Made by a program: the position numbers and the translations under genes. From NCBI GenBank assembly GCA_029953675.1, contig JAMWBK010000008.1:124001-188000 (forward strand): a stretch of DNA of 64,000 nucleotides, read 5' to 3'. The stretch comes from Rhodosorus marinus CCMP1338. Its lineage: Eukaryota > Plantae > Rhodophyta. The notes below the pieces were generated by a model, which ran no database searches, was not told where the DNA came from, and was given only the letters and a program-made list of their open reading frames with translations. Shown here in pieces: positions 1 to 64,000 of this stretch (positions are counted from its first letter, which is position 1; every line of letters begins with the position of its first letter).

Positions 1-440
1 GCTGAGGCAGGACGCCTCGATCTCCCGCAGCTGTGATAAGGCTAGTGACCGCCGAGAGTAGGGCGCGCACTTGAGTGCCAGAGGCACCCTCCAAGTCAAC
101 CTGTGAAGAAAAGGTGCCGCAGATGACGCGAACACTCAGTCCACCAGAGGGGAGTGCCTCCTTGTTATAGGGCTCCGTGGAGCTCGGAGATACCCCTGTC
201 ATCCTGAGAAGATGGGCAAAGGAACTACCAAAGAAACCTCTCCAAGAAAATAATTGACCACACGACTCAATTAGGGAAAGCCCCTCAACGCACCCCCACG
301 TGAGAGAGAGACAGTTGCAGTTGCAACGGCACACCCCGGAAAATCGGGGGGAAGGACTACCAGAGGAAGCGCTTCCCACAAACAAACACGCTCGCGACCG
401 AAAAAGATTCAAAACCCCACTTCTTCGGCCCCCAAATCCT
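1..440 (-). mobile_element. Family B2 CRE-like non-LTR retrotransposon, 5' UTR and ORF1 N-terminus (continues off the window)
   Basis: Closely matches 49289-49735. ORF1 ATG at 202 (MTGVSP, cf. MAGVSP/MVGISP in other B copies). Confidence 0.85.
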
Positions 441-458
441 AGCCCAAACAGTATTGAC

Positions 459-467
459 CATTCGTTC
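459..467 (+). mobile_element. Family A tail-only micro-insertion (CATTCGTTC) with 8-bp TSD
   Basis: GTATTGAC at 451-458 and 468-475 flanks the family A terminal tail sequence. Confidence 0.75.
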
Positions 468-601
468 GTATTGACATGCATCAAAAACATTGTTTCATGG
501 TTTCGTTTTATAAAAATGTGGTGACGTATTCTTTTTTCTCTTCTACAGCCATCGTTTAAATTGGATTTTTAGTGGACGTCATTGAAAAATAAAACACTGT
601 C

Positions 602-1170
602 GAATTGCATCTGAAACACGGTTTCTATCGGTTTTATAAAAAAATGGGAGATACTCTTTTTCTTTTTCCACACCCCTTGTCCATTTTTGATTTAATCGGA
701 GACTGAAATAAAAAACCCGGAGGAGAACCAAGCCGCAAAGAGATCAAATACGCGGGGGCTTTGCCTTCCCCTGGTGTTCGTGCTTCGGCACTAGCACATC
801 GCTAGGTACCCCTGATCATTGAGTGCTTTGGGTTCATGGACTCTGTTGGTTCTCGCTGGCTTCGGGAGTTGTTCCGCGAACGCCCTGACCGTCTTCAATC
901 GTTGTTTACCCGCTTAAGTTTCCTGCTGTGGCGCATGAATGCCGCTTTGATGTTGGAGGCGCGAGTTCTTCGCCGCACTTAGTCTTTTTTTCCCCTCGGG
1001 GTTTTTTTTTTCAGCCTCCGATTAAACCATTCGTTTCGTCGTTGAATTGCATCTGAAACACCGTTTCTATCGGTTTTATGAAAAAATGGGAGATACTCTT
1101 TTTCTTTTTCCACACCCCTTGTCCATTTTTTGATTTAATCGGAGGCTGAAATAAAAAGCCTGGAGGAGAA
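602..1170 (+). repeat. ~126-bp direct repeat (602-727, 1044-1170) flanking a family A 3' fragment
   Basis: GAATTGCATCTGAAACAC...GGAGGAGAA occurs twice with a few substitutions. Confidence 0.85.
732..1043 (+). mobile_element. 5'-truncated family A copy (REL C-terminus, 3' UTR, tail)
   Basis: Nearly identical to 21099-21401; ends CCGATTAAACCATTCGTTTCGTCG. Confidence 0.9.
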
Positions 1171-1400
1171 ACAAGAAAGACGAAGCGCAGTGACGATCGC
1201 CTCCAACATCAAATCAGCGTTCATTCGCCACAGAAGGAAGCTCAAGAAGGATTGAAAACGTACTTTTCCCCTCCCAGTTCGCTCCTTCAGCCTCCGAGTA
1301 TCTATTCTTTTATTCGGTGTGGTGCAGCTCATCGACAAGCAAAATTTCTTCTGGGAAAACAACCCCAACAGTCGTTGCAACCCTCAAATCAGTAAAAAGT
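1132..1400 (-). mobile_element. Diverged family A-like 3' fragment
   Basis: Translates SFLLWRMNADLMLEA; ends in the A-type TTTCAGCCTCCGATTAAA. Confidence 0.7.
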
Positions 1401-1620
1401 AGTTATAATCAAGAGAGTATTTGCGGCCGTATCATTCACGAAGACTCCGCATCATTCCCAAAGACTCCTCATGTAAGCTACTTTGATGTTGGATTACGAG
1501 GGTTTCCGTCCTAAGAGTTGGAAAGGAGAGCCACAGACGCTTGAGGTGCGAGAACTTCAGTGCGCTTAGTCCTTTTTTTTGCTTGGGGTTTTTTACTTCA
1601 GTCTCCGATTAAATCGTTAA
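1400..1620 (+). mobile_element. Degenerate family A-like 3' end
   Basis: TTAGTCC-T run-GGGG-T run-CAGTCTCCGATTAAA at 1567-1615 matches the A terminus. Confidence 0.55.
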
Positions 1621-1718
1621 TTCAGAATCCCCCCCCTTAATAATTAATTCCGATGATCCCCGAAAATCTTCTGGAGAACAGGGTCGGCATTACAGCACGG
1701 TAAGCCCTTCCCAGGAAC

Positions 1719-1732
1719 GAACGAACGAATGG
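1719..1732 (-). mobile_element. Family A tail-only micro-insertion (CCATTCGTTCGTTC) with 10-bp TSD
   Basis: TCCCAGGAAC at 1709-1718 and 1733-1742. Confidence 0.85.
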
Positions 1733-2170
1733 TCCCAGGAACAGCGCGATACGTCCCAACAAAAACGATGACTAGTTGCCGATGATCAAAAAAAAAAATC
1801 TGCTCGACTTTCCCAGGACCCGGTGTGATATGTCTTTCCCAACACACACACCCCCTCTCCCAAACAGAAGGGGAATGAGGAAACGATAGACTGCCTTTCG
1901 TTAATAATGGACGCTGTATTGGCGTACGAACCGGTGGGCTTGGAGGTCTGTCTACCCCACTCCCACGCTGAAGGCTCGCAGTGCATGTGATTTGTGAAGA
2001 TCGCCTACGTTTTCTACATCGGCTTTGGTGGTCAGCGCAGAGGCAGCTATTTGTGGTCTGGGGTTGAAGGATGGTGTAAAGGGTTAGGGGGGGAGCCGGG
2101 AAGGCGTGCTAGAGAAAATGTATACGGAGGTATGACGAAGAGCCTTAGCTGTTGACTGCTGGGTTTACTG

Positions 2171-5100
2171 ATGGAAAAACGCGAGATGTCAGCTAAAATC
2201 CAGTCATCTTCGTCCAGCGGCACTAAAGAGTCCGAAGTGGTCTCGAGTGACTCGGACGAGCTGTCCCTGTCAACGAGAATATCCAAACTTCGAAAGTCAA
2301 TGCGTTTGAGGACGTCCACAACTGAACACACTAACGTAACCCCAGACGTATCAGTGAGCTTGGAAAATTTCGATGAGGAGGAGGAGGAGGAGGAGGAGGA
2401 GGAAGAGGAGGAGGAGTACGAGGATGTTCAGCGGTGCTTTGGACTTGTAAAGTCGAGGAGAAGGAAACCAAGAGGAGCGCGACCGGTGTCATTCATGAAA
2501 TTATTCAAATTTTCAAGTGGCGCTGAGAGACTCTTGATCTTAATTGGAGTGTTGGCTGGGGCATGCCAAGGAGTCCTAGCTCCGATGTATACTATTGTAG
2601 CAGGGGAGATTATGGGTGAATTTGGGGACGTCGCGGGCTTCTTGACAAATCCAGAGGCCATACTTGAAAGGATCAAGGACCTTTCACTAATATTCTTATA
2701 CATGGGGATCGGGGCCGCTGTGGCAGGATTCTTGCAAGTGTTTTTAATGATGTGGACTAGCCAACGGCAGTCTAGGCGGATGAGGAGGTTGTTTCTAAGG
2801 TCGCTGCTGTCACAAGATATGAGTTGGTATGCAGAGGTGGATTCTGCAGAATTAGCTCAGGGCGCGGCGTTAGACATTCATATGGTCGAGGACGGCATCG
2901 GGGACAAGGTTGCGACCGCAGTGCAGAGTGTGACAATGTTCACCGGGGGGATACTTATCGGGTTCATTTACAGTTGGCAGCTAACGCTGGTTATTCTAGC
3001 GGTAGTACCGCTTTTGGTGGCTACGTCCTACCTCTTCGCACGGATGGCAGGAGGAGCGATAGCAGATGGGCAGAAGGCGTATGCAAAGGCGGGGGCCGTT
3101 GCCTATGAAGCGTTCTCAATGATTCGAATTGTCGCGTCGTGCGGGCTAGAGAAAACGGAGGCTGCTCGATACGCGGATTTGTTACAAGGAGCGGCTCGGG
3201 CAGGAATTCGAAGATCTTTTTGGAATGCCCTGGGAATGGGTTTCACCCACTGTACGCTGATTTGCTCTTACGGCGTCGCCTTCTGGTACGGAAGCTCGCT
3301 TGTTCGAGACGGAATTATCCTCGGCCAGGATGTTTTCGTCGTAATTTTTGCGGTGATGATCGGAGCGACTGCACTTGGACACGGAACTCAGGCCATCAAC
3401 ACCATCAACGAAGCGCGCGGGGCAGCACCAAAAGTTTTCGAGATCATCTCGAGGGTCAGCGAGATTGATTCGTTCAGCCAAGAGGGAAAAGCTGGGACGG
3501 GGCTGCTGGGGAACATCGAGCTGAGGGACGTCAAATTCGCGTACAGTTCTCGATCGGACGCTTTGGTCCTGAAGGGACTGAACTTGTCGATTGAAGCAGG
3601 ATCCACGGTGGCCCTAGTTGGAGAAAGTGGGTCCGGAAAGACAACGACAATGAACCTTCTCGAGAGATTCTACGACCCTACCGAGGGGTCGGTGTTATTG
3701 GACGGAACAGAACTAGACCAGTTCAATGTGGGTTGGTTGAGAGGCCAAATTGGCTATGTATCACAGACGCCAACGCTTTTCGCCATGTCGATCAAGGACA
3801 ACATAGCCCTTGGTGGAAAAGTTCATGTATATACGGGAGAAGATGGCGATCTGCAGGTGAGGCAGCAAAGTGTGTCGATGGAGGAGATCATCGCAGCTGC
3901 CAAGAAGGCGCATGCGCACGAGTTTATCATGGACTTGCCCGATGGGTACGACACGATCGTAGGCGACAGAGGCGCTCAGTTGTCTGGTGGACAAAAGCAG
4001 CGCATTGCTATTGCACGGGCGCTAACTAGGGACCCAAAGATCTTACTATTCGACGAGGCGACAAGCGCGCTGGACAACGCATCCGAGCGACTGGTGCAGA
4101 GAGCCATGGACAACGTCCGAGAGGGAAGAACTGTGGTCGTTATCGCGCACAGACTTTCGACCATCAGAAACGCCGACAAGATTGTCGTGTTTGAGGACGG
4201 CATGATTCGACAGCAGGGGACCCACGAGGAACTCGTTGCTCAGGATACGGGTATTTACTCAAACCTGGTGAAGTTGCAGGAGACTGCTTCAGAACGTGAT
4301 GCGGAACAGAGCGACGACGTCGCGTCCGCCATTGACAACGAAACGTACGCGACTGAAGAGAGCCGGGCATACGGTAATTCCATGTCCAAGACGGCGACGA
4401 CGGTGACGGTGACATCTACGATGGATGCCGCTAACATGAAGATGGGCCAAGATCAGGACGTGAATGAACGCGTAGCTCGCAAGGGAGCTTTGCGTAGGGC
4501 GATGTCTTTGAGCAAGCCAGACTGGCCTTACTTCGTCATCGGCATGTTTAGTGCGTTGGTCATGGGACTCGTATGGCCAGCATGGAGCTTAATCATGGCG
4601 GAGATTGGAGTTCTGGTTTTGACGACCAACGATCAGGGAGAGGTTCGATTCTACTCCGTCCTCTTCGCTGTTGTTGGCTTCGCTACGCTGTTTTCGCAGT
4701 TCGTTGGCTTCTCTGTATTCGGGGTAACGGGAGAGAGGCTCATGAAACGGTTGAGGAACATGGCTTTTGAAGCGGTCATTCGTCAAAATATTGGGTTTTT
4801 CGATCTTCGCGAGAACAGCGTTGGAATCCTTACGTCTCGTCTAGGGCCAGACGTGGCCAAGCTGAGGGGTGCGGTTGGTGAACGTCTTCTGTTGCAAATA
4901 AGCATGGTTGCTATCCTAGTCTTCTCAATCGTCATAGCTTTTGCTAATTGCTGGTCGATCGCTCTTGTCGTGCTTGCCTGTTTGCCGGTGATGACGCTGG
5001 GCTCATTGATTCAAGTGAGGTTGATGCAAGGCCTCTCGGCGGAACTTGCGCAATTGTTCGCATCTGCCAACTCGATCGCGACCAGCGCTGTCGACTGCGT

Positions 5101-6235
5101 CCAGACCGTGACGGCTCTAGTAGCGGGCGAAAAGTTCCTGAGCGACTACGATTCCGAACTTGAACTACCAGCCCAAATTGGAAAACGGAAGGCGCTCATC
5201 AATGGCCTTGCGCATGGGTTTACTCAGTTCTGCGCGTATGCGATATATGCGGTTACGGCTTGGTTCATGTCGAAAGTCATATTCTGGGGTTGGTGTGACT
5301 TTCTACAAGGGCTGAGGGCGGGTTCAGCTTTAACCTTCGGAGCAATAGCTACTGGTGTAACGATGGCATTGGTTCCAGACGCTGCAGAAGCCTGCTCCGT
5401 GGCCAATGGAGTATTCGACCTGATAGATAGGAAATCACCAATCGATCCAATGGATGAGGAAGGAGAGATTATGGAAGAATGCCGAGGAGAGGTGGAACTG
5501 AACGATGTTGTGTTCCAGTACCCTGCGAGGCCTGAGCAGACGGTGCTGAAGGGACTCGACGTGAAAGTCGAGAAGGGGAAAAAGCTTGCTCTTGTGGGCC
5601 CAAGTGGTGCGGGGAAAAGCACCGTGGCGATGCTCGCTGAACGTTTCTACGATCCAACTGCTGGTACGGTTAAGATCGACGGAAAGCCTCTCCCAGCTTG
5701 GAACACGGCGTCGATGCGTGACCACATAGGCTTCGTGACACAGGAGCCTGAACTATTCTCAACAACGGTGCGAGAGAACATTGCATATGGGTTGCGTAAG
5801 GCCGAAGGAACGGTGGTAACAGAGGATGAGATTGTTGAAGCTGCAAAGCTTGCGAACGCACACGAGTTTGTGATGAATTTACCGAACGGCTACGACACCC
5901 AGGTTGGTGCACACGGAGCAAAGCTGAGTGGGGGCCAGCGACAACGCATCGCGATAGCTCGAGCAATTGTACGCAAGCCGGCGATTCTTCTCCTCGATGA
6001 GGCCACCAGTGCTGTTGACAGCAAATCCGAGAGAGTAGTCCAAAGCGCATTGAGCAAGGCCGCAGTCGGCCGAACAACGATTGTCATCGCCCATCGCCTC
6101 TCCACAGTGGTCAATGCAGAGACAATTGCCGTTGTATCAGAGGGTAGAATTGTCGAAAGAGGGAGCCACGCCGATCTCATGTCGGTTCAAGACGGAGTGT
6201 ATGCTTCCCTCTACAAGCAACAGGGACTGCAGTAA
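2171..6235 (+). CDS. ABCB1: Full-size ABCB (MDR/P-glycoprotein-like) ABC transporter, intronless, 1354 aa
   Basis: TMD-NBD-TMD-NBD layout; Walker A GESGSGKT and GPSGAGKS, signatures LSGGQKQR/LSGGQRQR, Walker B LLFDE/LLLDE. Subfamily is clear; exact orthology and start codon are not. Confidence 0.95.
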   Translation: MEKREMSAKIQSSSSSGTKESEVVSSDSDELSLSTRISKLRKSMRLRTSTTEHTNVTPDVSVSLENFDEEEEEEEEEEEEEEYEDVQRCFGLVKSRRRKPRGARPVSFMKLFKFSSGAERLLILIGVLAGACQGVLAPMYTIVAGEIMGEFGDVAGFLTNPEAILERIKDLSLIFLYMGIGAAVAGFLQVFLMMWTSQRQSRRMRRLFLRSLLSQDMSWYAEVDSAELAQGAALDIHMVEDGIGDKVATAVQSVTMFTGGILIGFIYSWQLTLVILAVVPLLVATSYLFARMAGGAIADGQKAYAKAGAVAYEAFSMIRIVASCGLEKTEAARYADLLQGAARAGIRRSFWNALGMGFTHCTLICSYGVAFWYGSSLVRDGIILGQDVFVVIFAVMIGATALGHGTQAINTINEARGAAPKVFEIISRVSEIDSFSQEGKAGTGLLGNIELRDVKFAYSSRSDALVLKGLNLSIEAGSTVALVGESGSGKTTTMNLLERFYDPTEGSVLLDGTELDQFNVGWLRGQIGYVSQTPTLFAMSIKDNIALGGKVHVYTGEDGDLQVRQQSVSMEEIIAAAKKAHAHEFIMDLPDGYDTIVGDRGAQLSGGQKQRIAIARALTRDPKILLFDEATSALDNASERLVQRAMDNVREGRTVVVIAHRLSTIRNADKIVVFEDGMIRQQGTHEELVAQDTGIYSNLVKLQETASERDAEQSDDVASAIDNETYATEESRAYGNSMSKTATTVTVTSTMDAANMKMGQDQDVNERVARKGALRRAMSLSKPDWPYFVIGMFSALVMGLVWPAWSLIMAEIGVLVLTTNDQGEVRFYSVLFAVVGFATLFSQFVGFSVFGVTGERLMKRLRNMAFEAVIRQNIGFFDLRENSVGILTSRLGPDVAKLRGAVGERLLLQISMVAILVFSIVIAFANCWSIALVVLACLPVMTLGSLIQVRLMQGLSAELAQLFASANSIATSAVDCVQTVTALVAGEKFLSDYDSELELPAQIGKRKALINGLAHGFTQFCAYAIYAVTAWFMSKVIFWGWCDFLQGLRAGSALTFGAIATGVTMALVPDAAEACSVANGVFDLIDRKSPIDPMDEEGEIMEECRGEVELNDVVFQYPARPEQTVLKGLDVKVEKGKKLALVGPSGAGKSTVAMLAERFYDPTAGTVKIDGKPLPAWNTASMRDHIGFVTQEPELFSTTVRENIAYGLRKAEGTVVTEDEIVEAAKLANAHEFVMNLPNGYDTQVGAHGAKLSGGQRQRIAIARAIVRKPAILLLDEATSAVDSKSERVVQSALSKAAVGRTTIVIAHRLSTVVNAETIAVVSEGRIVERGSHADLMSVQDGVYASLYKQQGLQ
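2375..2416 (+). repeat. (GAG)n microsatellite encoding a 14-Glu tract in the ABCB N-terminus
   Basis: Direct reading; one GAA interruption. Confidence 0.95.
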
Positions 6236-6479
6236 AGAGTTCCACTCCGAAAAAAAGAAAACAACCGCAGCAGGGCGATGCGTTGTATAGCTCTACGAAC
6301 TTTATCCACCCCGGGAGGGATGAAGCAACACATATTATACTCTAAAGATCTTACCTCTATTTGAATGTATCCCGGTACCGCTTTCCCCTCCGCTATTGAG
6401 TATCTACTATGGTCTTTGACAGGCGTTCAGTAGGTGCAACGCTGTGCCGGAAGGCACAGCATCTAGGTTTTTCTCCTGG

Positions 6480-6950
6480 ATGGAGCCATTATGGAGGGGG
6501 GGATGAGGCGATTGAGGCCTCTCCCATCGACCGAGTGCCCGCCGATGTGGGGGAGGCCAGCCCCGGGTCACCTTCTGCAGATTGCCGGGTTTGATCAGAA
6601 CGTGGAGCTCAAGCACTGATGTGATTCAACAGAGCCTCACATGGGGGCCAAGAGTGTCGTCCCTCACACAACCTCGCTCACCTCTCCACTCACACCGCAT
6701 ACCACCGCGGCACGCCTCCGCGGTCTGGGAGGGCATTCATCGCACTTGTAGTTGACTACTCTGTCCGCGTCTCTAGACCAACGTCTCGATGCCTTCCAGT
6801 TCCGGTCAGATACACGGGTCTACCTGAGCTTGCCACCACCTCCATGGCACTCTAATCACCCGTCCTTCTGCCAAGGCTGCGAGCAGGATTAACGGAAGTG
6901 GATATCACTTACTGGGCACATGCGGACTGTGGACATATCGCAGCCCCTGA
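6480..6950 (+). mobile_element. Old degenerate family B ORF2 fragment (pre-zinc-finger region)
   Basis: Aligns by eye to 27310-27760 (e.g. CCGAGT...GAGGCCAGCCCCGGGTCACC, TCTCGATGCCTTCCAGTTCCG) with many substitutions. Confidence 0.75.
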
Positions 6951-7985
6951 GGAGGGGCTCGCTTCAGGAACTACGCTGTTGCATAGTTCCAAGCATACTC
7001 AGAAGCAAATGTAAGAGATTAAGAAAAACAGAAAGGTGTTGCGGCAGAAACTATCGCATCGCGATGAGGAGCCTCGACTCATTGAGTATTGACCACAATC
7101 TTTTGAGTGGGACTGCCTCATGCGGATAAGATGGAGCGACCGGCTTCTATGTGTCGTCAGGAACAGCAAATCTACCGCAGCCATGCCCCTTGGCTAACGC
7201 CAAGGGTCGTACCTCGATCTTCGGATATCTTTTTTGTGCAGCTTGTCAACTCTATGTTTGAGGTGCAAGGCTGAAAGCATGCTCTAGGCTGAACATGGGG
7301 ATTTTTTCTGAACGAATGGACCAAACGCTGCAAGCCTGTAGACGATGTTCAGTGTCGAGAGCTTGCTCGTTCCACGAGGGGCGGGAATTGTTGAGAGATG
7401 CTCACATCGAACGTACGCGGATTCAGGATGGGGGGTGTTTTGGGGGGGGGTGGGGGGGAGGTCTGAGGTAGGTTTCCCGGAGCTTTGAACATTGTTGAGA
7501 TAGATTTTCCCCTTTTCCCGTTCCCGGTCGGCGTCGGTACAGCTGCAGTTGCGCAAAGTGTTACGATAGAAGGGGAATTTTTACGGCAGAGTTTCGGAGA
7601 GTTTGATAGGCATGTCGAAAAAACTTCTTTCACGTCAGAGCAGGCATCTCTCTCTCGCGCCCGGACTCGAAGGAATGAGACTAGGGAGCAACCAAGTTTC
7701 ATCACGTTGCTGACACTGCTTGCTACTCGTGACTTCAATTTCAGTGGACAACTATAATCTTTGCCTGCAACGGCTACATGTAGAATCACCTCACTTCTTC
7801 ACTTTGTGCAAATGGTGACTTTTAGCATATGTTGCGTCAGGGACTATTTAGAATTTGAATTTTTCTCTTAATCAGCAAGAAAAGAAGAAGACGTTCTAAA
7901 TGAAACCGATAACGGCTATACCCACTATGTTCACGGGTCGAGAACTTGTCATCCCATTTCATCCACGCCAAATCTCATCTCATTA

Positions 7986-8909
7986 TCAAAACAGTGCTGA
8001 GAGGGGTAATTTGTATTTGAGGCATACCACTTTCTCCTTCTTGGTGACTTGGGTTATTTTCAGCTTCTCCAGTACGTTCTGGTCGATGAGACCTGCGAAA
8101 GGAATGTCGGTGAGGCCCAAGAGCGAACTGACGTCGTACTCATCTTGGTCGACAAGGTAACCGCTGATGAGGTTGTTTACATCGAAATCTAGGAATGTAG
8201 AGAGCGCGCCGCCATCGGCAACGTAGTCAAGCACCAATTCCCGGGCCTTCTTAAGAGGTTTCTTGTTCTTGCCAATCCAGCCTTCCTTCCTGCGGCCAAA
8301 CTTCTTCAACAGCTTCTTTCCAAACTTGCTTTTCATCTCTATATCGACGTGATACGGCTTGAGCTTGATATTTGGAGAATTCTTCTTCGTGCTCACTGAG
8401 GCGTAAATGAACGCTGTGGTTTTGTCCAGTTGGCCCTTGCTGTCGTATTTTTCGTTCTTGCAAGGCTTTTTGGTCTTCTTGTCATAACACTTGACAATGA
8501 TTTCGTCTCCGTTGCTCTCATACTTGACCGTGACCAGCACAGCCCATTGGTACTTTTTATGCTTGATAATTTCCGCCTTGAATCCACCCTTCTTCACACG
8601 CCACTTGCTGATGTGCTCATAGTAGACTTTGCTTCCAATCTTGTGCTTGATCACCGGTTGAGATGCCTTGTACTGTCCCAAAGCACCAAGGCTGACCCAA
8701 GACTTCTGCTTAATCCAATTCTTCTTCTTCTCATTGTAAGCTCCGATGTTGGTCCATTCGAGAGAAACACCACCCATCAGCCCGTCCAGGAGATCTTCAA
8801 AGGTGTCGAGCGGGACACAGATCTCATCCTCCAAATTCTGCGCCTCCGCACCCCCAAACGAACAACCCAGGGCCATAAGCCCCAACAACAGTAATGGAAT
8901 GGTCCTCAT
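7986..8909 (-). CDS. Secreted lysine-rich protein of unknown function, 307 aa
   Basis: Long ORF; signal-peptide-like MRTIPLLLLGLMALGCSFGGAEA; strongly basic centre, acidic ends. Confidence 0.8.
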   Translation of the reverse strand: MRTIPLLLLGLMALGCSFGGAEAQNLEDEICVPLDTFEDLLDGLMGGVSLEWTNIGAYNEKKKNWIKQKSWVSLGALGQYKASQPVIKHKIGSKVYYEHISKWRVKKGGFKAEIIKHKKYQWAVLVTVKYESNGDEIIVKCYDKKTKKPCKNEKYDSKGQLDKTTAFIYASVSTKKNSPNIKLKPYHVDIEMKSKFGKKLLKKFGRRKEGWIGKNKKPLKKARELVLDYVADGGALSTFLDFDVNNLISGYLVDQDEYDVSSLLGLTDIPFAGLIDQNVLEKLKITQVTKKEKVVCLKYKLPLSALF

Positions 8910-9469
8910 TTTTCTTTAAATTCCAAGGCACGTGCCACGACCACCTCTCGCCGCTCACAATTACTGACGCCCGAACCCGCTCCCCAGCATAGCAAGCTCA
9001 TCCACTATTTATGTTGTACATAACCTTGATCCCAAAGAATCCCCTCTCCAATGACTGTCTATTTGTATAACACATCTCATTCTCTGCCCATTAGTTTCCA
9101 TCCACATCTTCCCCCGCACCACCCCCGCTTAGCCCGCCCTGGACTACTATCCCTCCATTTCCGGTTTCCTCTAGAAAATCGCTTTGCTCGTGCTTCCCTC
9201 CAATCGAAATCAGATGAGAGAGGGTGCAAACTCAACTTTCGAAATTTCTGCAGAGCTCTTGCGTACTTGTCTGTAGATTCTTCATCATTCTCCTACTGAG
9301 CTTTGGTTGCGTGAGGCTTATGCAGGTCGTTTTTATTTGTTTGTCTCCGAATTCATCGACATGTAAACTTTCTTCTGGAAAAGCAATCCTGAGGCTGACC
9401 GCGGATCGCTTTTCGTCAGAACTCATCGACGTCAGAAATTTCTTCTGAAAAACAACCCCACGCGCTCTC

Positions 9470-9617
9470 GTTCAACGGTTTTCTATCGTCTCATGGCTAC
9501 AATTTCGTCCAACGGTTTTCTATCGTTTCATGGCTACAGTTTCGCTCAACGGTTTTCTATAGTCTCATGGCTACAGTTTCGCTCAACAGTTTTCTATCTT
9601 CTCATGGCTACAGTTTC
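9470..9617 (+). repeat. Tandem repeat, 4 x 37 bp
   Basis: Unit GCTCAACGGTTTTCTATAGTCTCATGGCTACAGTTTC, no spacers. Confidence 0.95.
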
Positions 9618-9639
9618 GGGTGGTCCAATCACCACTCAG

Positions 9640-9800
9640 CGCTGTTGAGTGATTGCGACCCCCAGGGTCCAAAATTCATAGCTCCTTTTCAGTACGTGGT
9701 GAATGAACGCTGCTTTGGTGCTGGACATTCATTGGATGTTAGAGGCTCACGGTCTTCGCTGAGCTCAGTCCTTTTTTTCTCCCCTTGGGGGTATAAGCCA
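9640..9800 (+). mobile_element. Degenerate family A-like 3' end
   Basis: GTGGTGAATGAACGCTGCTTTGGTGCTGGA resembles A GTGGCGCATGAATGCCGCTTTGATGTTGGA, followed by T run-CCCCTTGGGG. Confidence 0.5.
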
Positions 9801-10132
9801 GTTTAACCCCTAGCGTGCGTCCTAGCCAAAATCTTCGAGAATCGCTCATACCTCTCGGGTTTCCAGCCATCCTTGACAAGATCTTTGTTGCATGACTGAT
9901 GCCCATACTGAACCTGGGCCGAGGCAATGCTAATAACACTTAGTAATCCCAGACAGAAGATCACCAACTTCAAGTACATTGTGTCAATTTATTCTCAGAA
10001 CCCAGTTTTCCAAACCAACATGTACAAAGTCACGCAGCACCAGCTCAGACACACCCGAACTTCATTGGCGTTATAGCAGCTCACCGAAAGGATACTCTTC
10101 ACTCTGACGGATACAGAGCACGAGCCACAACA

Positions 10133-10276
10133 GGAATCAGCAAAAGCCCAAGCCATTTCGCCCTTCATGCTGACCTCTTCCTTTTCTGGACTTTACTAAG
10201 GAATCAGCTCAGCAAAAGCCCAAGCCATTTCGCCCTTCGTGCTGACCTCTTCCTTTTCTGAACTTTATTAGCATCC
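10133..10276. repeat. ~67-bp tandem duplication, each copy ending in a B-tail-like motif
   Basis: Copies 10133-10188 and 10200-10260, followed by GACTTTACTAA and AACTTTATTAGCAT. Confidence 0.85.
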
Positions 10277-10896
10277 TTTTCTACAAATCGTGTTTCGTTT
10301 TCAACCGTCTTGTTCTTCAGCATATGGATTCGAACCAATAATGCGAGATTCCAGATAGGAGAAGATACGCTCTTTAATCCCGCTCCCAGTCCCCCACGAC
10401 TGTCCTCGATGGACCTATCCACCCTCGTCCACATTTGTCGGATACTCGTGTGAGCCCCTCCCCCCTCCCCCCCCTCGCCCGCCTTTCCTTCTCAACGAGG
10501 AACCGAAAACAAAGTAGGAAAATACAGATCTTTCGGCCAAAGGGACGCTTGGCGCTTTTCATTGCATGATAGAAGAAAATTGCCGTTGGACCGAAAAAGG
10601 GGGGTGGGGGGGAGGGGGGGGTAAGTTCACCGCTTGAGAAGTCTCCGTCTTACGAATGTGTGTTCAGTTCGTCCGGACCTGAGCAGTTTTTGGGTTATGA
10701 ATGTCCTTGTTTGGTTTTTTATCTTTTTCTTAAAGCAAGAGGAGGGCATAGAAACGGTTTACAGTCTGTATTTTCCAATATTCTTGTATTCCACAATGGA
10801 CTCGCTTTAATCTCACGGGGGAATTAGGAAAAACGACTGGAAGAATCGTTTTTCCTAATTGCCCAATTGTCCAAGTGTACAATTGTCCAAATTGCC

Positions 10897-11004
10897 GGGT
10901 TGCCCAATTGCTGGGTTGCCCAATTGCTGGGTTGCCCAATTGCTGGGTTGCCCAATTGCTGGGTTGCCCAATTGCGGGGTTGCCCAATTGCTGGGTTGCC
11001 CAAT
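10897..11004. repeat. Tandem repeat, ~6.75 x 16 bp (GGGTTGCCCAATTGCT)
   Basis: Direct reading; degenerate units extend left to ~10858. Confidence 0.95.
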
Positions 11005-11095
11005 ATAACTATAACTGGTAGTTTGCATACCACTCAACAACAGACAGAGCTGGGGTTGAAAGAATGACTGGCCGGGAATATGAAACTTGTTGGAA

Positions 11096-11102
11096 GTCTG
11101 GG
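11096..11102 (+). mobile_element. Family D tail-only micro-insertion (GTCTGGG) with 7-bp TSD
   Basis: GTTGGAA at 11089-11095 and 11103-11109; the junction reads AGTCTGGGGTT, 11 nt of the D tail. Confidence 0.6.
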
Positions 11103-11159
11103 GTTGGAAAGGAAAACCCACAAAATGGAGAGAAAATCGAGTTGATCCATTGAATCTGA

Positions 11160-11811
11160 TGGTCAGGTCGAGTCTTTTTTTAATGTTTTTAAGGGTATTC
11201 GTCTCCGCCCTGACATTGTGGTTCGTCATCACCGCACAGGTAAGCAGTACGTCATCGACGTCAAGGCGGCATCCCCATTACGAATCTCCTCGTTCGAACC
11301 GCATGTCAATCTGGTTATGTCTCGAGAGCTATTTCGTGGTACGACTCATCCATGCTGTTTACCGTTGATTCCAACTTCTCACTCTGGGCGCTTAGTCCAG
11401 ATAGTTATCGTTTATTCAAACTACTACCGAATGTAGCGCTAACGAATACGCTATTGGTCTCTCCCAATCCGCTGGCTGTGGACACCCTCAGTCAAGATTC
11501 CGCTGCTCAAAACCCCGTGTGTGACTTCTTGAGGTCTTTTAGTTCCTTTGTGCGCCCCTGCTGAAAACCCTGCGTGTGACTTCCTGAGGTCTTTTAGTTC
11601 CTTTGTGCGCCCCCCGCACAGGCGTTGTGCACCACCTGAGCCTCCCTCGGAGGCACCATCGCCATATGATACGGCTAAAAAGCAAGGGCAGGCAGCAACA
11701 GTGCGAGTGGATCACCTTGCTGAACGCCAATACGCCAGCTGAGGAGGAATCAATCTTGTGCGGTAGAAGCGGAGAGGTCTGCAGCAATGGTACCCGTAAT
11801 CATTGAGTGCA
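11160..11811 (+). mobile_element. Mosaic of CRE-like fragments (REL catalytic segment, ORF2 N-terminus-like piece, A-like ORF1 C-terminus, REL C-terminus)
   Basis: RLRPDIVVRHHRTGKQYVIDV at ~11200-11260; 11460-11660 matches A ORF1 18022-18165 and contains a 55-bp tandem duplication; MVPVIIEC at ~11790-11810. Confidence 0.7.
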
Positions 11812-12482
11812 TTAGGTTGGGGTTACGTTAGTCTGGGGTAGAATTTGGCCACCCTGAAGCCGAGAACCGAACCCGCCCCAGGAGCAGAAGAAGCCGATCC
11901 CCCAGCTTGGAAACATGGTTCCATTCAAAAAACCCTCTCCAGAGAGGCACACCATGCAGCTTTCCAAAGACTGGTTTCCCACGCGCAAATTTCAGCTGAA
12001 GATCGGGCCAGAATTCGGTCCGCAGCCGGAGCTGGCTCAGGAGTGTGGTTACGGGAAATGCCGACGCTTGCGCCGAAAAAACTGAGTACCGCCGAACTGC
12101 AAGTGAATGTACGACAGCTGTTGGGCTTGCCGATACCGGGAATACGGACGTCGGGGAATTGTACTAGTTGTGGTAGTTCGTATGGTACTAACGGCGTACA
12201 AAGGTTTCACCACTGCCCAACATCGACGGGACTATGGCAGCGAAGGCACGACGAAATCTGTACGGAGTCTGGGGTTACTTAATTAGACATAGTGTTGCGC
12301 TGCAGTAGGCAGCTGCCCAGTAAAGCTTACGGTTACGTTAGTCTGGGTCTGGGTATGTTTAGAGCGTACATAGTGTTTTAGTAGTGCGGTACTTTAGGTA
12401 GCAGCCGAATAAAAGGCTACGGGGTTGGGGTTGCGTTAGTCTGGGGTTACGTTAGTCTGGGGATTGTTTGGATTAGTCTGGG
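11812..12482 (+). mobile_element. Head-to-tail stack of family D fragments and 3' UTRs separated by tail blocks
   Basis: Tail blocks at 11812-11838, 12261-12278, 12331-12352 and 12419-12482; zinc-finger region CTSC...HHC...RRHD in 11845-12260; 3' UTRs match 38090-38145 and 38505-38585. Confidence 0.85.
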
Positions 12483-12526
12483 CCTGGAAAGCACAGCTTG
12501 TTCGTGGTGAGAAGCAGGAGGAAAGC

Positions 12527-13930
12527 ATGTCCAACGTTGGTGAGCCCCCTCCCGCGGGGGGGGAAACCCCGAGCAGTGAGAGTGCCCAGCGGGGTGACAA
12601 TTTCTGTATCGTTGATCAGCTTGAGGAGGGAGAACTCGACGAAAGCCAAGTGCAGCATATACCTGAGGCTGCACACTGTGATTCTCCAACGGAAACAATG
12701 GACACTGCGTCCACGGTTCAAGAAGAGGAATTTCTACAGGACTTCATGGATAAGGTCTCGAAGTACACCGCCCTCTACGAAGATGTTGGGGGTGGAAGTC
12801 GCAGATATGCAGCGATTTTTTGTCAATTTCGATCGTTTATACACCAGGTCAGGTACAATCGCCGATCTGAAGGAGATCAACGATCATCTGGAGCGGTTGG
12901 GTGCAAACCCCATGCTGTGGAACCCTTCAGAAGTGCGCAACGCAGGGCACCAGCGTCGTGGACAGAACACGAAGATACCCTATCAATTTGGGAGTCAATC
13001 CAGAGATCAGTCAACGGAGCTGTTTGGGATGGGACACCGTGAGCAACAAGACACCCTGGGACAACCGCAATTAGTACAGCAGACTATGGGACAGTCGAGG
13101 GTGGGACAACAAACTCCGGGACAGCCCGGGGTGGGACAGCAGGATCTCGCATTCCCCGCCCTGGGACATACCGCTCCCAGTGGCACCTACGCACAGCGTG
13201 CGGCCAAGGCAGCCGGCATGCGTCAACAGACAGCCCTCCGACAACTGCACGCCACGGTTGGAGGAAGTAAATGGGGCCCCGATACACACCCGGTGCTCGC
13301 GACGTTGCGCAACGTACGCCCGCCGCGCAACGAATTGGTGGCGCTCTCGGATTACAAACAAGTCCTGTGCACAGCTTTGGGTATTCCGGTACACCTGATT
13401 GCACATATCGATTTTGTTGCCACCCACGCACTGCTGGTATGTCATTCTGACGCGATACCGTTGATCACCAGCGCCATTGCGAGGGGAGTGTTCCGCTCAG
13501 GTGTGTTTGGATCCTTCGCGAGACGCCGCCAAGATCACCAGGTAACAATACACACCGGAGTCGAGCCAGAAGCGCGCAACCTGATTGGGTACAATGAGAG
13601 GCTCACCCATCAGCCACATGAAGTTAGCTAACGCACACTCGAACGAGCCATTGAACAGATGGAGAGAGTTAAGCGCCTAATTTCCCTGCTGTATATGCCG
13701 TTTACTACCTCGGCTTCCATACATGCGCACCTGGAAGCTCGCATGGAGTATCTACGCTCGCGCCTCGAGTCGCAGGAACCCGCCGCCCAGCGCCTGGCCT
13801 CTACTGTCACGGAAGGAGAGAGTGAGATCCCCCTGCAGACAGGAGCCGATAACGAAGATGTACTGATCCCTATAGTTACACCGGGCGATGCACAAAACGA
13901 ATTACGGCCAGATATTGGACCCTCTGAAAC
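12527..13930 (+). pseudogene. Family D (D2) ORF1, disrupted
   Basis: ATG 12527; frameshift in G run ~12787; in-frame TAA 13629-13631; core ATLRNVRPP...LCTALG homologous to 29270-29340. Confidence 0.8.
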
Positions 13931-13931
13931 T

Positions 13932-14297
13932 TCGCGTCGTCGACGAAGACGCTCCACCGCCTGATCCAGTCTTGACGATCCGAGAAGAACGGAGGCTCGT
14001 CGCGGCGTCGTTTGATTCCCCTACGTCTGCTCGGCATTATTGCGCTGGGTTTTCCTGGCTCTCCTGCGTGTCCATCGCGTGATGGTTGCCGTCAAGGGTA
14101 ACCTGTGTCGCAGTGGTATCAGGTGGAGTCTCCACGGCTGCCGGAGTCATCTCAGTATCCGGTCCGGTTCCATCGGCGGATACTCGCGAGCGCTTCTGTT
14201 GAGGTGGCTCCGGAAGGTTGCAGAGAAGCTCCGCATGGGGATTTTCCTCGTGTGCTGCGTTCGCCTGGGGTTACCCCAGACTAACGTAACCCCTAAC
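13932..14297 (-). mobile_element. Inverted fragment of family D ORF1/ORF2 region, preceded by a D tail block
   Basis: Reverse complement of ~29895-30222 (with an internal gap); tail CCCCAGACTAACGTAACCCCTAAC at 14274-14297. Confidence 0.85.
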
Positions 14298-14812
14298 TGC
14301 GCTGGCCACGGGGCAGGTAATCGCAAAGTCCACATATGTTGAGCGTCTGGCAGCAGCGTCGGAGGCGAGGAGTTCGGCTATACAACGGGGCGGTGCAGAG
14401 TCCGAGATTGATCTGGGCAGTTCCGACTCAACCTCAACCGTATGCCCTATCCGAGTCAAAAATTCGCTGAGGATGTACTTGAGGCGAGTGTGACGCCTCG
14501 TACGCAGACCTCTCAACAGTCCGCAGGAACCCAGGAAGTGGTAGCCACAAGCGTCAATCCGACTCTCACATCCCTGACAGAAAGACGGCCGATTAGGGTG
14601 CCACGGAGCCTGTGGCAAACCGAGATAGATCCGTGCGGCAGAACGGAACTGGAAAGCATCGAGACGATGACTCAATGACGACGGTAGCGTGGTTAACCAC
14701 AAGTGCGAGAGGTGGCCTCCCATGCCACGGAGACGAGCGGCAGTGGTAGGCGGCGTGAGAGGAGAATTGAGCATGACTGTGTGAGCGGCACTGTGTTGGC
14801 CCCAGGTGAGGC
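14298..14812 (-). mobile_element. Family B1 internal fragment (CCHC + REL)
   Basis: Near-identical to 27461-27970. Confidence 0.9.
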
Positions 14813-14969
14813 AACCCTAGATTAACGTTAGTCCAGTCGAAATTCCTCCAACTACCGAATGTAGCTTTAGCGATACTCAAGGAGAGCAGGAGGGGCGAGG
14901 CTAAGGAGACCCCAGAGCGGGGTAAGAAGACTAGTTTGTATAGGGAACAGCTAGCATAAGTCAGCAGGA

Positions 14970-16295
14970 CTAAGAGTTTGCTGGAGGGAGCGTCACTGGA
15001 GCAGGAATAGTTGTCGGACAATTGCAGTCTGCACCATCCTCGAACCGACAGTCATTTCGTCCGTCCGCATACTCTGATGCGCACGTTATCAGAAGAGTGT
15101 TTTGTGGGTCGCCTCCTTCTTCATGGCAGAACCACACCACAGCAGCGCTGATGGTTCTTTGAATCCCAGCCGTATTACAAGTCGGACCTAAGAAGCCTAT
15201 TTCTGAACAGCTGGGACAATCCTGCCGATTTGAAACTGTGAAATAACAGGACATAAGCACTGCGTCGATTGGTTGGTTGCAGACTCCTCCGGCGCTAGCC
15301 GTTTGTCGAAAGTTATCACAGGTACGTGGAGTTATGTCGTATAGGCCGAACCTTAACTTGTCATCATTTCCAAGTTCCACAAACACGTTCTTCGCAATGC
15401 ACGTCAATTTTACAGGACCATTCGAAGGGGCTGGCGAGGATGTCGCCGTTGGTTGCAAACAAGCGCAGAATCCATCCACTCGAATAAATGGTTCCTAGAC
15501 ATTGGTGGTTGCTAACAAAGTTAGCCGTATCCCAAAAGTGTTCACAAGTCATCAGAGCTGAGACCTCGGGCGGGGGAGCGACCCCAGAAACAGCGCTCTG
15601 CGGTAGCAGATTTTGCGACGGACTTACCTCGCCGATCGGGCATTCAAAAGCTAGGGCATCCTCACAAACTCCTCCTGGCCCTCGACAATGACCCGCCTCG
15701 CACGGTGGGCAAGCAATCATAACGTCACAGGCAGTCGTGTTGTCGCCATCCCTCGTCGTGCACATATCATCGTCGTCCTCGGCGCTCAGAAAAACCCGGA
15801 ATTGCTCGTCGCTATTGCCCATCCTACTGACGACCGCGGAAGCGACCAACTGTGGACGCTCTGCCCGCAACAGTCAGTCTGTCCTTGCAATTCTTCGGGA
15901 CAAATGAGAACACTAGCCCATCTAATCTAATCCGTCGCCTCGTTCTTCGTCTTCCAACGGTCGATGTTCCTGCGGGAAGTAAATCTATCCTGCCCGGTGG
16001 GGGGCTCATCGAAGTGCGCTCCAGCTCGGATCAGGTTCAATTCATATCCATCATCAGCCCTGAATTTGGCTCTGATACAACTCGGCAAGAACAATGCCCC
16101 GGGATCAAGTTTATTGTCGTTCAACTTGGTGTCCGCACACACTTGGCCGAACCGGACTCCATCTCTGTTGCGAAGGGGCCTACAGAACTCAGAAAATTCA
16201 AGCGCTCCAGCCAATGGGTCTGCGGAACAATCTTGAGATTGAACCACTGCTTGAACCGCCACAAACACTAAGAGTAACAGCGCGTACGGTCCCAT
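14970..16295 (-). pseudogene. Secreted Cys-rich multidomain protein gene broken by frameshifts
   Basis: Signal peptide MGPYALLLLVFVAVQAVVQS; coding-like Cys-rich reading continues through ORFs 15927-16295, 15364-15870 and 14970-15479; no GT-AG intron seen at the first break. Confidence 0.6.
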
Positions 16296-16916
16296 CTTCT
16301 CCTATGCCGTAACCAATCACCACTCTTAAACCAGAAGAGCTACAGTCCCTCCTTCCCTTTTCTCCTTACCGTCTCACTTTTAGCTTCTGGTAGCACGATC
16401 TGCGTTTGCCATGCACGCCCTCGAGAAACACGTCTGCAAAGCCCAATTGACATAGTACTTCCCTTCGCGCTGTGTGTGTATCTATATGTAACTGTCTACA
16501 CGATTGAGTTTTCTCTTCTGCGCAATGTGTTTATACTGTTGCTTGCACAACAATCGACATGCTGAAATTCCTTGGTAGGGAGAACTCGAGCCTTAGTTTC
16601 CTCGTCGCCCTTGGGTTGGCTAGCAAAATAACAACTCGGGCGGGTGGCTCTCGTAGACGTTCGCAATTTGGTTTTTGGTTTCGTGAGGGTGTATGGTGCT
16701 GGCTTTTGGTGGTTTTGAGTCGCAATTGTGTTCTTCGGTGGGAGGCGCTTCTTTCTGCAGCCTTTCCCCCGCATCTTCTAGTGGTGTGGTGCGTGCTGGG
16801 GGTTGCTAGCGCCCCTTGGAGGTCGTGGTGGTTTTTCTTTGGTTGCAAACGTTGGGAACAAGTTCTCTTTTTGGGGGTTTCGGGGGGGAATCGGTTTTTC
16901 AAACCTTCCAATCGTT

Positions 16917-18215
16917 ATGGTTGGGGTTTCCCCACCCATTCCGACGGACGGAGCCGTTCTCTCAGCGCGCGTGGAGCTCAGCGTGGGCGGGTTTAGTACC
17001 GCGGCCACCCTCACGGACTGCGTTGACGAGTTGGCCCATGGGATCTGCTCGAAACTGACGAGTCCTCTTGTGACTGCTTCCCAGGAACACCGCCTGCCCC
17101 TGCTGATCGCCTATTTGGAGCGCTTCTCCGCCTCCGCGCCTGCCCCATACCCCCCGGTGCCCGTCCCCGCGGATCCGCACAGTACAGCGGGGCCTGCCTC
17201 CAACCGACCCGAGCGCTCCGCTCCGGTCATTCCTGATTCCGACTGGCCTACCCCTATTGAAGGACAGACGCCTCCTGGGCCCGCGTCGGGCCCGAATCCT
17301 GCTCCCTCCAGTGCCCGACGTGCGACCTATTCGCAGGTCCTGCGCAGGGGCTCTTCTGAACAACGCACGACGGCAATGGTGCGTATGATGCCACAACACA
17401 TCCCTATTGACTCTTCTCGCCAACTATCTCCGTTCCACTTTGTTTGGATGACGAACGTGCGTCCCCAGACCCCCTCTCGTGGTCGGGGCCGCGCGCCCGT
17501 CCACTACCGCGATTTTCGCGACACCATGGCTTCCTCCCTTGGGGTCGCCCCGTCTGAATTCCTATATGTGGACTTCACGGCCCCTCATGCCTGTTTTCTT
17601 GTTACTGACTCGGCTTACCAGTTCCTTCAATCGCTTGTAACCACCCCCGCGCCCCAGCGCTCTGCTCTGGCCAACATGATACTGACTCGTCCTCATGTCT
17701 CTTTGTTTGTCGAGTTCGATCGTTTTGACGCCGGCTGGGTTCCTCCGTCGGCCTTGCAAAACCTGGATGCCTCGCAGGTTTCGGTTGTCGCGCTACACAC
17801 TCATGCGGTACGGCTCTCGCGCATACAGGCGAGCCTCTTCGCGCGTTTTCCTCCTCGCGGGGTCCTCCGCACCGCGCTAGAGGCCTTCCTCTCCACCGAG
17901 GCCACCCTGCTGGAAGCCCACCTTGCGTTTGACCTTCTGCCGCCGACTCTTGAGCACCCTTTCTCCCCTCGCCCTGTCTCCGAGGCTCGTGACACCGACA
18001 TGGCAGAAGCACCATCGGCCTCTCCGAATCCGCTGGCTCTGGACACCCTCAGTCAAGACTCCGCTGCTGTAAACCCTGGGTCTACTTTCTTCAGGTCTTT
18101 TAGTTCCTTCGTGCGCCCCCCACATAAGCGTCGTGCGGCTCCTGAGCCTCCCTCCGAGGCACCTCCTCCGGATATTCGATCTGCCTTCCCGACTGAGGGG
18201 AGGCCCGATGTCTGA
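16917..18215 (+). CDS. Family A ORF1 (432 aa), putative nucleic-acid-binding protein
   Basis: Intact; starts MVGVSP like B MVGISP; motifs TYSQVLRRG and WMTNVRPQ shared with B and D ORF1. Confidence 0.85.
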   Translation: MVGVSPPIPTDGAVLSARVELSVGGFSTAATLTDCVDELAHGICSKLTSPLVTASQEHRLPLLIAYLERFSASAPAPYPPVPVPADPHSTAGPASNRPERSAPVIPDSDWPTPIEGQTPPGPASGPNPAPSSARRATYSQVLRRGSSEQRTTAMVRMMPQHIPIDSSRQLSPFHFVWMTNVRPQTPSRGRGRAPVHYRDFRDTMASSLGVAPSEFLYVDFTAPHACFLVTDSAYQFLQSLVTTPAPQRSALANMILTRPHVSLFVEFDRFDAGWVPPSALQNLDASQVSVVALHTHAVRLSRIQASLFARFPPRGVLRTALEAFLSTEATLLEAHLAFDLLPPTLEHPFSPRPVSEARDTDMAEAPSASPNPLALDTLSQDSAAVNPGSTFFRSFSSFVRPPHKRRAAPEPPSEAPPPDIRSAFPTEGRPDV

Positions 18216-21200
18216 GTCTTCCTCCTCCGCGTGCGTGTCGTCCCGGTTACCCCTGTTTACCAGTGACCGCTCAGCCTGGCATGAGCGTGTTCTCTCGTGG
18301 TTTTCGCACCTTTTCGCCTCCCACCCGGACGGTTCCCTTCCCCTTTGTCGTCAGAGCACGGCCGTACGGTTCCCTCGTCGACTTCACAAGCCCCTAAGAT
18401 TGGTGTTGGATTTTCTCCTGCAGCAGGTCGCCGCGAACCCTCACTGCTCTCTTCGCTGGGAACTCTTGTTCTTTTTTCCCCGCCTCGTGCTCACCTCCTC
18501 TACCGTCCCCCTCAACCCACATCCTCGCCGGGTCCACCCTCGCCGAAAACTGCAAATGTTCCTTTCCGGCGACTTTGAGGACCTCGAACGTCTTTATTTC
18601 GCTTCTCTCTCTTCCTTTTCTCCTAGTGCTCCCTCAGCTTTTAGGTCTTCTCGACAGAATCGGGCGCGTCACGCGGTGGCAGGCGGTGATCTGCGGCGGG
18701 CAGCCGGGATCCTCCAGCAGCGGCAACCTGTGGTTCCATACTCCGATGATCTTTCTTCACCGCTCCGTTTGCTCTTTCCCTCGGAAGGCTCCCCTTGGGA
18801 CTCCTCGTTTGAATCAGCGTTGGAAGAGTACCGCGCCGCGCCACATCCCAGTGCGCGGTTAGTGGTCAATCTGGAGATGGTGCGTGAGTTGGTTCATGAT
18901 GCTCCGAAGGGCCGTTCCCCAGGGCCCTCGGGGCTGCGGGTGGAATATCTCCGTTTCTTAAGTGATGAAGGTTTGAAGGCGTTGGCGTGGGTGGTCGAAG
19001 CGATTGTGAATGGTGATCCCCTGTGTGAGTGTGCGTGGTTCTTGGTCGGGCGTTCGCAGTTGTGTCTGCTTTCGAAGCCCGGTCACACGGCCTCGAGCCC
19101 TGCTATTCGCCCTATTGGCCTGGTTGAGGTGGTCCGCAAATTGGCGGCGCGATGGTTAGTGAAAATCCTGGTTCCCGAATCCCGCCGTTTCTTTGGGCAC
19201 GTGCAGTTAGGCGTGGGCTATCGTGGTGGCTGTGAGTTGTTGTCTGTTTTACTCCGTTCGGAAATGGCGTACTCCCCAGATTCTGGGCTCCTCTCTGTAG
19301 ATTTTACCAATGCGTTCAACCGCGTCTCTCGTCCGGCTCTCATGCACGTGGTGCGCGAAGTCTTCCCTGTAGGCTTTCCCTTTGTTAGTAGACTTTATTC
19401 TCCGCTTGGTCGTGGGGCTACCTATGACACCCTTGGCGCTTCCTCACACACGTTTGCGGCGCGCACAGGGGTACAACAGGGTGATCCCTTGTCTCCTTTC
19501 CTACATGCCTGTGGACTACAACTCGTCTTGCTTTGTCTTCGCTCCGAATTCCCGCAGGTTCGTACGGTTGCATACCACGACGACGTGTACCTCCTGGGGC
19601 CCCCTGATACTCTAGCGCTCGCTTATGATCGTCTCCGCTCCTTGGCTTCGCGGGTTGACTTGGAGGTTAATCATCACAAATCGTTCTACTGGGGAGGTGT
19701 AGCTGCACAAGAGCAGCAGGTACCTGCGTCGTTCCAGGATATTTGGAGACCGGATGGTTTTGTCCACTTAGGCATCCCCTACGGGTCGCCGTCCTTCGTT
19801 GAAGGCAAGTTGCTGCAGCTCCTCGGTAAGTACAGACAGCTGGTTGCAGAGCTTCGACGGCTCCCTCCGGGCTTTCTCCACTGCGCGTTGTTGCTGTTTC
19901 GGTATTGTTGCAGTCAGCGGTTAACCTATTGGCTTCGCTCACTTCCAACTCATTGGGGCCGGTGGTTGGCCACTCGTGCGGATGCTGAAAGTTTCCGTGA
20001 CCTGGGGTATTTTCTCGATGAAGAGCTGAGCGCTCTGCCGCGACCCACCTGTGATGTTGTGCGCGCCCAGGTAGGCCTCCCATTGCGATTGGGGGGACTG
20101 GGCCTCTGCAATCGTGTTGTGGTCCAACCTGCAGCCGCAGTAGGGGCCTGGGGAACCGCACTTCCCACTTTGAGCAGCTTGGGTATCTCGAAGTTCCGCA
20201 ATTTGATGGCGAGCCTCTCGCGGGGTGTCTTGCTTCCCAGCGTACCGGAAAGCGCCCAAGACTTGTTTCTGGAGCTCCAAACCGCCCTGAATTCCTGTAC
20301 TAGTCTCCCCGAAACCGTTCAACCCCGTCTTCCTGACTGGCGAGCTGTATTTGACCGCTCTCGAGGCTCCGCCCCGGGGATTCGTCCTGCGCCTGAACCT
20401 GTTCTAGGGGAGATTGACCCAGTGGTTGCCGCAGAAGAAGAAGTTCCAGTTGATCCTCCTGATGATTCCCAGCGCGCTGGGAGCCGAGCTCAAGCACGCA
20501 CGGATGCGCTGCAAAATATCCTTTTTTGGGACTTGCACCGTGCTGCATATGGCCGACGACTCGAGCAGATGGTCTCATCTTCTCGCGCCCGCGCCCGCCT
20601 ACGTAGTCTTGGAGGGGTATTAGCTCTCAGTGGCTCATGACCGTACCAGCCTTTCCGCCACTCACACTGTCGGATTTCGAAGTGCGTACTTCACTGCGCT
20701 TATACCTCGGCTTACATCAGCCCCCCTGGCCGTACGAGATGGGTTCGTCGTGCCCTCTCTGCTCTCAGACTGAAGACAACGCAGATTTTGGAGCCCACCT
20801 GCTCGGTAGTTGCCCGGCGGTGAAAGGTGCTCGAACCCGCCGCCATACACGGATCTTGAACCTGTTATACCGGGAACTTCGGCCTATAGTCCGGCAAGCC
20901 GGTCTGGAAATCGAACGTGAGAAACCTTTACCCGTCGCGGACTTTCAAAATGATGAACGCCGTGTAGCCGACCTGGTGATCACCTGTGACGACAGCCGCC
21001 GTATCACATACGTTGATCTTGCTGTTCCTAACCCTCAAGCTAGTCGTTATCTCCCGGCTGCGGGGGAGCGCCGTGGATCTGCCGCCGCCAGCATGAGACG
21101 CCGCAAAGAGATCAAATACGCGGGGGCTTTGTCTTCCCCTGGTGTTCGTGCTTCGGCACTAGCCCATCGCTTGGTACCCCTGATCATTGAGTGCTTTGGG

Positions 21201-21350
21201 TTCATGGACTCTGTTGGTTCTCGCTGGCTTCGGGAGTTGTTCCGCGAACGCCCTGACCGTCTTCAATCGTTGTTTACCCGCTTAAGTTTCCTGCTGTGGC
21301 GCATGAATGCCGCTTTGATGTTGGAGGCGCGAGTTCTTCGCCGCACTTAG
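18208..21350 (+). CDS. Family A ORF2: RT + CCHC + REL endonuclease, one 1-nt frameshift at ~20616
   Basis: SPGPSGL, IRPIGLVE, DFTNAFN, GVQQGDPL, YHDD, LPLRLGGLG; CPLC...HLLGSC...RRH, ADLV...YVDL, PLIIECFG. Confidence 0.9.
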
Positions 21351-21409
21351 TCTTTTTTTCCCCTCGGGGTTTTTTCTTTCAGCCTCCGATTAAACCATTC
21401 GTCGTAGAC

Positions 21410-21600
21410 AGGGAAAGAGGATTCACAGACGCGGATTTCGCTTTTGGTATTTTGTCTGGGGTTAGTATTTTGCACGCCAAATTACCGAGTTCCAATTGCA
21501 TTTGACTGTGACACACATGCCGACCAAGCCCATAATAATTCGGTGCGGAGCCCTGAGGGCCCAGGGCAGCGTCGGTTCCATAGCGGATAGGCACTATGTT
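21410..21600 (-). mobile_element. Old CRE-like RT fragment that is the target of element A (continues at ~16530-16650)
   Basis: RRCPGPSGLRTELL at 21574-21533. Confidence 0.65.
21455..21464 (+). mobile_element. Family D tail-only micro-insertion (TCTGGGGTTA) with 8-bp TSD
   Basis: GTATTTTG at 21447-21454 and 21465-21472. Confidence 0.75.
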
Positions 21601-21633
21601 AGTGTTGAATGCCAGTGTTGAGTAAATTGGAGT

Positions 21634-21975
21634 ACAGTGAGGAGTTGTCGAGGATTGGAGTTTTGTTTCTTTTTCGGTCGCGAGCGTGTTCGTTTACGGG
21701 AAGCGCTTCCTGTGGTACGCCTTCCCCTCGATTTTCCGCGGGGCGTCGTTTGCATTTGCAACTACTTCTGTCTTCCGGGTGGGTGTGTTGCGGGGCCTTT
21801 CCTATTTGGGTTGGGTTTGGTCGATTATTCTCTCGGTGCGGTTTCATATTGGTGGTGCAACGTTTCCTTTGCGCATTACCTCAGGATGGTAGGGATATCT
21901 CCGCGCTCGACGGAGCCTCATCCCAAGGAGGCACTGCCAGGTGGGGGACTCCGTGTTCGCCTCAGCTGCAGCACC
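21634..21975 (+). mobile_element. Family B1 5' end fragment
   Basis: Starts ACAGTGAGGAGTTG exactly like the TSD-bounded copy at 51404. Confidence 0.9.
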
Positions 21976-22245
21976 TTGAAGCGGTGACGTCACCATTACG
22001 TCCACCACGTACACATGCCCGCTCGTCGGGTGTCTTGCTACAATATCTGGTCGAATACCTGACCAGGGAAAGAACCCTTGCGGCTCCACTTGTAGGTCCG
22101 TAAAATTCCACAGGTGCATACATCGGCTCAGCTCCATTTTTAGTTCATCATGTCGCTTTGTTCGCATGCCTGACGACGTTCGGCAGTGATGCAGACGTTG
22201 AATTCCTCTTACATCGTGAGCTTGTTCACAAACCGTGCACGTGTT
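21976..22245 (-). mobile_element. D-related CCHC + REL fragment of a further family
   Basis: CTVC...LHHC...RTKRHDEL...IRPDIVARHP...YVVDV. Confidence 0.8.
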
Positions 22246-22272
22246 CGACGAGTGCGACAGTCGAGTTAAGCG

Positions 22273-23138
22273 TTTATGCTATGCTAATAAAGCCCGTGAA
22301 AACCTCAGTTCGATTCTGAGAGTACGCACCAAGGCCACCTCTCGCACTTGTGGTTAACCACTCTACCGTCGTCATTGAGTCATCGTCTCGATGCTTTCCA
22401 GTTCCGTTCTGCCGCACGCATCTATCTCGGTTTGCCACAGGCTCCGTGGCACTCTAATCGGCCGTCTTTCTGTCAGGGATGTGAGAGCCGGATTGACGCT
22501 TGTGGCTACCACTTCCTGGGTTCCTGCGGACTGTTGCGAGGTCTCCGTACGAGGCGTCACACTCGCCTCAAGTACATCCTCAGCGAATTTTTGACTCGGA
22601 TAGGGCATACGGTTGAGGTTGAGTCGGAACTGCCCAGATCCATCTCGGACTCTGCACCGCCCCGTTGTATAGCCGATCTCCTCGTCTCCGACGCTGCTGC
22701 CAGACGCTCAACATATGTGGACCTTGCGATTACCTGCCCCGTGGCCAGCGCCCACCTCACCGCAGCCGCCCGCCGCCGGGGGGCCGCGGCTTCAGCCCTT
22801 CGAAGAGTTAAGGAACGACGGTATGCTGAGAGCATGGCCAGTCTGCCTTGCGCTGAGGGTCGCTCTCACCGGTTCCAGCCATTCATTGTGGAAAGCTTTG
22901 GTCACGTCGATAAGTCGGGTTTAGAGTGGTTGCGGAAATGTTTTGCTGAGCATCCTACTGAATATTTGGCGCTCTTGAGGCGTTTAAGTGTCTCCCTTTG
23001 GCGATATTCCAGCGACATGCTTTCCGAGGCGCGCCATCGGCGCCTGGGGTTGCATGCTTCCCTCCCTAGTTATTAGTTCATCTTCACGCCTTGCGTAGCG
23101 CTTCAGGCTATGCTAGTAAAGTCCAGTCCAATAAAGCC
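22273..23138 (+). mobile_element. 5'-truncated B1 insertion with chimeric 5' junction and 9-bp TSD
   Basis: AGTTAAGCG at 22264-22272 and 23139-23147; B1 sequence from 22332; tail TAGTAAAGTCCAGTCCAATAAAGCC. Confidence 0.9.
22293..22331 (+). tRNA. Retro-copied tRNA 3' half with CCA (not a functional gene; tRNA-His-like)
   Basis: T stem CTCAG/CTGAG (22304-08/22316-20), T loop TTCGATT, 7-nt acceptor strand AGTACGC, discriminator A, CCA at 22329-22331. Confidence 0.8.
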
Positions 23139-23147
23139 AGTTAAGCG

Positions 23148-23503
23148 GGAAAACTTTTGAGACCCCGCTACATGTATTTAAGGATTTAATTCACGATGTG
23201 TACATCGGTCTTCACTTCCTGAGACAACACGGACTAACTCTAGACTGTAGTGCTAACGCGCCTCAGCTGGTGATAAAGGCGAAGGATCCAGGTATACGTG
23301 GGATCCCAACAACGGAATCAAAGGTAAAGAAGGGAAAGGGCATCGTGAAGGAGACGGTGCGGTTAACGGTCATGGACACCGAAGATGACATCGGGGAAAG
23401 TAACACCGACGAAGGGTATGCAGGGTTCGGTGATAATAAGGGAAGCGGAAAGGATCGGAGCAGCAAGGAAAAAGGGCTTGGCGAGATCATCCGAAGCCAG
23501 TAA
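23148..23503 (+). pseudogene. Retropepsin-like (LTR-retrotransposon-type) protease C-terminal fragment
   Basis: Removing the B insertion joins ATVELSGKTFETPLHVFKDLIHDVYIGLHFLRQHGLTLDC, resembling the (I/L)LGxDFL segment of retroviral-type proteases; the catalytic DTG/DSG is absent. Confidence 0.6.
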
Positions 23504-23791
23504 CTAGGTAATTAGTTGTTGTTGTTGTTTTTGTTGTGAGGCTATGCTAGTTGTCGAGGATTGGGGTTTTGTTTCTTTTTCGGTCGCGAGCGTGTTCGTT
23601 TACGGGAAGCGCTTCCTGTGGTACGCCTTCCCCTCGATTTTCCGCGGGGCGTCGTTTGCATTTGCAACTACTTCTGTCTTCCGGGTGGGTGAGTTGCGGG
23701 GCCTTTCCTATTTGGGTTGGGTTTGGTCGATTATTCTCTCGGTGCGGTTTCATATTGGTGGTGCAACGTTTCCTTTGCGGATTCCCTCAGG

Positions 23792-25193
23792 ATGGTAGGG
23801 ATATCTCCGCACTCGACGGAGCCTCCTCCCAAGGAGGCACTGCCAGGTGGGGGACTCCGTGTTCGCCTCAGCTGCGGCACGTTTTCTTCCGAGGTTGACT
23901 TGGAAGGCGCTTCTGGCACCCAGGCGCGTTCACTTATCTCCGCTGTCACCAGCCTGATCACGGCTGCGAGTGATCGTGGAGTGCTCCCTCAGCTCACCCA
24001 GAAGCTAGGTGGGCTGGAATCGGGATTGCTGGCCAGGTCAAATTCAAATTCGGACGAGAATTTGAATTGCCCCAGAGTGGCAGCGTTGGCTGAAGGCAGT
24101 CAACATCCGGTCAATCAACATGAACCTGTCCCGGGAGGGCTGTTGCTTCTGCGCGGGACAGTACGACGTTGGGGAGCGGCAGGCCGGGCCAAAACGCGCT
24201 TCAGCGCTCGGGGACTCGAGGCAATGGTGGTGGTGACTGTGCGGCAACCGGTGTGGAGGAGACTGCAGCCGTGGACTTCCCTCTCTTGGACCAGCCCTCA
24301 GGTGGTCACCAGCTCCCGGCTACTTCGGGGGCACGTGGTGGCCGCAAGGGGGGCGCTTCGTACGCATCAGTCTTGCGGAAGGGCACCACTGCCACACGTA
24401 CGGCGGCTATGCTCCGTTTCATACCATCTCGCGAGCCTCAGGATGGACCTGTGGAGACCACTTTCCAATTTCTGTGGGTGCGAAATGTCCGGCCCCAGAC
24501 TACACGAGGACAGGTTCCGTCTATGCGAGACTTCCGGGACACTTTTGCGGAATCGTTAGGGTGCAGCCGGGGTGATTTCTTCTTCGCAAACTATGAGGGC
24601 CGCGATGTGCTGTTTTTGGTCTCCGCAACCGCCGCCAAGTACCTGGAGGCCTTGCTGGCGAAGCCTACCGAGCAGTGGCCTGAGAGCGCCCGGTGGCTGC
24701 GCTGCAACCCGCAGGTGGTTTTGCACTTCGATTTTGACCGTTTCTCGGGCAATTTCCTGTCTCCGGGAGAAACGGCAGGGCTCTCTGAGCATGAGAGCAG
24801 CGTGAAGGCGGCAGCGATCCATTGGCTACGGATTCAGCGCCTTGAGAGGATCTTGTTGGCGCGGTTCCGGTCGGGCCCTCGTCACCTGCGCATGGCGGTT
24901 TCCAGTTTCTTCGATCTGGAGAGGCGACTTGTGCTGACTTCGCGCTACAAGACAGAGCTGCAGCGGGTGGGGATTTTGGAGGGCTCTGCTTCCAGCACTA
25001 CTTCCAGCGAGAGTGGTGAGGCAGGGGAGCAGACTGAGGGCATGGCGGTGGAGGACGCCCAGGTTACTTTGCTGAAGCCCGCGGGATCCGTTCCGCGAGC
25101 CTCGCGGAGTGGGAGGCTCACGACTTTGGTGCGGATAGGAGGTAAGAGAGCGAGGACCGACTCCCCGGGTCTAAGGGGGAGAAGCACGATTAG
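23792..25193 (+). pseudogene. B1 ORF1, frameshifted
   Basis: 7-nt deletion at ~24136 and 1-nt C-run deletion at ~25163 relative to the intact ORF1 at 51659-53068. Confidence 0.85.
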
Positions 25194-25223
25194 CGCTCAG
25201 GCACGGCTGCGAGGTCGCAGCCT

Positions 25224-28200
25224 ATGGATCTACAGTCTTATGTCCTGAAGGAGGGCGGAGACTGGGGCATTTGGCGTACGCGTTTTCGGAGTTGGCTCCG
25301 GCGGTGGATTTCCTTGGAAGGAGGCTCGCTTCCCCTCCGTGGGGGCATTCCCCCAGTCGTCCTTCCTCGTGGAGACCTTCTAGTAGCTGGAACCATTCTC
25401 GATTTCATCTTCACGAGCCTGGCTCGCAACATTCGGGACACAGTCATTTGGGTTTTTCTGGGGGTCATGCCGCGCCTGATTCTGGCCCCCATTCACACAT
25501 CGGAGCGCAGATGGCGAGTACGAGACCGACTGGCCCTGTTCTTGAAGGGAGACTTCGAAGTACTACAGCGCAGCTATTTGGCGTCGTCAGCACCATCCGC
25601 CCGTCGGACTCGGCATGGCACAGTGTCGCCCGTGCCAGCTCGAGTACAGAAATTGGTAGCAGTGGGCGATTTAAGTCGAGCGGCGCGGGTTTTGGAGGGC
25701 CAGGCGCCTGTCCTCCCCTACGATGATAGTCTCGCCCAGATGGTGTCGTCTTTGTTCCCTGAGTCCGACGTGGATTTGTCCCCTGAATTCGAGGTATTCT
25801 TGGACCGTCCGGAGTTGGCCAGGTTTCGCATCGATCTGACCCTCAGTGAGTCTGACCTGGAGGATTTGCTTCGTACCTCGCGTCGGGGACGCTGTCCCGG
25901 ACCCTCCGGACTAAGAACAGAGCTATTGCAGGCCCTGAGCCAGCCTGGCCAGAGCGCGCTTCTGAGGATCCTTAACAAGTTGTTCCAGGGCGTATCGGGT
26001 GCGTCTGCGCCATGGGAACATCTCCGGCAGGCACAGCTTTGCTTGCTCACGAAACCTGACCACCAGCCGGCCCACCCGCGTCTCCGGCCGATCGGGATGG
26101 TGGAGAGCCTACGGAAGTTAGCCGGGAGGTGGCTATGCCAGCGCCTTCGCCAGCGCGTCACAGCGTTTATGGCGCCCTTGCAAGTAGGGGTGGGATTTTC
26201 TGGGGGTTGCGAACTGATCACCCATGGGATCGAGCTAGAACGCGCCAGTAGGCCGGAGTGGGGAGTCTTGGTGGTTGATTTCCGGAACGCATTCAACAGC
26301 GTGTCGCGGACGCATGCGCTAGAGGTGCTCCGACGTGTGTTTCCGGAGGCGTGGCTGTTTCTATCGGGTATTTACGGAGGGGAGAGCCTCCCCTACTTGA
26401 CAACGGAGGGCACTGTTTTTCAAGCACATACTGGCGTCCAACAAGGCGACCCTTGCGGACCTCTTCTTCATGCCTGTGCCCTACAGCTCGTACTTTTACG
26501 TCTTTCGACTGAGGTCTCGGATCTTCGAATCTGCGCGTACCACGATGACGTAACATTGCTGGGCACCCCTGACACCCTGGCTAGGGGACTGACCGCGATC
26601 GAAGCGATTGCACGTCGCGTCGGTTTGACTGTGGAAACAGAAAAATGTCGCTTTCTCCCCCCGAGGGACGTGTCGCTGAACTCTCTGCCACCCACTCTGC
26701 GACTAATCAGCGAACGTGAAGGGTTCGAACACCACGGCGTCGGATTGGGGACTGACAACTTTGTCCAAGCATCCTGCGAGCGAGTTTTGGCACGGCACAA
26801 GCAACTCACCGACGCCATTGAGCACCTACCCGACAGCATGCTGCAATCGGCCTGCTTGCTTTCCCGCTTTTGTGCCGGTCCCAGACTCAACTACTGGTTG
26901 CGCAGCCTGCCTCCAGCTTGGGGCTCGTGGATCGCGGCTAAAGCCGACGAAATGACCCTGCAACACTGGGGAACGCTCTTGGATGAGCCCCTCGATCTTG
27001 AAGCTGCTCCCGACAGGGACTTTATTCGTGCACAGATCGCTCTACCGTTGCGATTAGGGGGATTCGGCGTCGCAGACCGTGGGCTGGTATGCTCGCCAGC
27101 GGCGGTTGCCTCCTGGGCTACCGCGCTGCGAACGTTGGTGACCTTCCGGATGCGAAGTGCCTGCCTCTTGGCTCGAGCTTTGACCAACGAGGATCCAGTG
27201 AGCCTGCCGCCCCCGCTTTTGACAATTTATGATGGTCTTCAACACGCGTTCAGGAGGTGCAACGCCGTGCCGGACGCAGATCGGTCCCGCTTTCGTTCCT
27301 GGAGGGAGCTGTTATGGGGACGAGCTGAAGCGATTGAGGATTGTCCCCTCGACCGAGTTCTTGCCGATGACGGAGAGGCTAGCCCCGGGTCACCTGTTGC
27401 AGACTACCCGGGTTTGAGCCGATTGTGGAGCTCCCGCACTGATGTGATTCAACATAGCCTCACCTGGGGCCAACACAGTGCCGCTCACACAGTCATGCTC
27501 AATTCTCCTCTCACGCCGCCTACCACTGCCGCTCGTCTCCGCGGCATGGGAGGCCACCTCTCGCACTTGTGGTTAACCACTCTACCGTCGTCATTGAGTC
27601 ATCGTCTCGATGCTTTCCAGTTCCGTTCTGCCGCACGGATCTATCTCGGTTTGCCACAGGCTCCGTGGCACTCTAATCGGCCGTCTTTCTGTCAGGGATG
27701 TGAGAGCCGGATTGACGCTTGTGGCTACCACTTCCTGGGTTCCTGCGGACTGTTGCGAGGTCTCCGTACGAGGCGTCACACTCGCCTCAAGTACATCCTC
27801 AGCGAATCTTTGACTCGGATAGGGAATACGGTTGAGGTTGAGTCGGAACTGCCCAGATCCATCTCGGACTCTGCACCGCCCCGTTGTATAGCCGATCTCC
27901 TCGTCTCCGACGCTGCTGCCAGACGCTCAACATATGTGGACCTTGCGATTACCTGCCCCGTGGCCAGCGCCCACCTCACCGCAGCCGCCCGCCGCCGGGG
28001 GGCCGCGGCTTCAGCCCTTCGAAGAGTTAAGGAACGACGGTATGCTGAGAGCATGGCCAGTCTGCCTTGCGCTGAGGGTCGCTCTCACCGGTTCCAGCCA
28101 TTCCTTGTGGAAAGCTTTGGTCACGTGGATAAGTCGGGTTTAGAGTGGTTGCGGAAATGTTTTGCTGAGCATCCTACTGAATATTTGGCGCTCTTGAGGC

Positions 28201-28295
28201 GTTTAAGTGTCTCCCTTTGGCGATATTCCAGCGACATGCTTTCCGAGGCGCGCCATCGGCGCCTGGGGTTGCATGCTTCCCTCCCTAGTTATTAG
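25224..28295 (+). CDS. B1 ORF2, intact, 1023 aa: RT + CCHC + REL endonuclease
   Basis: RLRPIGMVE, DFRNAFN, GVQQGDPC, YHDD, LPLRLGGFG, CQGC...HFLGSC...RRH, ADLL...YVDL, FQPFLVESFG. Confidence 0.95.
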   Translation: MDLQSYVLKEGGDWGIWRTRFRSWLRRWISLEGGSLPLRGGIPPVVLPRGDLLVAGTILDFIFTSLARNIRDTVIWVFLGVMPRLILAPIHTSERRWRVRDRLALFLKGDFEVLQRSYLASSAPSARRTRHGTVSPVPARVQKLVAVGDLSRAARVLEGQAPVLPYDDSLAQMVSSLFPESDVDLSPEFEVFLDRPELARFRIDLTLSESDLEDLLRTSRRGRCPGPSGLRTELLQALSQPGQSALLRILNKLFQGVSGASAPWEHLRQAQLCLLTKPDHQPAHPRLRPIGMVESLRKLAGRWLCQRLRQRVTAFMAPLQVGVGFSGGCELITHGIELERASRPEWGVLVVDFRNAFNSVSRTHALEVLRRVFPEAWLFLSGIYGGESLPYLTTEGTVFQAHTGVQQGDPCGPLLHACALQLVLLRLSTEVSDLRICAYHDDVTLLGTPDTLARGLTAIEAIARRVGLTVETEKCRFLPPRDVSLNSLPPTLRLISEREGFEHHGVGLGTDNFVQASCERVLARHKQLTDAIEHLPDSMLQSACLLSRFCAGPRLNYWLRSLPPAWGSWIAAKADEMTLQHWGTLLDEPLDLEAAPDRDFIRAQIALPLRLGGFGVADRGLVCSPAAVASWATALRTLVTFRMRSACLLARALTNEDPVSLPPPLLTIYDGLQHAFRRCNAVPDADRSRFRSWRELLWGRAEAIEDCPLDRVLADDGEASPGSPVADYPGLSRLWSSRTDVIQHSLTWGQHSAAHTVMLNSPLTPPTTAARLRGMGGHLSHLWLTTLPSSLSHRLDAFQFRSAARIYLGLPQAPWHSNRPSFCQGCESRIDACGYHFLGSCGLLRGLRTRRHTRLKYILSESLTRIGNTVEVESELPRSISDSAPPRCIADLLVSDAAARRSTYVDLAITCPVASAHLTAAARRRGAAASALRRVKERRYAESMASLPCAEGRSHRFQPFLVESFGHVDKSGLEWLRKCFAEHPTEYLALLRRLSVSLWRYSSDMLSEARHRRLGLHASLPSY

Positions 28296-28390
28296 TTCAT
28301 CTTCACGCCTTGCGTAGCGCTTCATGCTATGCTAGTAAAGTCCAGTAACTAGGTACATTACCCCGGCATCATTATTTGGTCCCCGAATGA

Positions 28391-31300
28391 GGTTACGTTA
28401 GTCTGGGGTGGGGTGAGTCTGGGGTAAAAGGTAAAGTTCGTACGGAAGATAACAACAAAAGTTCGTAAGAAAGTTCGAAGATGATCGTGAGGGAGGTATG
28501 CGGGCCGTACCCCGAACCTCTTGTCATTCAGGGCCCGGACCCCTCGGGCACCCGGGAAGTTTTGCAAAGGCACCAGCACCAGTCTGATGGCAACGTGCAG
28601 GAGACACCGACGGAACAACAAGCAGGCGATGTTCAAGCAAGAACGCGGACCGAGTCTGCAGCCGCAACCGACCCGGCAGCCACATTCTTGCATCAACTGC
28701 GTAGCTTCGACAGATGCTACCAGGACCTGGGCATCGCTACGTCCGAAATTACAGACTTCTACAAAGCCGTTTTTCAACTGAACTCGAGGGTCAACAGCTC
28801 GCAAGAGCTGCAAGGTGTCACCGGACGCCTTACGGAGTTGTCCCGGAAACCGGGTATGTGGGAAGGTGGAGCCGCTACTACGAATTCTGCACCATCTCCG
28901 CATGATCTCCCGCGAGATCTCCCGCGACAGGCCGTAGGCAACCACCTCGGCCCCGAAACCCGTTACCGTAACGGTTGTCTGCCAGGAAGCAATGCCGTCC
29001 GTGATTTAGGAACCTGGCTCCCTGCGCCCCAGGGAGGGACAGGTGTCCGGGATCTAGGACACTATGCGGAGACATTCCCAGCCATCGGGGAGGGCCCTAC
29101 AAGGCCAACCTTCGCCGATTTCGCAGCACAAAAAGAACCAGCGAGAGGAGGAGATGCTCGTTCCAGAACTTCTGGACGCCCTGGACCCCAGACCCAACAG
29201 GCTGCCCTACGGCAACTGCACGCTACGGTCGGGGGGTCTGGCTGGGGACCCGATGTTGCTCCAGTCCTCGCGACGCTACGGAATGTCCGACCCCCAAGGC
29301 TGGATGAGGTGGCCCCTGCGGACTTTGCAACGGTTCTTTGCAGAGCACTGGGTATGCCCAGCTCTTATGTGGTGCATGTGGACTTTATTGCCTCCCATGC
29401 CTGCCTGCTGTGCCATCCAGACGCAATTCCGATTCTCCAAAGTGCCATCTCCCGAGGAGTTTTCCGGACTGGGATATTCGGATCCTTCACACAACGACAC
29501 GCCGATAGACAAGTAAGCCTTTACACTGGCCAGGCGCTGGACCCAGACAACCTTCTGGGTTACCTCGAACGTCAGACTATCGCTCCCGGGGATATCGCTG
29601 CCCACACGCTGAAGCGGGCCATCGAGCAGCTTATCCGCATTCGTTCGAGGATCCGCAGGCGACAAATCTCCTTCCACACTCTCGCAGCGCTCTACGAGTA
29701 TCTTGAGGGACGACTAGAGCTCCTAAAAGGCAGACAACATCCGCCTGAGGTACCCCGGGGAGTGCGCGGAACCCCCTGGGCCTGCAGCTGCTTCGAACGC
29801 AGACCCTGAAGCCTCGTCCCTTCCAGGGGATGTACAGGCAGACCGCGGGACAGTTGACGCCCAGGTTGAGACTAGCGCGACTTCCCAAGTACCTGAGAAC
29901 GCAGCACACGAGGACAATCCCCATGCGGAGCTCCTCTGCAACCTTCCGGAGCCACCTCAACAGAAGCGCTCGCGATTATCCGCCGATGGAACCGGACCGG
30001 ATACTGAGATGACTCCGGCAGCCGTGGAGACTCCACCGGATACCACTGTGACACAGGTTGCCCTTGACGGCAACCATCACGCGATGGACACGCAGGAGAG
30101 CCAGGAAAACCCAGCGCAATAATGCCGAGCAGACGTAGGGGAATCAAACGACGCCGCGACGAGCCTCTGTTCTTCTCGGATCGTCAAGACTGGATCAGGC
30201 GGTGGAGTGTCTTCGTCGACGACGTCACGGAAGGAGGCAGGCAGTGGACGCGCCTTACACAATGCCCGGTTCCCACACGGCGATTTGTGCCACGCGCCCA
30301 GGTTCAAACATGGAGCTGCCTCTTCCGTGCTGCATTAGAGCTCTCTATGGACAGCACCGCACCAACAAACGCCAGCCTGCTTCTTGTCGGACTTCCAGGC
30401 CTGGTCCTTGGACACTCTGCACTTGATGTTGGCATTCAGGTATCGCATGTGCTTGAAGGAGAATTCTCTACGGTCTGGAGCGCTCTAGAGGACAAGGCGT
30501 CTATGCTGTCGCATACTACCGCACCGCAAGGAGCTGAAGCGGTTCGACGCTAACATCTCGAGCGCCACAAGCGAGCGCTGAAACTAGCACACCTTGGCCG
30601 CCTTTCAGATGCAGCTCGGAGCCTACAGGCCACCGAAATGGCACCTTTTACCGCGGCTACGTGGAGACAACTACAAGCGCTCTTTCCCAACCCGGCGGAA
30701 GGTGACCTACCAGACGAGATTGCACACGCCCTGCAATCTTTGCTCGCTCTGAAGACCGAAACACTAAAGCGGCGGTGGGATTCAAGAAAAGCGGCCGACG
30801 AGGGCCTCATGTCGATCGTGGCACGTCTTCCTCAGGGCAAGAGCCCAGGTCCTAGCGGTCTCCGAGTGGAACACCTCCAAGGTGCAACTCAACAGACGCA
30901 AGTGGCGTTGATTCGTGTATTGCGACAACTGGCGACCGCTCCTGAGAAATTTTCCCCGGCTCTGACCCGCGCCCTTCGCAGTAGTCGACTCCTGCCGTTC
31001 GCGAAGCCCAACAAGGGTTCAGTGCCGCAGGAACATCCCGGAGTTCGCCCTATCGGAGTACCAGAAGTTTTGCGCAAGGTAGCAACGCAATGGACTCTTC
31101 ACGCGGTTATGGACAGGGTGCGTGAGCTCCTGGTGCCCTTACAACTGGGTATTGGAGTAAGTGGCGGGTGCGAACGCTCACTTCACGCGATCCAGGCCCA
31201 TTTGTCATGCGAACCCGATTCGGTGGTCCTTCGGGTAGACCTAGAGAATGCCTTTAATCGCATCGACCGACGCCTTGCCAAGCAACTGGTGGACGAACAC

Positions 31301-32196
31301 TTGCCGGAGCTTGCACCAGTGTACAGACTTGGCTATGGAAGCGACAACGCGGACTCACCGACGCTCTGTGGCTGGCGACCTTCACCTGGACAGAACGAAA
31401 CCGACACCTCTCGCCTGACTCTCCAAGCAACTACAGAGTCCAACAGGGAGATCCACTGGGGCCGGTGTTACATGCACTATCCCTGGCGCCCTTTCTAAGA
31501 GCGTTGCGAGCCAAGTTCCCCAACGAAACGATTGTTGCTATCCACGACGATATCACGATTTTCGGGTCGCTACAAGCCGTGAAGGCGTCCCTGGCATGGG
31601 CAAAAACTGTGCTCCCCTCTCTTGGAGCACGCCTGCAACTCGGCAAGTGCACTGTGTACGGGCGAACACTGACTACCACGCGAGTGGTCAACCATGAGAT
31701 TCCTGGAGTGCAAGTGACCAGAGACGGAGTCACCATCCACTCGATACCGATAGGCAGCCGAGAATATATCGAACAGGAGTGCCGGGGGCTGCAAAATAAG
31801 CTAGTAAAGTCCAAATAAGCATGAGAAACTCTTTGAGGAAATTGCCAAGCTCCCACAACCGGAGCTTACGACGCAAATTGCCCTCTTCAGGTTCTGTGCA
31901 GAAACGCGACTAGACTATGTGCTACGATGCCTCGCATACGAGTTTGGAAGAAATCTGGCATGCGAGGCCGACGTGATGACCAGATATCACCTGGAAATTC
32001 TATTCGGAGGCCTCGCTACGACAGCTGTAGAGGACGATGAGTACGCAGAGCTGATCTCGGACCAAATCGCTCTGCCCTGCCGCTGGGGAGGTTTGGGTTT
32101 CGCTACTCGAAAGCGCGTCCAACCCATCGCGTTTTACTCGTCATGGAGAAACACCTTCCGGAACAATGCAGATGAATGGCCATACCTGACTGAACT
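28391..32196 (+). mobile_element. Family D1 element, 5' part (ORF1 and RT), interrupted by a B1 insertion
   Basis: Tail block 28391-28424; ORF1 to TAA 30120-30122 (frameshift ~29730-29800); ORF2 from ATG 30122 with nonsense at 30551, frameshift ~31434 before QQGDPL, IHDD, LPCRWGGLG. Confidence 0.88.
31802..31812 (+). mobile_element. Family B tail-only micro-insertion (TAGTAAAGTCC) with 8-bp TSD
   Basis: AAATAAGC at 31794-31801 and 31813-31820; the homologous D3 site (~60880) lacks it. Confidence 0.85.
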
Positions 32197-35100
32197 GGAC
32201 TGGACTTTACTAGCATAGCCTGAAGCGCTACGCAAGGCGTGAAGATGAACTAATAACTAGGGAGGGAAGCCTGCAACCCCAGGCGCCGATGGCGCGCCTC
32301 GGAAAGCATGTCGCTGGAATATCGCCAAAGGGAGACACTTAAACGCCTCAAGAGCGCCAAATATTCAGTAGGATGCTCAGCAAAACATTTCCGCAACCAT
32401 TCTAAACCCGACTTATCCACGTGACCAAAGCTTTCCACAAGGAATGGCTGGAACCGGTGAGAGCGACCCTCAGCGCAAGGCAGACTGGCCATGCTCTCAG
32501 CATACCGTCGTTCCTTAACTCTTCGAAGGGCTGAAGCCGCGGCCCCCCGGCGGCGGGCGGCTGCGGTGAGGTGGGCGCTGGCCACGGGGCAGGTAATCGC
32601 AAGGTCCACATATGTTGAGCGTCTGGCAGCAGCGTCGGAGACGAGGAGATCGGCTATACAACGGGGCGGTGCAGAGTCCGAGATGGATCTGGGCAGTTCC
32701 GACTCAACCTCAACCGTATTCCCTATCCGAGTCAAAGATTCGCTGAGGATGTACTTGAGGCGAGTGTGACGCCTCGTACGGAGACCTCGCAACAGTCCGC
32801 AGGAACCCAGGAAGTGGTAGCCACAAGCGTCAATCCGGCTCTCACATCCCTGACAGAAAGACGGCCGATTAGAGTGCCACGGAGCCTGTGGCAAACCGAG
32901 ATAGATCCGTGCGGCAGAACGGAACTGGAAAGCATCGAGACGATGACTCAATGACGACGGTAGAGTGGTTAACCACAAGTGCGAGAGGTGGCCTCCCATG
33001 CCGCGGAGACGAGCGGCAGTGGTAGGCGGCGTGAGAGGAGAATTGAGCATGACTGTGTGAGCGGCACTGTGTTGGCCCCAGGTGAGGCTATGTTGAATCA
33101 CATCAGCGCGGGAGCTCCACAATCGGCTCAAACCCGGGTAGTCTGCAACAGGTGACCCGGGGCTAGCCTCTCCGTCATCGGCAAGAACTCGGTCGAGGGG
33201 ACACCTCAATCGCTTCAGCTCGTCCCCATAACAGCTCCCTCCAGGAACGAAAGCGGGACCGATTTGCGTCCGGCACGGCGTTGCACCTCCTGAACGCGTG
33301 TTGAAGACCATCATAAATTGTCAAAAGCGGGGGCGGCAGGCTCACTGGATCCTCGTTGGTCAAAGCTCGAGCCAAGAGGCAGGCACTTCGCATCCGGAAG
33401 GTCACCAACGTTCGCAGCGCGGTAGGCCAGGAGGCAACCGCCGCTGGCGAGCATACCAGCCCACGGTCTGCGACGCCGAATCCCCCTAATCGCAACGGTA
33501 GAGCGATCTGTGCACGAATAAAGTCCCTGTCGGGAGCAGCTTCAAGATCGAGGGGCTCATCCAAGAGCGTTCCCCAGTGTTGCAGGGTCATTTCGTCGGC
33601 TTTAGCCGCGATCCACGAGCCCCAAGCTGGAGGCAGGCTGCGCAACCAGTAGTTGAGTCTGGGACCGGCACAAAAGCGGGAAAGCAAGCAGGCCGATTGC
33701 AGCATGCTGTCGGGTAGGTGCTCAATGGCGTCGGTGAGTTGCTTGTGCCGTGCCAAAACTCGCTCGCAGGATGCTTGGACAAAGTTGTCAGTCCCCAATC
33801 CGACGCCGTGGTGTTCGAACCCTTCACGTTCGCTGATTAGTCGCAGAGTGGGTGGCAGAGAGTTCAGCGACACGTCCCTCGGGGGAGAAAGCGACATTTT
33901 TCTGTTTCCACAGTCAAACCGACGCGACGTGCAATCGCTTCGATCGCGGTCAGTCCCCTAGCCAGGGTGTCAGGGGTGCCCAGCAATGTTACGTCATCGT
34001 GGTACGCGCAGATTCGAAGATCCGAGACCTCAGTCGAAAGACGTAAAAGTACGAGCTGTAGGGCACAGGCATGAAGAAGAGGTCCGCAAGGGTCGCCTTG
34101 TTGGACGCCAGTATGTGCTTGAAAAACAGTGCCCTCCGTTGTCAAGTAGGGGAGGCTCTCCCCTCCGTAAATACCCGATAGAAACGGCCACGCCTCCGGA
34201 AACACACGTCGGAGCACCTCTAGCGCATGCGTCCGCGACACGCTGTTGAATGCGTTCCGGAAATCAACCACCAAGACTCCCCACTCCGGCCTACTGGCGC
34301 GTTCTAGCTCGATCCCATGGGTGATCAGTTCGCAACCCCAGAAAATCCCACCCCTACTTGCAAGGGCGCCATAAACGCTGTGACGCGCTGGCGAAGGCGC
34401 TGGCATAGCCACCTCCCGGCTAACTTCCGTAGGCTCTCCACCATCCCGATCGGCCGGAGACGCGGGTGGGCCGGCTGGTGGTCAGGTTTCGTGAGCAAGC
34501 AAAGCTGTGCCTGCCGGAGATGTTCCCATGGCGCAGACGCACCCGATACGCCCTGGAACAACTTGTTAAGGATCCTCAGAAGCGCGCTCTGGCCAGGCTG
34601 GCTCAGGGCCTGCAATAGCTCTGTTCTTAGTCCGGAGGGTCCGGGACAGCGTCCCCGACGCGAGGTACGAAGCAAATCCTCCAGGTCAGACTCACTGAGG
34701 GTCAGATCGATGCGAAACCTGGCCAACTCCGGACGGTCCAAGAATACCTCGAATTCAGGGGACAAATCCACGTCGGACTCAGGGAACAAAGACGACACCA
34801 TCTGGGCGAGACTATCATCGTAGGGGAGGACAGGCGCCTGGCCCTCCAAAACCCGCGCCGCTCGACTTAAATCGCCCACTGCTACCAATTTCTGTACTCG
34901 AGCTGGCACGGGCGACACTGTGCCATGCCGAGTCCGACGGGCGGATGGTGCTGACGACGCCAAATAGCTGCGCTGTAGTACTTCGAAGTCTCCCTTCAAG
35001 AACAGGGCCAGTCGGTCTCGTACTCGCCATCTGCGCTCCGATGTGTGAATGGGGGCCAGAATCAGGCGCGGCAAGACCCCCAGAAAAACCCAAATGACTG

Positions 35101-36968
35101 TGTCCCGAATGTTGCGAGCCAGGCTCGTGAAGATGAAATCGAGAATGGTTCCAGCTACTAGAAGGTCTCCACGAGGAAGGACGACTGGGGGAATGCCCCC
35201 ACGGAGGGGAAGCGAGCCTCCTTCCAAGGAAATCCACCGCCGGAGCCAACTCCGAAAACGCGTACGCCAAATGCCCCAGTCTCCGCCCTCCTTCAGGACA
35301 TAAGACTGTAGATCCATAGGCTGCGACCTCGCAGCCGTGCCTGGAGCGCTAATCGTGCTTCTCCCCCTTAGACCCGGGGGAGTCGGTCCTCGCTCTCTTA
35401 CCTCCTATCCGCACCAAAGTCGTGAGCCTCCCACTCCGCGAGGCTCGCGGAACGGATCCCGCGGGCTTCAGCAAAGTAACCTGGGCGTCCTCCACCGCCA
35501 TGCCCTCAGTCTGCTCCCCTGCCTCACCACTCTCGCTGGAAGTAGTGCTGGAAGCAGAGCCCTCCAAAATCCCCACCCGCTGCAGCTCTGTCTTGTAGCG
35601 CGAAGTCAGCACAAGTCGCCTCTCCAGATCGAAGAAACTGGAAACCGCCATGCGCAGGGCCCGACCGGAACCGCGCCAACAAGATCCTCTCAAGGCGCTG
35701 AATCCGTAGCCAATGGATCGCTGCCGCCTTCACGCTGCTCTCATGCTCAGAGAGCCCTGCCGTTTCTCCCGGAGACAGGAAATTGCCCGAGAAACGGTCA
35801 AAATCGAAGTGCAAAACCACCTGCGGGTTGCAGCGCAGCCACCGGGCGCTCTCAGGCCACTGCTCGGTAGGCTTCGCCAGCAAGGCCTCCAGGTACTTGG
35901 CGGCGGTTGCGGAGACCAAAAACAGCACATCGCGGCCCTCATAGTTTGCGAAGAAGAAATCACCCCGGCTGCACCCTAACGATTCCGCAAAAGTGTCCCG
36001 GAAGTCTCGCATAGACGGAACCTGTCCTCGTGTAGTCTGGGGCCGGACATTTCGCACCCACAGAAATTGGAGAGTGGTCTCCACAGGTCCATCCTGAGGC
36101 TCGCGAGATGGTATGAAACGGAGCATAGCCGCCGTACGTGTGGCAGTGGTGCCCTTCCGCAAGACTGATGCGTACGAAGCGCCCCCTTGCGGCCACCACG
36201 TGCCCCCGAAGTAGCCGGGAGCTGGTGACCACCTGAGGGCTGGTCCAAGAGAGGGAAGTCCACAGCTGCAGTCTCCTCCACACCGGTTGCCGCACAGTCA
36301 CCACCACCATTGCCTCGAGTCCCCGAGCGCTGAAGCGCGTTTTGGCCCGGCCTGCCGCTCCCCAACGTCGTACTGTCCCGCGCAGAAGCAACAGCCCTCG
36401 CCTGTCCCGGGACAGGTTCATGTTGATTGACCGGATGTTGACTGCCTTCAGCCAACGCTGCCACTCTGGGGCAATTCAAATTCTCGTCCGAATTTGAATT
36501 TGACCTGGCCAGCAATCCCGATTCCAGCCCACCTAGCTTCTGGGTGAGCTGAGGGAGCACTCCACGATCACTCGCAGCCGTGATCAGGCTGGTGACAGCG
36601 GAGATAAGTGAACGCGCCTGGGTGCCAGAAGCGCCTTCCAAGTCAACCTCGGAAGAAAACGTGCCGCAGCTGAGGCGAACACGGAGTCCCCCACCTGGCA
36701 GTGCCTCCTTGGGAGGAGGCTCCGTCGAGCGCGGAGATATCCCTACCATCCTGAGGGAATCCGCAAAGGAAACGTTGCACCACCAATATGAAACCGCACC
36801 GAGAGAATAATCGACCAAACCCAACCCAAATAGGAAAGGCCCCGCAACACACCCACCCGGAAGACAGAAGTAGTTGCAAATGCAAACGACGCCCCGCGGA
36901 AAATCGAGGGGAAGGCGTACCACAGGAAGCGCTTCCCGTAAACGAACACGCTCGCGACCGAAAAAGAA
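32197..36968 (-). mobile_element. Near full-length family B1 element, copy 2, with 8-bp TSD; several small indels
   Basis: ACTGAACT at 32189-32196 and 36969-36976; reverse complement of copy 1. Confidence 0.92.
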
Positions 36969-38158
36969 ACTGAACTAGAGCGGGAGGTTACGGCAGAACG
37001 CTCACCAGACACATACGAGCCGATGGATCAACGATGGTCCACTGCACAGCTGGCGGACCAGATCTGTGCATCGTCGCGAGCAATACAACGGAGGCTCGGA
37101 CCAGAAACCCCGCCGCGGATCTTGGCACTGACAACCCTGCAACAACCGCGAGAAACATCTCTTCGAAGCGCCCCGGGCGAGACTGCAGCTTGGAATAATG
37201 GTTCAATACAACAAACCCTCTCTCGAGAGCCACACCATTGTGCATTCCAAAAGCTGGTATCCAACCCACGAATCTCCCCTGAAAACCGAGCTCGAATACG
37301 GTCTGCCGCGGGATCCGGGTCGGGAGTCTGGCTACGTGAAATACCAACGCTGACACCGAAAAAATTGAGTGCGGTTGAGATGCAGGTATACGTTCGACAA
37401 CTGCTGGGTCTGCCAATTCCGGGATTGCGGACCACCGAGAAGTGCACTAGTTGCCGGAGTAAACACGGAAGGACTGGGGTACAACGGATTCATCACTGCC
37501 CAACATCAACTGGACTGTGGCAACGTCGGCATGACGAAATCTGCAGAGAGCTGACACGGTGGCTAAGGCGATGGAACTTCATGGACGTAGAGCAAGAACC
37601 TGAGGGGTACTTCGAGAACTACGGGCTGCGACCTGATATCGTTGCTAGGCATCCGAGGACCAAACAAAGGTATGCGCTGGATGTGACGGTGGTGTCACCA
37701 TTACGGGGAAAATATTTGCGGCGGAGCCAAGATGATAGCGGATACGCGGCGAGAGCTGCGGAGAAGTGGAAAATCGCTCACTACAAGGAAGCGATGGTGA
37801 TCGAGAAACCGGATGACAAGTTCATCCCGATAGCGATAGAGACGTTTGGGCGTACGGGGCAAATAGCACAAGAGTTCCTCCGCGACAGCTGCAAACACCT
37901 ACTGCACAGGAGTGAGGAGCTAAGAGACGTGAGATCCCAGATAAACCGGCAACTATGGCGAGGTAACGCAGAGATAGCATTAGGCGCTTTGCGCGTGGAC
38001 CAGCTGGAGAACCCGCTGGTGCCTGTTTTTTCTTTTGAACGTAGCATGAGACCCCGGTAGCGGGGTTCCAGTAAGTTTTTCCCTAGATAGGATTAGACGT
38101 AGTGTTGCGCTGCAGTAGGCAGCTGCCCAGTAAAGCTTACGGTAACGAAGGTTTGGGG
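36969..38158 (+). mobile_element. Family D1 element, 3' part (linker, CCHC, REL, 3' UTR, tail)
   Basis: Excising B1 restores EWPYLTELEREV in frame; CTSC...HHC...RRHD, LRPDIVARHP...YALDV, KFIPIAIETFG; stop 38058-38060. Confidence 0.9.
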
Positions 38159-38161
38159 TAA

Positions 38162-38585
38162 TTGAGGCAAACGAGCTAGATAAACGGATACGCGGCGGAG
38201 AAAGGGGAGCAACGCAAAGTGGCACACTACCAGGAGGTAATATGCGCTGAACCCAGAGAGGTGATACTCGTACCATTTTTTCTTGAGACGTACGGACGAA
38301 TGGGAAAGGCAGGCTAGGGTTTTCTGAGAAAGGCAACTGCTCATCTCCATGATCGTGAAACACACCTATCATCGGTAAGAGGGCAGTTGAAAAGTATTTT
38401 ACGGCAGCAAAATGCGCAGTTAGTAGAAGATGCGATCGAGAAGGACCGGGCGGACCGGGCGATGTTTCCGTTTGCTAGTTTTAGATGAGACCCCTGGCCA
38501 GGGTGTCTGGGTATGTTTAGAGCGTACATGGTGTTTCAGTAGTGCGCCACGGTAGGTAGCTGCCGATTAAAGGCCACGGGGTTAC
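38162..38585 (+). mobile_element. D-like subfamily 3' fragment directly behind the D1 tail
   Basis: GYAAEKGEQRKVAHY...ETYGRMG, LRQQNAQL; 3' UTR matches 12347-12424. Confidence 0.8.
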
Positions 38586-39288
38586 TCTTTATAGCTTTGA
38601 ACAAGAGGGTGGAAACCCTGCAAGGGATGGAAGCCGGAGTTCCGACTGAACCTGCAGTCTTTGACACAAGAGGTTGTTAGATGGCTGTTCTTAAATCTCC
38701 AGGAAGGAAATTTCAGAGAGGCAGATTCGTTGCACGCGGTGGAAACCCGGTTGAAACCCGGTGGACGCTTTAGAATGCAGGATAAGCGCATGATGGCGGG
38801 AGAAGTCTCATATCAGGTGGGACAGTCATGAGATCATGCAGTTGCGAGAGATTCATCAAACTACAATGCGAAGTAAGTATGTTAGAAAATACAGGTCACT
38901 GCAACGACATGTCGTATCGTTCCCTGGCACCACTGTCTGTGGTGGCGATCATGGTCACGAGTCCTCTATGACAAGGGTAGGGGAAACACATAGGAAGCTT
39001 GCTACAAGTGGTGCAGGAATGAAACTGACACGGGGGTTCCTGGAACCCGGTGTGCGGAAGAGACTACCGACAGGATTAAGAGAATCCAATGGTGAGCTTA
39101 GCTATGGGGAGACGAATGAAAACCCTTACGTCTTCGAGTATTGTACAACCTTTCCAAAATTCTTCGCAGAGGAGCGTACTTTTATGGATGATGTCTTCGC
39201 ACATTCATTCATTCCCATCCCAAAATAAAGCAAGCCCGTTTCACAGGTTTCATGTTGAATCTGCACTATGATCGTTCTTTTTAGGCTA

Positions 39289-39572
39289 CGGGTCGCTGCG
39301 GAACGCACGAGATCTCTGTAAGGCAGCGCCTTAGGCCACTTATGGTACGACATCCCCACGGACCCGAAGGGTCATCTGCTGGGAACGCATTTACCTCGCC
39401 AAGATCAGGCCTAGAGTCGCTAATGATCTTCGGGTCGCTGCGGAACGCACGAGATCTCTGTAAGGCAGCGCCTTAGGCCATTTATAGTACGACATCCCCA
39501 CGGACCCGAAGGGTCATTTGCTGGGAACGCATTTACCTCGCCAAGATCAGGCCTAGAGTCGCTAACGATCTT
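39289..39572. repeat. 142-bp tandem duplication of the 3' end of the adjacent gene
   Basis: Copies 39289-39430 and 39431-39572. Confidence 0.95.
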
Positions 39573-40037
39573 CAGCTTGGGGCTGAGACAGTTTCTCCTG
39601 TTGCAGCAACCCTCTGGGAACTCCGCCGGGCAGTCATATTCGTCGAAGCCAACATATTGGGTTACATTCGTCGTGCCCCCTTGCTGCCTCTCAGAGCGTT
39701 GGTACGGGAATATTCTCTTCACCTGGCAGTTTCTGTGTACCCCAGAGTAGGCTCGTGTGATCGAGATCCCTGGGTTAACGCTGTACTGGAAACGAGTCGA
39801 GAGAGTACCCTCGTATTCTACCACATCTATGCAGACCTCGCCGATTGTTTCAAAACCATTCCATGCTTGAACCTTGGCTATGAGTGGAATGCACTCTTGT
39901 GCGGGGACAACACCAAAAACCCAAAACACAAACCGACCGATCATAAAAAAACCGGCCGGCAAGTAGTTCTCCGCCTTCACGTACGCAGCCATCGTCAAGA
40001 CGGCAACAAGCAACGTAATCAGCTTCAAGTTCTTCAT
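39420..40037 (-). CDS. Secreted Cys-rich protein, 205 aa
   Basis: Signal peptide MKNLKLITLLVAVLTMAAYVKA; CIPL...GEVC, CCNRRNC; related to 15927-16295. Confidence 0.8.
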   Translation of the reverse strand: MKNLKLITLLVAVLTMAAYVKAENYLPAGFFMIGRFVFWVFGVVPAQECIPLIAKVQAWNGFETIGEVCIDVVEYEGTLSTRFQYSVNPGISITRAYSGVHRNCQVKRIFPYQRSERQQGGTTNVTQYVGFDEYDCPAEFPEGCCNRRNCLSPKLKIVSDSRPDLGEVNAFPANDPSGPWGCRTINGLRRCLTEISCVPQRPEDH

Positions 40038-40166
40038 GTTTGATTCTTTCTCTACAACTGCAAATCCTCGCCAGTCTCTCTCCAGCACCCACACCTCTCA
40101 ACCCTCCTTCGCTACCGGCTCTCCCCATCCCAATTCCTCCCACACAGGACACTCATAGCCAGTTCC

Positions 40167-40174
40167 TTTATATA
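40167..40174 (-). promoter_or_regulatory. TATA box (TATATAAA)
   Basis: Canonical sequence, correct strand, ~130 nt upstream of ATG 40037. Confidence 0.6.
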
Positions 40175-40842
40175 CCCTCACACCGCCCCCGCCGTTAACC
40201 ATGATCGAGAAATAGACCACAAATTGTGTACTATTTTCTGCTATCCTTGAGTATCAACAGCAGATATACTGCCAACTGTCAAGTACCTTCCCCCCTTCCT
40301 CCCCCCTGGCTCCCCCCTCTCCTCTCCCCTTTTCTTCCGCGCTCACTACGTACTCCCACAAAACTAGCCTGGAAGTCTGCACCCACCACCGGATGGACTC
40401 TATCACAGAAGAGCTTTTCAGGCGGGAGGTTCCAACCCCTTAGCCAAACCAAGCGCTGTAGAATTTCATAAGCCTTGGATACAGTCTCGAGGGTTTTCAG
40501 GAAAAGCAGAAGATGTCCGCGAATGGAAAGTCAGTTATGAGCACAGTAGGACAGGGCTTCTAAACATCCCCACTCCTGTCCCTCTCCACCTCTCCCCCCC
40601 TTCTCCGGTGTGTCTCCTCTATGGGGGTTGGCAAGGCTCTGCACTGCCAACCCCCTTAGAGAAGACAAATTCCCAAAGTGATTTCCTGTTTTGTCCAACG
40701 GAGATGCATTGCCTATGGGGGTGTGCCATACAGTTAGGCTGGGGTGGGGGGGAGGGAGGGAGGAGGACTTGTTGTTCATAAACCATGCAGAACGATCCCG
40801 ATCTCGACGTTTCTTAAGATCACCCGAATCTGGAGTAGGGTA

Positions 40843-42125
40843 CATTGAAGGTACTCTACTCCTCCAATCCCAACGGCCTCCCTCTTTTCCCACACAGTCC
40901 GCGTTGCGGACACGGAATCCGCCAACCCTACACATTGACCGTGTTAGATTACGTCTTTTTCACATTGGAGCATAAAGAGGACATATCTCTTTAACGGCAT
41001 GTTTTTGTTGTCGACCCAACGACAAAAAGTTCGATAACACAATCCCAATGGCGAATCATGTACCGCGAAACCCGCCAACACCCACACTCAACGTCAGGGC
41101 AAAGGGTGGAGGAAGGACGGAAGTAACCCCATCTGGACCGTGTTAGGTGAAAATCTGTTCAACACTGGACCCCAACAAATCCCCTGTCTCGCTAAAATGG
41201 GAAACCTGTACCCTTTTTATAGAAAAAGCTGTTAGCCATTCTCACCACGCACTCCAACTGCGACGCGGGCGTGTGCTAGACACGAGGTCGTCGCCTTGTC
41301 AGTACACGGAATATATATGATGAACAAGAGAATCTTTTTTTTCACAAACCGGATAACAGTTTTCTTGTTTGTTTGTTTGTTTTGTGGTTTGTTTTTTATT
41401 GCTCGGAAGAGGGCCATCGGAAGCAGAACCTGAACAAAAAAAATTAGTAGAAACAGTTCCAAGTCAACAGAACCATCAGGTCGGAGGAACTCCTCCACTC
41501 TCACCCCGCCGTTGCATTGAAGGTACTCTACTCCTCCAATCCCAACGGCCTCCCTCTTTTCCCACACAGTCCGCGTTGCGGACTAATGATGGAACACTTT
41601 TGTGAATTATCCAGAAATAGACAGAATTCAGTCTTCCTCTTTTTCCTCGAGGTCGAGGTCTCTCTCCCCCAACCCCCCTGCCCTCTTAGGTCGGAGGAAC
41701 TCCTCCACTCTCACTCCGCAGTTGCATTGAAGGTAGTTCACTCCTCCAATCCCAACGGCCTCCCTCTTTTCCACACAGTCCGCGTTGGCGGACTGAATGA
41801 ATGGTTTAATCGGAGGCTGAAAAAAAAAACCCCCGAGGAGAAAAAAAGACTAAGTGCGGCGAAGAACTCGCGCCTCCAACATCAAAGCGGCATTCATGCG
41901 CCACAGCAGGAAACTTATGCGGGTAAACAACGATTGAAGACGGTCAGGGCGTTCGCGGAACAACTCCCGAAGCCAGCGAGAACCAACAGAGTCCATGAAC
42001 CCAAAGCACTCAATGATCAATATTAGTTGGCGGACTAATGATGGAAGACTTCCGTGAATTATCAAGAAATAGACAGAATTCAGACTTCCTCTTTTCCCTC
42101 GAAGTCGAGATCTTTCTCACCCAAC
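40843..42125. repeat. ~210-bp tandem duplication (41477-41687, 41688-42125 with an A insertion) plus a third partial copy at 40843-40912
   Basis: Shared AGGTCGGAGGAACTCCTCCACTCTCAC...CATTGAAGGTA...CCACACAGTCCGCGTTG...AATGATGGAA...GACAGAATTCAG. Confidence 0.85.
41795..42025 (-). mobile_element. 5'-truncated family A insertion with 11-bp TSD
   Basis: GTTGGCGGACT at 41784-41794 and 42026-42036; tail CCATTCATTC; near-identical to 21180-21400. Confidence 0.9.
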
Positions 42126-42519
42126 CCCCACCCCCCCCCGCCCTCCTATCTTTTCTTCTTTCTCACAAAATTCCCCCAAAATATTTTTAAATCAAAACAT
42201 AGATAAGTTCGTTCAACGAAAAAAAAATCCAAGTAGGGGTGCTGAATATCGAAGATAAATTGATTTAAGGTCTGCATTCGTACTGACAATGAATTTGTTT
42301 TTTTTTGCCTATGGGCATCAGGTTGTCGAACCAAAAGTTAACCCCTCCCCTTTTCTCTATCTGCAAATACTAAATTCCTGTGTTTTGTTGGTATTTGTAA
42401 GGAGAATCGAAGATACTCCATAGATTCCAATAGGGGTTATGTATCCACACAAAATAAACTCAAAAAATGAAAGAAACTATTTTCCTTTATTTAATATTTT
42501 GACGAAAAAGGTACCCCCC

Positions 42520-43042
42520 TCGGCGCTCCCCTTCACCCCCCACCCCCTTTCCAAAACAAAGAAAGTCTCGCGTCAGAGTGGGTTGACGAGACTCGCAAAC
42601 GGTGTAAGATGTCCTATCACACTGATTGGCCAGGTTCAGGAAAAATTGTAAGCCAAAACGGAAGAGCCTCGGCTCTCCCTTCACCCCTCCCTTTGCAAAA
42701 AAAGAAAGTCCCGCGTCAGAGTGGGTTGGCGGGACACTCGCAAACGGTGTAAGATGTCCTATCACACTGATTGGCCAGTTTCAGGAAAAATTGTATGCCA
42801 AAACGTTTTTTACTATACAAATTATTTAAAAAACAACTTGTTCTCTTGGTTCGATTTTATTGCCCCCCGGCCCCAAAAAAGAAGAAAATCTCTCCTCAGA
42901 CCGGATTGACCAGACTCGCAAATGGTGTAAGATGCCCTATCACACTGACTGGCCAGTTTCAGGAAAAATTGTAGGCCAAAACGGGACATTTTTATTTTGT
43001 AACTTATTTCAAAACAACTTATACTCTTGCTTCGATTTTATT
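42520..43042. repeat. Three-copy complex repeat (periods ~145 and ~178 bp)
   Basis: Core ACTCGCAAACGGTGTAAGATGTCCTATCACACTGATTGGCCAG..TCAGGAAAAATTGTA.GCCAAAACG at 42591, 42736 and 42914. Confidence 0.9.
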
Positions 43043-43149
43043 TTATAAAAACGTATACATATATATATATATATCAACAAAATAAAGTGAGGAGATGATT
43101 TTCCATCCGACAACAGCGGACAAAACCAAAGAAATACACACACAATGCG

Positions 43150-44240
43150 AAGAAAAAAAGCCGTTGAGGGTCGCACTCCGCTTATGTATGTCATCGTTTG
43201 GTATATGGTCTGGTCATTGGAGAAGTTTGGGTTTGTGGTTGCACTATTTGGTTTACGGTTGGCTTTTCGGGAGTGTTGTTCTCTGCGGAACGCCTTGACC
43301 GACTGTTTCTCCTAGCCGTTTTTATCCGTCTATAAGTCTCTTGCTGTTCGCTTCGATGGTGGAGGAGGCGCGCGATCTTTTGCAGCGGGATAGGGTGTTT
43401 CCCCTCGGTTTTTTTTTCTTTTCTTTGCATTCTTCCGATTGATATGTTCGTTAGCCTCATACAGCATGCGGGGACCAAGTCTGGGCGGCAGCCTTAACTG
43501 TCAATGGCTCTCACCACCGTTCCAAATCTTCCGCTCCTCACGTTCGCGGAATTTGAAGTGCGCACTTCTCTGCACTTGTACCTTTTCCTGCACTTGTACC
43601 TTTTATTGCACTTGTACCTAGGATTGCATCAGCAGCCGCCCTGGCCTTCCAAGCTGGGTTTGACCTGCCGTTTGCTCTCAGAACGAAGGCACGGCGGATT
43701 TTGCTCGTCAGCTGCCCGGCTGGCAAGACGCGCACGAAACCGCCAATATAAGCGGATTTTGAACAATTTGTTTGTACCTCGAACTTCTGCCTATAGTACG
43801 GCATTTCAGTCTTCCAATTGAATGTGAGACGCCACTGTCCGTCGCAGACTACGAAAACGAAGAACGCAGAGCAGTTGACCTTCCGATCATCTGTGACGAT
43901 AGAGAGCGCCGTAGAGTTGCCGCTGCCAACATGAGCCGTCGCGTCGCGGAGAGTTGAAATATGCGGGGGCTTTGTCTTCCCCAGATATTCGTGCTTCGGC
44001 TCTATCTCATCGCCTGGTACCTCTGGTCATTTGAGTGCTTTGGGTGTATGGATTCCGGTAGTTCCCGTTGGCTTCGAGAGTTGTTCCGCGAACGCCCTGC
44101 CATCTCTCCCCGTTTTTACTCGTAAAGTTTCTTGCTGTGGCGTATGAACGATGCTTTGATGTTGGAGGCACGATATCTTCGCCGTGCATAGCGTTTTTTC
44201 CGCTCCGTGTATTTTATTTCAGTTTCCGATTGAACAAATT
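43150..44240 (+). mobile_element. Degenerate, internally deleted family A-like copy
   Basis: SLGGSLNCQWL, EFEVRTSLHLY (with in-frame 18-bp triplication at 43571-43619), ADYENEERR; A-like terminus TTTCAGTTTCCGATTGAAC. Confidence 0.7.
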
Positions 44241-44599
44241 CATTCAATGGAGCCTCTAAAGATTGAAGAAGAAGACTATCAATGCGTTGCTGGTGAACTC
44301 GTAGAGCGTGGTTTGACCACGTTCCCTGGGACTATCACTGATCGAGTTTTGTTGTTTTTAGACGGTGTTGCTTCTCGCCTGCTTGGTCGTGTTGCTATTT
44401 TTCGCAATGTCCGCCGGGCCGTCTTGGCATCTGAGGGAATAATTAAAACTTTCTCAGGCGCGTTTGGATGCTACCCTTGTTGTTGGACGCGTCGTTTACG
44501 GCTCCCTTTTTACGTTCTCTCTCAGGGTACATAGACTGGGAATAACTTGTTCACCCTTAAAACAAAAACCACCCTCCCCACCACAGCACCTGGCATCGA

Positions 44600-44933
44600 T
44601 ACTCCTCCTTCGCTTCCCCAAAGCGCTCACTCCTTAGCAATCCTGCAGCGTTCAAACGCCACAACAACAAAGTAAACAAGGATTGAAGACGGTCCGGGCG
44701 TTCGCGGAAGATCTCTCGAAGCCAGCGAGACACAACGGAGTCCATAAACCTAAAGGTTTCGATGACTAAAGGCACCTGGCGGTGAGCGAGCGCCGAAGCA
44801 CGAACCTCTGGGGTAGACGGAGCCCTCGTACATGTCACCTCTTCATGGCGACGCATACTGGCAGCTGCATATCCACGGCGCTCTCCCGCGGCAGGCAGAT
44901 AACGGCTGGCCTGAGGGTTAGGCACAGTATGAG
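44600..44933 (-). mobile_element. Degenerate family A REL C-terminal fragment
   Basis: TVPNPQASRYLPAAGERRG...RERPDRLQSLF. Confidence 0.85.
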
Positions 44934-47900
44934 CTGGCTTTATTAGCATAGCCTGAAGCGCTACGCAAGGCGTGAAAAGGGACTAAGGACTAGGTAGGGA
45001 AGCGTGCAAACCCAGGCGCCTATGGCGCGCCTGAGCAAGCATGCTGCTCGAGTAGCGCCACAGAGAGACGCTTAAACGACGCAAAAGTTCCAAATATTCA
45101 ACAGGATGCTCAGCAAAACATTTCCGCAGCCACTCCAAACCCGACTTTTCCACGTGGCCAAAGCTTTCCACAATGAAAGGCTGGAACCGGTGTGAGCGAC
45201 CCTCTGCACAAGGCAGACTGGCCATACTCTCAGCGTACCGTCGTTCCTTCACTCGGCGAAGGGCAGAAGCGGCTGCCCCCCGGCGGCGGGCGGCAGCAGT
45301 GAGATGGTCGCTGGCAACAGGGCATGTAATCGCGAGGTCCACATATGTTGAGCGTCTGGCGGCAGCGTCGGAGACAAGAAGATCTGCGATACAGCGGGGC
45401 GGCGCTGTTTCCGAGACCGATATGGGCAGCTCCGATTCCACCTCCACCGTGTGCCCTACCCGAGTCAAACTTTCGCTAAGAATGTATTTGAAGCGAGTGT
45501 GACGCCTCGTACGAAGACCTCTCAACAATCCGCATGAGCCTAAGAAGTGGTAACCACAAGCATCAATCCGACTCTCACATCCCTGACAGAAAGACGGCCG
45601 ATTAGAGTTCCACGGAGCTTGTGGCAAACCCAGGTAGATCCGTGCGGCAGAGCGGAACTGGAAGGCATCGAAACGGTGACCCAGTGACGATGGCAGCGTG
45701 GTTAACCACAAGTGCGATAGATGGCCTCCCATGCCGCGGAGGCGAGCAGCGGTGGTAGGCGGTGTCAGGGGAGAGTTGAGCAAGATTGGGTGAGCGGCAC
45801 TGTGTTGGCCCCAGGTGAGGCTATGTTGAATCACATCAGTGCGTGAGCTCCACGATCGGCTCAGACCCGGATAATCTGCAACCGGTGACCCGGGATTAAC
45901 TTCCCCCTCGTCGGCGAGTACTCTGTCGATGGGAGATTCCTCGCTCGCTTCCGCTCGTCCCCACAACAGCTCCTTCCAGGAGCGAAATCTGGATCGATTC
46001 TCGTCCGGCACGGCGTTGCACTTACTGAACGCCTGTTGCAGACCATCATAGATACTCAAAAGCGGCGGCGGAAGGGTCACAGGGTCTTCGCTAGTCAGTG
46101 CTCGAGCCAAAAGGCAGGCACTCCGCATCCGAAAACTCACCAAGGCACGAAGCGCGGTAGCCCAGGAGGCGACCGCCGCAGGCGAGCATACGAGCCCACG
46201 GTCTGCAACACCAAATCCACCTAATCGCAAAGATAGAGCGAGCTGAGCCCGAATTAAATCCCTGTCTGGAGCAGATTCGGGATCCAAGGGTTCATCCAAG
46301 AGCGTTCCCCAATGCTTCAGCATCATCGCGTCGGCCTTGCCGGCGATCCACGCTCCCCAATGTGGTGGTAGGCTGCGCAACCAATAGCTGAGCCGCGGAC
46401 CGGCGCAGAAGCGGGAAAGCAAGCATGCAGATTGCAGCGTGCTTTCAGGCAGACGCTCAATGGCGTCAGTCAACTGTTTGTGTCTGGCCAAGACCCGTTC
46501 GCAAGAGGCTTGAACGAAATGGCACTCCCTAAACCCACGCCATGGTGCTCGAGCCCTTCACGTTCACCGATGAGGCGCAGACGAGGCGGCAAAGAGACCA
46601 GCGAAACTTCACTCGGGCGGAGAAAACGGCATTTTGTAGGTTCGACGATCAGACCTACTCCACGTGCAATCGCTTCGATCTGGGTCAACGCCTGAGCCAG
46701 GGTCTCAGGGGTGCCCAGCAACGTGACGTCGTCGTGATAAGCGCAGATACGAAGTTCCGGAACCTCAGTCGCGAGACGCAGGAGAACGAGCTGCAAAGCA
46801 CAGGCGTGAAGGACCGGCCCACAAGGATCGCCTTGTTGGACTCCAGTATGCGCCTCAAAAACAGTGCCCCGCGTTGTCCAGTAAGGGAGGCTTCCCCCTC
46901 CGTAAATACCCGATAGAAAAGGCCAGGCCTCCGGGAAGACCCTGCGAATCACCTCTAGAGCATGCTTCCGCGAAACGCTGTTGAAAGCGTTGCGGAAGTC
47001 AACCACCAAAACGCCCAAGTCCGGCCTGTTGGCTCGCTCCAGCTCAATCGCATGTGTGATCAATTCACAACCCCCAGAGAATCCCACCCCTACTTGCAAA
47101 GGCGCCAGAAAAGCTGCGACGCGCTGGCGAAGGCGCTGGCAAATCCACCTCCCGGCTAATTTCCTGAGGCTCTCGACCATACCGATCGGTCGGAGACGCG
47201 GATGTGCCGGCTCGTGGTCGGCTTTCGTGAGCAAGCAAAGTTGTGCCCGCCTGAGATGATCCCACGGGGCAGACGTACCTCCTGCGCCCTGAAACAGCGA
47301 GTTGAGGATCTTCACCAGTGCGCCCCGGCCAGCGTTGCTCAAGGCCTGCAAGACTTCCGTCCGTAGCCGGGAATGTCCAGGACAGCGTCCACGACGGGAG
47401 GTCCGGAGTAACTCCTCCAGATCAGACTCCTTGAGCGTCAGGTCAAGGCGAAATCTCGCCAACTCCGGACGGTCCAAGAACGACGCGAATTCAGGGAGCA
47501 AATCCACGTCGGAAGAAGGGAACAAAGCCGACACCGTCGGGTCGAGACTTTCTTCGTAAGGGAGGACAGGCGCCTGGCCCTCCAAAACCCGTGCCGCTCG
47601 ACTCAAGTCGCCAACCGCCACCAATCTCTGCACTCGAGCCGTCAGAGGCGAGACTATTCCAGCCCGAGCCCGACCGGCGGCTACTTCGGATGAAGCCAAG
47701 TAACTTTCTTGCAACGCCTCGAATTCGCCCTTCAGGAATAGTGTCAACCGCTCGCGAACTCTCCATCGGCGCTCTGGTGTGCAAACAGGGGCCAGGATCA
47801 ACCGCGGCATGACGCCCAGGAGTTCCCACATAACCGCGTCGCGTCGGTTGCGCGCCAAACTCAAGAAGATGAAGTCGAGGATGGTCCCAGCCCTAAAGAG

Positions 47901-49735
47901 CTCTCTGCGAGGGAGGACGAGAGGCGGAATCCTGCCCCGGAGGGGTAGGAAGCCTCCTTCCAAAGAAATCCACCGCCGGAGCCAACTCCGCAACCGCGTT
48001 CGCCAGATACCCCAGTCGACCCCCTCGCCCTGAACGTAGGCTTGCAGGTCCAGTGGCTGCGATCTCGCAGCCGATCCAGAGGACCTAATCGTGCTTCTCC
48101 CCCTTAGACCCGGGGGAGTCGGTCCTCGCACGTTTACCTCCTAACCGCACCAAAGAAGTCAACCGTCCACTCCGCGAGGCCCTCGGTATGGCTCCCCGGG
48201 GCTTCAACAAAGTAATAGGAGGGTTCTCGACCGACATGCCCTCTGGCTCCCCTTCCTCGCCACTCGCACTGAAAGTGGTGCTGGGAGTAGGGCCCTCTAA
48301 TACCCCCAACCGGCGCAGCTCGGCCTTGTGACTCGAGGTCAGCACAAGGCGCCTCTCATGGTCGAAACAGGTAGAGACGGCGGCGCGCAGATGGCGTGGA
48401 CCCGACGCGAAACGCGCCAAAAGTATCCGCTCAATGCGATGAATGCGAAGCCAATGGATGGCTGCGGCTTTCACACTAGACTCGTGCTCGGAGAGCCCCG
48501 CTGTTTCTCCTGGAGACGGGAAAGTTCCCGAGAAACGGTCGAACTCGAAATGCAGGACGACCTGGGGGTGAGAACGCAACCAGCGGGCGCTCTCAGGCCA
48601 CTGCTCGGTAGGCTTCGCCAGCAGGGCCTGCAGGTACGTGGCTGCGGTTGCAGTGACCACAAAAAGGACATCGCGGCCCTCATAATTCGCGAAGATAAAG
48701 TCTTCACGGCAACACACCAAAGACTCCGCAAACGTATTCCGGAAATCGGGCATGGATGGGACCTGGCCCCGTGTAGTCTGGGGCCGGACGTTGCGCACCC
48801 AGAGAAATTGCAAATTCGTCGCTTCAGGTCCGCCTTGCGGCTCGCGAGAGGGCAAGAATCGTAGCATAGCCGCCGTCCGTGCGGCGGTGGTGCCCTTCCG
48901 CAAAACCGAGGCGTAAGAGGGCCCCCCCTTGGAGCCACCGCGTGCCCCCGCCTGCGCCTGGAGCTGTCGCCCACCTGAGGGCTGGCCAAGGACAGGAAAG
49001 TCTGCTCCCGCTGAGGGGGCGTTCGCAGGGTTAGGCTGAGCTTCTCCGTTGCCCCCCCTGACCGAGCGCGGAAGCTCGGTTTGGCCCTGCTGTACACCCC
49101 CCGGCACCGTCCCGTCCCCACTAGTCCCATAGCCCTCGCCTGTCCCGGGACAAGTCCATGTTGACTGTTCTGGAGATGTTGACTGTCATCAGTCAACGTG
49201 GCCACGTGGGGGGATTTCAAACTACTACGCGGGTTTGATTTCCCACCGAAACCAGTCCCAATTCCAGCCCACCAAGCTTCTGGGTTAGCTGAGGCAGGAC
49301 GCCTCGATCTCCCGCAGCTGTGATAAGGCTAGTGACCGCCGAGAGTAGGGCGCGCACTTGAGTGCCAGAGGCACCCTCCAAGTCAACCTCTGAAGCAAAG
49401 GTGCCGTAGCTGACGCGAACACTCAGTCCACCACTGGGGAGTGCCTCCTTGTTATAGGGCTCCGTGGAGCTCGGAGATACCCCTGCCATCCTGAGAGGAT
49501 GGGCAAAGGAAACCTTGCACTACCAAAGAAACCTCTCCAAGAAAATAATTGACCCCACGACTCAATTGGGGAAAGCCCCTCAACGCACCCCCACGAGAGA
49601 GAGAGACAGTTGCAGTTGCAACGGCACACCCCGGAAAAGCGGGGGGAACGACTACCAGAGGAAGCGCTTCCCACAAACAAACACGCTCGCGACCGAAAAA
49701 GATTCAAAACCCCACTTCTTCGCCCCCCAAATCCT
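44934..49735 (-). mobile_element. Near full-length family B2 element, frameshifted
   Basis: ORF1 from ATG 49489 (at least two frameshifts) to 48085; ORF2 from CTG 48053 to 44983 with a frameshift near 46500; tail GCTAATAAAGCCAG. Confidence 0.9.
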
Positions 49736-49755
49736 CCAACCTTTTTGCATTTTGA

Positions 49756-50645
49756 CTAAGAACTAGGTAGGGAAGCGTGCAAACCCAGGCGCCTATGGCG
49801 CGCCTGAGCAAGCACGCTGCTCGAGTAGCGCCACAGAGAGACGCTTAAACGACGCAAAAGTTCCAAATATTCAACAGGATGCTCAGCAAAACATTTCCGC
49901 AGCCACTCCAAACCCGACTTTTCCACGTGGCCAAAGCTTTCCACAATGAATGGCTGCAACCGGTGAGAGCGACCCTCTGCACCAGGCAGACTGGCCATGC
50001 TCCCAGCATACCGTCGTTCCTTAACTCTTCGAAGGGCTGAAGCCGCGGCCCCCCGGCGGCGGGCGGCTGCGGTGAGGTGGGCTTTATTAGCATAGCCTAC
50101 AGCGCTACGCAAACCGTCAAAAGGAACTAAGAACTAGGTAGGGAAGCGTGCAAACCCAGGCGCCGATGGCGCGCCTCGGCAAGCATGCTGCTCGAATATC
50201 GCCACAGAGAGAAACTTAAGCGCCGCAAAACTTCCAAGTATTCAACCGGATGCTCAGTGAAACATTTCCGCAACCACTCCAAACCCGACTTCTCCACGTG
50301 ACCAAAGCTTTCCACAATGAAAGGCTGAAACCGATGGGAGCGACCCTCAGCGCGAGGCAGGCTGGCCATACTCTCAGCATACCGTCGTTCCTTCACGCGG
50401 AGACGAAGCAGCTGCTCCCCGGCGACGGGCGGCAGCCGTGAGATGGGCGCTTGCCACAGGGCATGTAATCGCCAGGTCAACATATGCTGAGCGTCTGGCG
50501 GCAGCATCGGAGACGAGGAGATCTGCGATACAGCAGGGTGGTGCCGTGTCCGATACCGATCTGGGTAGTTCCGATTCCACCTCAACCGTATGCCCTACCC
50601 GAGTCAGACATTCGCTGAGAATGTACTGGCTTTATTAGCATAAAT
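49756..50645 (-). mobile_element. Stack of B2-type 3' fragments and a tail remnant
   Basis: REL C-termini at 49756-50078 and 50127-50627; tails at ~50079-50100 and 50624-50645. Confidence 0.85.
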
Positions 50646-50646
50646 A

Positions 50647-51394
50647 CTGGTTTTACTAACATAGCCTGATGCGCTACGCAAGGCGTGAAAAGGAACTAAG
50701 AACTAGGTAGGAAAGCGTGAAAACCCAGGCGCCTATGGCGCGCCTCGGCAAGCATGCTACTCGAATATCGCCACAGAGAGACACTTAAACGCCGCAAAAG
50801 TTCCAAGCATTCAACAGGATGCTCAGTAAAACATTTCCGCAACCACTCCAAACCCGACTTCTCCACGTGACCAAAGCTTTCCACAATGAAAGGCTGGGAC
50901 CGGTGGGAGCGACCCTCAGCGCGAGGCAGACTGGCCATACTCTCAGCATAGCGTCGTTCCTTCGCGCGGCGAAGGGCCGAAGCCGCTGCTCCCCGGCGGC
51001 GGGCGGCAGCCGTGAGATGGGCGCTTGCCACAGGGCATGTAATCGCCAGGTAAACATATGCTGAGCGTCTGGCGGCAGCATCGGAAACGATGAGATCTGC
51101 GATACAGCGGGGCGGTGCCGTCTCCGAGACCGATCTGGGTAGTTCCGATTCCACCTCAACCGTATGCCCTACCCGAGTCAAACATTCGCTGAGAATGTAC
51201 TGAAACGGGTGTGAAGCCTCGTACGAAGACCTCTCAACAGTCCACATGAACCTAAGAAGTGGAAGCCACAAGCATCAATCCGACTCTCACATCCCTGACA
51301 GAAAGACGGCCGATTAGAGTGCCACGGAGCTTGTGGCAAACCCAAATAGATCCGTGCAGCAGAGCGGAACTGAAAGGCATCGAGACGGTGACCC
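50647..51394 (-). mobile_element. Family B3 element, 3' part
   Basis: Joins 56227 as TTLPSSL|GHRLDAF once B1 copy 3 is removed; tail GTTAGTAAAACCAG. Confidence 0.85.
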
Positions 51395-51403
51395 AGTGAC
51401 GAG

Positions 51404-54400
51404 ACAGTGAGGAGTTGTTGTCGAAAATTGGAGTTTTGTTTCTTTTTCGGTCGCGAGCGTGTTCGTTTACGGGAAGCGCTTCCTCTGGTACGCCTTCCCC
51501 TCGATTTTCCGCGGGGCGTCGTTTGCATTTGCAACTACTTCTGTCTTCCGGGTGGGTTTGTTGCGGGGCCTTTCCTATTTGGGTTGGGTTTGGTCGATTA
51601 TTCTCTCGGTGCGGTTTCATATTGGTGGTGCAACGTTTCCTTTGCGCATTACCTCATGATGGTAGGGATATCTCCGCGCTCGACGGAGCCTCATCCCAAG
51701 GAGGCACTGCCAGGTCGGGGACTCCGTGTTCGCCTCAGCTGCGGCACCTTTTCTTCCGAGGTTGACTTGGAAGGCGCTTCTGGCACCCAGGCGCGTGCAC
51801 TTATCTCCGCTGTCACCAGCCTGATCACGGCTGCGAGTGATCGTGGAGTGCTCCCTCAGCTCACCCAGAAGCTAGGTGGGCTGGAATCGGGATTGCTGGC
51901 CAGGTCAAATTCAAATTCGGACGAGAATTTGAATTGCCCCAGAGTGGCAGCGTTGGCTGAAGGCAGTCAACATCAGGTCAATCAACATGAACCTGTCCCG
52001 GGACAGGCGAGGGCTGTTGCTTCTGCGCGGGACAGTACGACGTTGGGGAGCGGCAGGCCGGGCCAAAACGCGCTTCAGCGCTCGGGGACTCGAGGCAATG
52101 GTGGTGGTGACTGTGCGGCAACCGGTGTGGAGGAGACTGCAGCTGTGGACTTCCCTCTCTTGGACCAGCCCTCAGGTGGTCACCAGCTCCCGGTTACTGC
52201 GGGGGCACGTGGTGGCCGCAAGGGGGGCGTTTCGTACGCATCAGTCTTGCGGAAGGGCACCACTGCCACACGTACGGCGGCTATGCTCCGTTTCATACCA
52301 TCTCGCGAGCCTCAGGATGGGCCTGTGGAGACCACTTTCCAATTTCTGTGGGTGCGAAATGTCCGGCCCCAGACTACACGAGGACAGGTTCTGTCTATGC
52401 GAGACTTCCGGGACACTTTTGCGGAATCGTTAGGGTGCAGCCGGGGTGATTTCTTCTTCGCAAACTATGAGGGCCGCGATGTGCTGTTTTTGGTCTCCGC
52501 AACCGCCGCCAAGTACCTGGAGGCCTTGCTGGCGAAGCCTACCGAGCAGTGGCCTGAGAGCGCCCGGTGGCTGCGCTGCAACCCGCAGGTGGTTTTGCAC
52601 TTGGATTTTGACCGTTTCTCGGGCAATTTCCTGTCTCCGGGAGAAACGGCAGGGCTCTCTGAGCATGAGAGCAGCGTGAAGGCGGCAGCGATCCATTGGC
52701 TACGGATTCAGCGCCTTGAGAGGATCTTGTTGGAGCGGTTCCGGTCGGGCCCTCGTCACCTGCGCATGGCGGTGTCCAGCTTCTTCGATCTGGAGAGGCG
52801 ACTTGTGCTGACTTCGCGCTACAAGACAGAGCTGCAGCGGGTGGGGATTTTGGAGGGCTCTGCTTCCAGCACCACTTCCAGCGAGAGTGGTGAGGCAGGG
52901 GAGCAGACTGAGGGCATGGCGGTGGAGGACGCCCAGGTTACTTTGCTGAAGCCCGCGGGATCCGTTCCGCGAGCCTCGCGGAGTGGGCGGCTCACGACTT
53001 TGGTGCGGATAGGAGGTAAGAGAGCGAGGACCGACTCCCCCGGGTCTAAGGGGGAGAAGCACGATTAGCGCTCCAGGCACGGCTGCGAGGTCGCAGCCTA
53101 TGGATCTACAGTCTTATGTCCCGAAGGAGGGCGGATACTGGGGCATTTGGCGAACGCGTTTTCGGAGTTGGCTCCGGCGGTGGATTTTTTTGGAAGGAGG
53201 CTCGCTTCCCCTCCTTGAGGGCATTCCCCCAGTCGTCCTCCCTCGTGGAGACCTTCTAGTAGCTGGAACCATTCTCGATTTCATCTTCACGAGCCTGGCT
53301 CGCAACATTCGGGACACAGTCATTTGGGTTTTCCTGCGGGTCATGCCACGCCTGATTCTGGCCCCCATTCACACATCGGAGCGCAGATGGCGAGTACGAG
53401 ACCGACTGGCCCTGTTCTTGAAGGGAGACTTCGAAGTACTACAGCGCAGCTATTTGGCGTCGTCAGCACCATCCGCCCGTCGGACTCGGCATGGCACAGT
53501 GTCGCCCGTGCCGGCTCGAGTACAGAAATTGGTAGCAGTGGGCGATTTAAGTCGAGCGGCGCGGGTTTTGGAGGGCCAGGCGCCTGTCCTCCCCTACGAT
53601 GATAGTCTCGCCCAGACGGTGTCGTCTTTGTTCCCTGAGTCCGACGTGGACTTGTCCCCTGAATTCGAGGTATTCTTGGACCGTCCGGAGTTGGCCAGGT
53701 TTCGCATCGATCTGACGCTCAGTGAGTCTGACCTGGAGGATTTGCTTCGTACCTCGCGTCGGGGACGCTGTCCCGGACCCTCCGGACTAAGAACAGAGTT
53801 ATCGCAGGCCCTGAGGCAGCCTGGCCAGAGCGCGCTTTTGAGGATCCTTAACAAGTTGTTCCAGGGCGTATCGAGTGCGTCTGCGCCATGGGAACATCTC
53901 CGGCAGGCACAGCTTTGCTTGCTCACGAAACCTGACCACCAACCGGCCCACCAGCGTCTCCGGCCGAACGGGATGGTGGAGAGCCTACGGAACTTAGCCG
54001 GGAGGTGGCTATGCCAGCGCCTTCGCCAGCGAGTCACAGCTTTCATGGCGCCATTGCAAATAGGGGTGGGATTTTCTGGGGGTTGCGAACTGATCACCCA
54101 TGGGATCGAGCTAGAACGCGCCAGTAGGCCGGAGTGGGGAGTCTTGGTGGTTGATTTCCGGAACGCATTCAACAGCGTGTCGCGGACGCATGCGCTAGAG
54201 GTGCTCCGACGTGTGTTTCCGGAAGCGTGGCCGTTTCTATCGGGTATTTACGGAGGGGAGAGCCTCCCCTACTTGACAACGGAGGGCACTGTTTTTCAAG
54301 CATATACTGGCGTCCAACAAGGCGACCCTTGCGGACCTCTTCTTCATGCCTGTGCCCTACAGCTCGTACTTTTACGTCTTTCGACTGAGGTCTCGGATCT

Positions 54401-56217
54401 TCGAATCTGCGCGTACCACGATGACGTAACATTGCTGGGCACCCTGACACCCTGGCTAGGGGGCTGACCGCGATCGAAGCGATTGCACGTCGCGTCGGTT
54501 TGACTGTGGAAACAGAAAAATGTCGCTTTCTGCCCCCGAGGGACGTGTCGCTGACCTCTCTGCCACCCACTCTGCGACTAATCAGCGAACGTGAAGGGTT
54601 CGAACACCACGGCGTCGGATTGGGCACTGACAACTTTGTCCAAGCATCCTGCGAGCGAGTTTTGGCACGGCACAAGCAACTCACCGACGCCATTGAGCAC
54701 CTACCCGACAGCATGCTGCAATCGGCCTGCTTGTTTTCCCGCTTTTGTGCCGGTCCCAGACTCAACTACTGGTTGCGCAGCCTGCCTCCAGCTTGGGGCT
54801 CGTGGATCGCTGCTAAAGCCGACGAAATGACCCTGCAAAACTGGGGAACGCTCTTGGATGAGCCCCTCGATCTTGAAGCTGCTCCCGACAGGGACTTGAT
54901 TCGTGCACAGATCGCTCTACCGTTGCGATTAGGAGGATTCGGCGTCGCAGACCGTAGGCTGGTATGCTCGCCAGCGGCGGTTGCCTCCTGGGCTACCGCG
55001 CTGCGAACGTTGGTGACCTTCCAGATGCGAAGTGCCTGCCTCTTGGCTCGAGCTTTGACCAACGAGGATCCAGTGACCCTGCCGCCCCCGCTTTTGACAA
55101 TTTATGATGGTCTTCAACACGCGTTCAGGAGGTGCAACGCCGTGCCGGACGCAAATAGGTCCCGCTTTCGTTCCTGGAGGGAGCTGTTATGGGGACGAGC
55201 TAAAGCGATTGAGAATTCTCCCCTCGACCGAGTTCTTGCCGATGACGGAGAGGCTAGCCCCGGGTAACCTGTTGCAGACTACCCGGGTTTGAGCCGATTG
55301 TGGAGCTCCCGCGCTGATGTGATTCAACATAGCCTCACCTGGGGCCAACACAGTGCCGCTCACACAGTCATGCTCAATTCTCCTCTCACGCCGCCTACCA
55401 CTGCCGCTCGTCTCCGCGCCATGGAGGCCACCTCTCGCACTTGTGGTTAACCACTCTACCGTCGTCATTGAGTCATCGTCTCGATGCTTTCCAGTTCCGT
55501 TCTGCCGCACGGATCTATCTCGGTTTGCCACAGGCTCCGTGGCACTCTAATCGGCCGTCTTTCTGTCAGGGATGTGAGAGCCGGATTGACGCTTGTGGCT
55601 ACCACTTCCTGGGTTCCTGCGGACTGTTGAGAGGTCTCCGTACGAGGCGTCACACTCGCCTCAAGTACATCCTCAGCGAGTTTTTGACTCGGATAGGGCA
55701 TACGGTTGAGGTTGAGTCGGAACTGCCCAGATCAATCTCGGACTCTGCACCGCCCCGTTGTATAGCCGATCTCCTCGTCTCCGACGCTGCTGCCAGACGC
55801 TCAACATATGTGGACCTTGCGATTACCTGCCCCGTGGCCAGCGCCCACCTCACCGCAGCCGCCTGCCGCCGGGGCGCCGCGGCTTCAGCCCTTCGAAGAG
55901 TTAAGGAACGACGGTATGCTGAGAGCATGGCCAGTCTGCCTTGCGCTGAGGGCCGCTCTCACCGGTTCCAGCCATTCATTGTGGAAAGCTTTGGTCACGT
56001 CGATAAGTCGGGTTTAGAGTGGTTGCGGAAATGTTTTGCTGAGCATCCTACTGAATATTTGGCGCTCTTGAGGCGTTTAAGTGTCTCCCTTTGGCGATAT
56101 TCCAGCGACATGCTTTCCGAGGCGCGCCATCGGCGCCTGGGGTTGCATGCTTCCCTCCCTAGTTATTAGTTCATCTTCACGCCTTGCGTAGCACTTCAGG
56201 CTATGCTAGTAAAGTCG
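51404..56217 (+). mobile_element. Full-length family B1 element, copy 3, with 9-bp TSD
   Basis: AGTGACGAG at 51395-51403 and 56218-56226; ORF2 53100-56169 broken by frameshift ~54441, TAA 55265 and frameshift ~55421. Confidence 0.92.
51659..53068 (+). CDS. B1 ORF1, intact, 469 aa
   Basis: MVGISP...SYASVLRKG...WVRNVRPQ...SKGEKHD stop; the same C-terminus occurs in the copies at 35349, 48085 and 57765. Confidence 0.88.
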   Translation: MVGISPRSTEPHPKEALPGRGLRVRLSCGTFSSEVDLEGASGTQARALISAVTSLITAASDRGVLPQLTQKLGGLESGLLARSNSNSDENLNCPRVAALAEGSQHQVNQHEPVPGQARAVASARDSTTLGSGRPGQNALQRSGTRGNGGGDCAATGVEETAAVDFPLLDQPSGGHQLPVTAGARGGRKGGVSYASVLRKGTTATRTAAMLRFIPSREPQDGPVETTFQFLWVRNVRPQTTRGQVLSMRDFRDTFAESLGCSRGDFFFANYEGRDVLFLVSATAAKYLEALLAKPTEQWPESARWLRCNPQVVLHLDFDRFSGNFLSPGETAGLSEHESSVKAAAIHWLRIQRLERILLERFRSGPRHLRMAVSSFFDLERRLVLTSRYKTELQRVGILEGSASSTTSSESGEAGEQTEGMAVEDAQVTLLKPAGSVPRASRSGRLTTLVRIGGKRARTDSPGSKGEKHD

Positions 56218-56226
56218 AGTGACGAG

Positions 56227-58497
56227 GGCAGCGTGGTTAACCACAAGTGCGAAAGGTGGCCTCCCATGCCGCGGAGGCGAGCGGCGGTGGTAGGCGGTGT
56301 GAGGGGAGAGTTGAGCAAGATTGCGTGAGCGGCACTGTGTTGGCCCCAGGTGAAGCTATGTTGAATCACATCAGTGCGCGAGCTCCACAATCGGCTCAGA
56401 CCCGGGTAATCTGGAACAGGTGAACCGGGGCTGGCTTCCCCCTCGTCGGCGAGGACTCTGTCTATGGGAGAGTCCTCGATGGACTCAGTGCGTCCCCATA
56501 ATAGCTCTCTCCAGGAGCGGAACTTGGATCGATTCTCGTCCGGCACGGCGTTGCACTTACTGAACGCCTGTTGCAGAGCATCATAGATACTCAAAAGCGG
56601 TGGCGGAAGGGTCGCGGGGTCTTCGCTAGACAGTGCTCTAGCCAAAAGGCAGGCACTGCGCATCCGAAAACTCACCAAGGGGCGAAGCGCGGTTGCCCAG
56701 GAGGAGACCGCCGCAGGCGAGCATACGAGTCCACGGTCGGCCACTCCAAATCCACCTAATCGCAACGGTAGGGAAATCTGGGCCCGAATGAGGTCCCTTT
56801 CAGGAGCCGCTTCAGCATCCAGGGTTTCATGCAAGAGCGTTCCCCAGTGCTTCAGCATCGCCTCGTCCGCCTTGGCTGCCATCCACGAGCCCCAATGTGG
56901 TGGAAGGCTTCGCAGCCAGTAATTCAGCCGGGGGCCGGCACAAAAGCGGGAAAGCAGGCATGCAGATTGTAGCATGCTGTCCGGTAGGCGCTCAGTGGCG
57001 TCAGTGAGCTGCTTATGGCGTGCTAAAACTCGTTCGCAGGAGTCTTGCACGAAGTTGTCACTCCCCAAACCGACGCCATGGTGCTCGAGCCCCTCACGTT
57101 CACCAAATACTCGGAGACTAGATGGCAGGGAGCCCGTCGAAACTTCACGCGGGGCGAGAAAACGGCATTTTTCGGGTTCTACGGTCAGACCTACTCCACG
57201 TGCTATTGCTTCGATCTGGGCCCGTGCCGCTCGACTCAGGTCGCCAACCGCCACCAATTTCTGCACTCGAGTCGTCACGGGCGGGACTGGCCCAGTCCGA
57301 GCCCGACGGACAGAGTGCTCCGATGACGCCAAGTAGCTTTGCTGCAACACCTCAAATTCCCCCTTCAGGAACATGGCCAGTCGTTCTCGGACGCGCCATC
57401 TGCGCTCCGATGTGTGAGTGGGTGCCAGAATCAGGCGCGGCATGACCCCTAAAAATTCCCACATGACGGTGTCGCGAGGGTTAAGCGCCAGGATCGTGAA
57501 GATGAAGTCCAGGATGGTCCCCGCCACTAAGAGCTCTCCGCGAGGTAGAGAGGCAGGCGGAATCCTGCCACGGAGGAGAAGCGAGCCGCCTTCCGAAGCA
57601 ATCCATCGCCGGAGCCAACTCCGCAGGCGCTTACGCCAGATGCCCCAGTCTGCGCCCTCCTTCAGGACATAAGACTGGACTTTACTAGCATAGCCTGAAG
57701 CGCTACGCAAGGGACATAAGACTGCAGGTCCATGGACTGCGACCTCGCAGCCGTTCCCGGGGAGCTAATCGTGCTTCTCCCCCTTAGACCCGGGGGAGTC
57801 GGTCCTCGCTCGTTTGCCTCCTAACCTCACCAAACTGGTCAACCGGCCACTCCGCGAGGCTCTCGGGATGGCTCCCCCGGGCTTCAACAAAGTAATAGGG
57901 GCGTTCTCGACCGACATGCCCTCCGGCTCCCCTTCCTCGCCACTCGCACTGGAAGTGGTGCTGGGAGCGAAGCCCTCTAGTACTCCCAAACTCCGTAGCT
58001 CTGCCTTGTGACTGCAGGTCAGCACAAGGTGCCTCTCCCGGTCGAAAAAGGCAGAGGCGGCTGCGCGCAGATGGCGTGGACCCGACGCAAAACGCTCCAA
58101 AAGTATCCGCTCCATGCGATGAATGCGAAGCCAATGGATGGCTGCGGCTTTCACGTTGGTCTCGTGCTCAGAGAGCCCTGCTGTTTCTCCGGGAGAGAGG
58201 AAAGTGCCCGAAAAACGGTTGAACCCGAAATGCACTACGACCTGGGGTTGAGAACGCAACCAGCGGGCGCTCTCAGGCCACTGCTCGGTAGGCTTCGCCA
58301 GCAGGGCCTGCAGGTACTTTGCCGCGTTCGATGTGACCAGGAAGAGAACATCTCGACCCTCGTAGTTGGCAAATATAAAGTCTTCCCGACGGCAGCCCAA
58401 GGATTCTGCGAAAATGTTGCGGAAATCGCGCATGTTCGGCACCTGGCCACGGGTTGTCTGCGGCCGAACGTTCCGCACCCACAAGAACTGCAAGCTC
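56227..58497 (-). mobile_element. Family B3 element, 5' part (ORF1 C-half and ORF2 lacking the RT core)
   Basis: ORF1 57765-58493; ORF2 ATG 57733; junction LSRAARA|QIEAIARG at ~57220. Confidence 0.85.
57678..57711 (-). mobile_element. 34-nt B1 3'-end micro-insertion with 13-bp TSD
   Basis: GGACATAAGACTG at 57665-57677 and 57712-57724; the insert is the last 34 nt of B1. Confidence 0.92.
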
Positions 58498-58519
58498 GTG
58501 TCCGTGACTACTAGGACAG

Positions 58520-59433
58520 TCCCGTAGCCAGACCCCGCACCCCGTTCCAGATGCCGATCGGATCCTCGCCCGGTCTAGGTCGTCCAGTGTTGAATCCCCG
58601 GTAAGCTCCTCAAAGGCTTGTCGGTGACACTCTCGAGAGAGCGTTTTTTGGATCGGACCGTCAAACCTTGGGGTACCTGCTGTGTCTTCCGCTGTGCCTT
58701 CGGCCGAGTCCTCCAGCGGTTGCTAATCGGCCAGCCTCTGGATGCGTGCACTGGTCGTCGCTGGCAAACGTCGTCTAATTGCGCGACTTGCCTCCAGCAG
58801 TTGCCAAGCAAGTGCATCGGTTGTCCATCGAAGTCGCATCCGTGGCATCGATTCTCCTGGTGCAGCCGCAATACACTCCTGGGAAAGCCGTTCGAGGTAG
58901 CTTGATTCAGTGGTGTTCTCTTGCCGGCTGTGTTTCCACCCTGCATGGAAGGCAACTGGTTGAATTCTCGTGCGCGTGGCAAAGCCAAGTCCTCCTCATC
59001 GACACGGGAGTCGAATCTGTTTATCAACCGTTGCAGCCTCGCGTGCGGTGATATCCTGGTGTTGACATAGGCCTCCACATAAGCCTTCCAGCCTCGCGTG
59101 CGGTGATATCCTGGTGTTGACATAGGCCTCCACATAAGCCTTCCAGCTCCGAGAGGGTGATCCCGTCCGCCTCGCGTGCAACGGTACGTCCAAGGGGGTA
59201 CGCCAGGCCACGTGTATGATAATCGAGCCTTGTGCCTGCGCAGTACCGAAAGAGAGCCAGCTTGACTTGGAGTTCAGCATCTGGGAGTCGCTGAATCGAT
59301 TTTACCAGGTTCGCATGTCGCGTTTGAATAGCTCGACATTGTTCTTCCGCAAACACCAGAGTGCCAATTGGTGTGGAGTACAACGTAGTCCCGGCGCGAG
59401 TCACTCGAATCTCAGGGATATCTAGGTTAATCA
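58520..59433 (-). mobile_element. D-related RT C-terminus/linker fragment with a 55-bp tandem duplication (59034-59143)
   Basis: LFRYCAGTRLDY, RLPCR*GGLGFA, RARIRSASG. Confidence 0.8.
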
Positions 59434-59745
59434 CGTAACCCCAGACTAACGTAACCGTAAGCTTTACTGGGCAACTGCCTACTGCAGCGCAACACTACGT
59501 CTAATCCTATCTAGGGAAGAACTTACTGGAACCCCGCTACCGGGGTCTCATGCTACGTTCAAAAGAAAAAACAGGCACCAGCGGGTTGTCCAGCTGGTCC
59601 ACGCGCAAAGCGCCTAATGCTATCTCTGCGTTACCTCGCCATAGTTGCCGGTTTATCTGGGATCTCACGTCTCTCAGCTCCTCACTCCTGTGCAGTAGGT
59701 GTTTGCACCCCAGACTAACGTAAGCGTAAACTTTACTGGGCATAC
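59434..59745 (-). mobile_element. Two stacked family D 3' ends with tails
   Basis: 59434-59707 is near-identical to 37890-38145; tail blocks at 59434-59456 and 59708-59723. Confidence 0.88.
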
Positions 59746-59749
59746 CCCT

Positions 59750-61290
59750 AACCTACGCCCCATATACTTCCCTTGCAGAGGTGACACGACCGTCACGTCC
59801 AGGGCATACAGCTGAAATGTCCTCGGATGCGTAGAAATGATATCCGGTCTTAGTCGGTAGTTCTCGAAGTACCCCTCCGGTTCTTGCTTAATGTCGATGA
59901 AATTCCAGCGATTCAGCCATCGCGCCAGCTCCTACAGATTTCGTCATGCCTTCGCTGCCATAGGCCCGTCGATGTTGGGCAGTGGTGAAACCTTTGTACG
60001 CCGTTAGTACCATGTATACTACCACAGCGAGTACACTTTTCCGTAGTCCGCAGCCCCGGAATCGCTAGCCCCAGTAGTTGTTGGATATTCACCTGCATTT
60101 CGGTCGAGCTCAACTTCTTCAGCTCCAACGTCGGCAGTTCGCGCAACCAGACTCCGGATCCGGAGCCCGCGGCGGACCTGATTCGAGCATGATGTTCGCC
60201 GGAGATGCGCGGATTGTTAACCAGGGGTTGGAATGCGCAATGGTTTGCCTCCCGAGAGAGAGTTTGTTGTGTAGAACCAATATTCCAATCGCCACAGTCT
60301 TCTGGGGCGTCTTCTGGGGGGTTTTCCCTCGTCTGCTGCAGGTTGGCAAGTCTTCTGATCCGGGGCGCAGTTTCGGGGCGCAGCCTACGTTGTATCGCTA
60401 GAGCAGATGATCGGATCTGGTCTGCGAGTTGTTCTGTCGACCATTGTAGTCGCGTCGCGGTGTTCGTAGCCGGAATTTTGTCTGTATAAACCTGCCTCTC
60501 CAGCTCAGCGATGTAAGGTCAGTCTCCCGGATTGCTTCGAAAGGTATTTTTCCAGGCCGAGTAGTAAGCTATAGGCTGGATACGCCGTCGAGTAGCAAAC
60601 CCCAATCCTCCCCACCGGCAAGGCAGCGCAATCTGTTCCCAGATGTGTCCCAGGCACTCCTCGTCGTCCATGGCAGAGGTAGTAAGGCCTCCCAGTAAGG
60701 TTTCCAGGTGATATCTGGTCATGGTATTCGCCTCCCGTGCCAGACTGCGGCCGAACGGGTAGGCTAGGCATCGTAGAAGATAATCTAGGCGCGTTTCAGC
60801 GCAGTACCCGAACAATGCTACCTGTGCGTTAAGTTCATGTTGCGGTGGCTGTGCTATTTCCTTGATGAGCCTTTCGTGCTTATTTTGAAGCGCACGGCAC
60901 TCGTGCTCGATATATTGCCGGTTTCCTAGCGGAATCGAATGGATAGTGACGCCGACTCGGCTAACATGTACGCCAGGTATCTCGCGATTGATGGCTCGCG
61001 CCGTCGTCAAGGTTCGGCCGTATAGAGTGCATTTGTTGAGTTGCAGGCGGGCCCCAAGAGCAGGGAGCATAGTTCGGTTCCAGGCTAGTGCTTGCTTCAG
61101 TTCCTGCAGGGGTCCCACGATGGTATTATCGTCATGCATAGCGACTATCGTTAGATCGGAGAACTTTGTTCGCAGAGCCTTTAGGAACGGTGCGAGGGCT
61201 AGTGCATGTAGCACCGGCCCAAGCGGGTCACCCTGTTGTACTCCCGTAGCTGCTGGAGCGTCAGTCGTGAGTACTCCGTTTGGTTCTCTC
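59750..61290 (-). mobile_element. Family D3 ORF2 fragment (RT through REL)
   Basis: GVQQGDPL, MHDD, LPCRWGGLG, nonsense at 60519, CTRC...HHC...RRHD, LRPDII...YALDV. Confidence 0.88.
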
Positions 61291-61344
61291 CAGGTGCCTA
61301 GTCGTTGGACCGTGGTCGATGTGCAGCTTGACCAGACCATTTCC

Positions 61345-61530
61345 TAATAGTAGAAGCATCAATCACAGTACTCATTTCGGACCAGCCCAGGTCATCTTAT
61401 AGCCTCCTCACGGCGCTGTCCTTGACCTTGTGGCGTTGCAACGCCGCATTATTGTTGGACGCAGGTCATCAGCGTATTGTTTCTCGCTTTTCAGCGTAGT
61501 TAGGCTCTGATTAAACGGAACGGAACTCAT
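61345..61530 (+). mobile_element. 3' end of a further family (F)
   Basis: SLLTALSLTLWRCNAALLLDAGHQR...SA stop 61497-61499, homologous to the A/B C-termini; then ATTAAA and CGGAACGGAAC. Confidence 0.65.
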
Positions 61531-61539
61531 TCCTTGTCT

Positions 61540-61970
61540 AGCGCCCATCTCACGGCTGCCGCCCGTCGCCGGGGAGCAGCTGCTTCGGCCCTTCGCCGCG
61601 TCAAGGAACGACGGTATGCTGAGAGTATGGCCAGCCTGCTTCGCGCTGAGGGTCGCTTCCATCGGTTCCAACCTTTCATTGTGGAAAGCTTTGGTCACGT
61701 AGAGAAGTCGGGTTTGGAGTGGTTGCGGAAATGTTTCACTGAGCATCCTGTTGAATACTTGGAAGTTTTGCGGCGCTTAAGTGTCTCTCTGTGGCGATAT
61801 TCGAGCAGCATGCTTGCCGAGGCGCGCCATCGGCGCCTGGGTTTGCACGCTTCCCTACCTAGTTCTTAGTTCCTTTTAACGGTTTGCGTAGCGCTGTAGG
61901 CTATGCTAATACGCCTTTCGTAGCGCATCAGGCTATGTTAGTAAAACCAATAAAGCCAATAAAGCCAGTA
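61540..61970 (+). mobile_element. B2-type 3' fragment followed by a second short 3' UTR and (AATAAAGCC)2 tail
   Basis: REL C-terminus to 61869; UTR to ~61910; second UTR CGCCTTTCGTAGCGCATCAGGCTATGTTAGTAAAACC. Confidence 0.88.
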
Positions 61971-62153
61971 TAGACAAGTCCCCATAAACCAGTTCTGTTC
62001 CCCATTCTTTTAAAAACGCTGCTCTTCGCAAGTTTCTAACCATGCATTGACGGAATGACCTTCATCTAAGGCTCTTCTTGTTAGCAGTGTTGATCCGACA
62101 TTTATTTCAAACCCAAGTTTAAAGAAAGACAACCTAAGTGTACAAGCTTATTG

Positions 62154-62163
62154 GAATAAAGCC
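62154..62163 (+). mobile_element. Family B tail-only micro-insertion (GAATAAAGCC) with 9-bp TSD
   Basis: AGCTTATTG at 62145-62153 and 62164-62172. Confidence 0.75.
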
Positions 62164-62767
62164 AGCTTATTGTAATCCTTTTGGCAAATATCTGATGAAA
62201 CTTCGCGTTCCAACATCGCCCGGAGAAAGAGGGTTCGACACGAACAATTCCGCTTTCGTGAAACTCCTTCCCGCTAACCGTTCTATGCGATTCGATCGTG
62301 AAGTTCACACCAATACGCAATAGAATCAATCCACTTAAGAACTCACCCTTCTCAAGAATTTCAACTTTTGCTTTTACAACAACTCTCGCTTCTTCTCCCT
62401 CTTACCATTCTATCCTTGTCTATCACTACTCGGATTTTTGATATTACTATATTATACCAAGTCCATATGTCGCTAATCGACGGTCGCTATGATTCATCAT
62501 CAAGCATATAGAAAAACCATTAAATCAAGAGTGACAGTCTGTCACGCCCAGAAATGCTCACTATTCAACTCCAGAACCAAAATTCCTACAAGCAGATGTG
62601 CTATAAATGTTAGCAGATTATGACTGATCCGCACGCATCGAATGCTCCACATCGGATGCTCCGCATCGAATGCTCCCCTGAAACTCTACGTAAACACCTA
62701 CTGTAGTATGCCGAGGGGATAGGCATTTTCTTTCTTCGTTTGAGGGCCTTTGTTTTCTTTATTTTGT

Positions 62768-63360
62768 TCAGAATATTGCTTTATTCTCTGAAGTGCTGTC
62801 ATTCTTTTTGCCCACCGCGGGCCAATGGGGGTTGTTGTTCACCGAATCCGGATCACGCAAAACGATCTCCACAGACCAACACCATTCCCTTAGAGCACTC
62901 ATTCTACCTGTGAGTCTCCCCTTGGCCCAATGCGATGCGTCAAAATCCTTTGTTTTCGGGTACTTTATCCTGACCAAAACCTGTTGAGGAGAAATGGTCC
63001 GCGATCGAACACTTCGTGCGACGCCAGTCTTCCCTAGCCCCATATCCAAGATCTCAAAATCTTCTCTTTCGTAGTCAATATTCTGGCAAAATGGAGTGGC
63101 AAATGTTCCCAACGAACACGTTCCTCCCCCCCCAAACATATGTTCGTATCAAAACAATATCTGCTTGGCCAAAAGGAGTCATGCCCATGGCCAATGTTCC
63201 CAAACGAGTAGTGAGACTGCATGAGTCTGTGGCCCGCCAAAAACGGCCTTGTTCGGTCGAGACAATTTCCGGGCGAAGTCATCAGTGCTTCCCGTCCGCA
63301 CGCAGGGTTAAACAATCTCAAAACCTTGGCTTCGAGGGTAAATATTCTGGCCAAAGAAAG
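62768..63360 (-). pseudogene. Possible broken host gene with an internal repeat
   Basis: TFFGQNIYPRSQGFEIV and TPFCQNIDYEREDFEIL occur in one frame separated by stops; no family recognised. Confidence 0.3.
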
Positions 63361-63826
63361 TCCGGGCCAATGTTCTGATGAGGACTATCGGCCTTGGAGA
63401 TGTGGTTGCTGAATTAGAGTATTAGCGACTGCGCGGAGCCTCGTCGAGCCTCGTCCGCGCAGTAAGGCCCGGGGGGGGAGTGGAGGGGCGAGTTGGAGAG
63501 GTGTGGACGGGTGTGCGGAGACGAGTGAGGATAGCGGTGGAGTTTGCGGACTATTTGTTTGATTTCTTTCCGCAGGCTTTCCGAAAGCTCTTTAGAAGAG
63601 ATCTTATTAGTCGGTACTGAACCCGCTAACTTGTCTTGCGCAAGCGGTTGGGTTTCTTGGGGGACATATTGGCTGTTATGGCATGGCCGTGAGGTTGGGT
63701 GGTTGGTTTTTTAGGACTGGAGAAGGATTGGAGCTGTGAGGAGTCAGATTAGGAAGGATCGGCGTGCCCACGGTTGGGTTCGCGGGTTCTGGGGGTATGG
63801 CAAGCAAACAAGAGGGAAAAACCCGT

Positions 63827-64000
63827 ATGGACGCCTACGCGTTTGCAGTAGTGCTGGTTGCGCTAGTTTTGCAGCGGACGGGGGTCGGCGCAACGCTTAC
63901 GAAAGTTGACTTCGAAGATGCTCCTGTCATGGATATTATTGATGGTCTTCCGACCGACTTCGCTTTTCTGCCTCCTGGTCAGACTGACCGCATTCTGGTG
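63827..64000 (+). CDS. Secreted protein, N-terminus only (possibly glucose/sorbosone dehydrogenase-like beta-propeller)
   Basis: Open to the window end; MDAYAFAVVLVALVL signal peptide; GLPTDFAFLPPGQTDRILV resembles the first-blade AFLPDG-RILV pattern. An in-frame upstream ATG exists at 63797. Confidence 0.55.
   Translation, partial: MDAYAFAVVLVALVLQRTGVGATLTKVDFEDAPVMDIIDGLPTDFAFLPPGQTDRILV

What the first reader, a model, noticed from the sequence alone, without database searches (positions are those of the whole stretch)
11812..12482. Telomere-like 16-mer tail TTACGTTAGTCTGGGG seeds head-to-tail arrays of family D
Seen: tail blocks at 11812, 12261, 12331, 12419, 14274(-), 28391, 38141, 59434(-) and 59708(-), with TTAGGGG/TTGGGG variants. 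Nearly all are followed directly by another truncated D-type sequence in the same orientation. Several follow internal sequence rather than a 3' UTR (11812, 12261, 14297). TGGGGTAA at 28420-28427 and 38154-38161 may be a TSD of D1 inside a tail. Known: the CRE-clade elements MoTeR and Cnl1 form telomere-associated arrays. Inference: D preferentially inserts into this repeat, which may be the host's unusual telomere repeat or a self-made target.
Basis: partly seen in the sequence, partly recalled or inferred. Interest (0 to 1): 0.75.

Follow-up and report, generated by a model that had tools for sequence, protein, structure and literature searches.

The report
Telomere-like 16-mer targeted by retrotransposons
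In the red alga Rhodosorus marinus, a family of R2-like jumping genes always ends at the same telomere-like 16-base repeat and stacks head to tail on it; that repeat may be this alga's still-unpublished chromosome-end sequence, but I could not test that.

Summary
TTACGTTAGTCTGGGG occurs 9 times in the window against 0.41 expected, at the stated places. It recurs in a second locus of the same genome and in an independent transcript contig.

The window is Rhodosorus marinus CCMP1338, contig JAMWBK010000008.1, 124-188 kb from the contig's left end.

Family D is a non-LTR retrotransposon with a reverse transcriptase and a C-terminal R2-type restriction-like endonuclease. All 10 D-type 3' ends read ...TAAAG(C/G)YYAC + G2-4 + TTAC. 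Seven continue through at least one whole unit. The 5' junctions are ragged (GGGG+T/TTA/TTAC/TTACGT). This fits site-specific target-primed insertion at GGGG^TTAC, and it explains the head-to-tail arrays.

Seven junctions do not fit insertion alone. There the repeat follows 3'-truncated internal sequence or unique host DNA, mostly at 2-6 nt microhomologies and in variable phase. Two repeat tracts are irregular, two blocks lie head to head, and blocks are dense 4.5-10 kb from a contig end. All of this resembles telomere healing and MoTeR-type relics.

Whether the 16-mer caps the chromosomes could not be tested, because the contig ends were out of reach. I put the host-telomere reading at about 0.5 and an element-made tail at about 0.3.

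The parts
11818..11839 (+). Repeat block TGGGG TTACGTTAGTCTGGGG T. It follows 3'-truncated internal sequence of an E-like element, joined at a GGTT microhomology.
11840..12265 (+). D fragment from the ORF2 C-terminal region. It is 5'-truncated and also 3'-truncated inside the RHDEIC motif. It shows 68% aa identity to D1.
12266..12278 (+). Partial unit AGTCTGGGGTTAC joined to internal D sequence. The intact copy reads GAGAG-CTG here, so the join is at a microhomology.
12279..12330 (+). The last ~52 nt of a D1-type 3' UTR; an extremely 5'-truncated copy.
12331..12348 (+). Repeat block GG TTACGTTAGTCTGGG T, followed by TCTGGGT.
12349..12420 (+). The last ~70 nt of a D2-type 3' UTR, ending AATAAAAGGCTAC.
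12421..12462 (+). Longest repeat tract in the window: GGGGTT GGGG TTGCGTTAGTCTGGGG TTACGTTAGTCTGGGG (TRF 2.3 copies).
12463..13934 (+). D3, a D element with an apparently complete 5' end. It carries ORF1-like ORF 12498-13631 and is cut at 13934 by an inversion junction.
13935..14262 (-). D1 fragment, truncated at both ends; 97.6% identical to 29897-30224.
14263..14298 (-). 36-nt filler AGTTAGGGG TTACGTTAGTCTGGGG TAACCCCAGGC between X-internal and D1-internal sequence. It contains the palindrome CTGGGGT-A-ACCCCAG, a head-to-head arrangement.
14299..14812 (-). X-family fragment, truncated at both ends and flanked by 16-mer-type blocks on both sides.
14815..14830 (-). Degenerate unit TAACGTTAATCTAGGG, about 140 nt downstream of the end of a host ORF (stop at 14970).
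23144..23510 (+). Left part of element G, a D-like 3' portion. It is split by an X insertion with the 14-bp duplication CCAGTAACTAGGTA.
28356..28392 (+). Right part of element G, ending ...CCCCGAATGAGG. This 3' end is unlike D1 or D2 but is followed by the same 16-mer.
28393..28427 (+). Irregular repeat tract TTACGTTAGTCTGGGG TGGGG TGAGTCTGGGG TAA.
28428..38140 (+). D1, about 4.9 kb without the nested X element at 32197-36976. It has ORF1 at 28481-29809, a frameshifted reverse transcriptase, and the C-terminal endonuclease ORF at 37023-38060.
38141..38161 (+). Degenerate unit GG TAACGAAGGTTTGGGG TAA. It contains the second TGGGGTAA.
38162..38577 (+). D2-type element, 5'-truncated: end of ORF2 plus the 3' UTR.
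38578..38585 (+). Minimal tail GGGGTTAC, followed by sequence with no other copy in the window.
59724..61297 (-). D copy, 5'-truncated at about D1 position 2955, ending GCCCAGTAAAGTTTACGC.
59707..59723 (-). Repeat block TTACGTTAGTCTGGGG T.
59457..59706 (-). The last ~250 nt of a D1-type element; 96.7% identical to D1.
59433..59456 (-). Repeat block GG TTACGTTAGTCTGGGG TTACGT.
58509..59432 (-). D-related reverse-transcriptase segment (40-53% aa identity to D1), 5'-truncated. A copy in L001 starts about 290 nt earlier, directly behind another repeat block.

Best explanation
Shown:
- Family D of Rhodosorus marinus is a non-LTR retrotransposon with a reverse transcriptase and a C-terminal R2-type restriction-like endonuclease.
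- Its copies are joined to the repeat TTACGTTAGTCTGGGG in one fixed phase at the 3' end (...TAC + G2-4 + TTAC...).
- At the 5' end the phase varies (GGGG followed by T, TTA, TTAC or TTACGT).

Inferred mechanism:
- The endonuclease nicks the C-rich strand inside or next to the G run of GGGG^TTAC.
- The 3' end of the RNA (...UUACGG, with a conserved small hairpin and an AAUAAA/AGUAAA about 8 nt upstream) pairs with the nicked strand and is reverse transcribed.
- The second strand is cut 3-8 nt downstream.
- Each insertion therefore leaves repeat sequence on both sides. The next copy lands there, and head-to-tail arrays of full-length and 5'-truncated copies build up.

Inferred and not shown: the 16-mer is the alga's own telomerase-made chromosome-end repeat, so D is a telomere-repeat-specific element in the SART1-like orientation (G strand after the 3' end).
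- On this reading the arrays in the window are internalised relics of former chromosome ends.
- Ends eroded into the distal 3' side of the last element and were healed by telomerase at short microhomologies.
- They then received new D copies, and were later moved inward by fusion, inversion or segmental duplication.
For: Motif excess: 9 against 0.41 expected in the window, 6 against 0.07 in L001, and 2 against 0.03 in L002, a contig from an independent JGI sample.

Host and position: the window is contig JAMWBK010000008.1, record 124-188 kb. L001 starts 4.5 kb from the right end of contig JAMWBK010000011.1.

Endonuclease: the motifs CxxC..HxC, RRHD, RPDIV, (L/I)DV and K..HY are shared by families D, X and E. 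The predicted fold of the D C-terminal ORF has R2 proteins as its seven best PDB matches, with E from 4e-6 to 2e-3.

Junctions:
- All 10 D-type 3' ends are followed by G2-4TTAC, and 7 run through at least one whole unit.
- Several 3' UTR subtypes whose ends average only 63% column identity (D1-type, D2-type, the copy ending at 59724) carry the same 16-mer. Element G, whose 3' end is unlike either, carries it too.
- The 5' junction phases are ragged.

For the telomere reading:
- Seven junctions place the repeat after sequence that is not a D 3' end. These are window 11822, 12265, 14299(-) and 14831(-), and L001 1734(-), 2438(-) and 5843(-). Four of the five TE-internal ones lie at 2-6 nt microhomologies, and they enter the repeat in different phases. 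Target-primed insertion does not produce 3' truncation.
- Two of the seven follow unique DNA just after a host gene or ORF.
- Two tracts are irregular, with every unit ending in GGGG (L001 1670-1733; window 28393-27).
- Two blocks lie head to head, as a fusion would leave them (window 14265-93; L001 5804-38).
- The 6 kb of L001 nearest the contig end hold 4 blocks. A gene-dense interior control of 24 kb holds none, and no TE.
- Five of the seven junctions point the G strand at the nearest contig end.
- MoTeR arrays show the same set of features: short interstitial tracts, truncation plus de novo telomere, and internal relics.
- Rhodophyte telomeres are reported as unusual and unresolved.
Against: - No array longer than 2.3 regular units (about 4-5 irregular units in L001) was seen in 112 kb of this genome.
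- The window is 136-184 kb from the contig end. Its arrays lie in both orientations, and sequence with no other copy in the window follows the (+) array at 38586, so they are not terminal now.
- Two of the seven healing-type junctions point away from the nearest end.
- The genome paper marks telomeres on 12 contigs without remarking on an unusual motif.
- The 11-nt GTCTGGGGTTA at 21454, flanked by the direct repeat GTATTTT, looks like a tail-only insertion. That would mean the tail is carried by the RNA.
- Tracts between elements are nearly always about one unit. That fits a tail remade at each event better than random cuts in a long array.
- 3'-truncated junctions at microhomologies could also arise from end joining after endonuclease-made breaks.
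- No telomerase RNA template was looked for or found. Two metagenome scans, one genome-collection scan and one viral scan found no tandem copies elsewhere.
Confidence: 0.5

Rival explanations
1. The 16-mer is D's own 3' terminal repeat. It is carried on the RNA or made by reverse-transcriptase slippage, like the 3' repeats of CR1 or L2-type elements. It also happens to be the site that D's endonuclease prefers. Every D copy then plants a new landing pad, and arrays grow without any link to telomeres. Junctions to internal sequence arise from tail-only insertions and from microhomology-mediated repair of endonuclease-made breaks.
For: - Inter-element tracts are almost always about one unit.
- The AAUAAA/AGUAAA signal lies 8 nt before the tail, so cleavage 10-30 nt downstream would put one unit on the RNA.
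- The micro-insertion GTCTGGGGTTA has a 7-bp direct repeat at 21447-21471.
- D arrays in the window have non-repeated or host sequence beyond them.
- The neighbouring X family clearly makes its own tail, (CCAGT)n or (AATAAAGCC)n, which matches its target duplications.
- A transcript contig spans 3' UTR, one unit and the next D copy.
Against: - Several diverged 3' UTR subtypes, plus element G with an unrelated 3' end, share an identical tail. This would need strong selection on the tail in every lineage.
- Three of 10 D ends have only G2-4TTAC and no unit.
- The repeat follows unique host DNA twice and 3'-truncated elements five times, in variable phase.
- An X fragment, whose family has a different tail, is flanked by the 16-mer on both sides.
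- Irregular tracts and head-to-head blocks are not expected from templated copying.
Confidence: 0.3
2. The 16-mer is a host repeat that is not the telomere: a dispersed or subtelomeric minisatellite, or a fragment of a multicopy host gene. D targets it in the way R2 targets 28S rDNA or CRE/SLACS target spliced-leader genes.
For: - Elements with a restriction-like endonuclease typically target conserved multicopy host sequences (established knowledge of R2, R4, CRE, SLACS and NeSL).
- An 18-nt identical stretch lies inside the ABC transporter ORF at 2330-2347. Thirteen of those nt are kept in the paralogue.
Against: - No flanking host-gene sequence beyond the 16 nt is ever carried along.
- The unit itself is tandemly repeated.
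- Rfam and tRNA scans of the window found nothing.
- No free-standing array without transposable elements was seen in 112 kb.
Confidence: 0.1
3. The chromosome ends carry a shorter repeat such as TTAGGGG or TTGGGG. [quoted passage not shown]
For: - TTAGGGG and GGGGTTGGGGTT lie directly next to 16-mer units at 14290(-) and 12421-12432.
- MoTeR carries variant repeats.
Against: A scan for any (T1-4 A0-2 G3-8)n array with n of 2 or more found only two-unit chance-sized matches in the window, L001, L002 and L004. The short variants can all be derived from the 16-mer by internal slippage.
Confidence: 0.07

Closest known systems
MoTeR1/2 (Magnaporthe oryzae), FoTeR (Fusarium oxysporum) and Cnl1 (Cryptococcus): telomere-targeted CRE-clade non-LTR retrotransposons
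   Same: - Reverse transcriptase plus a C-terminal restriction-like endonuclease.
- Head-to-tail arrays of full-length and truncated copies, separated by very short repeat tracts.
- Truncated copies capped by repeat added at a 1-few nt seed.
- Relics at internal chromosome sites.
- Inversions and duplications around them.
   Different: - After the 3' end, D has the G-rich strand, whereas MoTeR and FoTeR have the C-rich strand (TAACCC)n with their 5' end facing the chromosome end.
- The repeat is 16 nt rather than 6.
- The host is a red alga.
- It is not shown that the repeat is the host telomere.
- No variant-repeat tract was seen at the D 5' end.
SART1 / TRAS1 of Bombyx mori (telomeric-repeat-specific non-LTR elements)
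   Same: - Site-specific nick at a fixed position of the telomeric repeat.
- A precise 3' junction helped by pairing of the RNA 3' end with the target.
   Different: SART and TRAS use an AP-type endonuclease at the N-terminus and end in poly(A). D uses a C-terminal restriction-like endonuclease and has no poly(A) in integrated copies.
R2 (28S rDNA-specific element)
   Same: R2 proteins are the best structural match to the D C-terminal region. Both use target-primed reverse transcription, recognise a structured 3' UTR, and give a precise 3' and a ragged 5' junction.
   Different: The target is a short tandem repeat rather than rDNA. D has a separate ORF1. Sequence identity is only 13-16%.
GilM / GilT of Giardia lamblia
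   Same: Non-LTR elements with a restriction-like endonuclease, in head-to-tail tandem arrays at chromosome ends and capped by telomere repeats (my own knowledge of Arkhipova and Morrison 2001; not checked here).
   Different: Those arrays are terminal and have poly(A)-type junctions. The D arrays seen here are interstitial and are joined by the 16-mer.
3' microsatellite-type tails of CR1, L2, Rex and I-type elements
   Same: A short tandem repeat at the 3' end that varies in copy number, as in the X family of this same window.
   Different: Those units are 3-8 nt and family-specific. The D unit is 16 nt, telomere-like, identical across diverged subfamilies, and also found away from D 3' ends.

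Membership tests
Non-LTR retrotransposons with a restriction-like endonuclease (R2/CRE/NeSL/R4/HERO group) | Reverse transcriptase domain | tested here: met
   RVT_1: E = 1.9e-6 for D copy 60519-61340(-), 3.1e-6 for the D-type transcript protein P0124, and 0.028 for the D1 fragment. All are just under Pfam's cut-off because the ORFs are fragmented. The X and E families score 1e-9 to 4e-16.
Non-LTR retrotransposons with a restriction-like endonuclease (R2/CRE/NeSL/R4/HERO group) | C-terminal CCHC motif followed by a PD-(D/E)xK-type nuclease (RHD/N ... K/RPD ... D ... K) | tested here: met
   Alignment A2 shows CxxC..HHC, RRHD, RPDIV, LDV and K..HY. In the AF2 model the core residues 160-300 have pLDDT 75-96. 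The top seven PDB fold hits are all R2 proteins, with probability 1.00.
Non-LTR retrotransposons with a restriction-like endonuclease (R2/CRE/NeSL/R4/HERO group) | Frequent 5' truncation, no LTRs, a precise 3' junction and a variable 5' junction | tested here: met
CRE clade (CRE1/2, SLACS, CZAR, MoTeR, Cnl1, FoTeR) | The reverse transcriptase and endonuclease group with CRE-clade references in a phylogeny | not tested
   No reference sequences were at hand. The only pointer is the genome paper's RepeatMasker table: 4036 copies, 9.04% of the genome, labelled LINE CRE/SLACS. I do not know which of those families is D.
Telomere-targeted retrotransposons | The target repeat is the host's telomerase-made terminal repeat | not testable with these tools
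   Contig ends could not be fetched. L001 stops 4.5 kb short of the end of contig 11. No paper states the motif.
Telomere-targeted retrotransposons | Copies concentrated at chromosome ends | tested here: inconclusive
   There are 4 blocks in the 6 kb of L001 nearest the contig end, 10 blocks in the window at 136-184 kb from an end, and none in a 24-kb interior control. Only three loci were sampled.
Telomere-targeted retrotransposons | Head-to-tail arrays separated by short tracts of the target repeat | tested here: met
   Window 11818-13934, 28356-38585 and 61297-58509(-); L001 1-2437(-); L002.
MoTeR/FoTeR type specifically | 3' end followed by the C-rich strand, 5' end facing the chromosome end | tested here: not met
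   D 3' ends are followed by the G-rich strand in every case, compared with the MoTeR and FoTeR descriptions.
Telomeric repeat (telomerase product) | Long terminal arrays, with the G strand running 5'->3' to the end | not testable with these tools
   The longest tract seen is 64 nt (L001 1670-1733). For polarity, 3 of 4 blocks in L001 point to the contig end, and the window is mixed.
Telomeric repeat (telomerase product) | Added de novo to broken ends at short seeds | tested here: inconclusive
   Seven junctions have the expected form. End joining after endonuclease breaks would look alike.
Telomeric repeat (telomerase product) | Complementary template in a telomerase RNA | not testable with these tools
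   The whole genome was not searchable. Rfam found no RNA in the window.

The most novel reading that the evidence does not exclude
The 16-mer is not made by telomerase. D's own reverse transcriptase lays it down, and D arrays together with their tails form or maintain the chromosome ends of Rhodosorus. That would be a retrotransposon-based, Drosophila-like end-maintenance system in a red alga, and it could explain why rhodophyte telomeres resisted TRAP and hybridisation assays.
Probability: 0.07. Interest if true: 0.9.

Novelty: new variant of a known kind. Interest (0 to 1): 0.55.

Why it matters
Rhodophyte telomeres are an acknowledged gap. The 2013 survey found them 'recalcitrant to standard analysis', and the Rhodosorus genome paper marks telomeres without giving a motif.

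If the 16-mer caps the chromosomes:
- It would be the first telomere motif for the Stylonematophyceae and one of the longest outside yeasts.
- D would be the first telomere-repeat-specific retrotransposon in Archaeplastida.
- D would also be the first restriction-like-endonuclease element known to enter telomeres in the G-strand orientation.
- Erosion truncates such elements at their 3' end. That leaves a footprint which incomplete reverse transcription cannot produce, so old chromosome ends could be read directly from the sequence.

If the tail is self-made instead, D is a clear case of an element that plants its own landing pad. That would explain how CRE-type elements came to fill 9% of this small genome.

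Either way the test is cheap, because the assembly and the long reads are public.

Tried and rejected
- **Literature.** I searched for the 16-mer, its rotations and 11-12-nt cores. There were no relevant hits.
- **Genome paper.** I searched the Rhodosorus genome paper and its nine held supplements for the telomere motif. It is not given.
- **Collection scans.** I scanned for a dimer (32 nt), a junction-spanning 21-mer and an 18-mer. Metagenomes gave 0 hits twice, bacterial and archaeal genomes gave 0, and viral contigs gave 0. This says nothing about the alga's own ends.
- **Exact look-up of the window's ABC transporter.** Not on record; the annotated model is 1349 aa. The 307-aa gene worked and placed the window.
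- **Homologues of the D endonuclease ORF.** Only four turned up, all Rhodosorus transcripts or a transcript-like contig. D ORFs are not annotated in the assembly, so they could not be used to walk to contig ends.
- **Third homologue search.** I used the 661-aa gene next to the L001 arrays, hoping to fetch DNA closer to the contig end. It returned nothing, probably because the PDE repeat swamped the word index, and the search was wasted.
- **Sequence search of the D endonuclease ORF against PDB.** Not significant; the fold search was needed.
- **Rfam and tRNA scans of the window.** Nothing found, so no sign that the 16-mer is a piece of a known RNA gene.
- **Rejected: chance.** Ruled out by the shuffles.
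- **Rejected: assembly artefact.** The same junctions occur on two contigs and in an independent transcript contig.
- **Rejected: 12463-12482 as a tail variant.** It is a D 5' end.
- **Rejected: the 16-bp tandem repeat at 10890-11004 (AATTGCTGGGTTGCCC) as a diverged tail array.** Only 8 of 16 positions match in the best register, by my own comparison.
Full report

Yes. TTACGTTAGTCTGGGG with up to 3 mismatches occurs 9 times in the window against 0.41 expected, and none of 100 shuffles reached 9. Eight of the hits have at most one mismatch. TRF finds 2.3 tandem copies at 12426-12462.

A scan for any 8-mer of the circular unit added four sites:
- a degenerate unit at 14815-14830 (-);
- a minimal GGGGTTAC at 38578-38585;
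- an 11-mer at 21454-21464;
- an 18-mer inside a host gene at 2330-2347 (-).

Two small corrections apply. TTAGGT at 11812-11817 belongs to the upstream element. The stretch 12463-12482 is the 5' start of a full-length D copy, not a tail variant.

**2. Where the window comes from**

The intronless ABC transporter at 2171-6235 is 85% identical to Rhodosorus marinus NDN08_007376. An exact look-up of the 307-aa gene at 7986-8909 places the window on GCA_029953675.1, contig JAMWBK010000008.1 (2,117,290 bp). Window position w corresponds to record position w + 124,000. The arrays therefore lie 136-184 kb from the contig's left end. They are distal but not terminal.

The paralogous ABC gene lies on contig JAMWBK010000011.1. 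Locus L001 starts 4.5 kb from that contig's right end. L001 carries the motif 6 times against 0.07 expected. A contig from an independent JGI sample (L002) carries a D 3' UTR, one unit, and then a 5'-truncated D. It comes from the sample that supplied one of the transcript-type homologues. A gene-dense interior control, L004 on contig 13 at 354-378 kb, has no such element and no motif.

**3. What the elements are**

The window holds several related families.

*Family X* is 4.8 kb, with four long copies. It has an intact 1023-aa ORF with RVT_1, and R2 proteins are its best sequence match in PDB. X makes its own tail, (CCAGT)n or (AATAAAGCC)n, and has target duplications of 14 and 8 bp.

*Family D* is about 4.9 kb. 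D1 spans 28428-38140 and is interrupted by an X element.
- It has an ORF1 with no known domain, and a reverse transcriptase that scores just under Pfam's cut-off because the ORFs are fragmented.
- Its C-terminal ORF carries the motifs CxxC..HHC, RRHD, RPDIV, LDV and K..HY, which it shares with X and E.
- The AlphaFold model of that ORF is confident over residues 160-300.
- The seven best PDB fold matches are all R2 retrotransposon proteins.

D is therefore an R2-type element bearing a restriction-like endonuclease. The genome paper's RepeatMasker table lists 9.04% of the genome as LINE CRE/SLACS. I did not run a phylogeny, so membership of the CRE clade stays untested.

**4. Junction anatomy**

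3' side:
- All ten D-type 3' ends found by their conserved terminal motif read ...TAAAG(C/G)YYAC, then two to four G, then TTAC.
- Seven continue through at least one whole unit, one of them degenerate.
- Three stop at G2-4TTAC. They are followed by sequence with no other copy in the window (38586), by an inverted repeat block (L001 5811), and by the 3' end of an inverted X (L001 22813).
- The last 60-100 nt of the 3' UTRs average only 63% column identity across D1-type, D2-type and the copy ending at 59724, yet the 16-mer behind them is identical. Element G, whose 3' end is unlike either, carries the same 16-mer.
- A small hairpin about 15 nt upstream is conserved, with one compensatory pair. 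This is weak evidence.

5' side:
- New copies start after GGGG plus T, TTA, TTAC or TTACGT.
- Several start at a complete D 5' end: 12463, 28428 and L001 1669(-).
- Others start at scattered internal positions.

A fixed 3' phase with a ragged 5' phase is the signature of site-specific target-primed reverse transcription. The simplest reading is a bottom-strand nick within or beside the G run of GGGG^TTAC and a top-strand cut 3-8 nt downstream. So is a 5-bp GGTAA duplication at the usual site.

**5. Junctions that insertion alone does not explain**

Seven repeat blocks follow something other than a D 3' end:
- window 11822, after E-like coding sequence, joined at GGTT;
- window 12265, after D coding sequence inside RHDEIC, joined at GAG/CTG;
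- window 14299(-), after X coding sequence;
- L001 1734(-), after the D endonuclease region, joined at AGGG/TAC;
- L001 2438(-), after the middle of a D 3' UTR, joined at TAGATCT;
- L001 5843(-), after unique DNA 78 nt past the stop codon of a host gene;
- window 14831(-), after unique DNA about 140 nt past a host ORF, with a degenerate unit.

These junctions enter the unit in different phases, set by the local microhomology. Target-primed insertion truncates 5' ends, not 3' ends.

If the G strand of the repeat runs toward a chromosome end, the 3' end of a D copy is its distal end. Terminal erosion followed by telomerase healing would then give exactly this footprint. Further D insertions would produce the serial pattern actually seen in both loci: truncated element, repeat, truncated element, repeat, full element.

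Three further observations fit that picture:
- Two tracts are irregular while every unit ends in GGGG. They are L001 1670-1733 (TTACGTTAGTCTGGGG TTACGTTAGTCTGGG CTGGGG TTTGTCTGGGG TTATCTGGGG TTA) and window 28393-28427.
- Two blocks are head to head (window 14265-14293; L001 5804-5838), as a fusion or fold-back would leave them.
- Five of the seven junctions point the G strand at the nearest contig end.

The MoTeR literature describes the same set of features around a true telomere repeat. It reports interstitial tracts of at most two units as the stable state, truncation plus de novo telomere at a one-base seed, and internalised relics.

**6. What speaks against the telomere reading**

- I saw no long array in 112 kb of this genome.
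- The window's arrays lie in both orientations, with non-repeated or host sequence beyond them.
- Tracts between elements are nearly always one unit. An AAUAAA/AGUAAA signal lies 8 nt before the tail, so the D RNA could itself end with one unit.
- The 11-mer GTCTGGGGTTA at 21454 is flanked by a 7-bp direct repeat. It looks like a tail-only insertion at an unrelated site.
- Microhomology junctions can also come from end joining after endonuclease breaks.
- The genome paper does not remark on an odd telomere motif.

The self-made-tail rival therefore stays alive. I put the host-telomere reading at about 0.5 and the element-made tail at about 0.3. A non-telomeric host repeat gets about 0.1, and a shorter true telomere with the 16-mer as an element-borne variant gets about 0.07. 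A scan for any short T/A/G-type array found nothing beyond chance-sized pairs.

**7. Comparison with known systems**

In architecture D is closest to MoTeR, FoTeR and Cnl1. These are CRE-clade elements with a restriction-like endonuclease that sit in telomeres as arrays. D differs in polarity: those elements are followed by the C-rich strand and face the chromosome end with their 5' end, while D is followed by the G-rich strand. From my own knowledge, that polarity matches SART1 of Bombyx, which uses a different endonuclease type. D also differs in having a 16-nt unit and a red-algal host.

The unit contains TTAGTCTGGGG. From memory, this resembles the Yarrowia repeat TTAGTCAGGG and the 11-nt hymenopteran repeats. 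That is a lead, not a test.

**8. Novelty and verdict**

Neither the motif nor its rotations appear in any searchable paper. Rhodophyte telomeres are on record as unresolved. The kind of system is known, so I rate this a new variant of a known kind.

The deciding check is to read the ends of the public assembly and its long reads. It is simple, but these tools could not do it.

Noticed in passing
window 2330-2347 (- strand), inside the ABC transporter ORF 2171-6235; L001 10168-10180: An 18-nt stretch identical to the repeat (GTCTGGGGTTACGTTAGT) lies in the coding sequence, where it encodes ..TNVTPD... The paralogue on contig 11 keeps 13 of these nt (GTCTGGGGTTACG). It spans the presumed D target GGGG^TTAC but is unoccupied. 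My rough chance estimate for the 18-mer is about 1e-4. The origin is unexplained.
   Followed up: partly
window 21447-21471: GTCTGGGGTTA (11 nt of the unit) is flanked on both sides by GTATTTT. It sits just past the 3' end of the E element and looks like a tail-only micro-insertion with a 7-bp target duplication. No empty site was available for comparison.
   Followed up: partly
window 23497-23510 / 28342-28355 and 32189-32196 / 36969-36976: Family X has its own 3' tail, (CCAGT)n or (AATAAAGCC)n, and clear target duplications: CCAGTAACTAGGTA (14 bp) and ACTGAACT (8 bp). Both overlap CAGT, which suggests the X tail pairs with its target. X copies are 98-99% identical to each other, so the family was active recently.
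   Followed up: partly
window 1-21402 compared with L001 9286-21027: There is a segmental relationship between this region and the subtelomere of contig 11. The ABC genes are 85% identical, while the adjacent E element (16671-21402) is 98.4% identical and inverted relative to the gene. The transposable elements therefore arrived, or were homogenised, after the gene duplication.
   Followed up: partly
window 10857-11004: A tandem array of a 16-bp unit, (AATTGCTGGGTTGCCC) x 7.2, preceded by (AATTGTCC) x 4. It has the same period as the D repeat and shares CTGGGTT, but only 8 of 16 positions match.
   Followed up: partly
window 14263-14298; L001 5804-5838: Palindromic head-to-head joins of G-strand and C-strand repeat (for example CTGGGGT-A-ACCCCAG). 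They are compatible with a fold-back, a telomere fusion or an opposite-strand insertion.
   Followed up: partly
window 12296-12316, 38106-38126, 59471-59491 (-) and homologous positions in L001 and L002: A conserved 7-bp hairpin (GCGCUGC AGUAG GCAGCUGC) lies about 15 nt before the D 3' end. One pair changes G-C to A-U in three copies. It may be a binding site for the reverse transcriptase.
   Followed up: partly
window 11503-11613 and 59034-59147; 39289-39573; 42545-42805; 9468-9618: Other tandem duplications: 55-bp x 2 inside transposable-element fragments, 142-bp x 2 and 145-bp x 1.8 in host-like DNA, and 37-bp x 4.1.
   Followed up: no
window 7986-8909 (-), 14970-16295 (-), 39420-40094 (-); L001 5920-7905 (-): Several genes for secreted-looking, lysine- or cysteine-rich proteins with signal peptides and no Pfam domain lie between the transposable-element arrays. 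This may be a lineage-specific gene neighbourhood of the subtelomeric type.
   Followed up: no

What the first reader, a model, noticed from the sequence alone, without database searches (positions are those of the whole stretch)
22264..62172. B-family TSDs start with (CC)AG(T), the continuation of the element's own tail
Seen, in element orientation: AGTTAAGCG (22264/23139), CCAGTAACTAGGTA (23497/28342), AGTTCAGT (32189/36969), AGTGACGAG (51395/56218), CAGTCTTATGTCC (57665/57712), AGCTTATTG (62145/62164). The exception AAATAAGC (31794/31813) resembles the alternative tail CCAATAAAG. A TSDs start with TCG/GT(TC) and D TSDs with GT(T), matching their own tails. Known: L1 priming uses poly(A) annealing to T-rich nicks. 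Inference: a tail-programmed targeting rule in REL elements, in which 2-5 nt of RNA-DNA pairing rather than a long recognition site picks the target; this could be reprogrammable.
Basis: partly seen in the sequence, partly recalled or inferred. Interest (0 to 1): 0.82.

Follow-up and report, generated by a model that had tools for sequence, protein, structure and literature searches.

The report
Red-alga retrotransposons insert at CNAGT sites
The repeats flanking these R2-like jumping genes of the red alga Rhodosorus marinus really do begin with AGT, but this fits an ordinary short cutting-site preference plus a few bases of RNA-DNA pairing, as already known for other LINE elements, not a new programmable targeting rule.

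Summary
Observation confirmed. All seven flanking-repeat (TSD) pairs are at the stated coordinates. Three have independent empty sites. Five more B-family insertions from other contigs of the same genome (Rhodosorus marinus GCA_029953675.1) follow the rule at most positions.

Over 12 events the target reads C(-2) N(-1) | A(+1) G(+2) T(+3): C 11/12, A 11/12, G 11/12, T 9/12, each p<=2e-4. Position -1 is unconstrained.

The elements are R2-like non-LTR retrotransposons with a restriction-like endonuclease (RLE). This rests on the RT domain, CCHC/RH/D..D/K motifs and best fold matches to R2 proteins.

Interpretation partly supported.
- For pairing of the RNA tail (..CC-AGU) with the nicked DNA end: 5-nt overlaps, tail-unit number differing between sister copies, and a recurring AGTAAAGTCC duplication bounded by AG(T).
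- Against "pairing rather than a recognition site": the conserved C at -2 lies outside the primer, while -1 is free. That points to a protein-read motif.
- The A and D claims weaken with more data. A-family TSDs start G, A, T or C. D has only two defined cases.

The principle is published for RTE, L2, CR1 and L1 elements, and for R2, which needs at least 4 nt of tail pairing. Verdict: new member of a known kind, moderate-to-low interest. Reprogrammability is untested.

The parts
23511..28341 (+). Full-length B element (copy c), tail ..GCTATGCTAGTAAAGT. TSD CCAGTAACTAGGTA at 23497-23510 and 28342-28355.
25224..28295 (+). Intact ORF2 (1023 aa): reverse transcriptase, linker, CCHC motif and restriction-like endonuclease.
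   Evidence: ORF. RVT_1 E=1.3e-15. R2 sequence hits covering RT and the CCHC/RLE region. Conserved C823, C826, C841, H852, E873, D906, K936. [quoted passage not shown] Best fold hits are R2 proteins, E about 1e-22.
24169..25248 (+). Upstream ORF1-like frame of B. It is 36% identical to A ORF1 and has no Pfam domain.
22264..23147 (+). Copy b with its TSD AGTTAAGCG (22264-22272 and 23139-23147). Parts: TT; a 20-nt B tail piece at 22275-22294; a tRNA 3' piece ending in CCA at 22295-22331; B 3' 807 nt at 22332-23138 with the composite tail ..TAAAGTCCAGTCCAATAAAGCC.
31794..31820 (+). Event d: AAATAAGC [TAGTAAAGTCC] AAATAAGC inside D1. The same tail|target junction carries a 1142-nt B piece in L001 and L003.
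32189..36976 (-). Full-length B copy k (32197-36968), tail ..TAAAGTCCAGTCC. TSD AGTTCAGT. It is inserted in D1.
   Evidence: Empty site at L001 21636-21643.
51395..56226 (+). B copy e (51404-56217), tail ..TAAAGTCG. TSD AGTGACGAG. The upstream flank ends in CC.
57665..57724 (-). Event g: a 34-nt B 3' piece (57678-57711) with the 13-nt TSD CAGTCTTATGTCC, inserted in the ORF2 start of a diverged B copy.
   Evidence: Paralogue empty site.
62145..62172 (+). Event m: AGCTTATTG [GAATAAAGCC] AGCTTATTG.
44936..49714 (-). Diverged (80%) full-length B copy j, tail ..GCTAATAAAGCC followed by AGCTCATAC. No TSD found.
49755..51402 (-). Head-to-tail array of three B 3' pieces. Junctions are ..AAAACC AGTA TTTATGCTAATAAAGCC AGTACA.. 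and ..AATAAAGCC|CACCTCACC (tail joined directly to internal B sequence).
61540..61966 (+). B 3' piece f, tail ..GTTAGTAAAACC AATAAAGCC AATAAAGCC followed by AGTATAGAC. It is paralogous to the array at 50-51 kb.
16651..21410 (+). Full-length A element (16659-21402), tail ..CCGATTAAACCATTCG. TSD TCGTAGAC. RT ORF at 18133-20640 and RLE ORF at 20637-21350.
41784..42036 (-). A copy A3 (41795-42025), tail ..CCATTCATTC. TSD AGTCCGCCAAC. This is an exception to 'TCG/GT'.
451..475 (+). A mini-insert: GTATTGAC [CATTCGTTC] GTATTGAC.
1709..1742 (-). A mini-insert: GTTCCTGGGA [CCATTCGTTCGTTC] GTTCCTGGGA.
21447..21472 (+). D mini-insert: GTATTTTG [TCTGGGGTTA] GTATTTTG.
28390..38165 (+). D1 element, interrupted by B copy k. 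Its tail is ..AGTAAAGCTTACGGTAACGAAGGTTTGGGGTAA.
59438..61300 (-). D2 (5'-truncated), tail ..AAAGCTTACGGTTACGTTAGTCTGGGGTTAC. Possible 6-nt TSD GTGATT.

Best explanation
The B, A and D repeats are R2-like non-LTR retrotransposons of Rhodosorus marinus. They carry a C-terminal restriction-like endonuclease and integrate by target-primed reverse transcription.

For B, the ribonucleoprotein nicks the bottom strand at a short degenerate motif. On the top strand in element orientation this reads 5'-C-N-|-A-G-T-3'. That gives about 450 candidate sites in this 64-kb window, so insertion is not site-specific.

The C at -2 is read by protein (inferred), because it lies outside the primer.

Reverse transcription starts at the CC that ends the 3' UTR. 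The template RNA most likely runs a few bases past CC as ..CC-AGU. One reason is that the red-algal poly(A)-type signal (A/G)UAAA sits only 3-4 nt before the element end. Another is that every donor copy is itself followed by AGT (inferred).

The nicked DNA end ..ACT-3' can therefore pair with 1-5 nt of RNA. This pairing fixes the start point and produces the observed overlap between tail and TSD. Realignment during this step gives the CCAGT and AGTAAAGTCC tail duplications, the 9-14-nt abortive 'mini-inserts' and the template-jump chimeras.

The bias in TSD starts is therefore the joint footprint of a nick-site preference and primer-template pairing. The logic is the same as L1 (TTTT/AA plus poly(A)) and R2 (28S site plus a few rRNA bases on the template).
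For: RLE architecture.

Target logo from 12 events with both TSD copies, three of them with empty sites: -2 C 11/12, +1 A 11/12, +2 G 11/12, +3 T 9/12, -1 unconstrained. The window holds 447 C.AGT sites.

Pairing and realignment:
- c, e and n6 have CCAGT in the target, and g has CAGTC. These match the internal tail sequence TAAAGTCCAGTCC.
- Sister copies c and k share 3 derived SNPs yet carry 1 versus 2 CCAGT units. The outgroup copy b carries 2.
- An AGTAAAGTCC|AGTAAAGTCC|AG(T) duplication occurs at three loci with different flanks. A variant, AGTAAAGCCC x2, occurs at a fourth.
- In family A, the first TSD base tracks the tail variant: G after ..CGTTC in 5/6, A after ..CATTC in 3/3 (Fisher p=0.048). 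Tail variants are not bound to SNP lineages.

UAAA and GUAA are the dominant poly(A) signals in the red alga C. merolae (PMC6413133). All three tails carry such a motif and none has poly(A).

Precedents: R2 needs at least 4 nt of tail-primer pairing (PMC13580325). RTE, L1, L2 and CR1 show 3' overlaps and a tail/TSD correlation (PMC6007223).
Against: - The RNA 3' end has not been seen. Two tail-to-RNA junctions (22294|22295 with a tRNA piece, and 50096 with internal B sequence) end at ..GCC with no AGT. This could mean the RNA ends at CC and pairing plays no part.
- The sample is 12 B events from four TE-rich stretches of one genome. Some duplicated tails may be inherited from one master rather than arising independently.
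- The A-family association is borderline (p about 0.05, n=9).
- No biochemical data exist for this endonuclease.
Confidence: 0.55

Rival explanations
1. Endonuclease preference alone. The RLE cuts at CN|AGT, the RNA ends at ..CC, and reverse transcription starts without any pairing. The AGT seen inside longer tails is a passive carry-over of donor flanks (short 3' transduction) or later DNA slippage.
For: - C is conserved at -2 outside the primer while -1 is free.
- The tail always stops at CC when the target lacks GT or T at +2 or +3 (d, m, j, n1).
- Tail|RNA junctions at 22294 and 50096 end in GCC without AGT.
- All three related families have (A)GT or T-rich TSD starts.
Against: - It does not explain why tail duplications are bounded by AG(T) at several loci.
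- It does not explain why sister copies differ by one CCAGT unit.
- It does not explain why, within family A, the first TSD base follows the tail variant.
- In R2, the closest studied enzyme, tail-primer pairing is required (PMC13580325).
Confidence: 0.22
2. The endonuclease nicks with little or no specificity. The 2-5 nt of pairing between the RNA tail and the nicked DNA decides which nicks become insertions, so a changed tail would retarget the element.
For: - Conservation falls from +1 to +3 (11/12, 11/12, 9/12), as expected for pairing at a primer end.
- 5-nt overlaps occur in c, e, g and n6.
- A natural A-family 'tail swap' shows an association.
- ORF2 has no recognisable N-terminal zinc-finger or Myb DNA-binding domain.
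Against: - The -2 C (11/12) cannot come from primer pairing. Position -1, which contiguous pairing with CCAGU would select, is at background.
- A-family TSD starts are heterogeneous despite a common tail core.
- In R2, protein zinc-finger and Myb motifs bind DNA next to the insertion site (PMC4838377). Tail homology supports TPRT there (PMC13580325).
Confidence: 0.12
3. Artefact of delimitation. AGT is the true end of the element, and the apparent TSD start is element sequence counted twice.
For: Longer tails contain ..CCAGTCC, so AGT can look like element sequence.
Against: - Empty sites for k, g, d and n6 carry the AGT, CAGT or AAAT before insertion.
- The upstream TSD copy is preceded by unrelated flank in every event.
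Confidence: 0.02

Closest known systems
R2 (28S rDNA-specific RLE non-LTR retrotransposon)
   Same: - Same ORF2 architecture: RT, linker, CCHC and a PD-(D/E)XK-like endonuclease. R2 structures are the best fold matches.
- TPRT, with a few template bases that match the target pairing with the nicked primer. Avian R2 needs at least 4 nt (PMC13580325).
- Chimeric junctions here look like template jumping onto RNA 3' ends, a behaviour I recall for R2 RT from my own knowledge.
   Different: - No rDNA or other unique target. The motif is degenerate, CN|AGT, with insertions in other TEs and intergenic DNA.
- An extra upstream ORF.
- No N-terminal zinc finger or Myb detected.
- TSDs of 5-14 bp.
- Only 15-17% identity to R2 proteins in the structural alignments.
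- RT phylogeny not done.
RTE / L2 / CR1 'stringent' LINEs and their SINEs with microsatellite-like 3' tails (Nishiyama & Ohshima 2018, PMC6007223)
   Same: - Short repeat units at the 3' end that vary in number.
- The first TSD base correlates with the tail repeat.
- 1 to several bp of overlap at the 3' junction.
- A published proposal that the RNA tail affects cleavage-site choice and/or priming by base pairing.
   Different: - Those elements use an N-terminal AP-type endonuclease, not an RLE.
- Their reported overlap in animals is only 1-2 bases.
- RTE has an additional upstream T-stretch signal.
L1: endonuclease consensus TTTT/AA plus poly(A) annealing to the T-rich primer
   Same: The nick-site preference and the template 3' end are mutually complementary, so both give the same footprint.
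   Different: These elements have no poly(A) tail, no APE endonuclease, and a different motif.
HERO-clade and other non-site-specific RLE elements (PMC4640811)
   Same: RLE elements that insert without a unique target.
   Different: Clade membership could not be tested here because no reference RT set is on hand.

Membership tests
RLE (restriction-like endonuclease) non-LTR retrotransposons | Non-LTR type reverse transcriptase domain | tested here: met
   RVT_1 E=1.3e-15. Best PDB sequence hits are R2 proteins, then LINE-1 ORF2p.
RLE (restriction-like endonuclease) non-LTR retrotransposons | [quoted passage not shown] | tested here: met
   - Motifs in ORF2: CQGC..H..C, RTRRH, IADLL, YVDLA, VKERRY.
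- Conserved C823, C826, C841, H852, E873, D906 and K936 across 20 homologues.
- DSSP: H842-865, E869-872, E892-896, E901-910, H927-946, E956-963.
- Whole-protein fold hits to R2.
- No Pfam model matches this domain.
RLE (restriction-like endonuclease) non-LTR retrotransposons | No N-terminal AP-type endonuclease | tested here: met
   RVT_1 is the only Pfam hit to the whole ORF2, and the first 226 aa have no Pfam hit.
RLE (restriction-like endonuclease) non-LTR retrotransposons | Footprints of target-primed reverse transcription: 5' truncation, intact 3' ends, TSDs, no LTRs | tested here: met
R2 clade proper | Insertion at a fixed site in 28S rDNA | tested here: not met
   Targets are other TEs and unique DNA that share only CN|AGT.
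R2 clade proper | N-terminal zinc finger and Myb DNA-binding motifs; a single ORF | tested here: not met
   The first 220 residues have no Cys/His motif and no Pfam hit. A separate upstream ORF is conserved between A and B.
R2 / R4 / NeSL / CRE / HERO / Dualen clade assignment | Position in the RT phylogeny | not testable with these tools
   No reference set of clade RTs is on hand. The nearest database proteins are unnamed and only 32-39% identical.
LINEs showing 3'-junction microhomology with repeat-type tails | Tail made of short units that vary in number between copies | tested here: met
   - B: CCAGT and AGTAAAGTCC units.
- A: TTCG, TCG and ATTC units.
- D: 16-nt unit GGTTACGTTAGTCTGG.
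LINEs showing 3'-junction microhomology with repeat-type tails | TSD start continues the tail more often than chance | tested here: met
   - B: the AGT statistics.
- A: by my hand count of how far each TSD start continues its own tail repeat (junctions read), 8 of the first 9 events match at least 1 nt, against an expected 25%. Later A events are more mixed.
- D: too few defined TSDs.
   The -2 C is conserved in 11/12 although it lies outside the primer. Position -1 is not conserved.

The most novel reading that the evidence does not exclude
The RNA 3' end (..CCAGU for B) takes part in choosing the nick site itself. It would probe the melted bottom strand across the future nick, which would account for -2 C as well as +1 to +3. 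In these RLE elements, which lack N-terminal DNA-binding domains, a changed tail would then shift where insertions go.
Probability: 0.1. Interest if true: 0.75.

Novelty: new member of a known kind. Interest (0 to 1): 0.35.

Why it matters
It gives a clean natural record of how a non-site-specific R2-like element starts reverse transcription. The record comprises a 4-base degenerate target motif, 1-5 nt of template-primer overlap, tail slippage, many 9-14-nt abortive insertions and jumps onto other RNA 3' ends, including a mature tRNA.

R2 proteins are being developed for gene insertion, so a relative with a minimal target requirement and an intact ORF2 could be a useful comparison enzyme. It does not establish a new or programmable targeting principle.

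Tried and rejected
- Exact-product look-ups of ORF2 and of my reading of the ABC-transporter ORF found nothing. The gene calls differ or are masked.
- A metagenome scan for the B tail found nothing.
- ORF2 homologues in the protein database are at most 39% identical, so no annotated TE copies could be fetched that way.
- The source genome was reached only through a host gene. Three TE-rich stretches of the same assembly then became available (L001, L003, L005). L002 holds no TE.
- No TSD could be found for B copies j, f and h, L003 5500, L005 9668, several A copies, or most D-tail junctions.
- The 10198(-) TAGTAAAGTCC match is part of a 72-nt tandem repeat and was dropped as chance.
- Direct repeats of 8 nt with 5-60-nt spacers are common by chance, about 48 expected. 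Only those whose spacer equals a tail end were accepted.
- Small hairpins just upstream of the tails are predicted but do not differ from shuffles, z -0.3 to -0.9. They were not used as evidence.
- Rfam does not recognise the 37-nt tRNA piece, and ARAGORN finds no tRNA gene in the window, L001 or L002. That identification rests on reading the T-arm, acceptor strand and CCA.
- Pfam finds nothing in ORF1 or the nuclease domain.
- C at -1, which contiguous pairing with CCAGU would predict, is not enriched.

Full report
**Source and setting**

The window is Rhodosorus marinus (red alga), assembly GCA_029953675.1, contig JAMWBK010000008.1, about 124-188 kb.
- A 307-aa host ORF (7986-8909, minus strand) is on record there.
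- The fetched locus L004 reads identically to the first 210 bases of the window.
- The window contains an ABC-transporter gene (2171-6235) and a dense nest of non-LTR retrotransposons.
- Three related families are present.

| Family | Copies in the window | Tail |
|---|---|---|
| B | Full-length at 23511-28341, 32197-36968(-), 51404-56217; an 80% diverged copy at 44936-49714(-) | ..GCTATGCTA(G/A)TAAAG(T)CC |
| A | 16659-21402 | ..CCGATTAAACCATTC plus variable units |
| D | About 28390-38165, split by a B insertion | Ends in a 16-nt repeat, GGTTACGTTAGTCTGG |

Sources.

**What the elements are**

B ORF2 (25224-28295, 1023 aa) is intact.
- It has an RT domain.
- Its C-terminus aligns to the CCHC/endonuclease part of R2.
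- It keeps the CCHC, RH, E, D, D and K positions across 20 distant homologues.
- Its best structural matches are R2 proteins (E about 1e-22, TM 0.5-0.6 over about 950-1080 columns), ahead of LINE-1 ORF2p.
- These are the motifs that define the RLE of R2 (PMC4838377).

It differs from R2 in three ways.
- It has no N-terminal zinc finger or Myb.
- It has an extra upstream ORF.
- It has no rDNA target.

RLE elements without a unique target are known (HERO clade; PMC4640811). Clade assignment could not be tested here.

**The observation**

Exact strings spanning both junctions each occur once.

The leading bases belong to the target.
- The empty site of copy k exists on another contig (L001 21636-21643).
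- Paralogues give empty sites for g and d.
- The window's own D1 gives the empty site for a further event, n6, in L005.

Five more B events with both TSD copies came from three other TE-rich stretches of the same assembly (L001, L003, L005).

With the nick placed after the tail's CC, the 12 targets give the logo below.

| Position | Result | p |
|---|---|---|
| -2 | C 11/12 | 5.8e-6 |
| -1 | No preference (C 5/12) | 0.21 |
| +1 | A 11/12 | 7.5e-7 |
| +2 | G 11/12 | 5.8e-6 |
| +3 | T 9/12 | 1.7e-4 |
| +4, +5 | No preference | - |

AGT is 1.29% of trinucleotides. The window holds 447 C.AGT sites. The bias is therefore real, but the motif is short and common.

**Evidence that the RNA tail pairs with the nicked end**

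1. Longer tails read TAAAGTCCAGTCC. In c, e and n6 the target supplies CCAGT, and in g CAGTC, exactly where the tail stops. That is 5 nt of overlap.
2. Copies c and k are sisters (three shared derived SNPs) yet carry one and two CCAGT units. The outgroup copy b carries two plus an extra AATAAAGCC. Unit number therefore changes during retrotransposition.
3. The 10-nt unit AGTAAAGTCC is duplicated, always followed by AG(T), at three loci with different flanks. A variant unit is duplicated at a fourth. A cDNA end ..ACT-3', made by copying the internal AGU, can realign on a terminal AGU. This would give exactly that product (inference).
4. In family A the base after the tail is G for ..CGTTC tails (5/6) and A for ..CATTC tails (3/3). 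Fisher p=0.048. The tail variants occur in both SNP lineages.
5. All tails carry (A/G/U)UAAA, the type of poly(A) signal found in a red alga (PMC6413133). In B it sits only 3-4 nt before the element end, and no copy has poly(A). Transcripts probably run into the flank, which for every donor starts with AGT (inference).

**Evidence that pairing is not the whole story**

- The C at -2 lies on the far side of the first-strand nick and cannot be part of the primer.
- Position -1, which contiguous pairing with CCAGU would also select, is at background. A protein-read C-N-|A-G-T motif is the simplest reading.
- Where the target lacks G or T at +2 or +3 (d, m, j, n1), the tail still ends at CC.
- Two junctions where a B tail is joined to another RNA-derived segment end in GCC without AGT (22294|22295 and 50096).
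- The A-family TSD starts are heterogeneous: G 5, A 4, T 3, C 1 of 13.
- D has only two defined TSDs, and about ten other junctions do not start with GT.

**Comparison with what is known**

- One-to-several-bp overlaps between LINE 3' ends and the target are published. So are a correlation between the first TSD base and the tail repeat, and the proposal that the RNA tail influences cleavage-site choice or priming. These cover RTE LINEs and SINEs, with references there to L1, L2, CR1, I factor, R1Bm and R2Ol (PMC6007223).
- For the closest enzyme class, avian R2 needs a template 3' tail with at least 4 nt that pair with the primer (PMC13580325). Protein zinc-finger and Myb motifs bind DNA next to the insertion site (PMC4838377).
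- The finding is therefore a new family-level instance of a known mechanism in a little-studied lineage.
It is contradicted for -2.

**Caveats**

- The sample is twelve B events from TE islands of one genome.
- Event d is not cleanly an 11-nt insertion. The same junction carries a 1142-nt B piece elsewhere.
- The RNA 3' end and the enzyme's nicking preference are inferred, not observed.

Noticed in passing
window 22273-22331: The 5' end of B copy b is a chimera. It reads TT, then a 20-nt B tail piece (TATGCTATGCTAATAAAGCC), then 37 nt that read as the 3' part of a mature tRNA. The tRNA features are T stem CTCAG/CTGAG, T loop TTCGATT, acceptor strand AGTACGC, discriminator A and a non-encoded CCA. 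The piece starts at about nt 39, just 3' of position 37. It looks like serial template jumps onto RNA 3' ends. Rfam and ARAGORN do not call it.
   Followed up: partly
window 451-475, 1709-1742, 21447-21472, 31794-31820, 62145-62172; L001 14102-14137; L003 11094-11122; L005 about 770-820: All three families leave 'mini-inserts' of only 9-14 nt of tail, flanked by 8-14-nt TSDs. These are apparent abortive TPRT events and are unusually frequent.
   Followed up: partly
window 597-732 and 1041-1175: A 135-nt direct repeat (94% identical) flanks the 308-nt A copy at 733-1040. It is either a very long TSD (R9 elements of rotifers make exceptionally long TSDs, cited in PMC13580325) or an older duplication.
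   Followed up: no
L001 19886-21027 and L003 about 20527 onward, versus window 31802-31812: The junction TAGTAAAGTCC|AAATAAGCATGAG of mini-insert d recurs in another D copy. There the B part is 1142 nt long and no D 5' part lies upstream. Possible causes are a homology-driven template switch, a deletion, or a shared ancestor. Unresolved.
   Followed up: partly
window 49755-51402(-); L003 11040-11620(-): Head-to-tail arrays of short B 3' pieces. In L003 the units are separated by a 17-19-nt spacer, AGT(T)AAACC(C)ATGCT(T/G)GCC.
   Followed up: no
L003 about 9570-9640(-): A B tail piece is preceded by its own inverted copy (TAGCATAGCCTGAAGCGCTACG TAAG GCTTCAGGCTATGCTAGTAAAGTCC..). The layout resembles twin priming or snap-back.
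   Followed up: no
window 12436-12480, 28390-28425, 59438-59460(-): The D tail is a 16-nt minisatellite (GGTTACGTTAGTCTGG)n with variable copy number and variable end point. D/E tails also sit tail-to-tail (GGGGTTACCCC) at window 14267-14293 and L001 about 5800-5840.
   Followed up: no
window 61497-61525: Another tail type, ..GGCTCTGATTAAACGGAACGGAAC (ATTAAA followed by CGGAA-type repeats), points to a further related family.
   Followed up: no
window 2073-6239 versus L001 9901-14059: The ABC-transporter region has an 87%-identical paralogous copy on contig JAMWBK010000011.1 with TE insertions at different places. The TE copies themselves are 97-98% identical between the two contigs.
   Followed up: partly
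window 23511-23560: The 5' UTR of full-length copy c contains AGGCTATGCTAGT, the same 13 nt as in its 3' tail region. Copies e and 21626-21660 lack the 8-nt CTATGCTA there.
   Followed up: no
L003 16292(+), 16447(-), 11343(-): An older B subfamily with tail ..GTTAGTAAAACC is followed by ACCAT at two different loci. ACCAT is either part of that subfamily's tail or a different target start.
   Followed up: no
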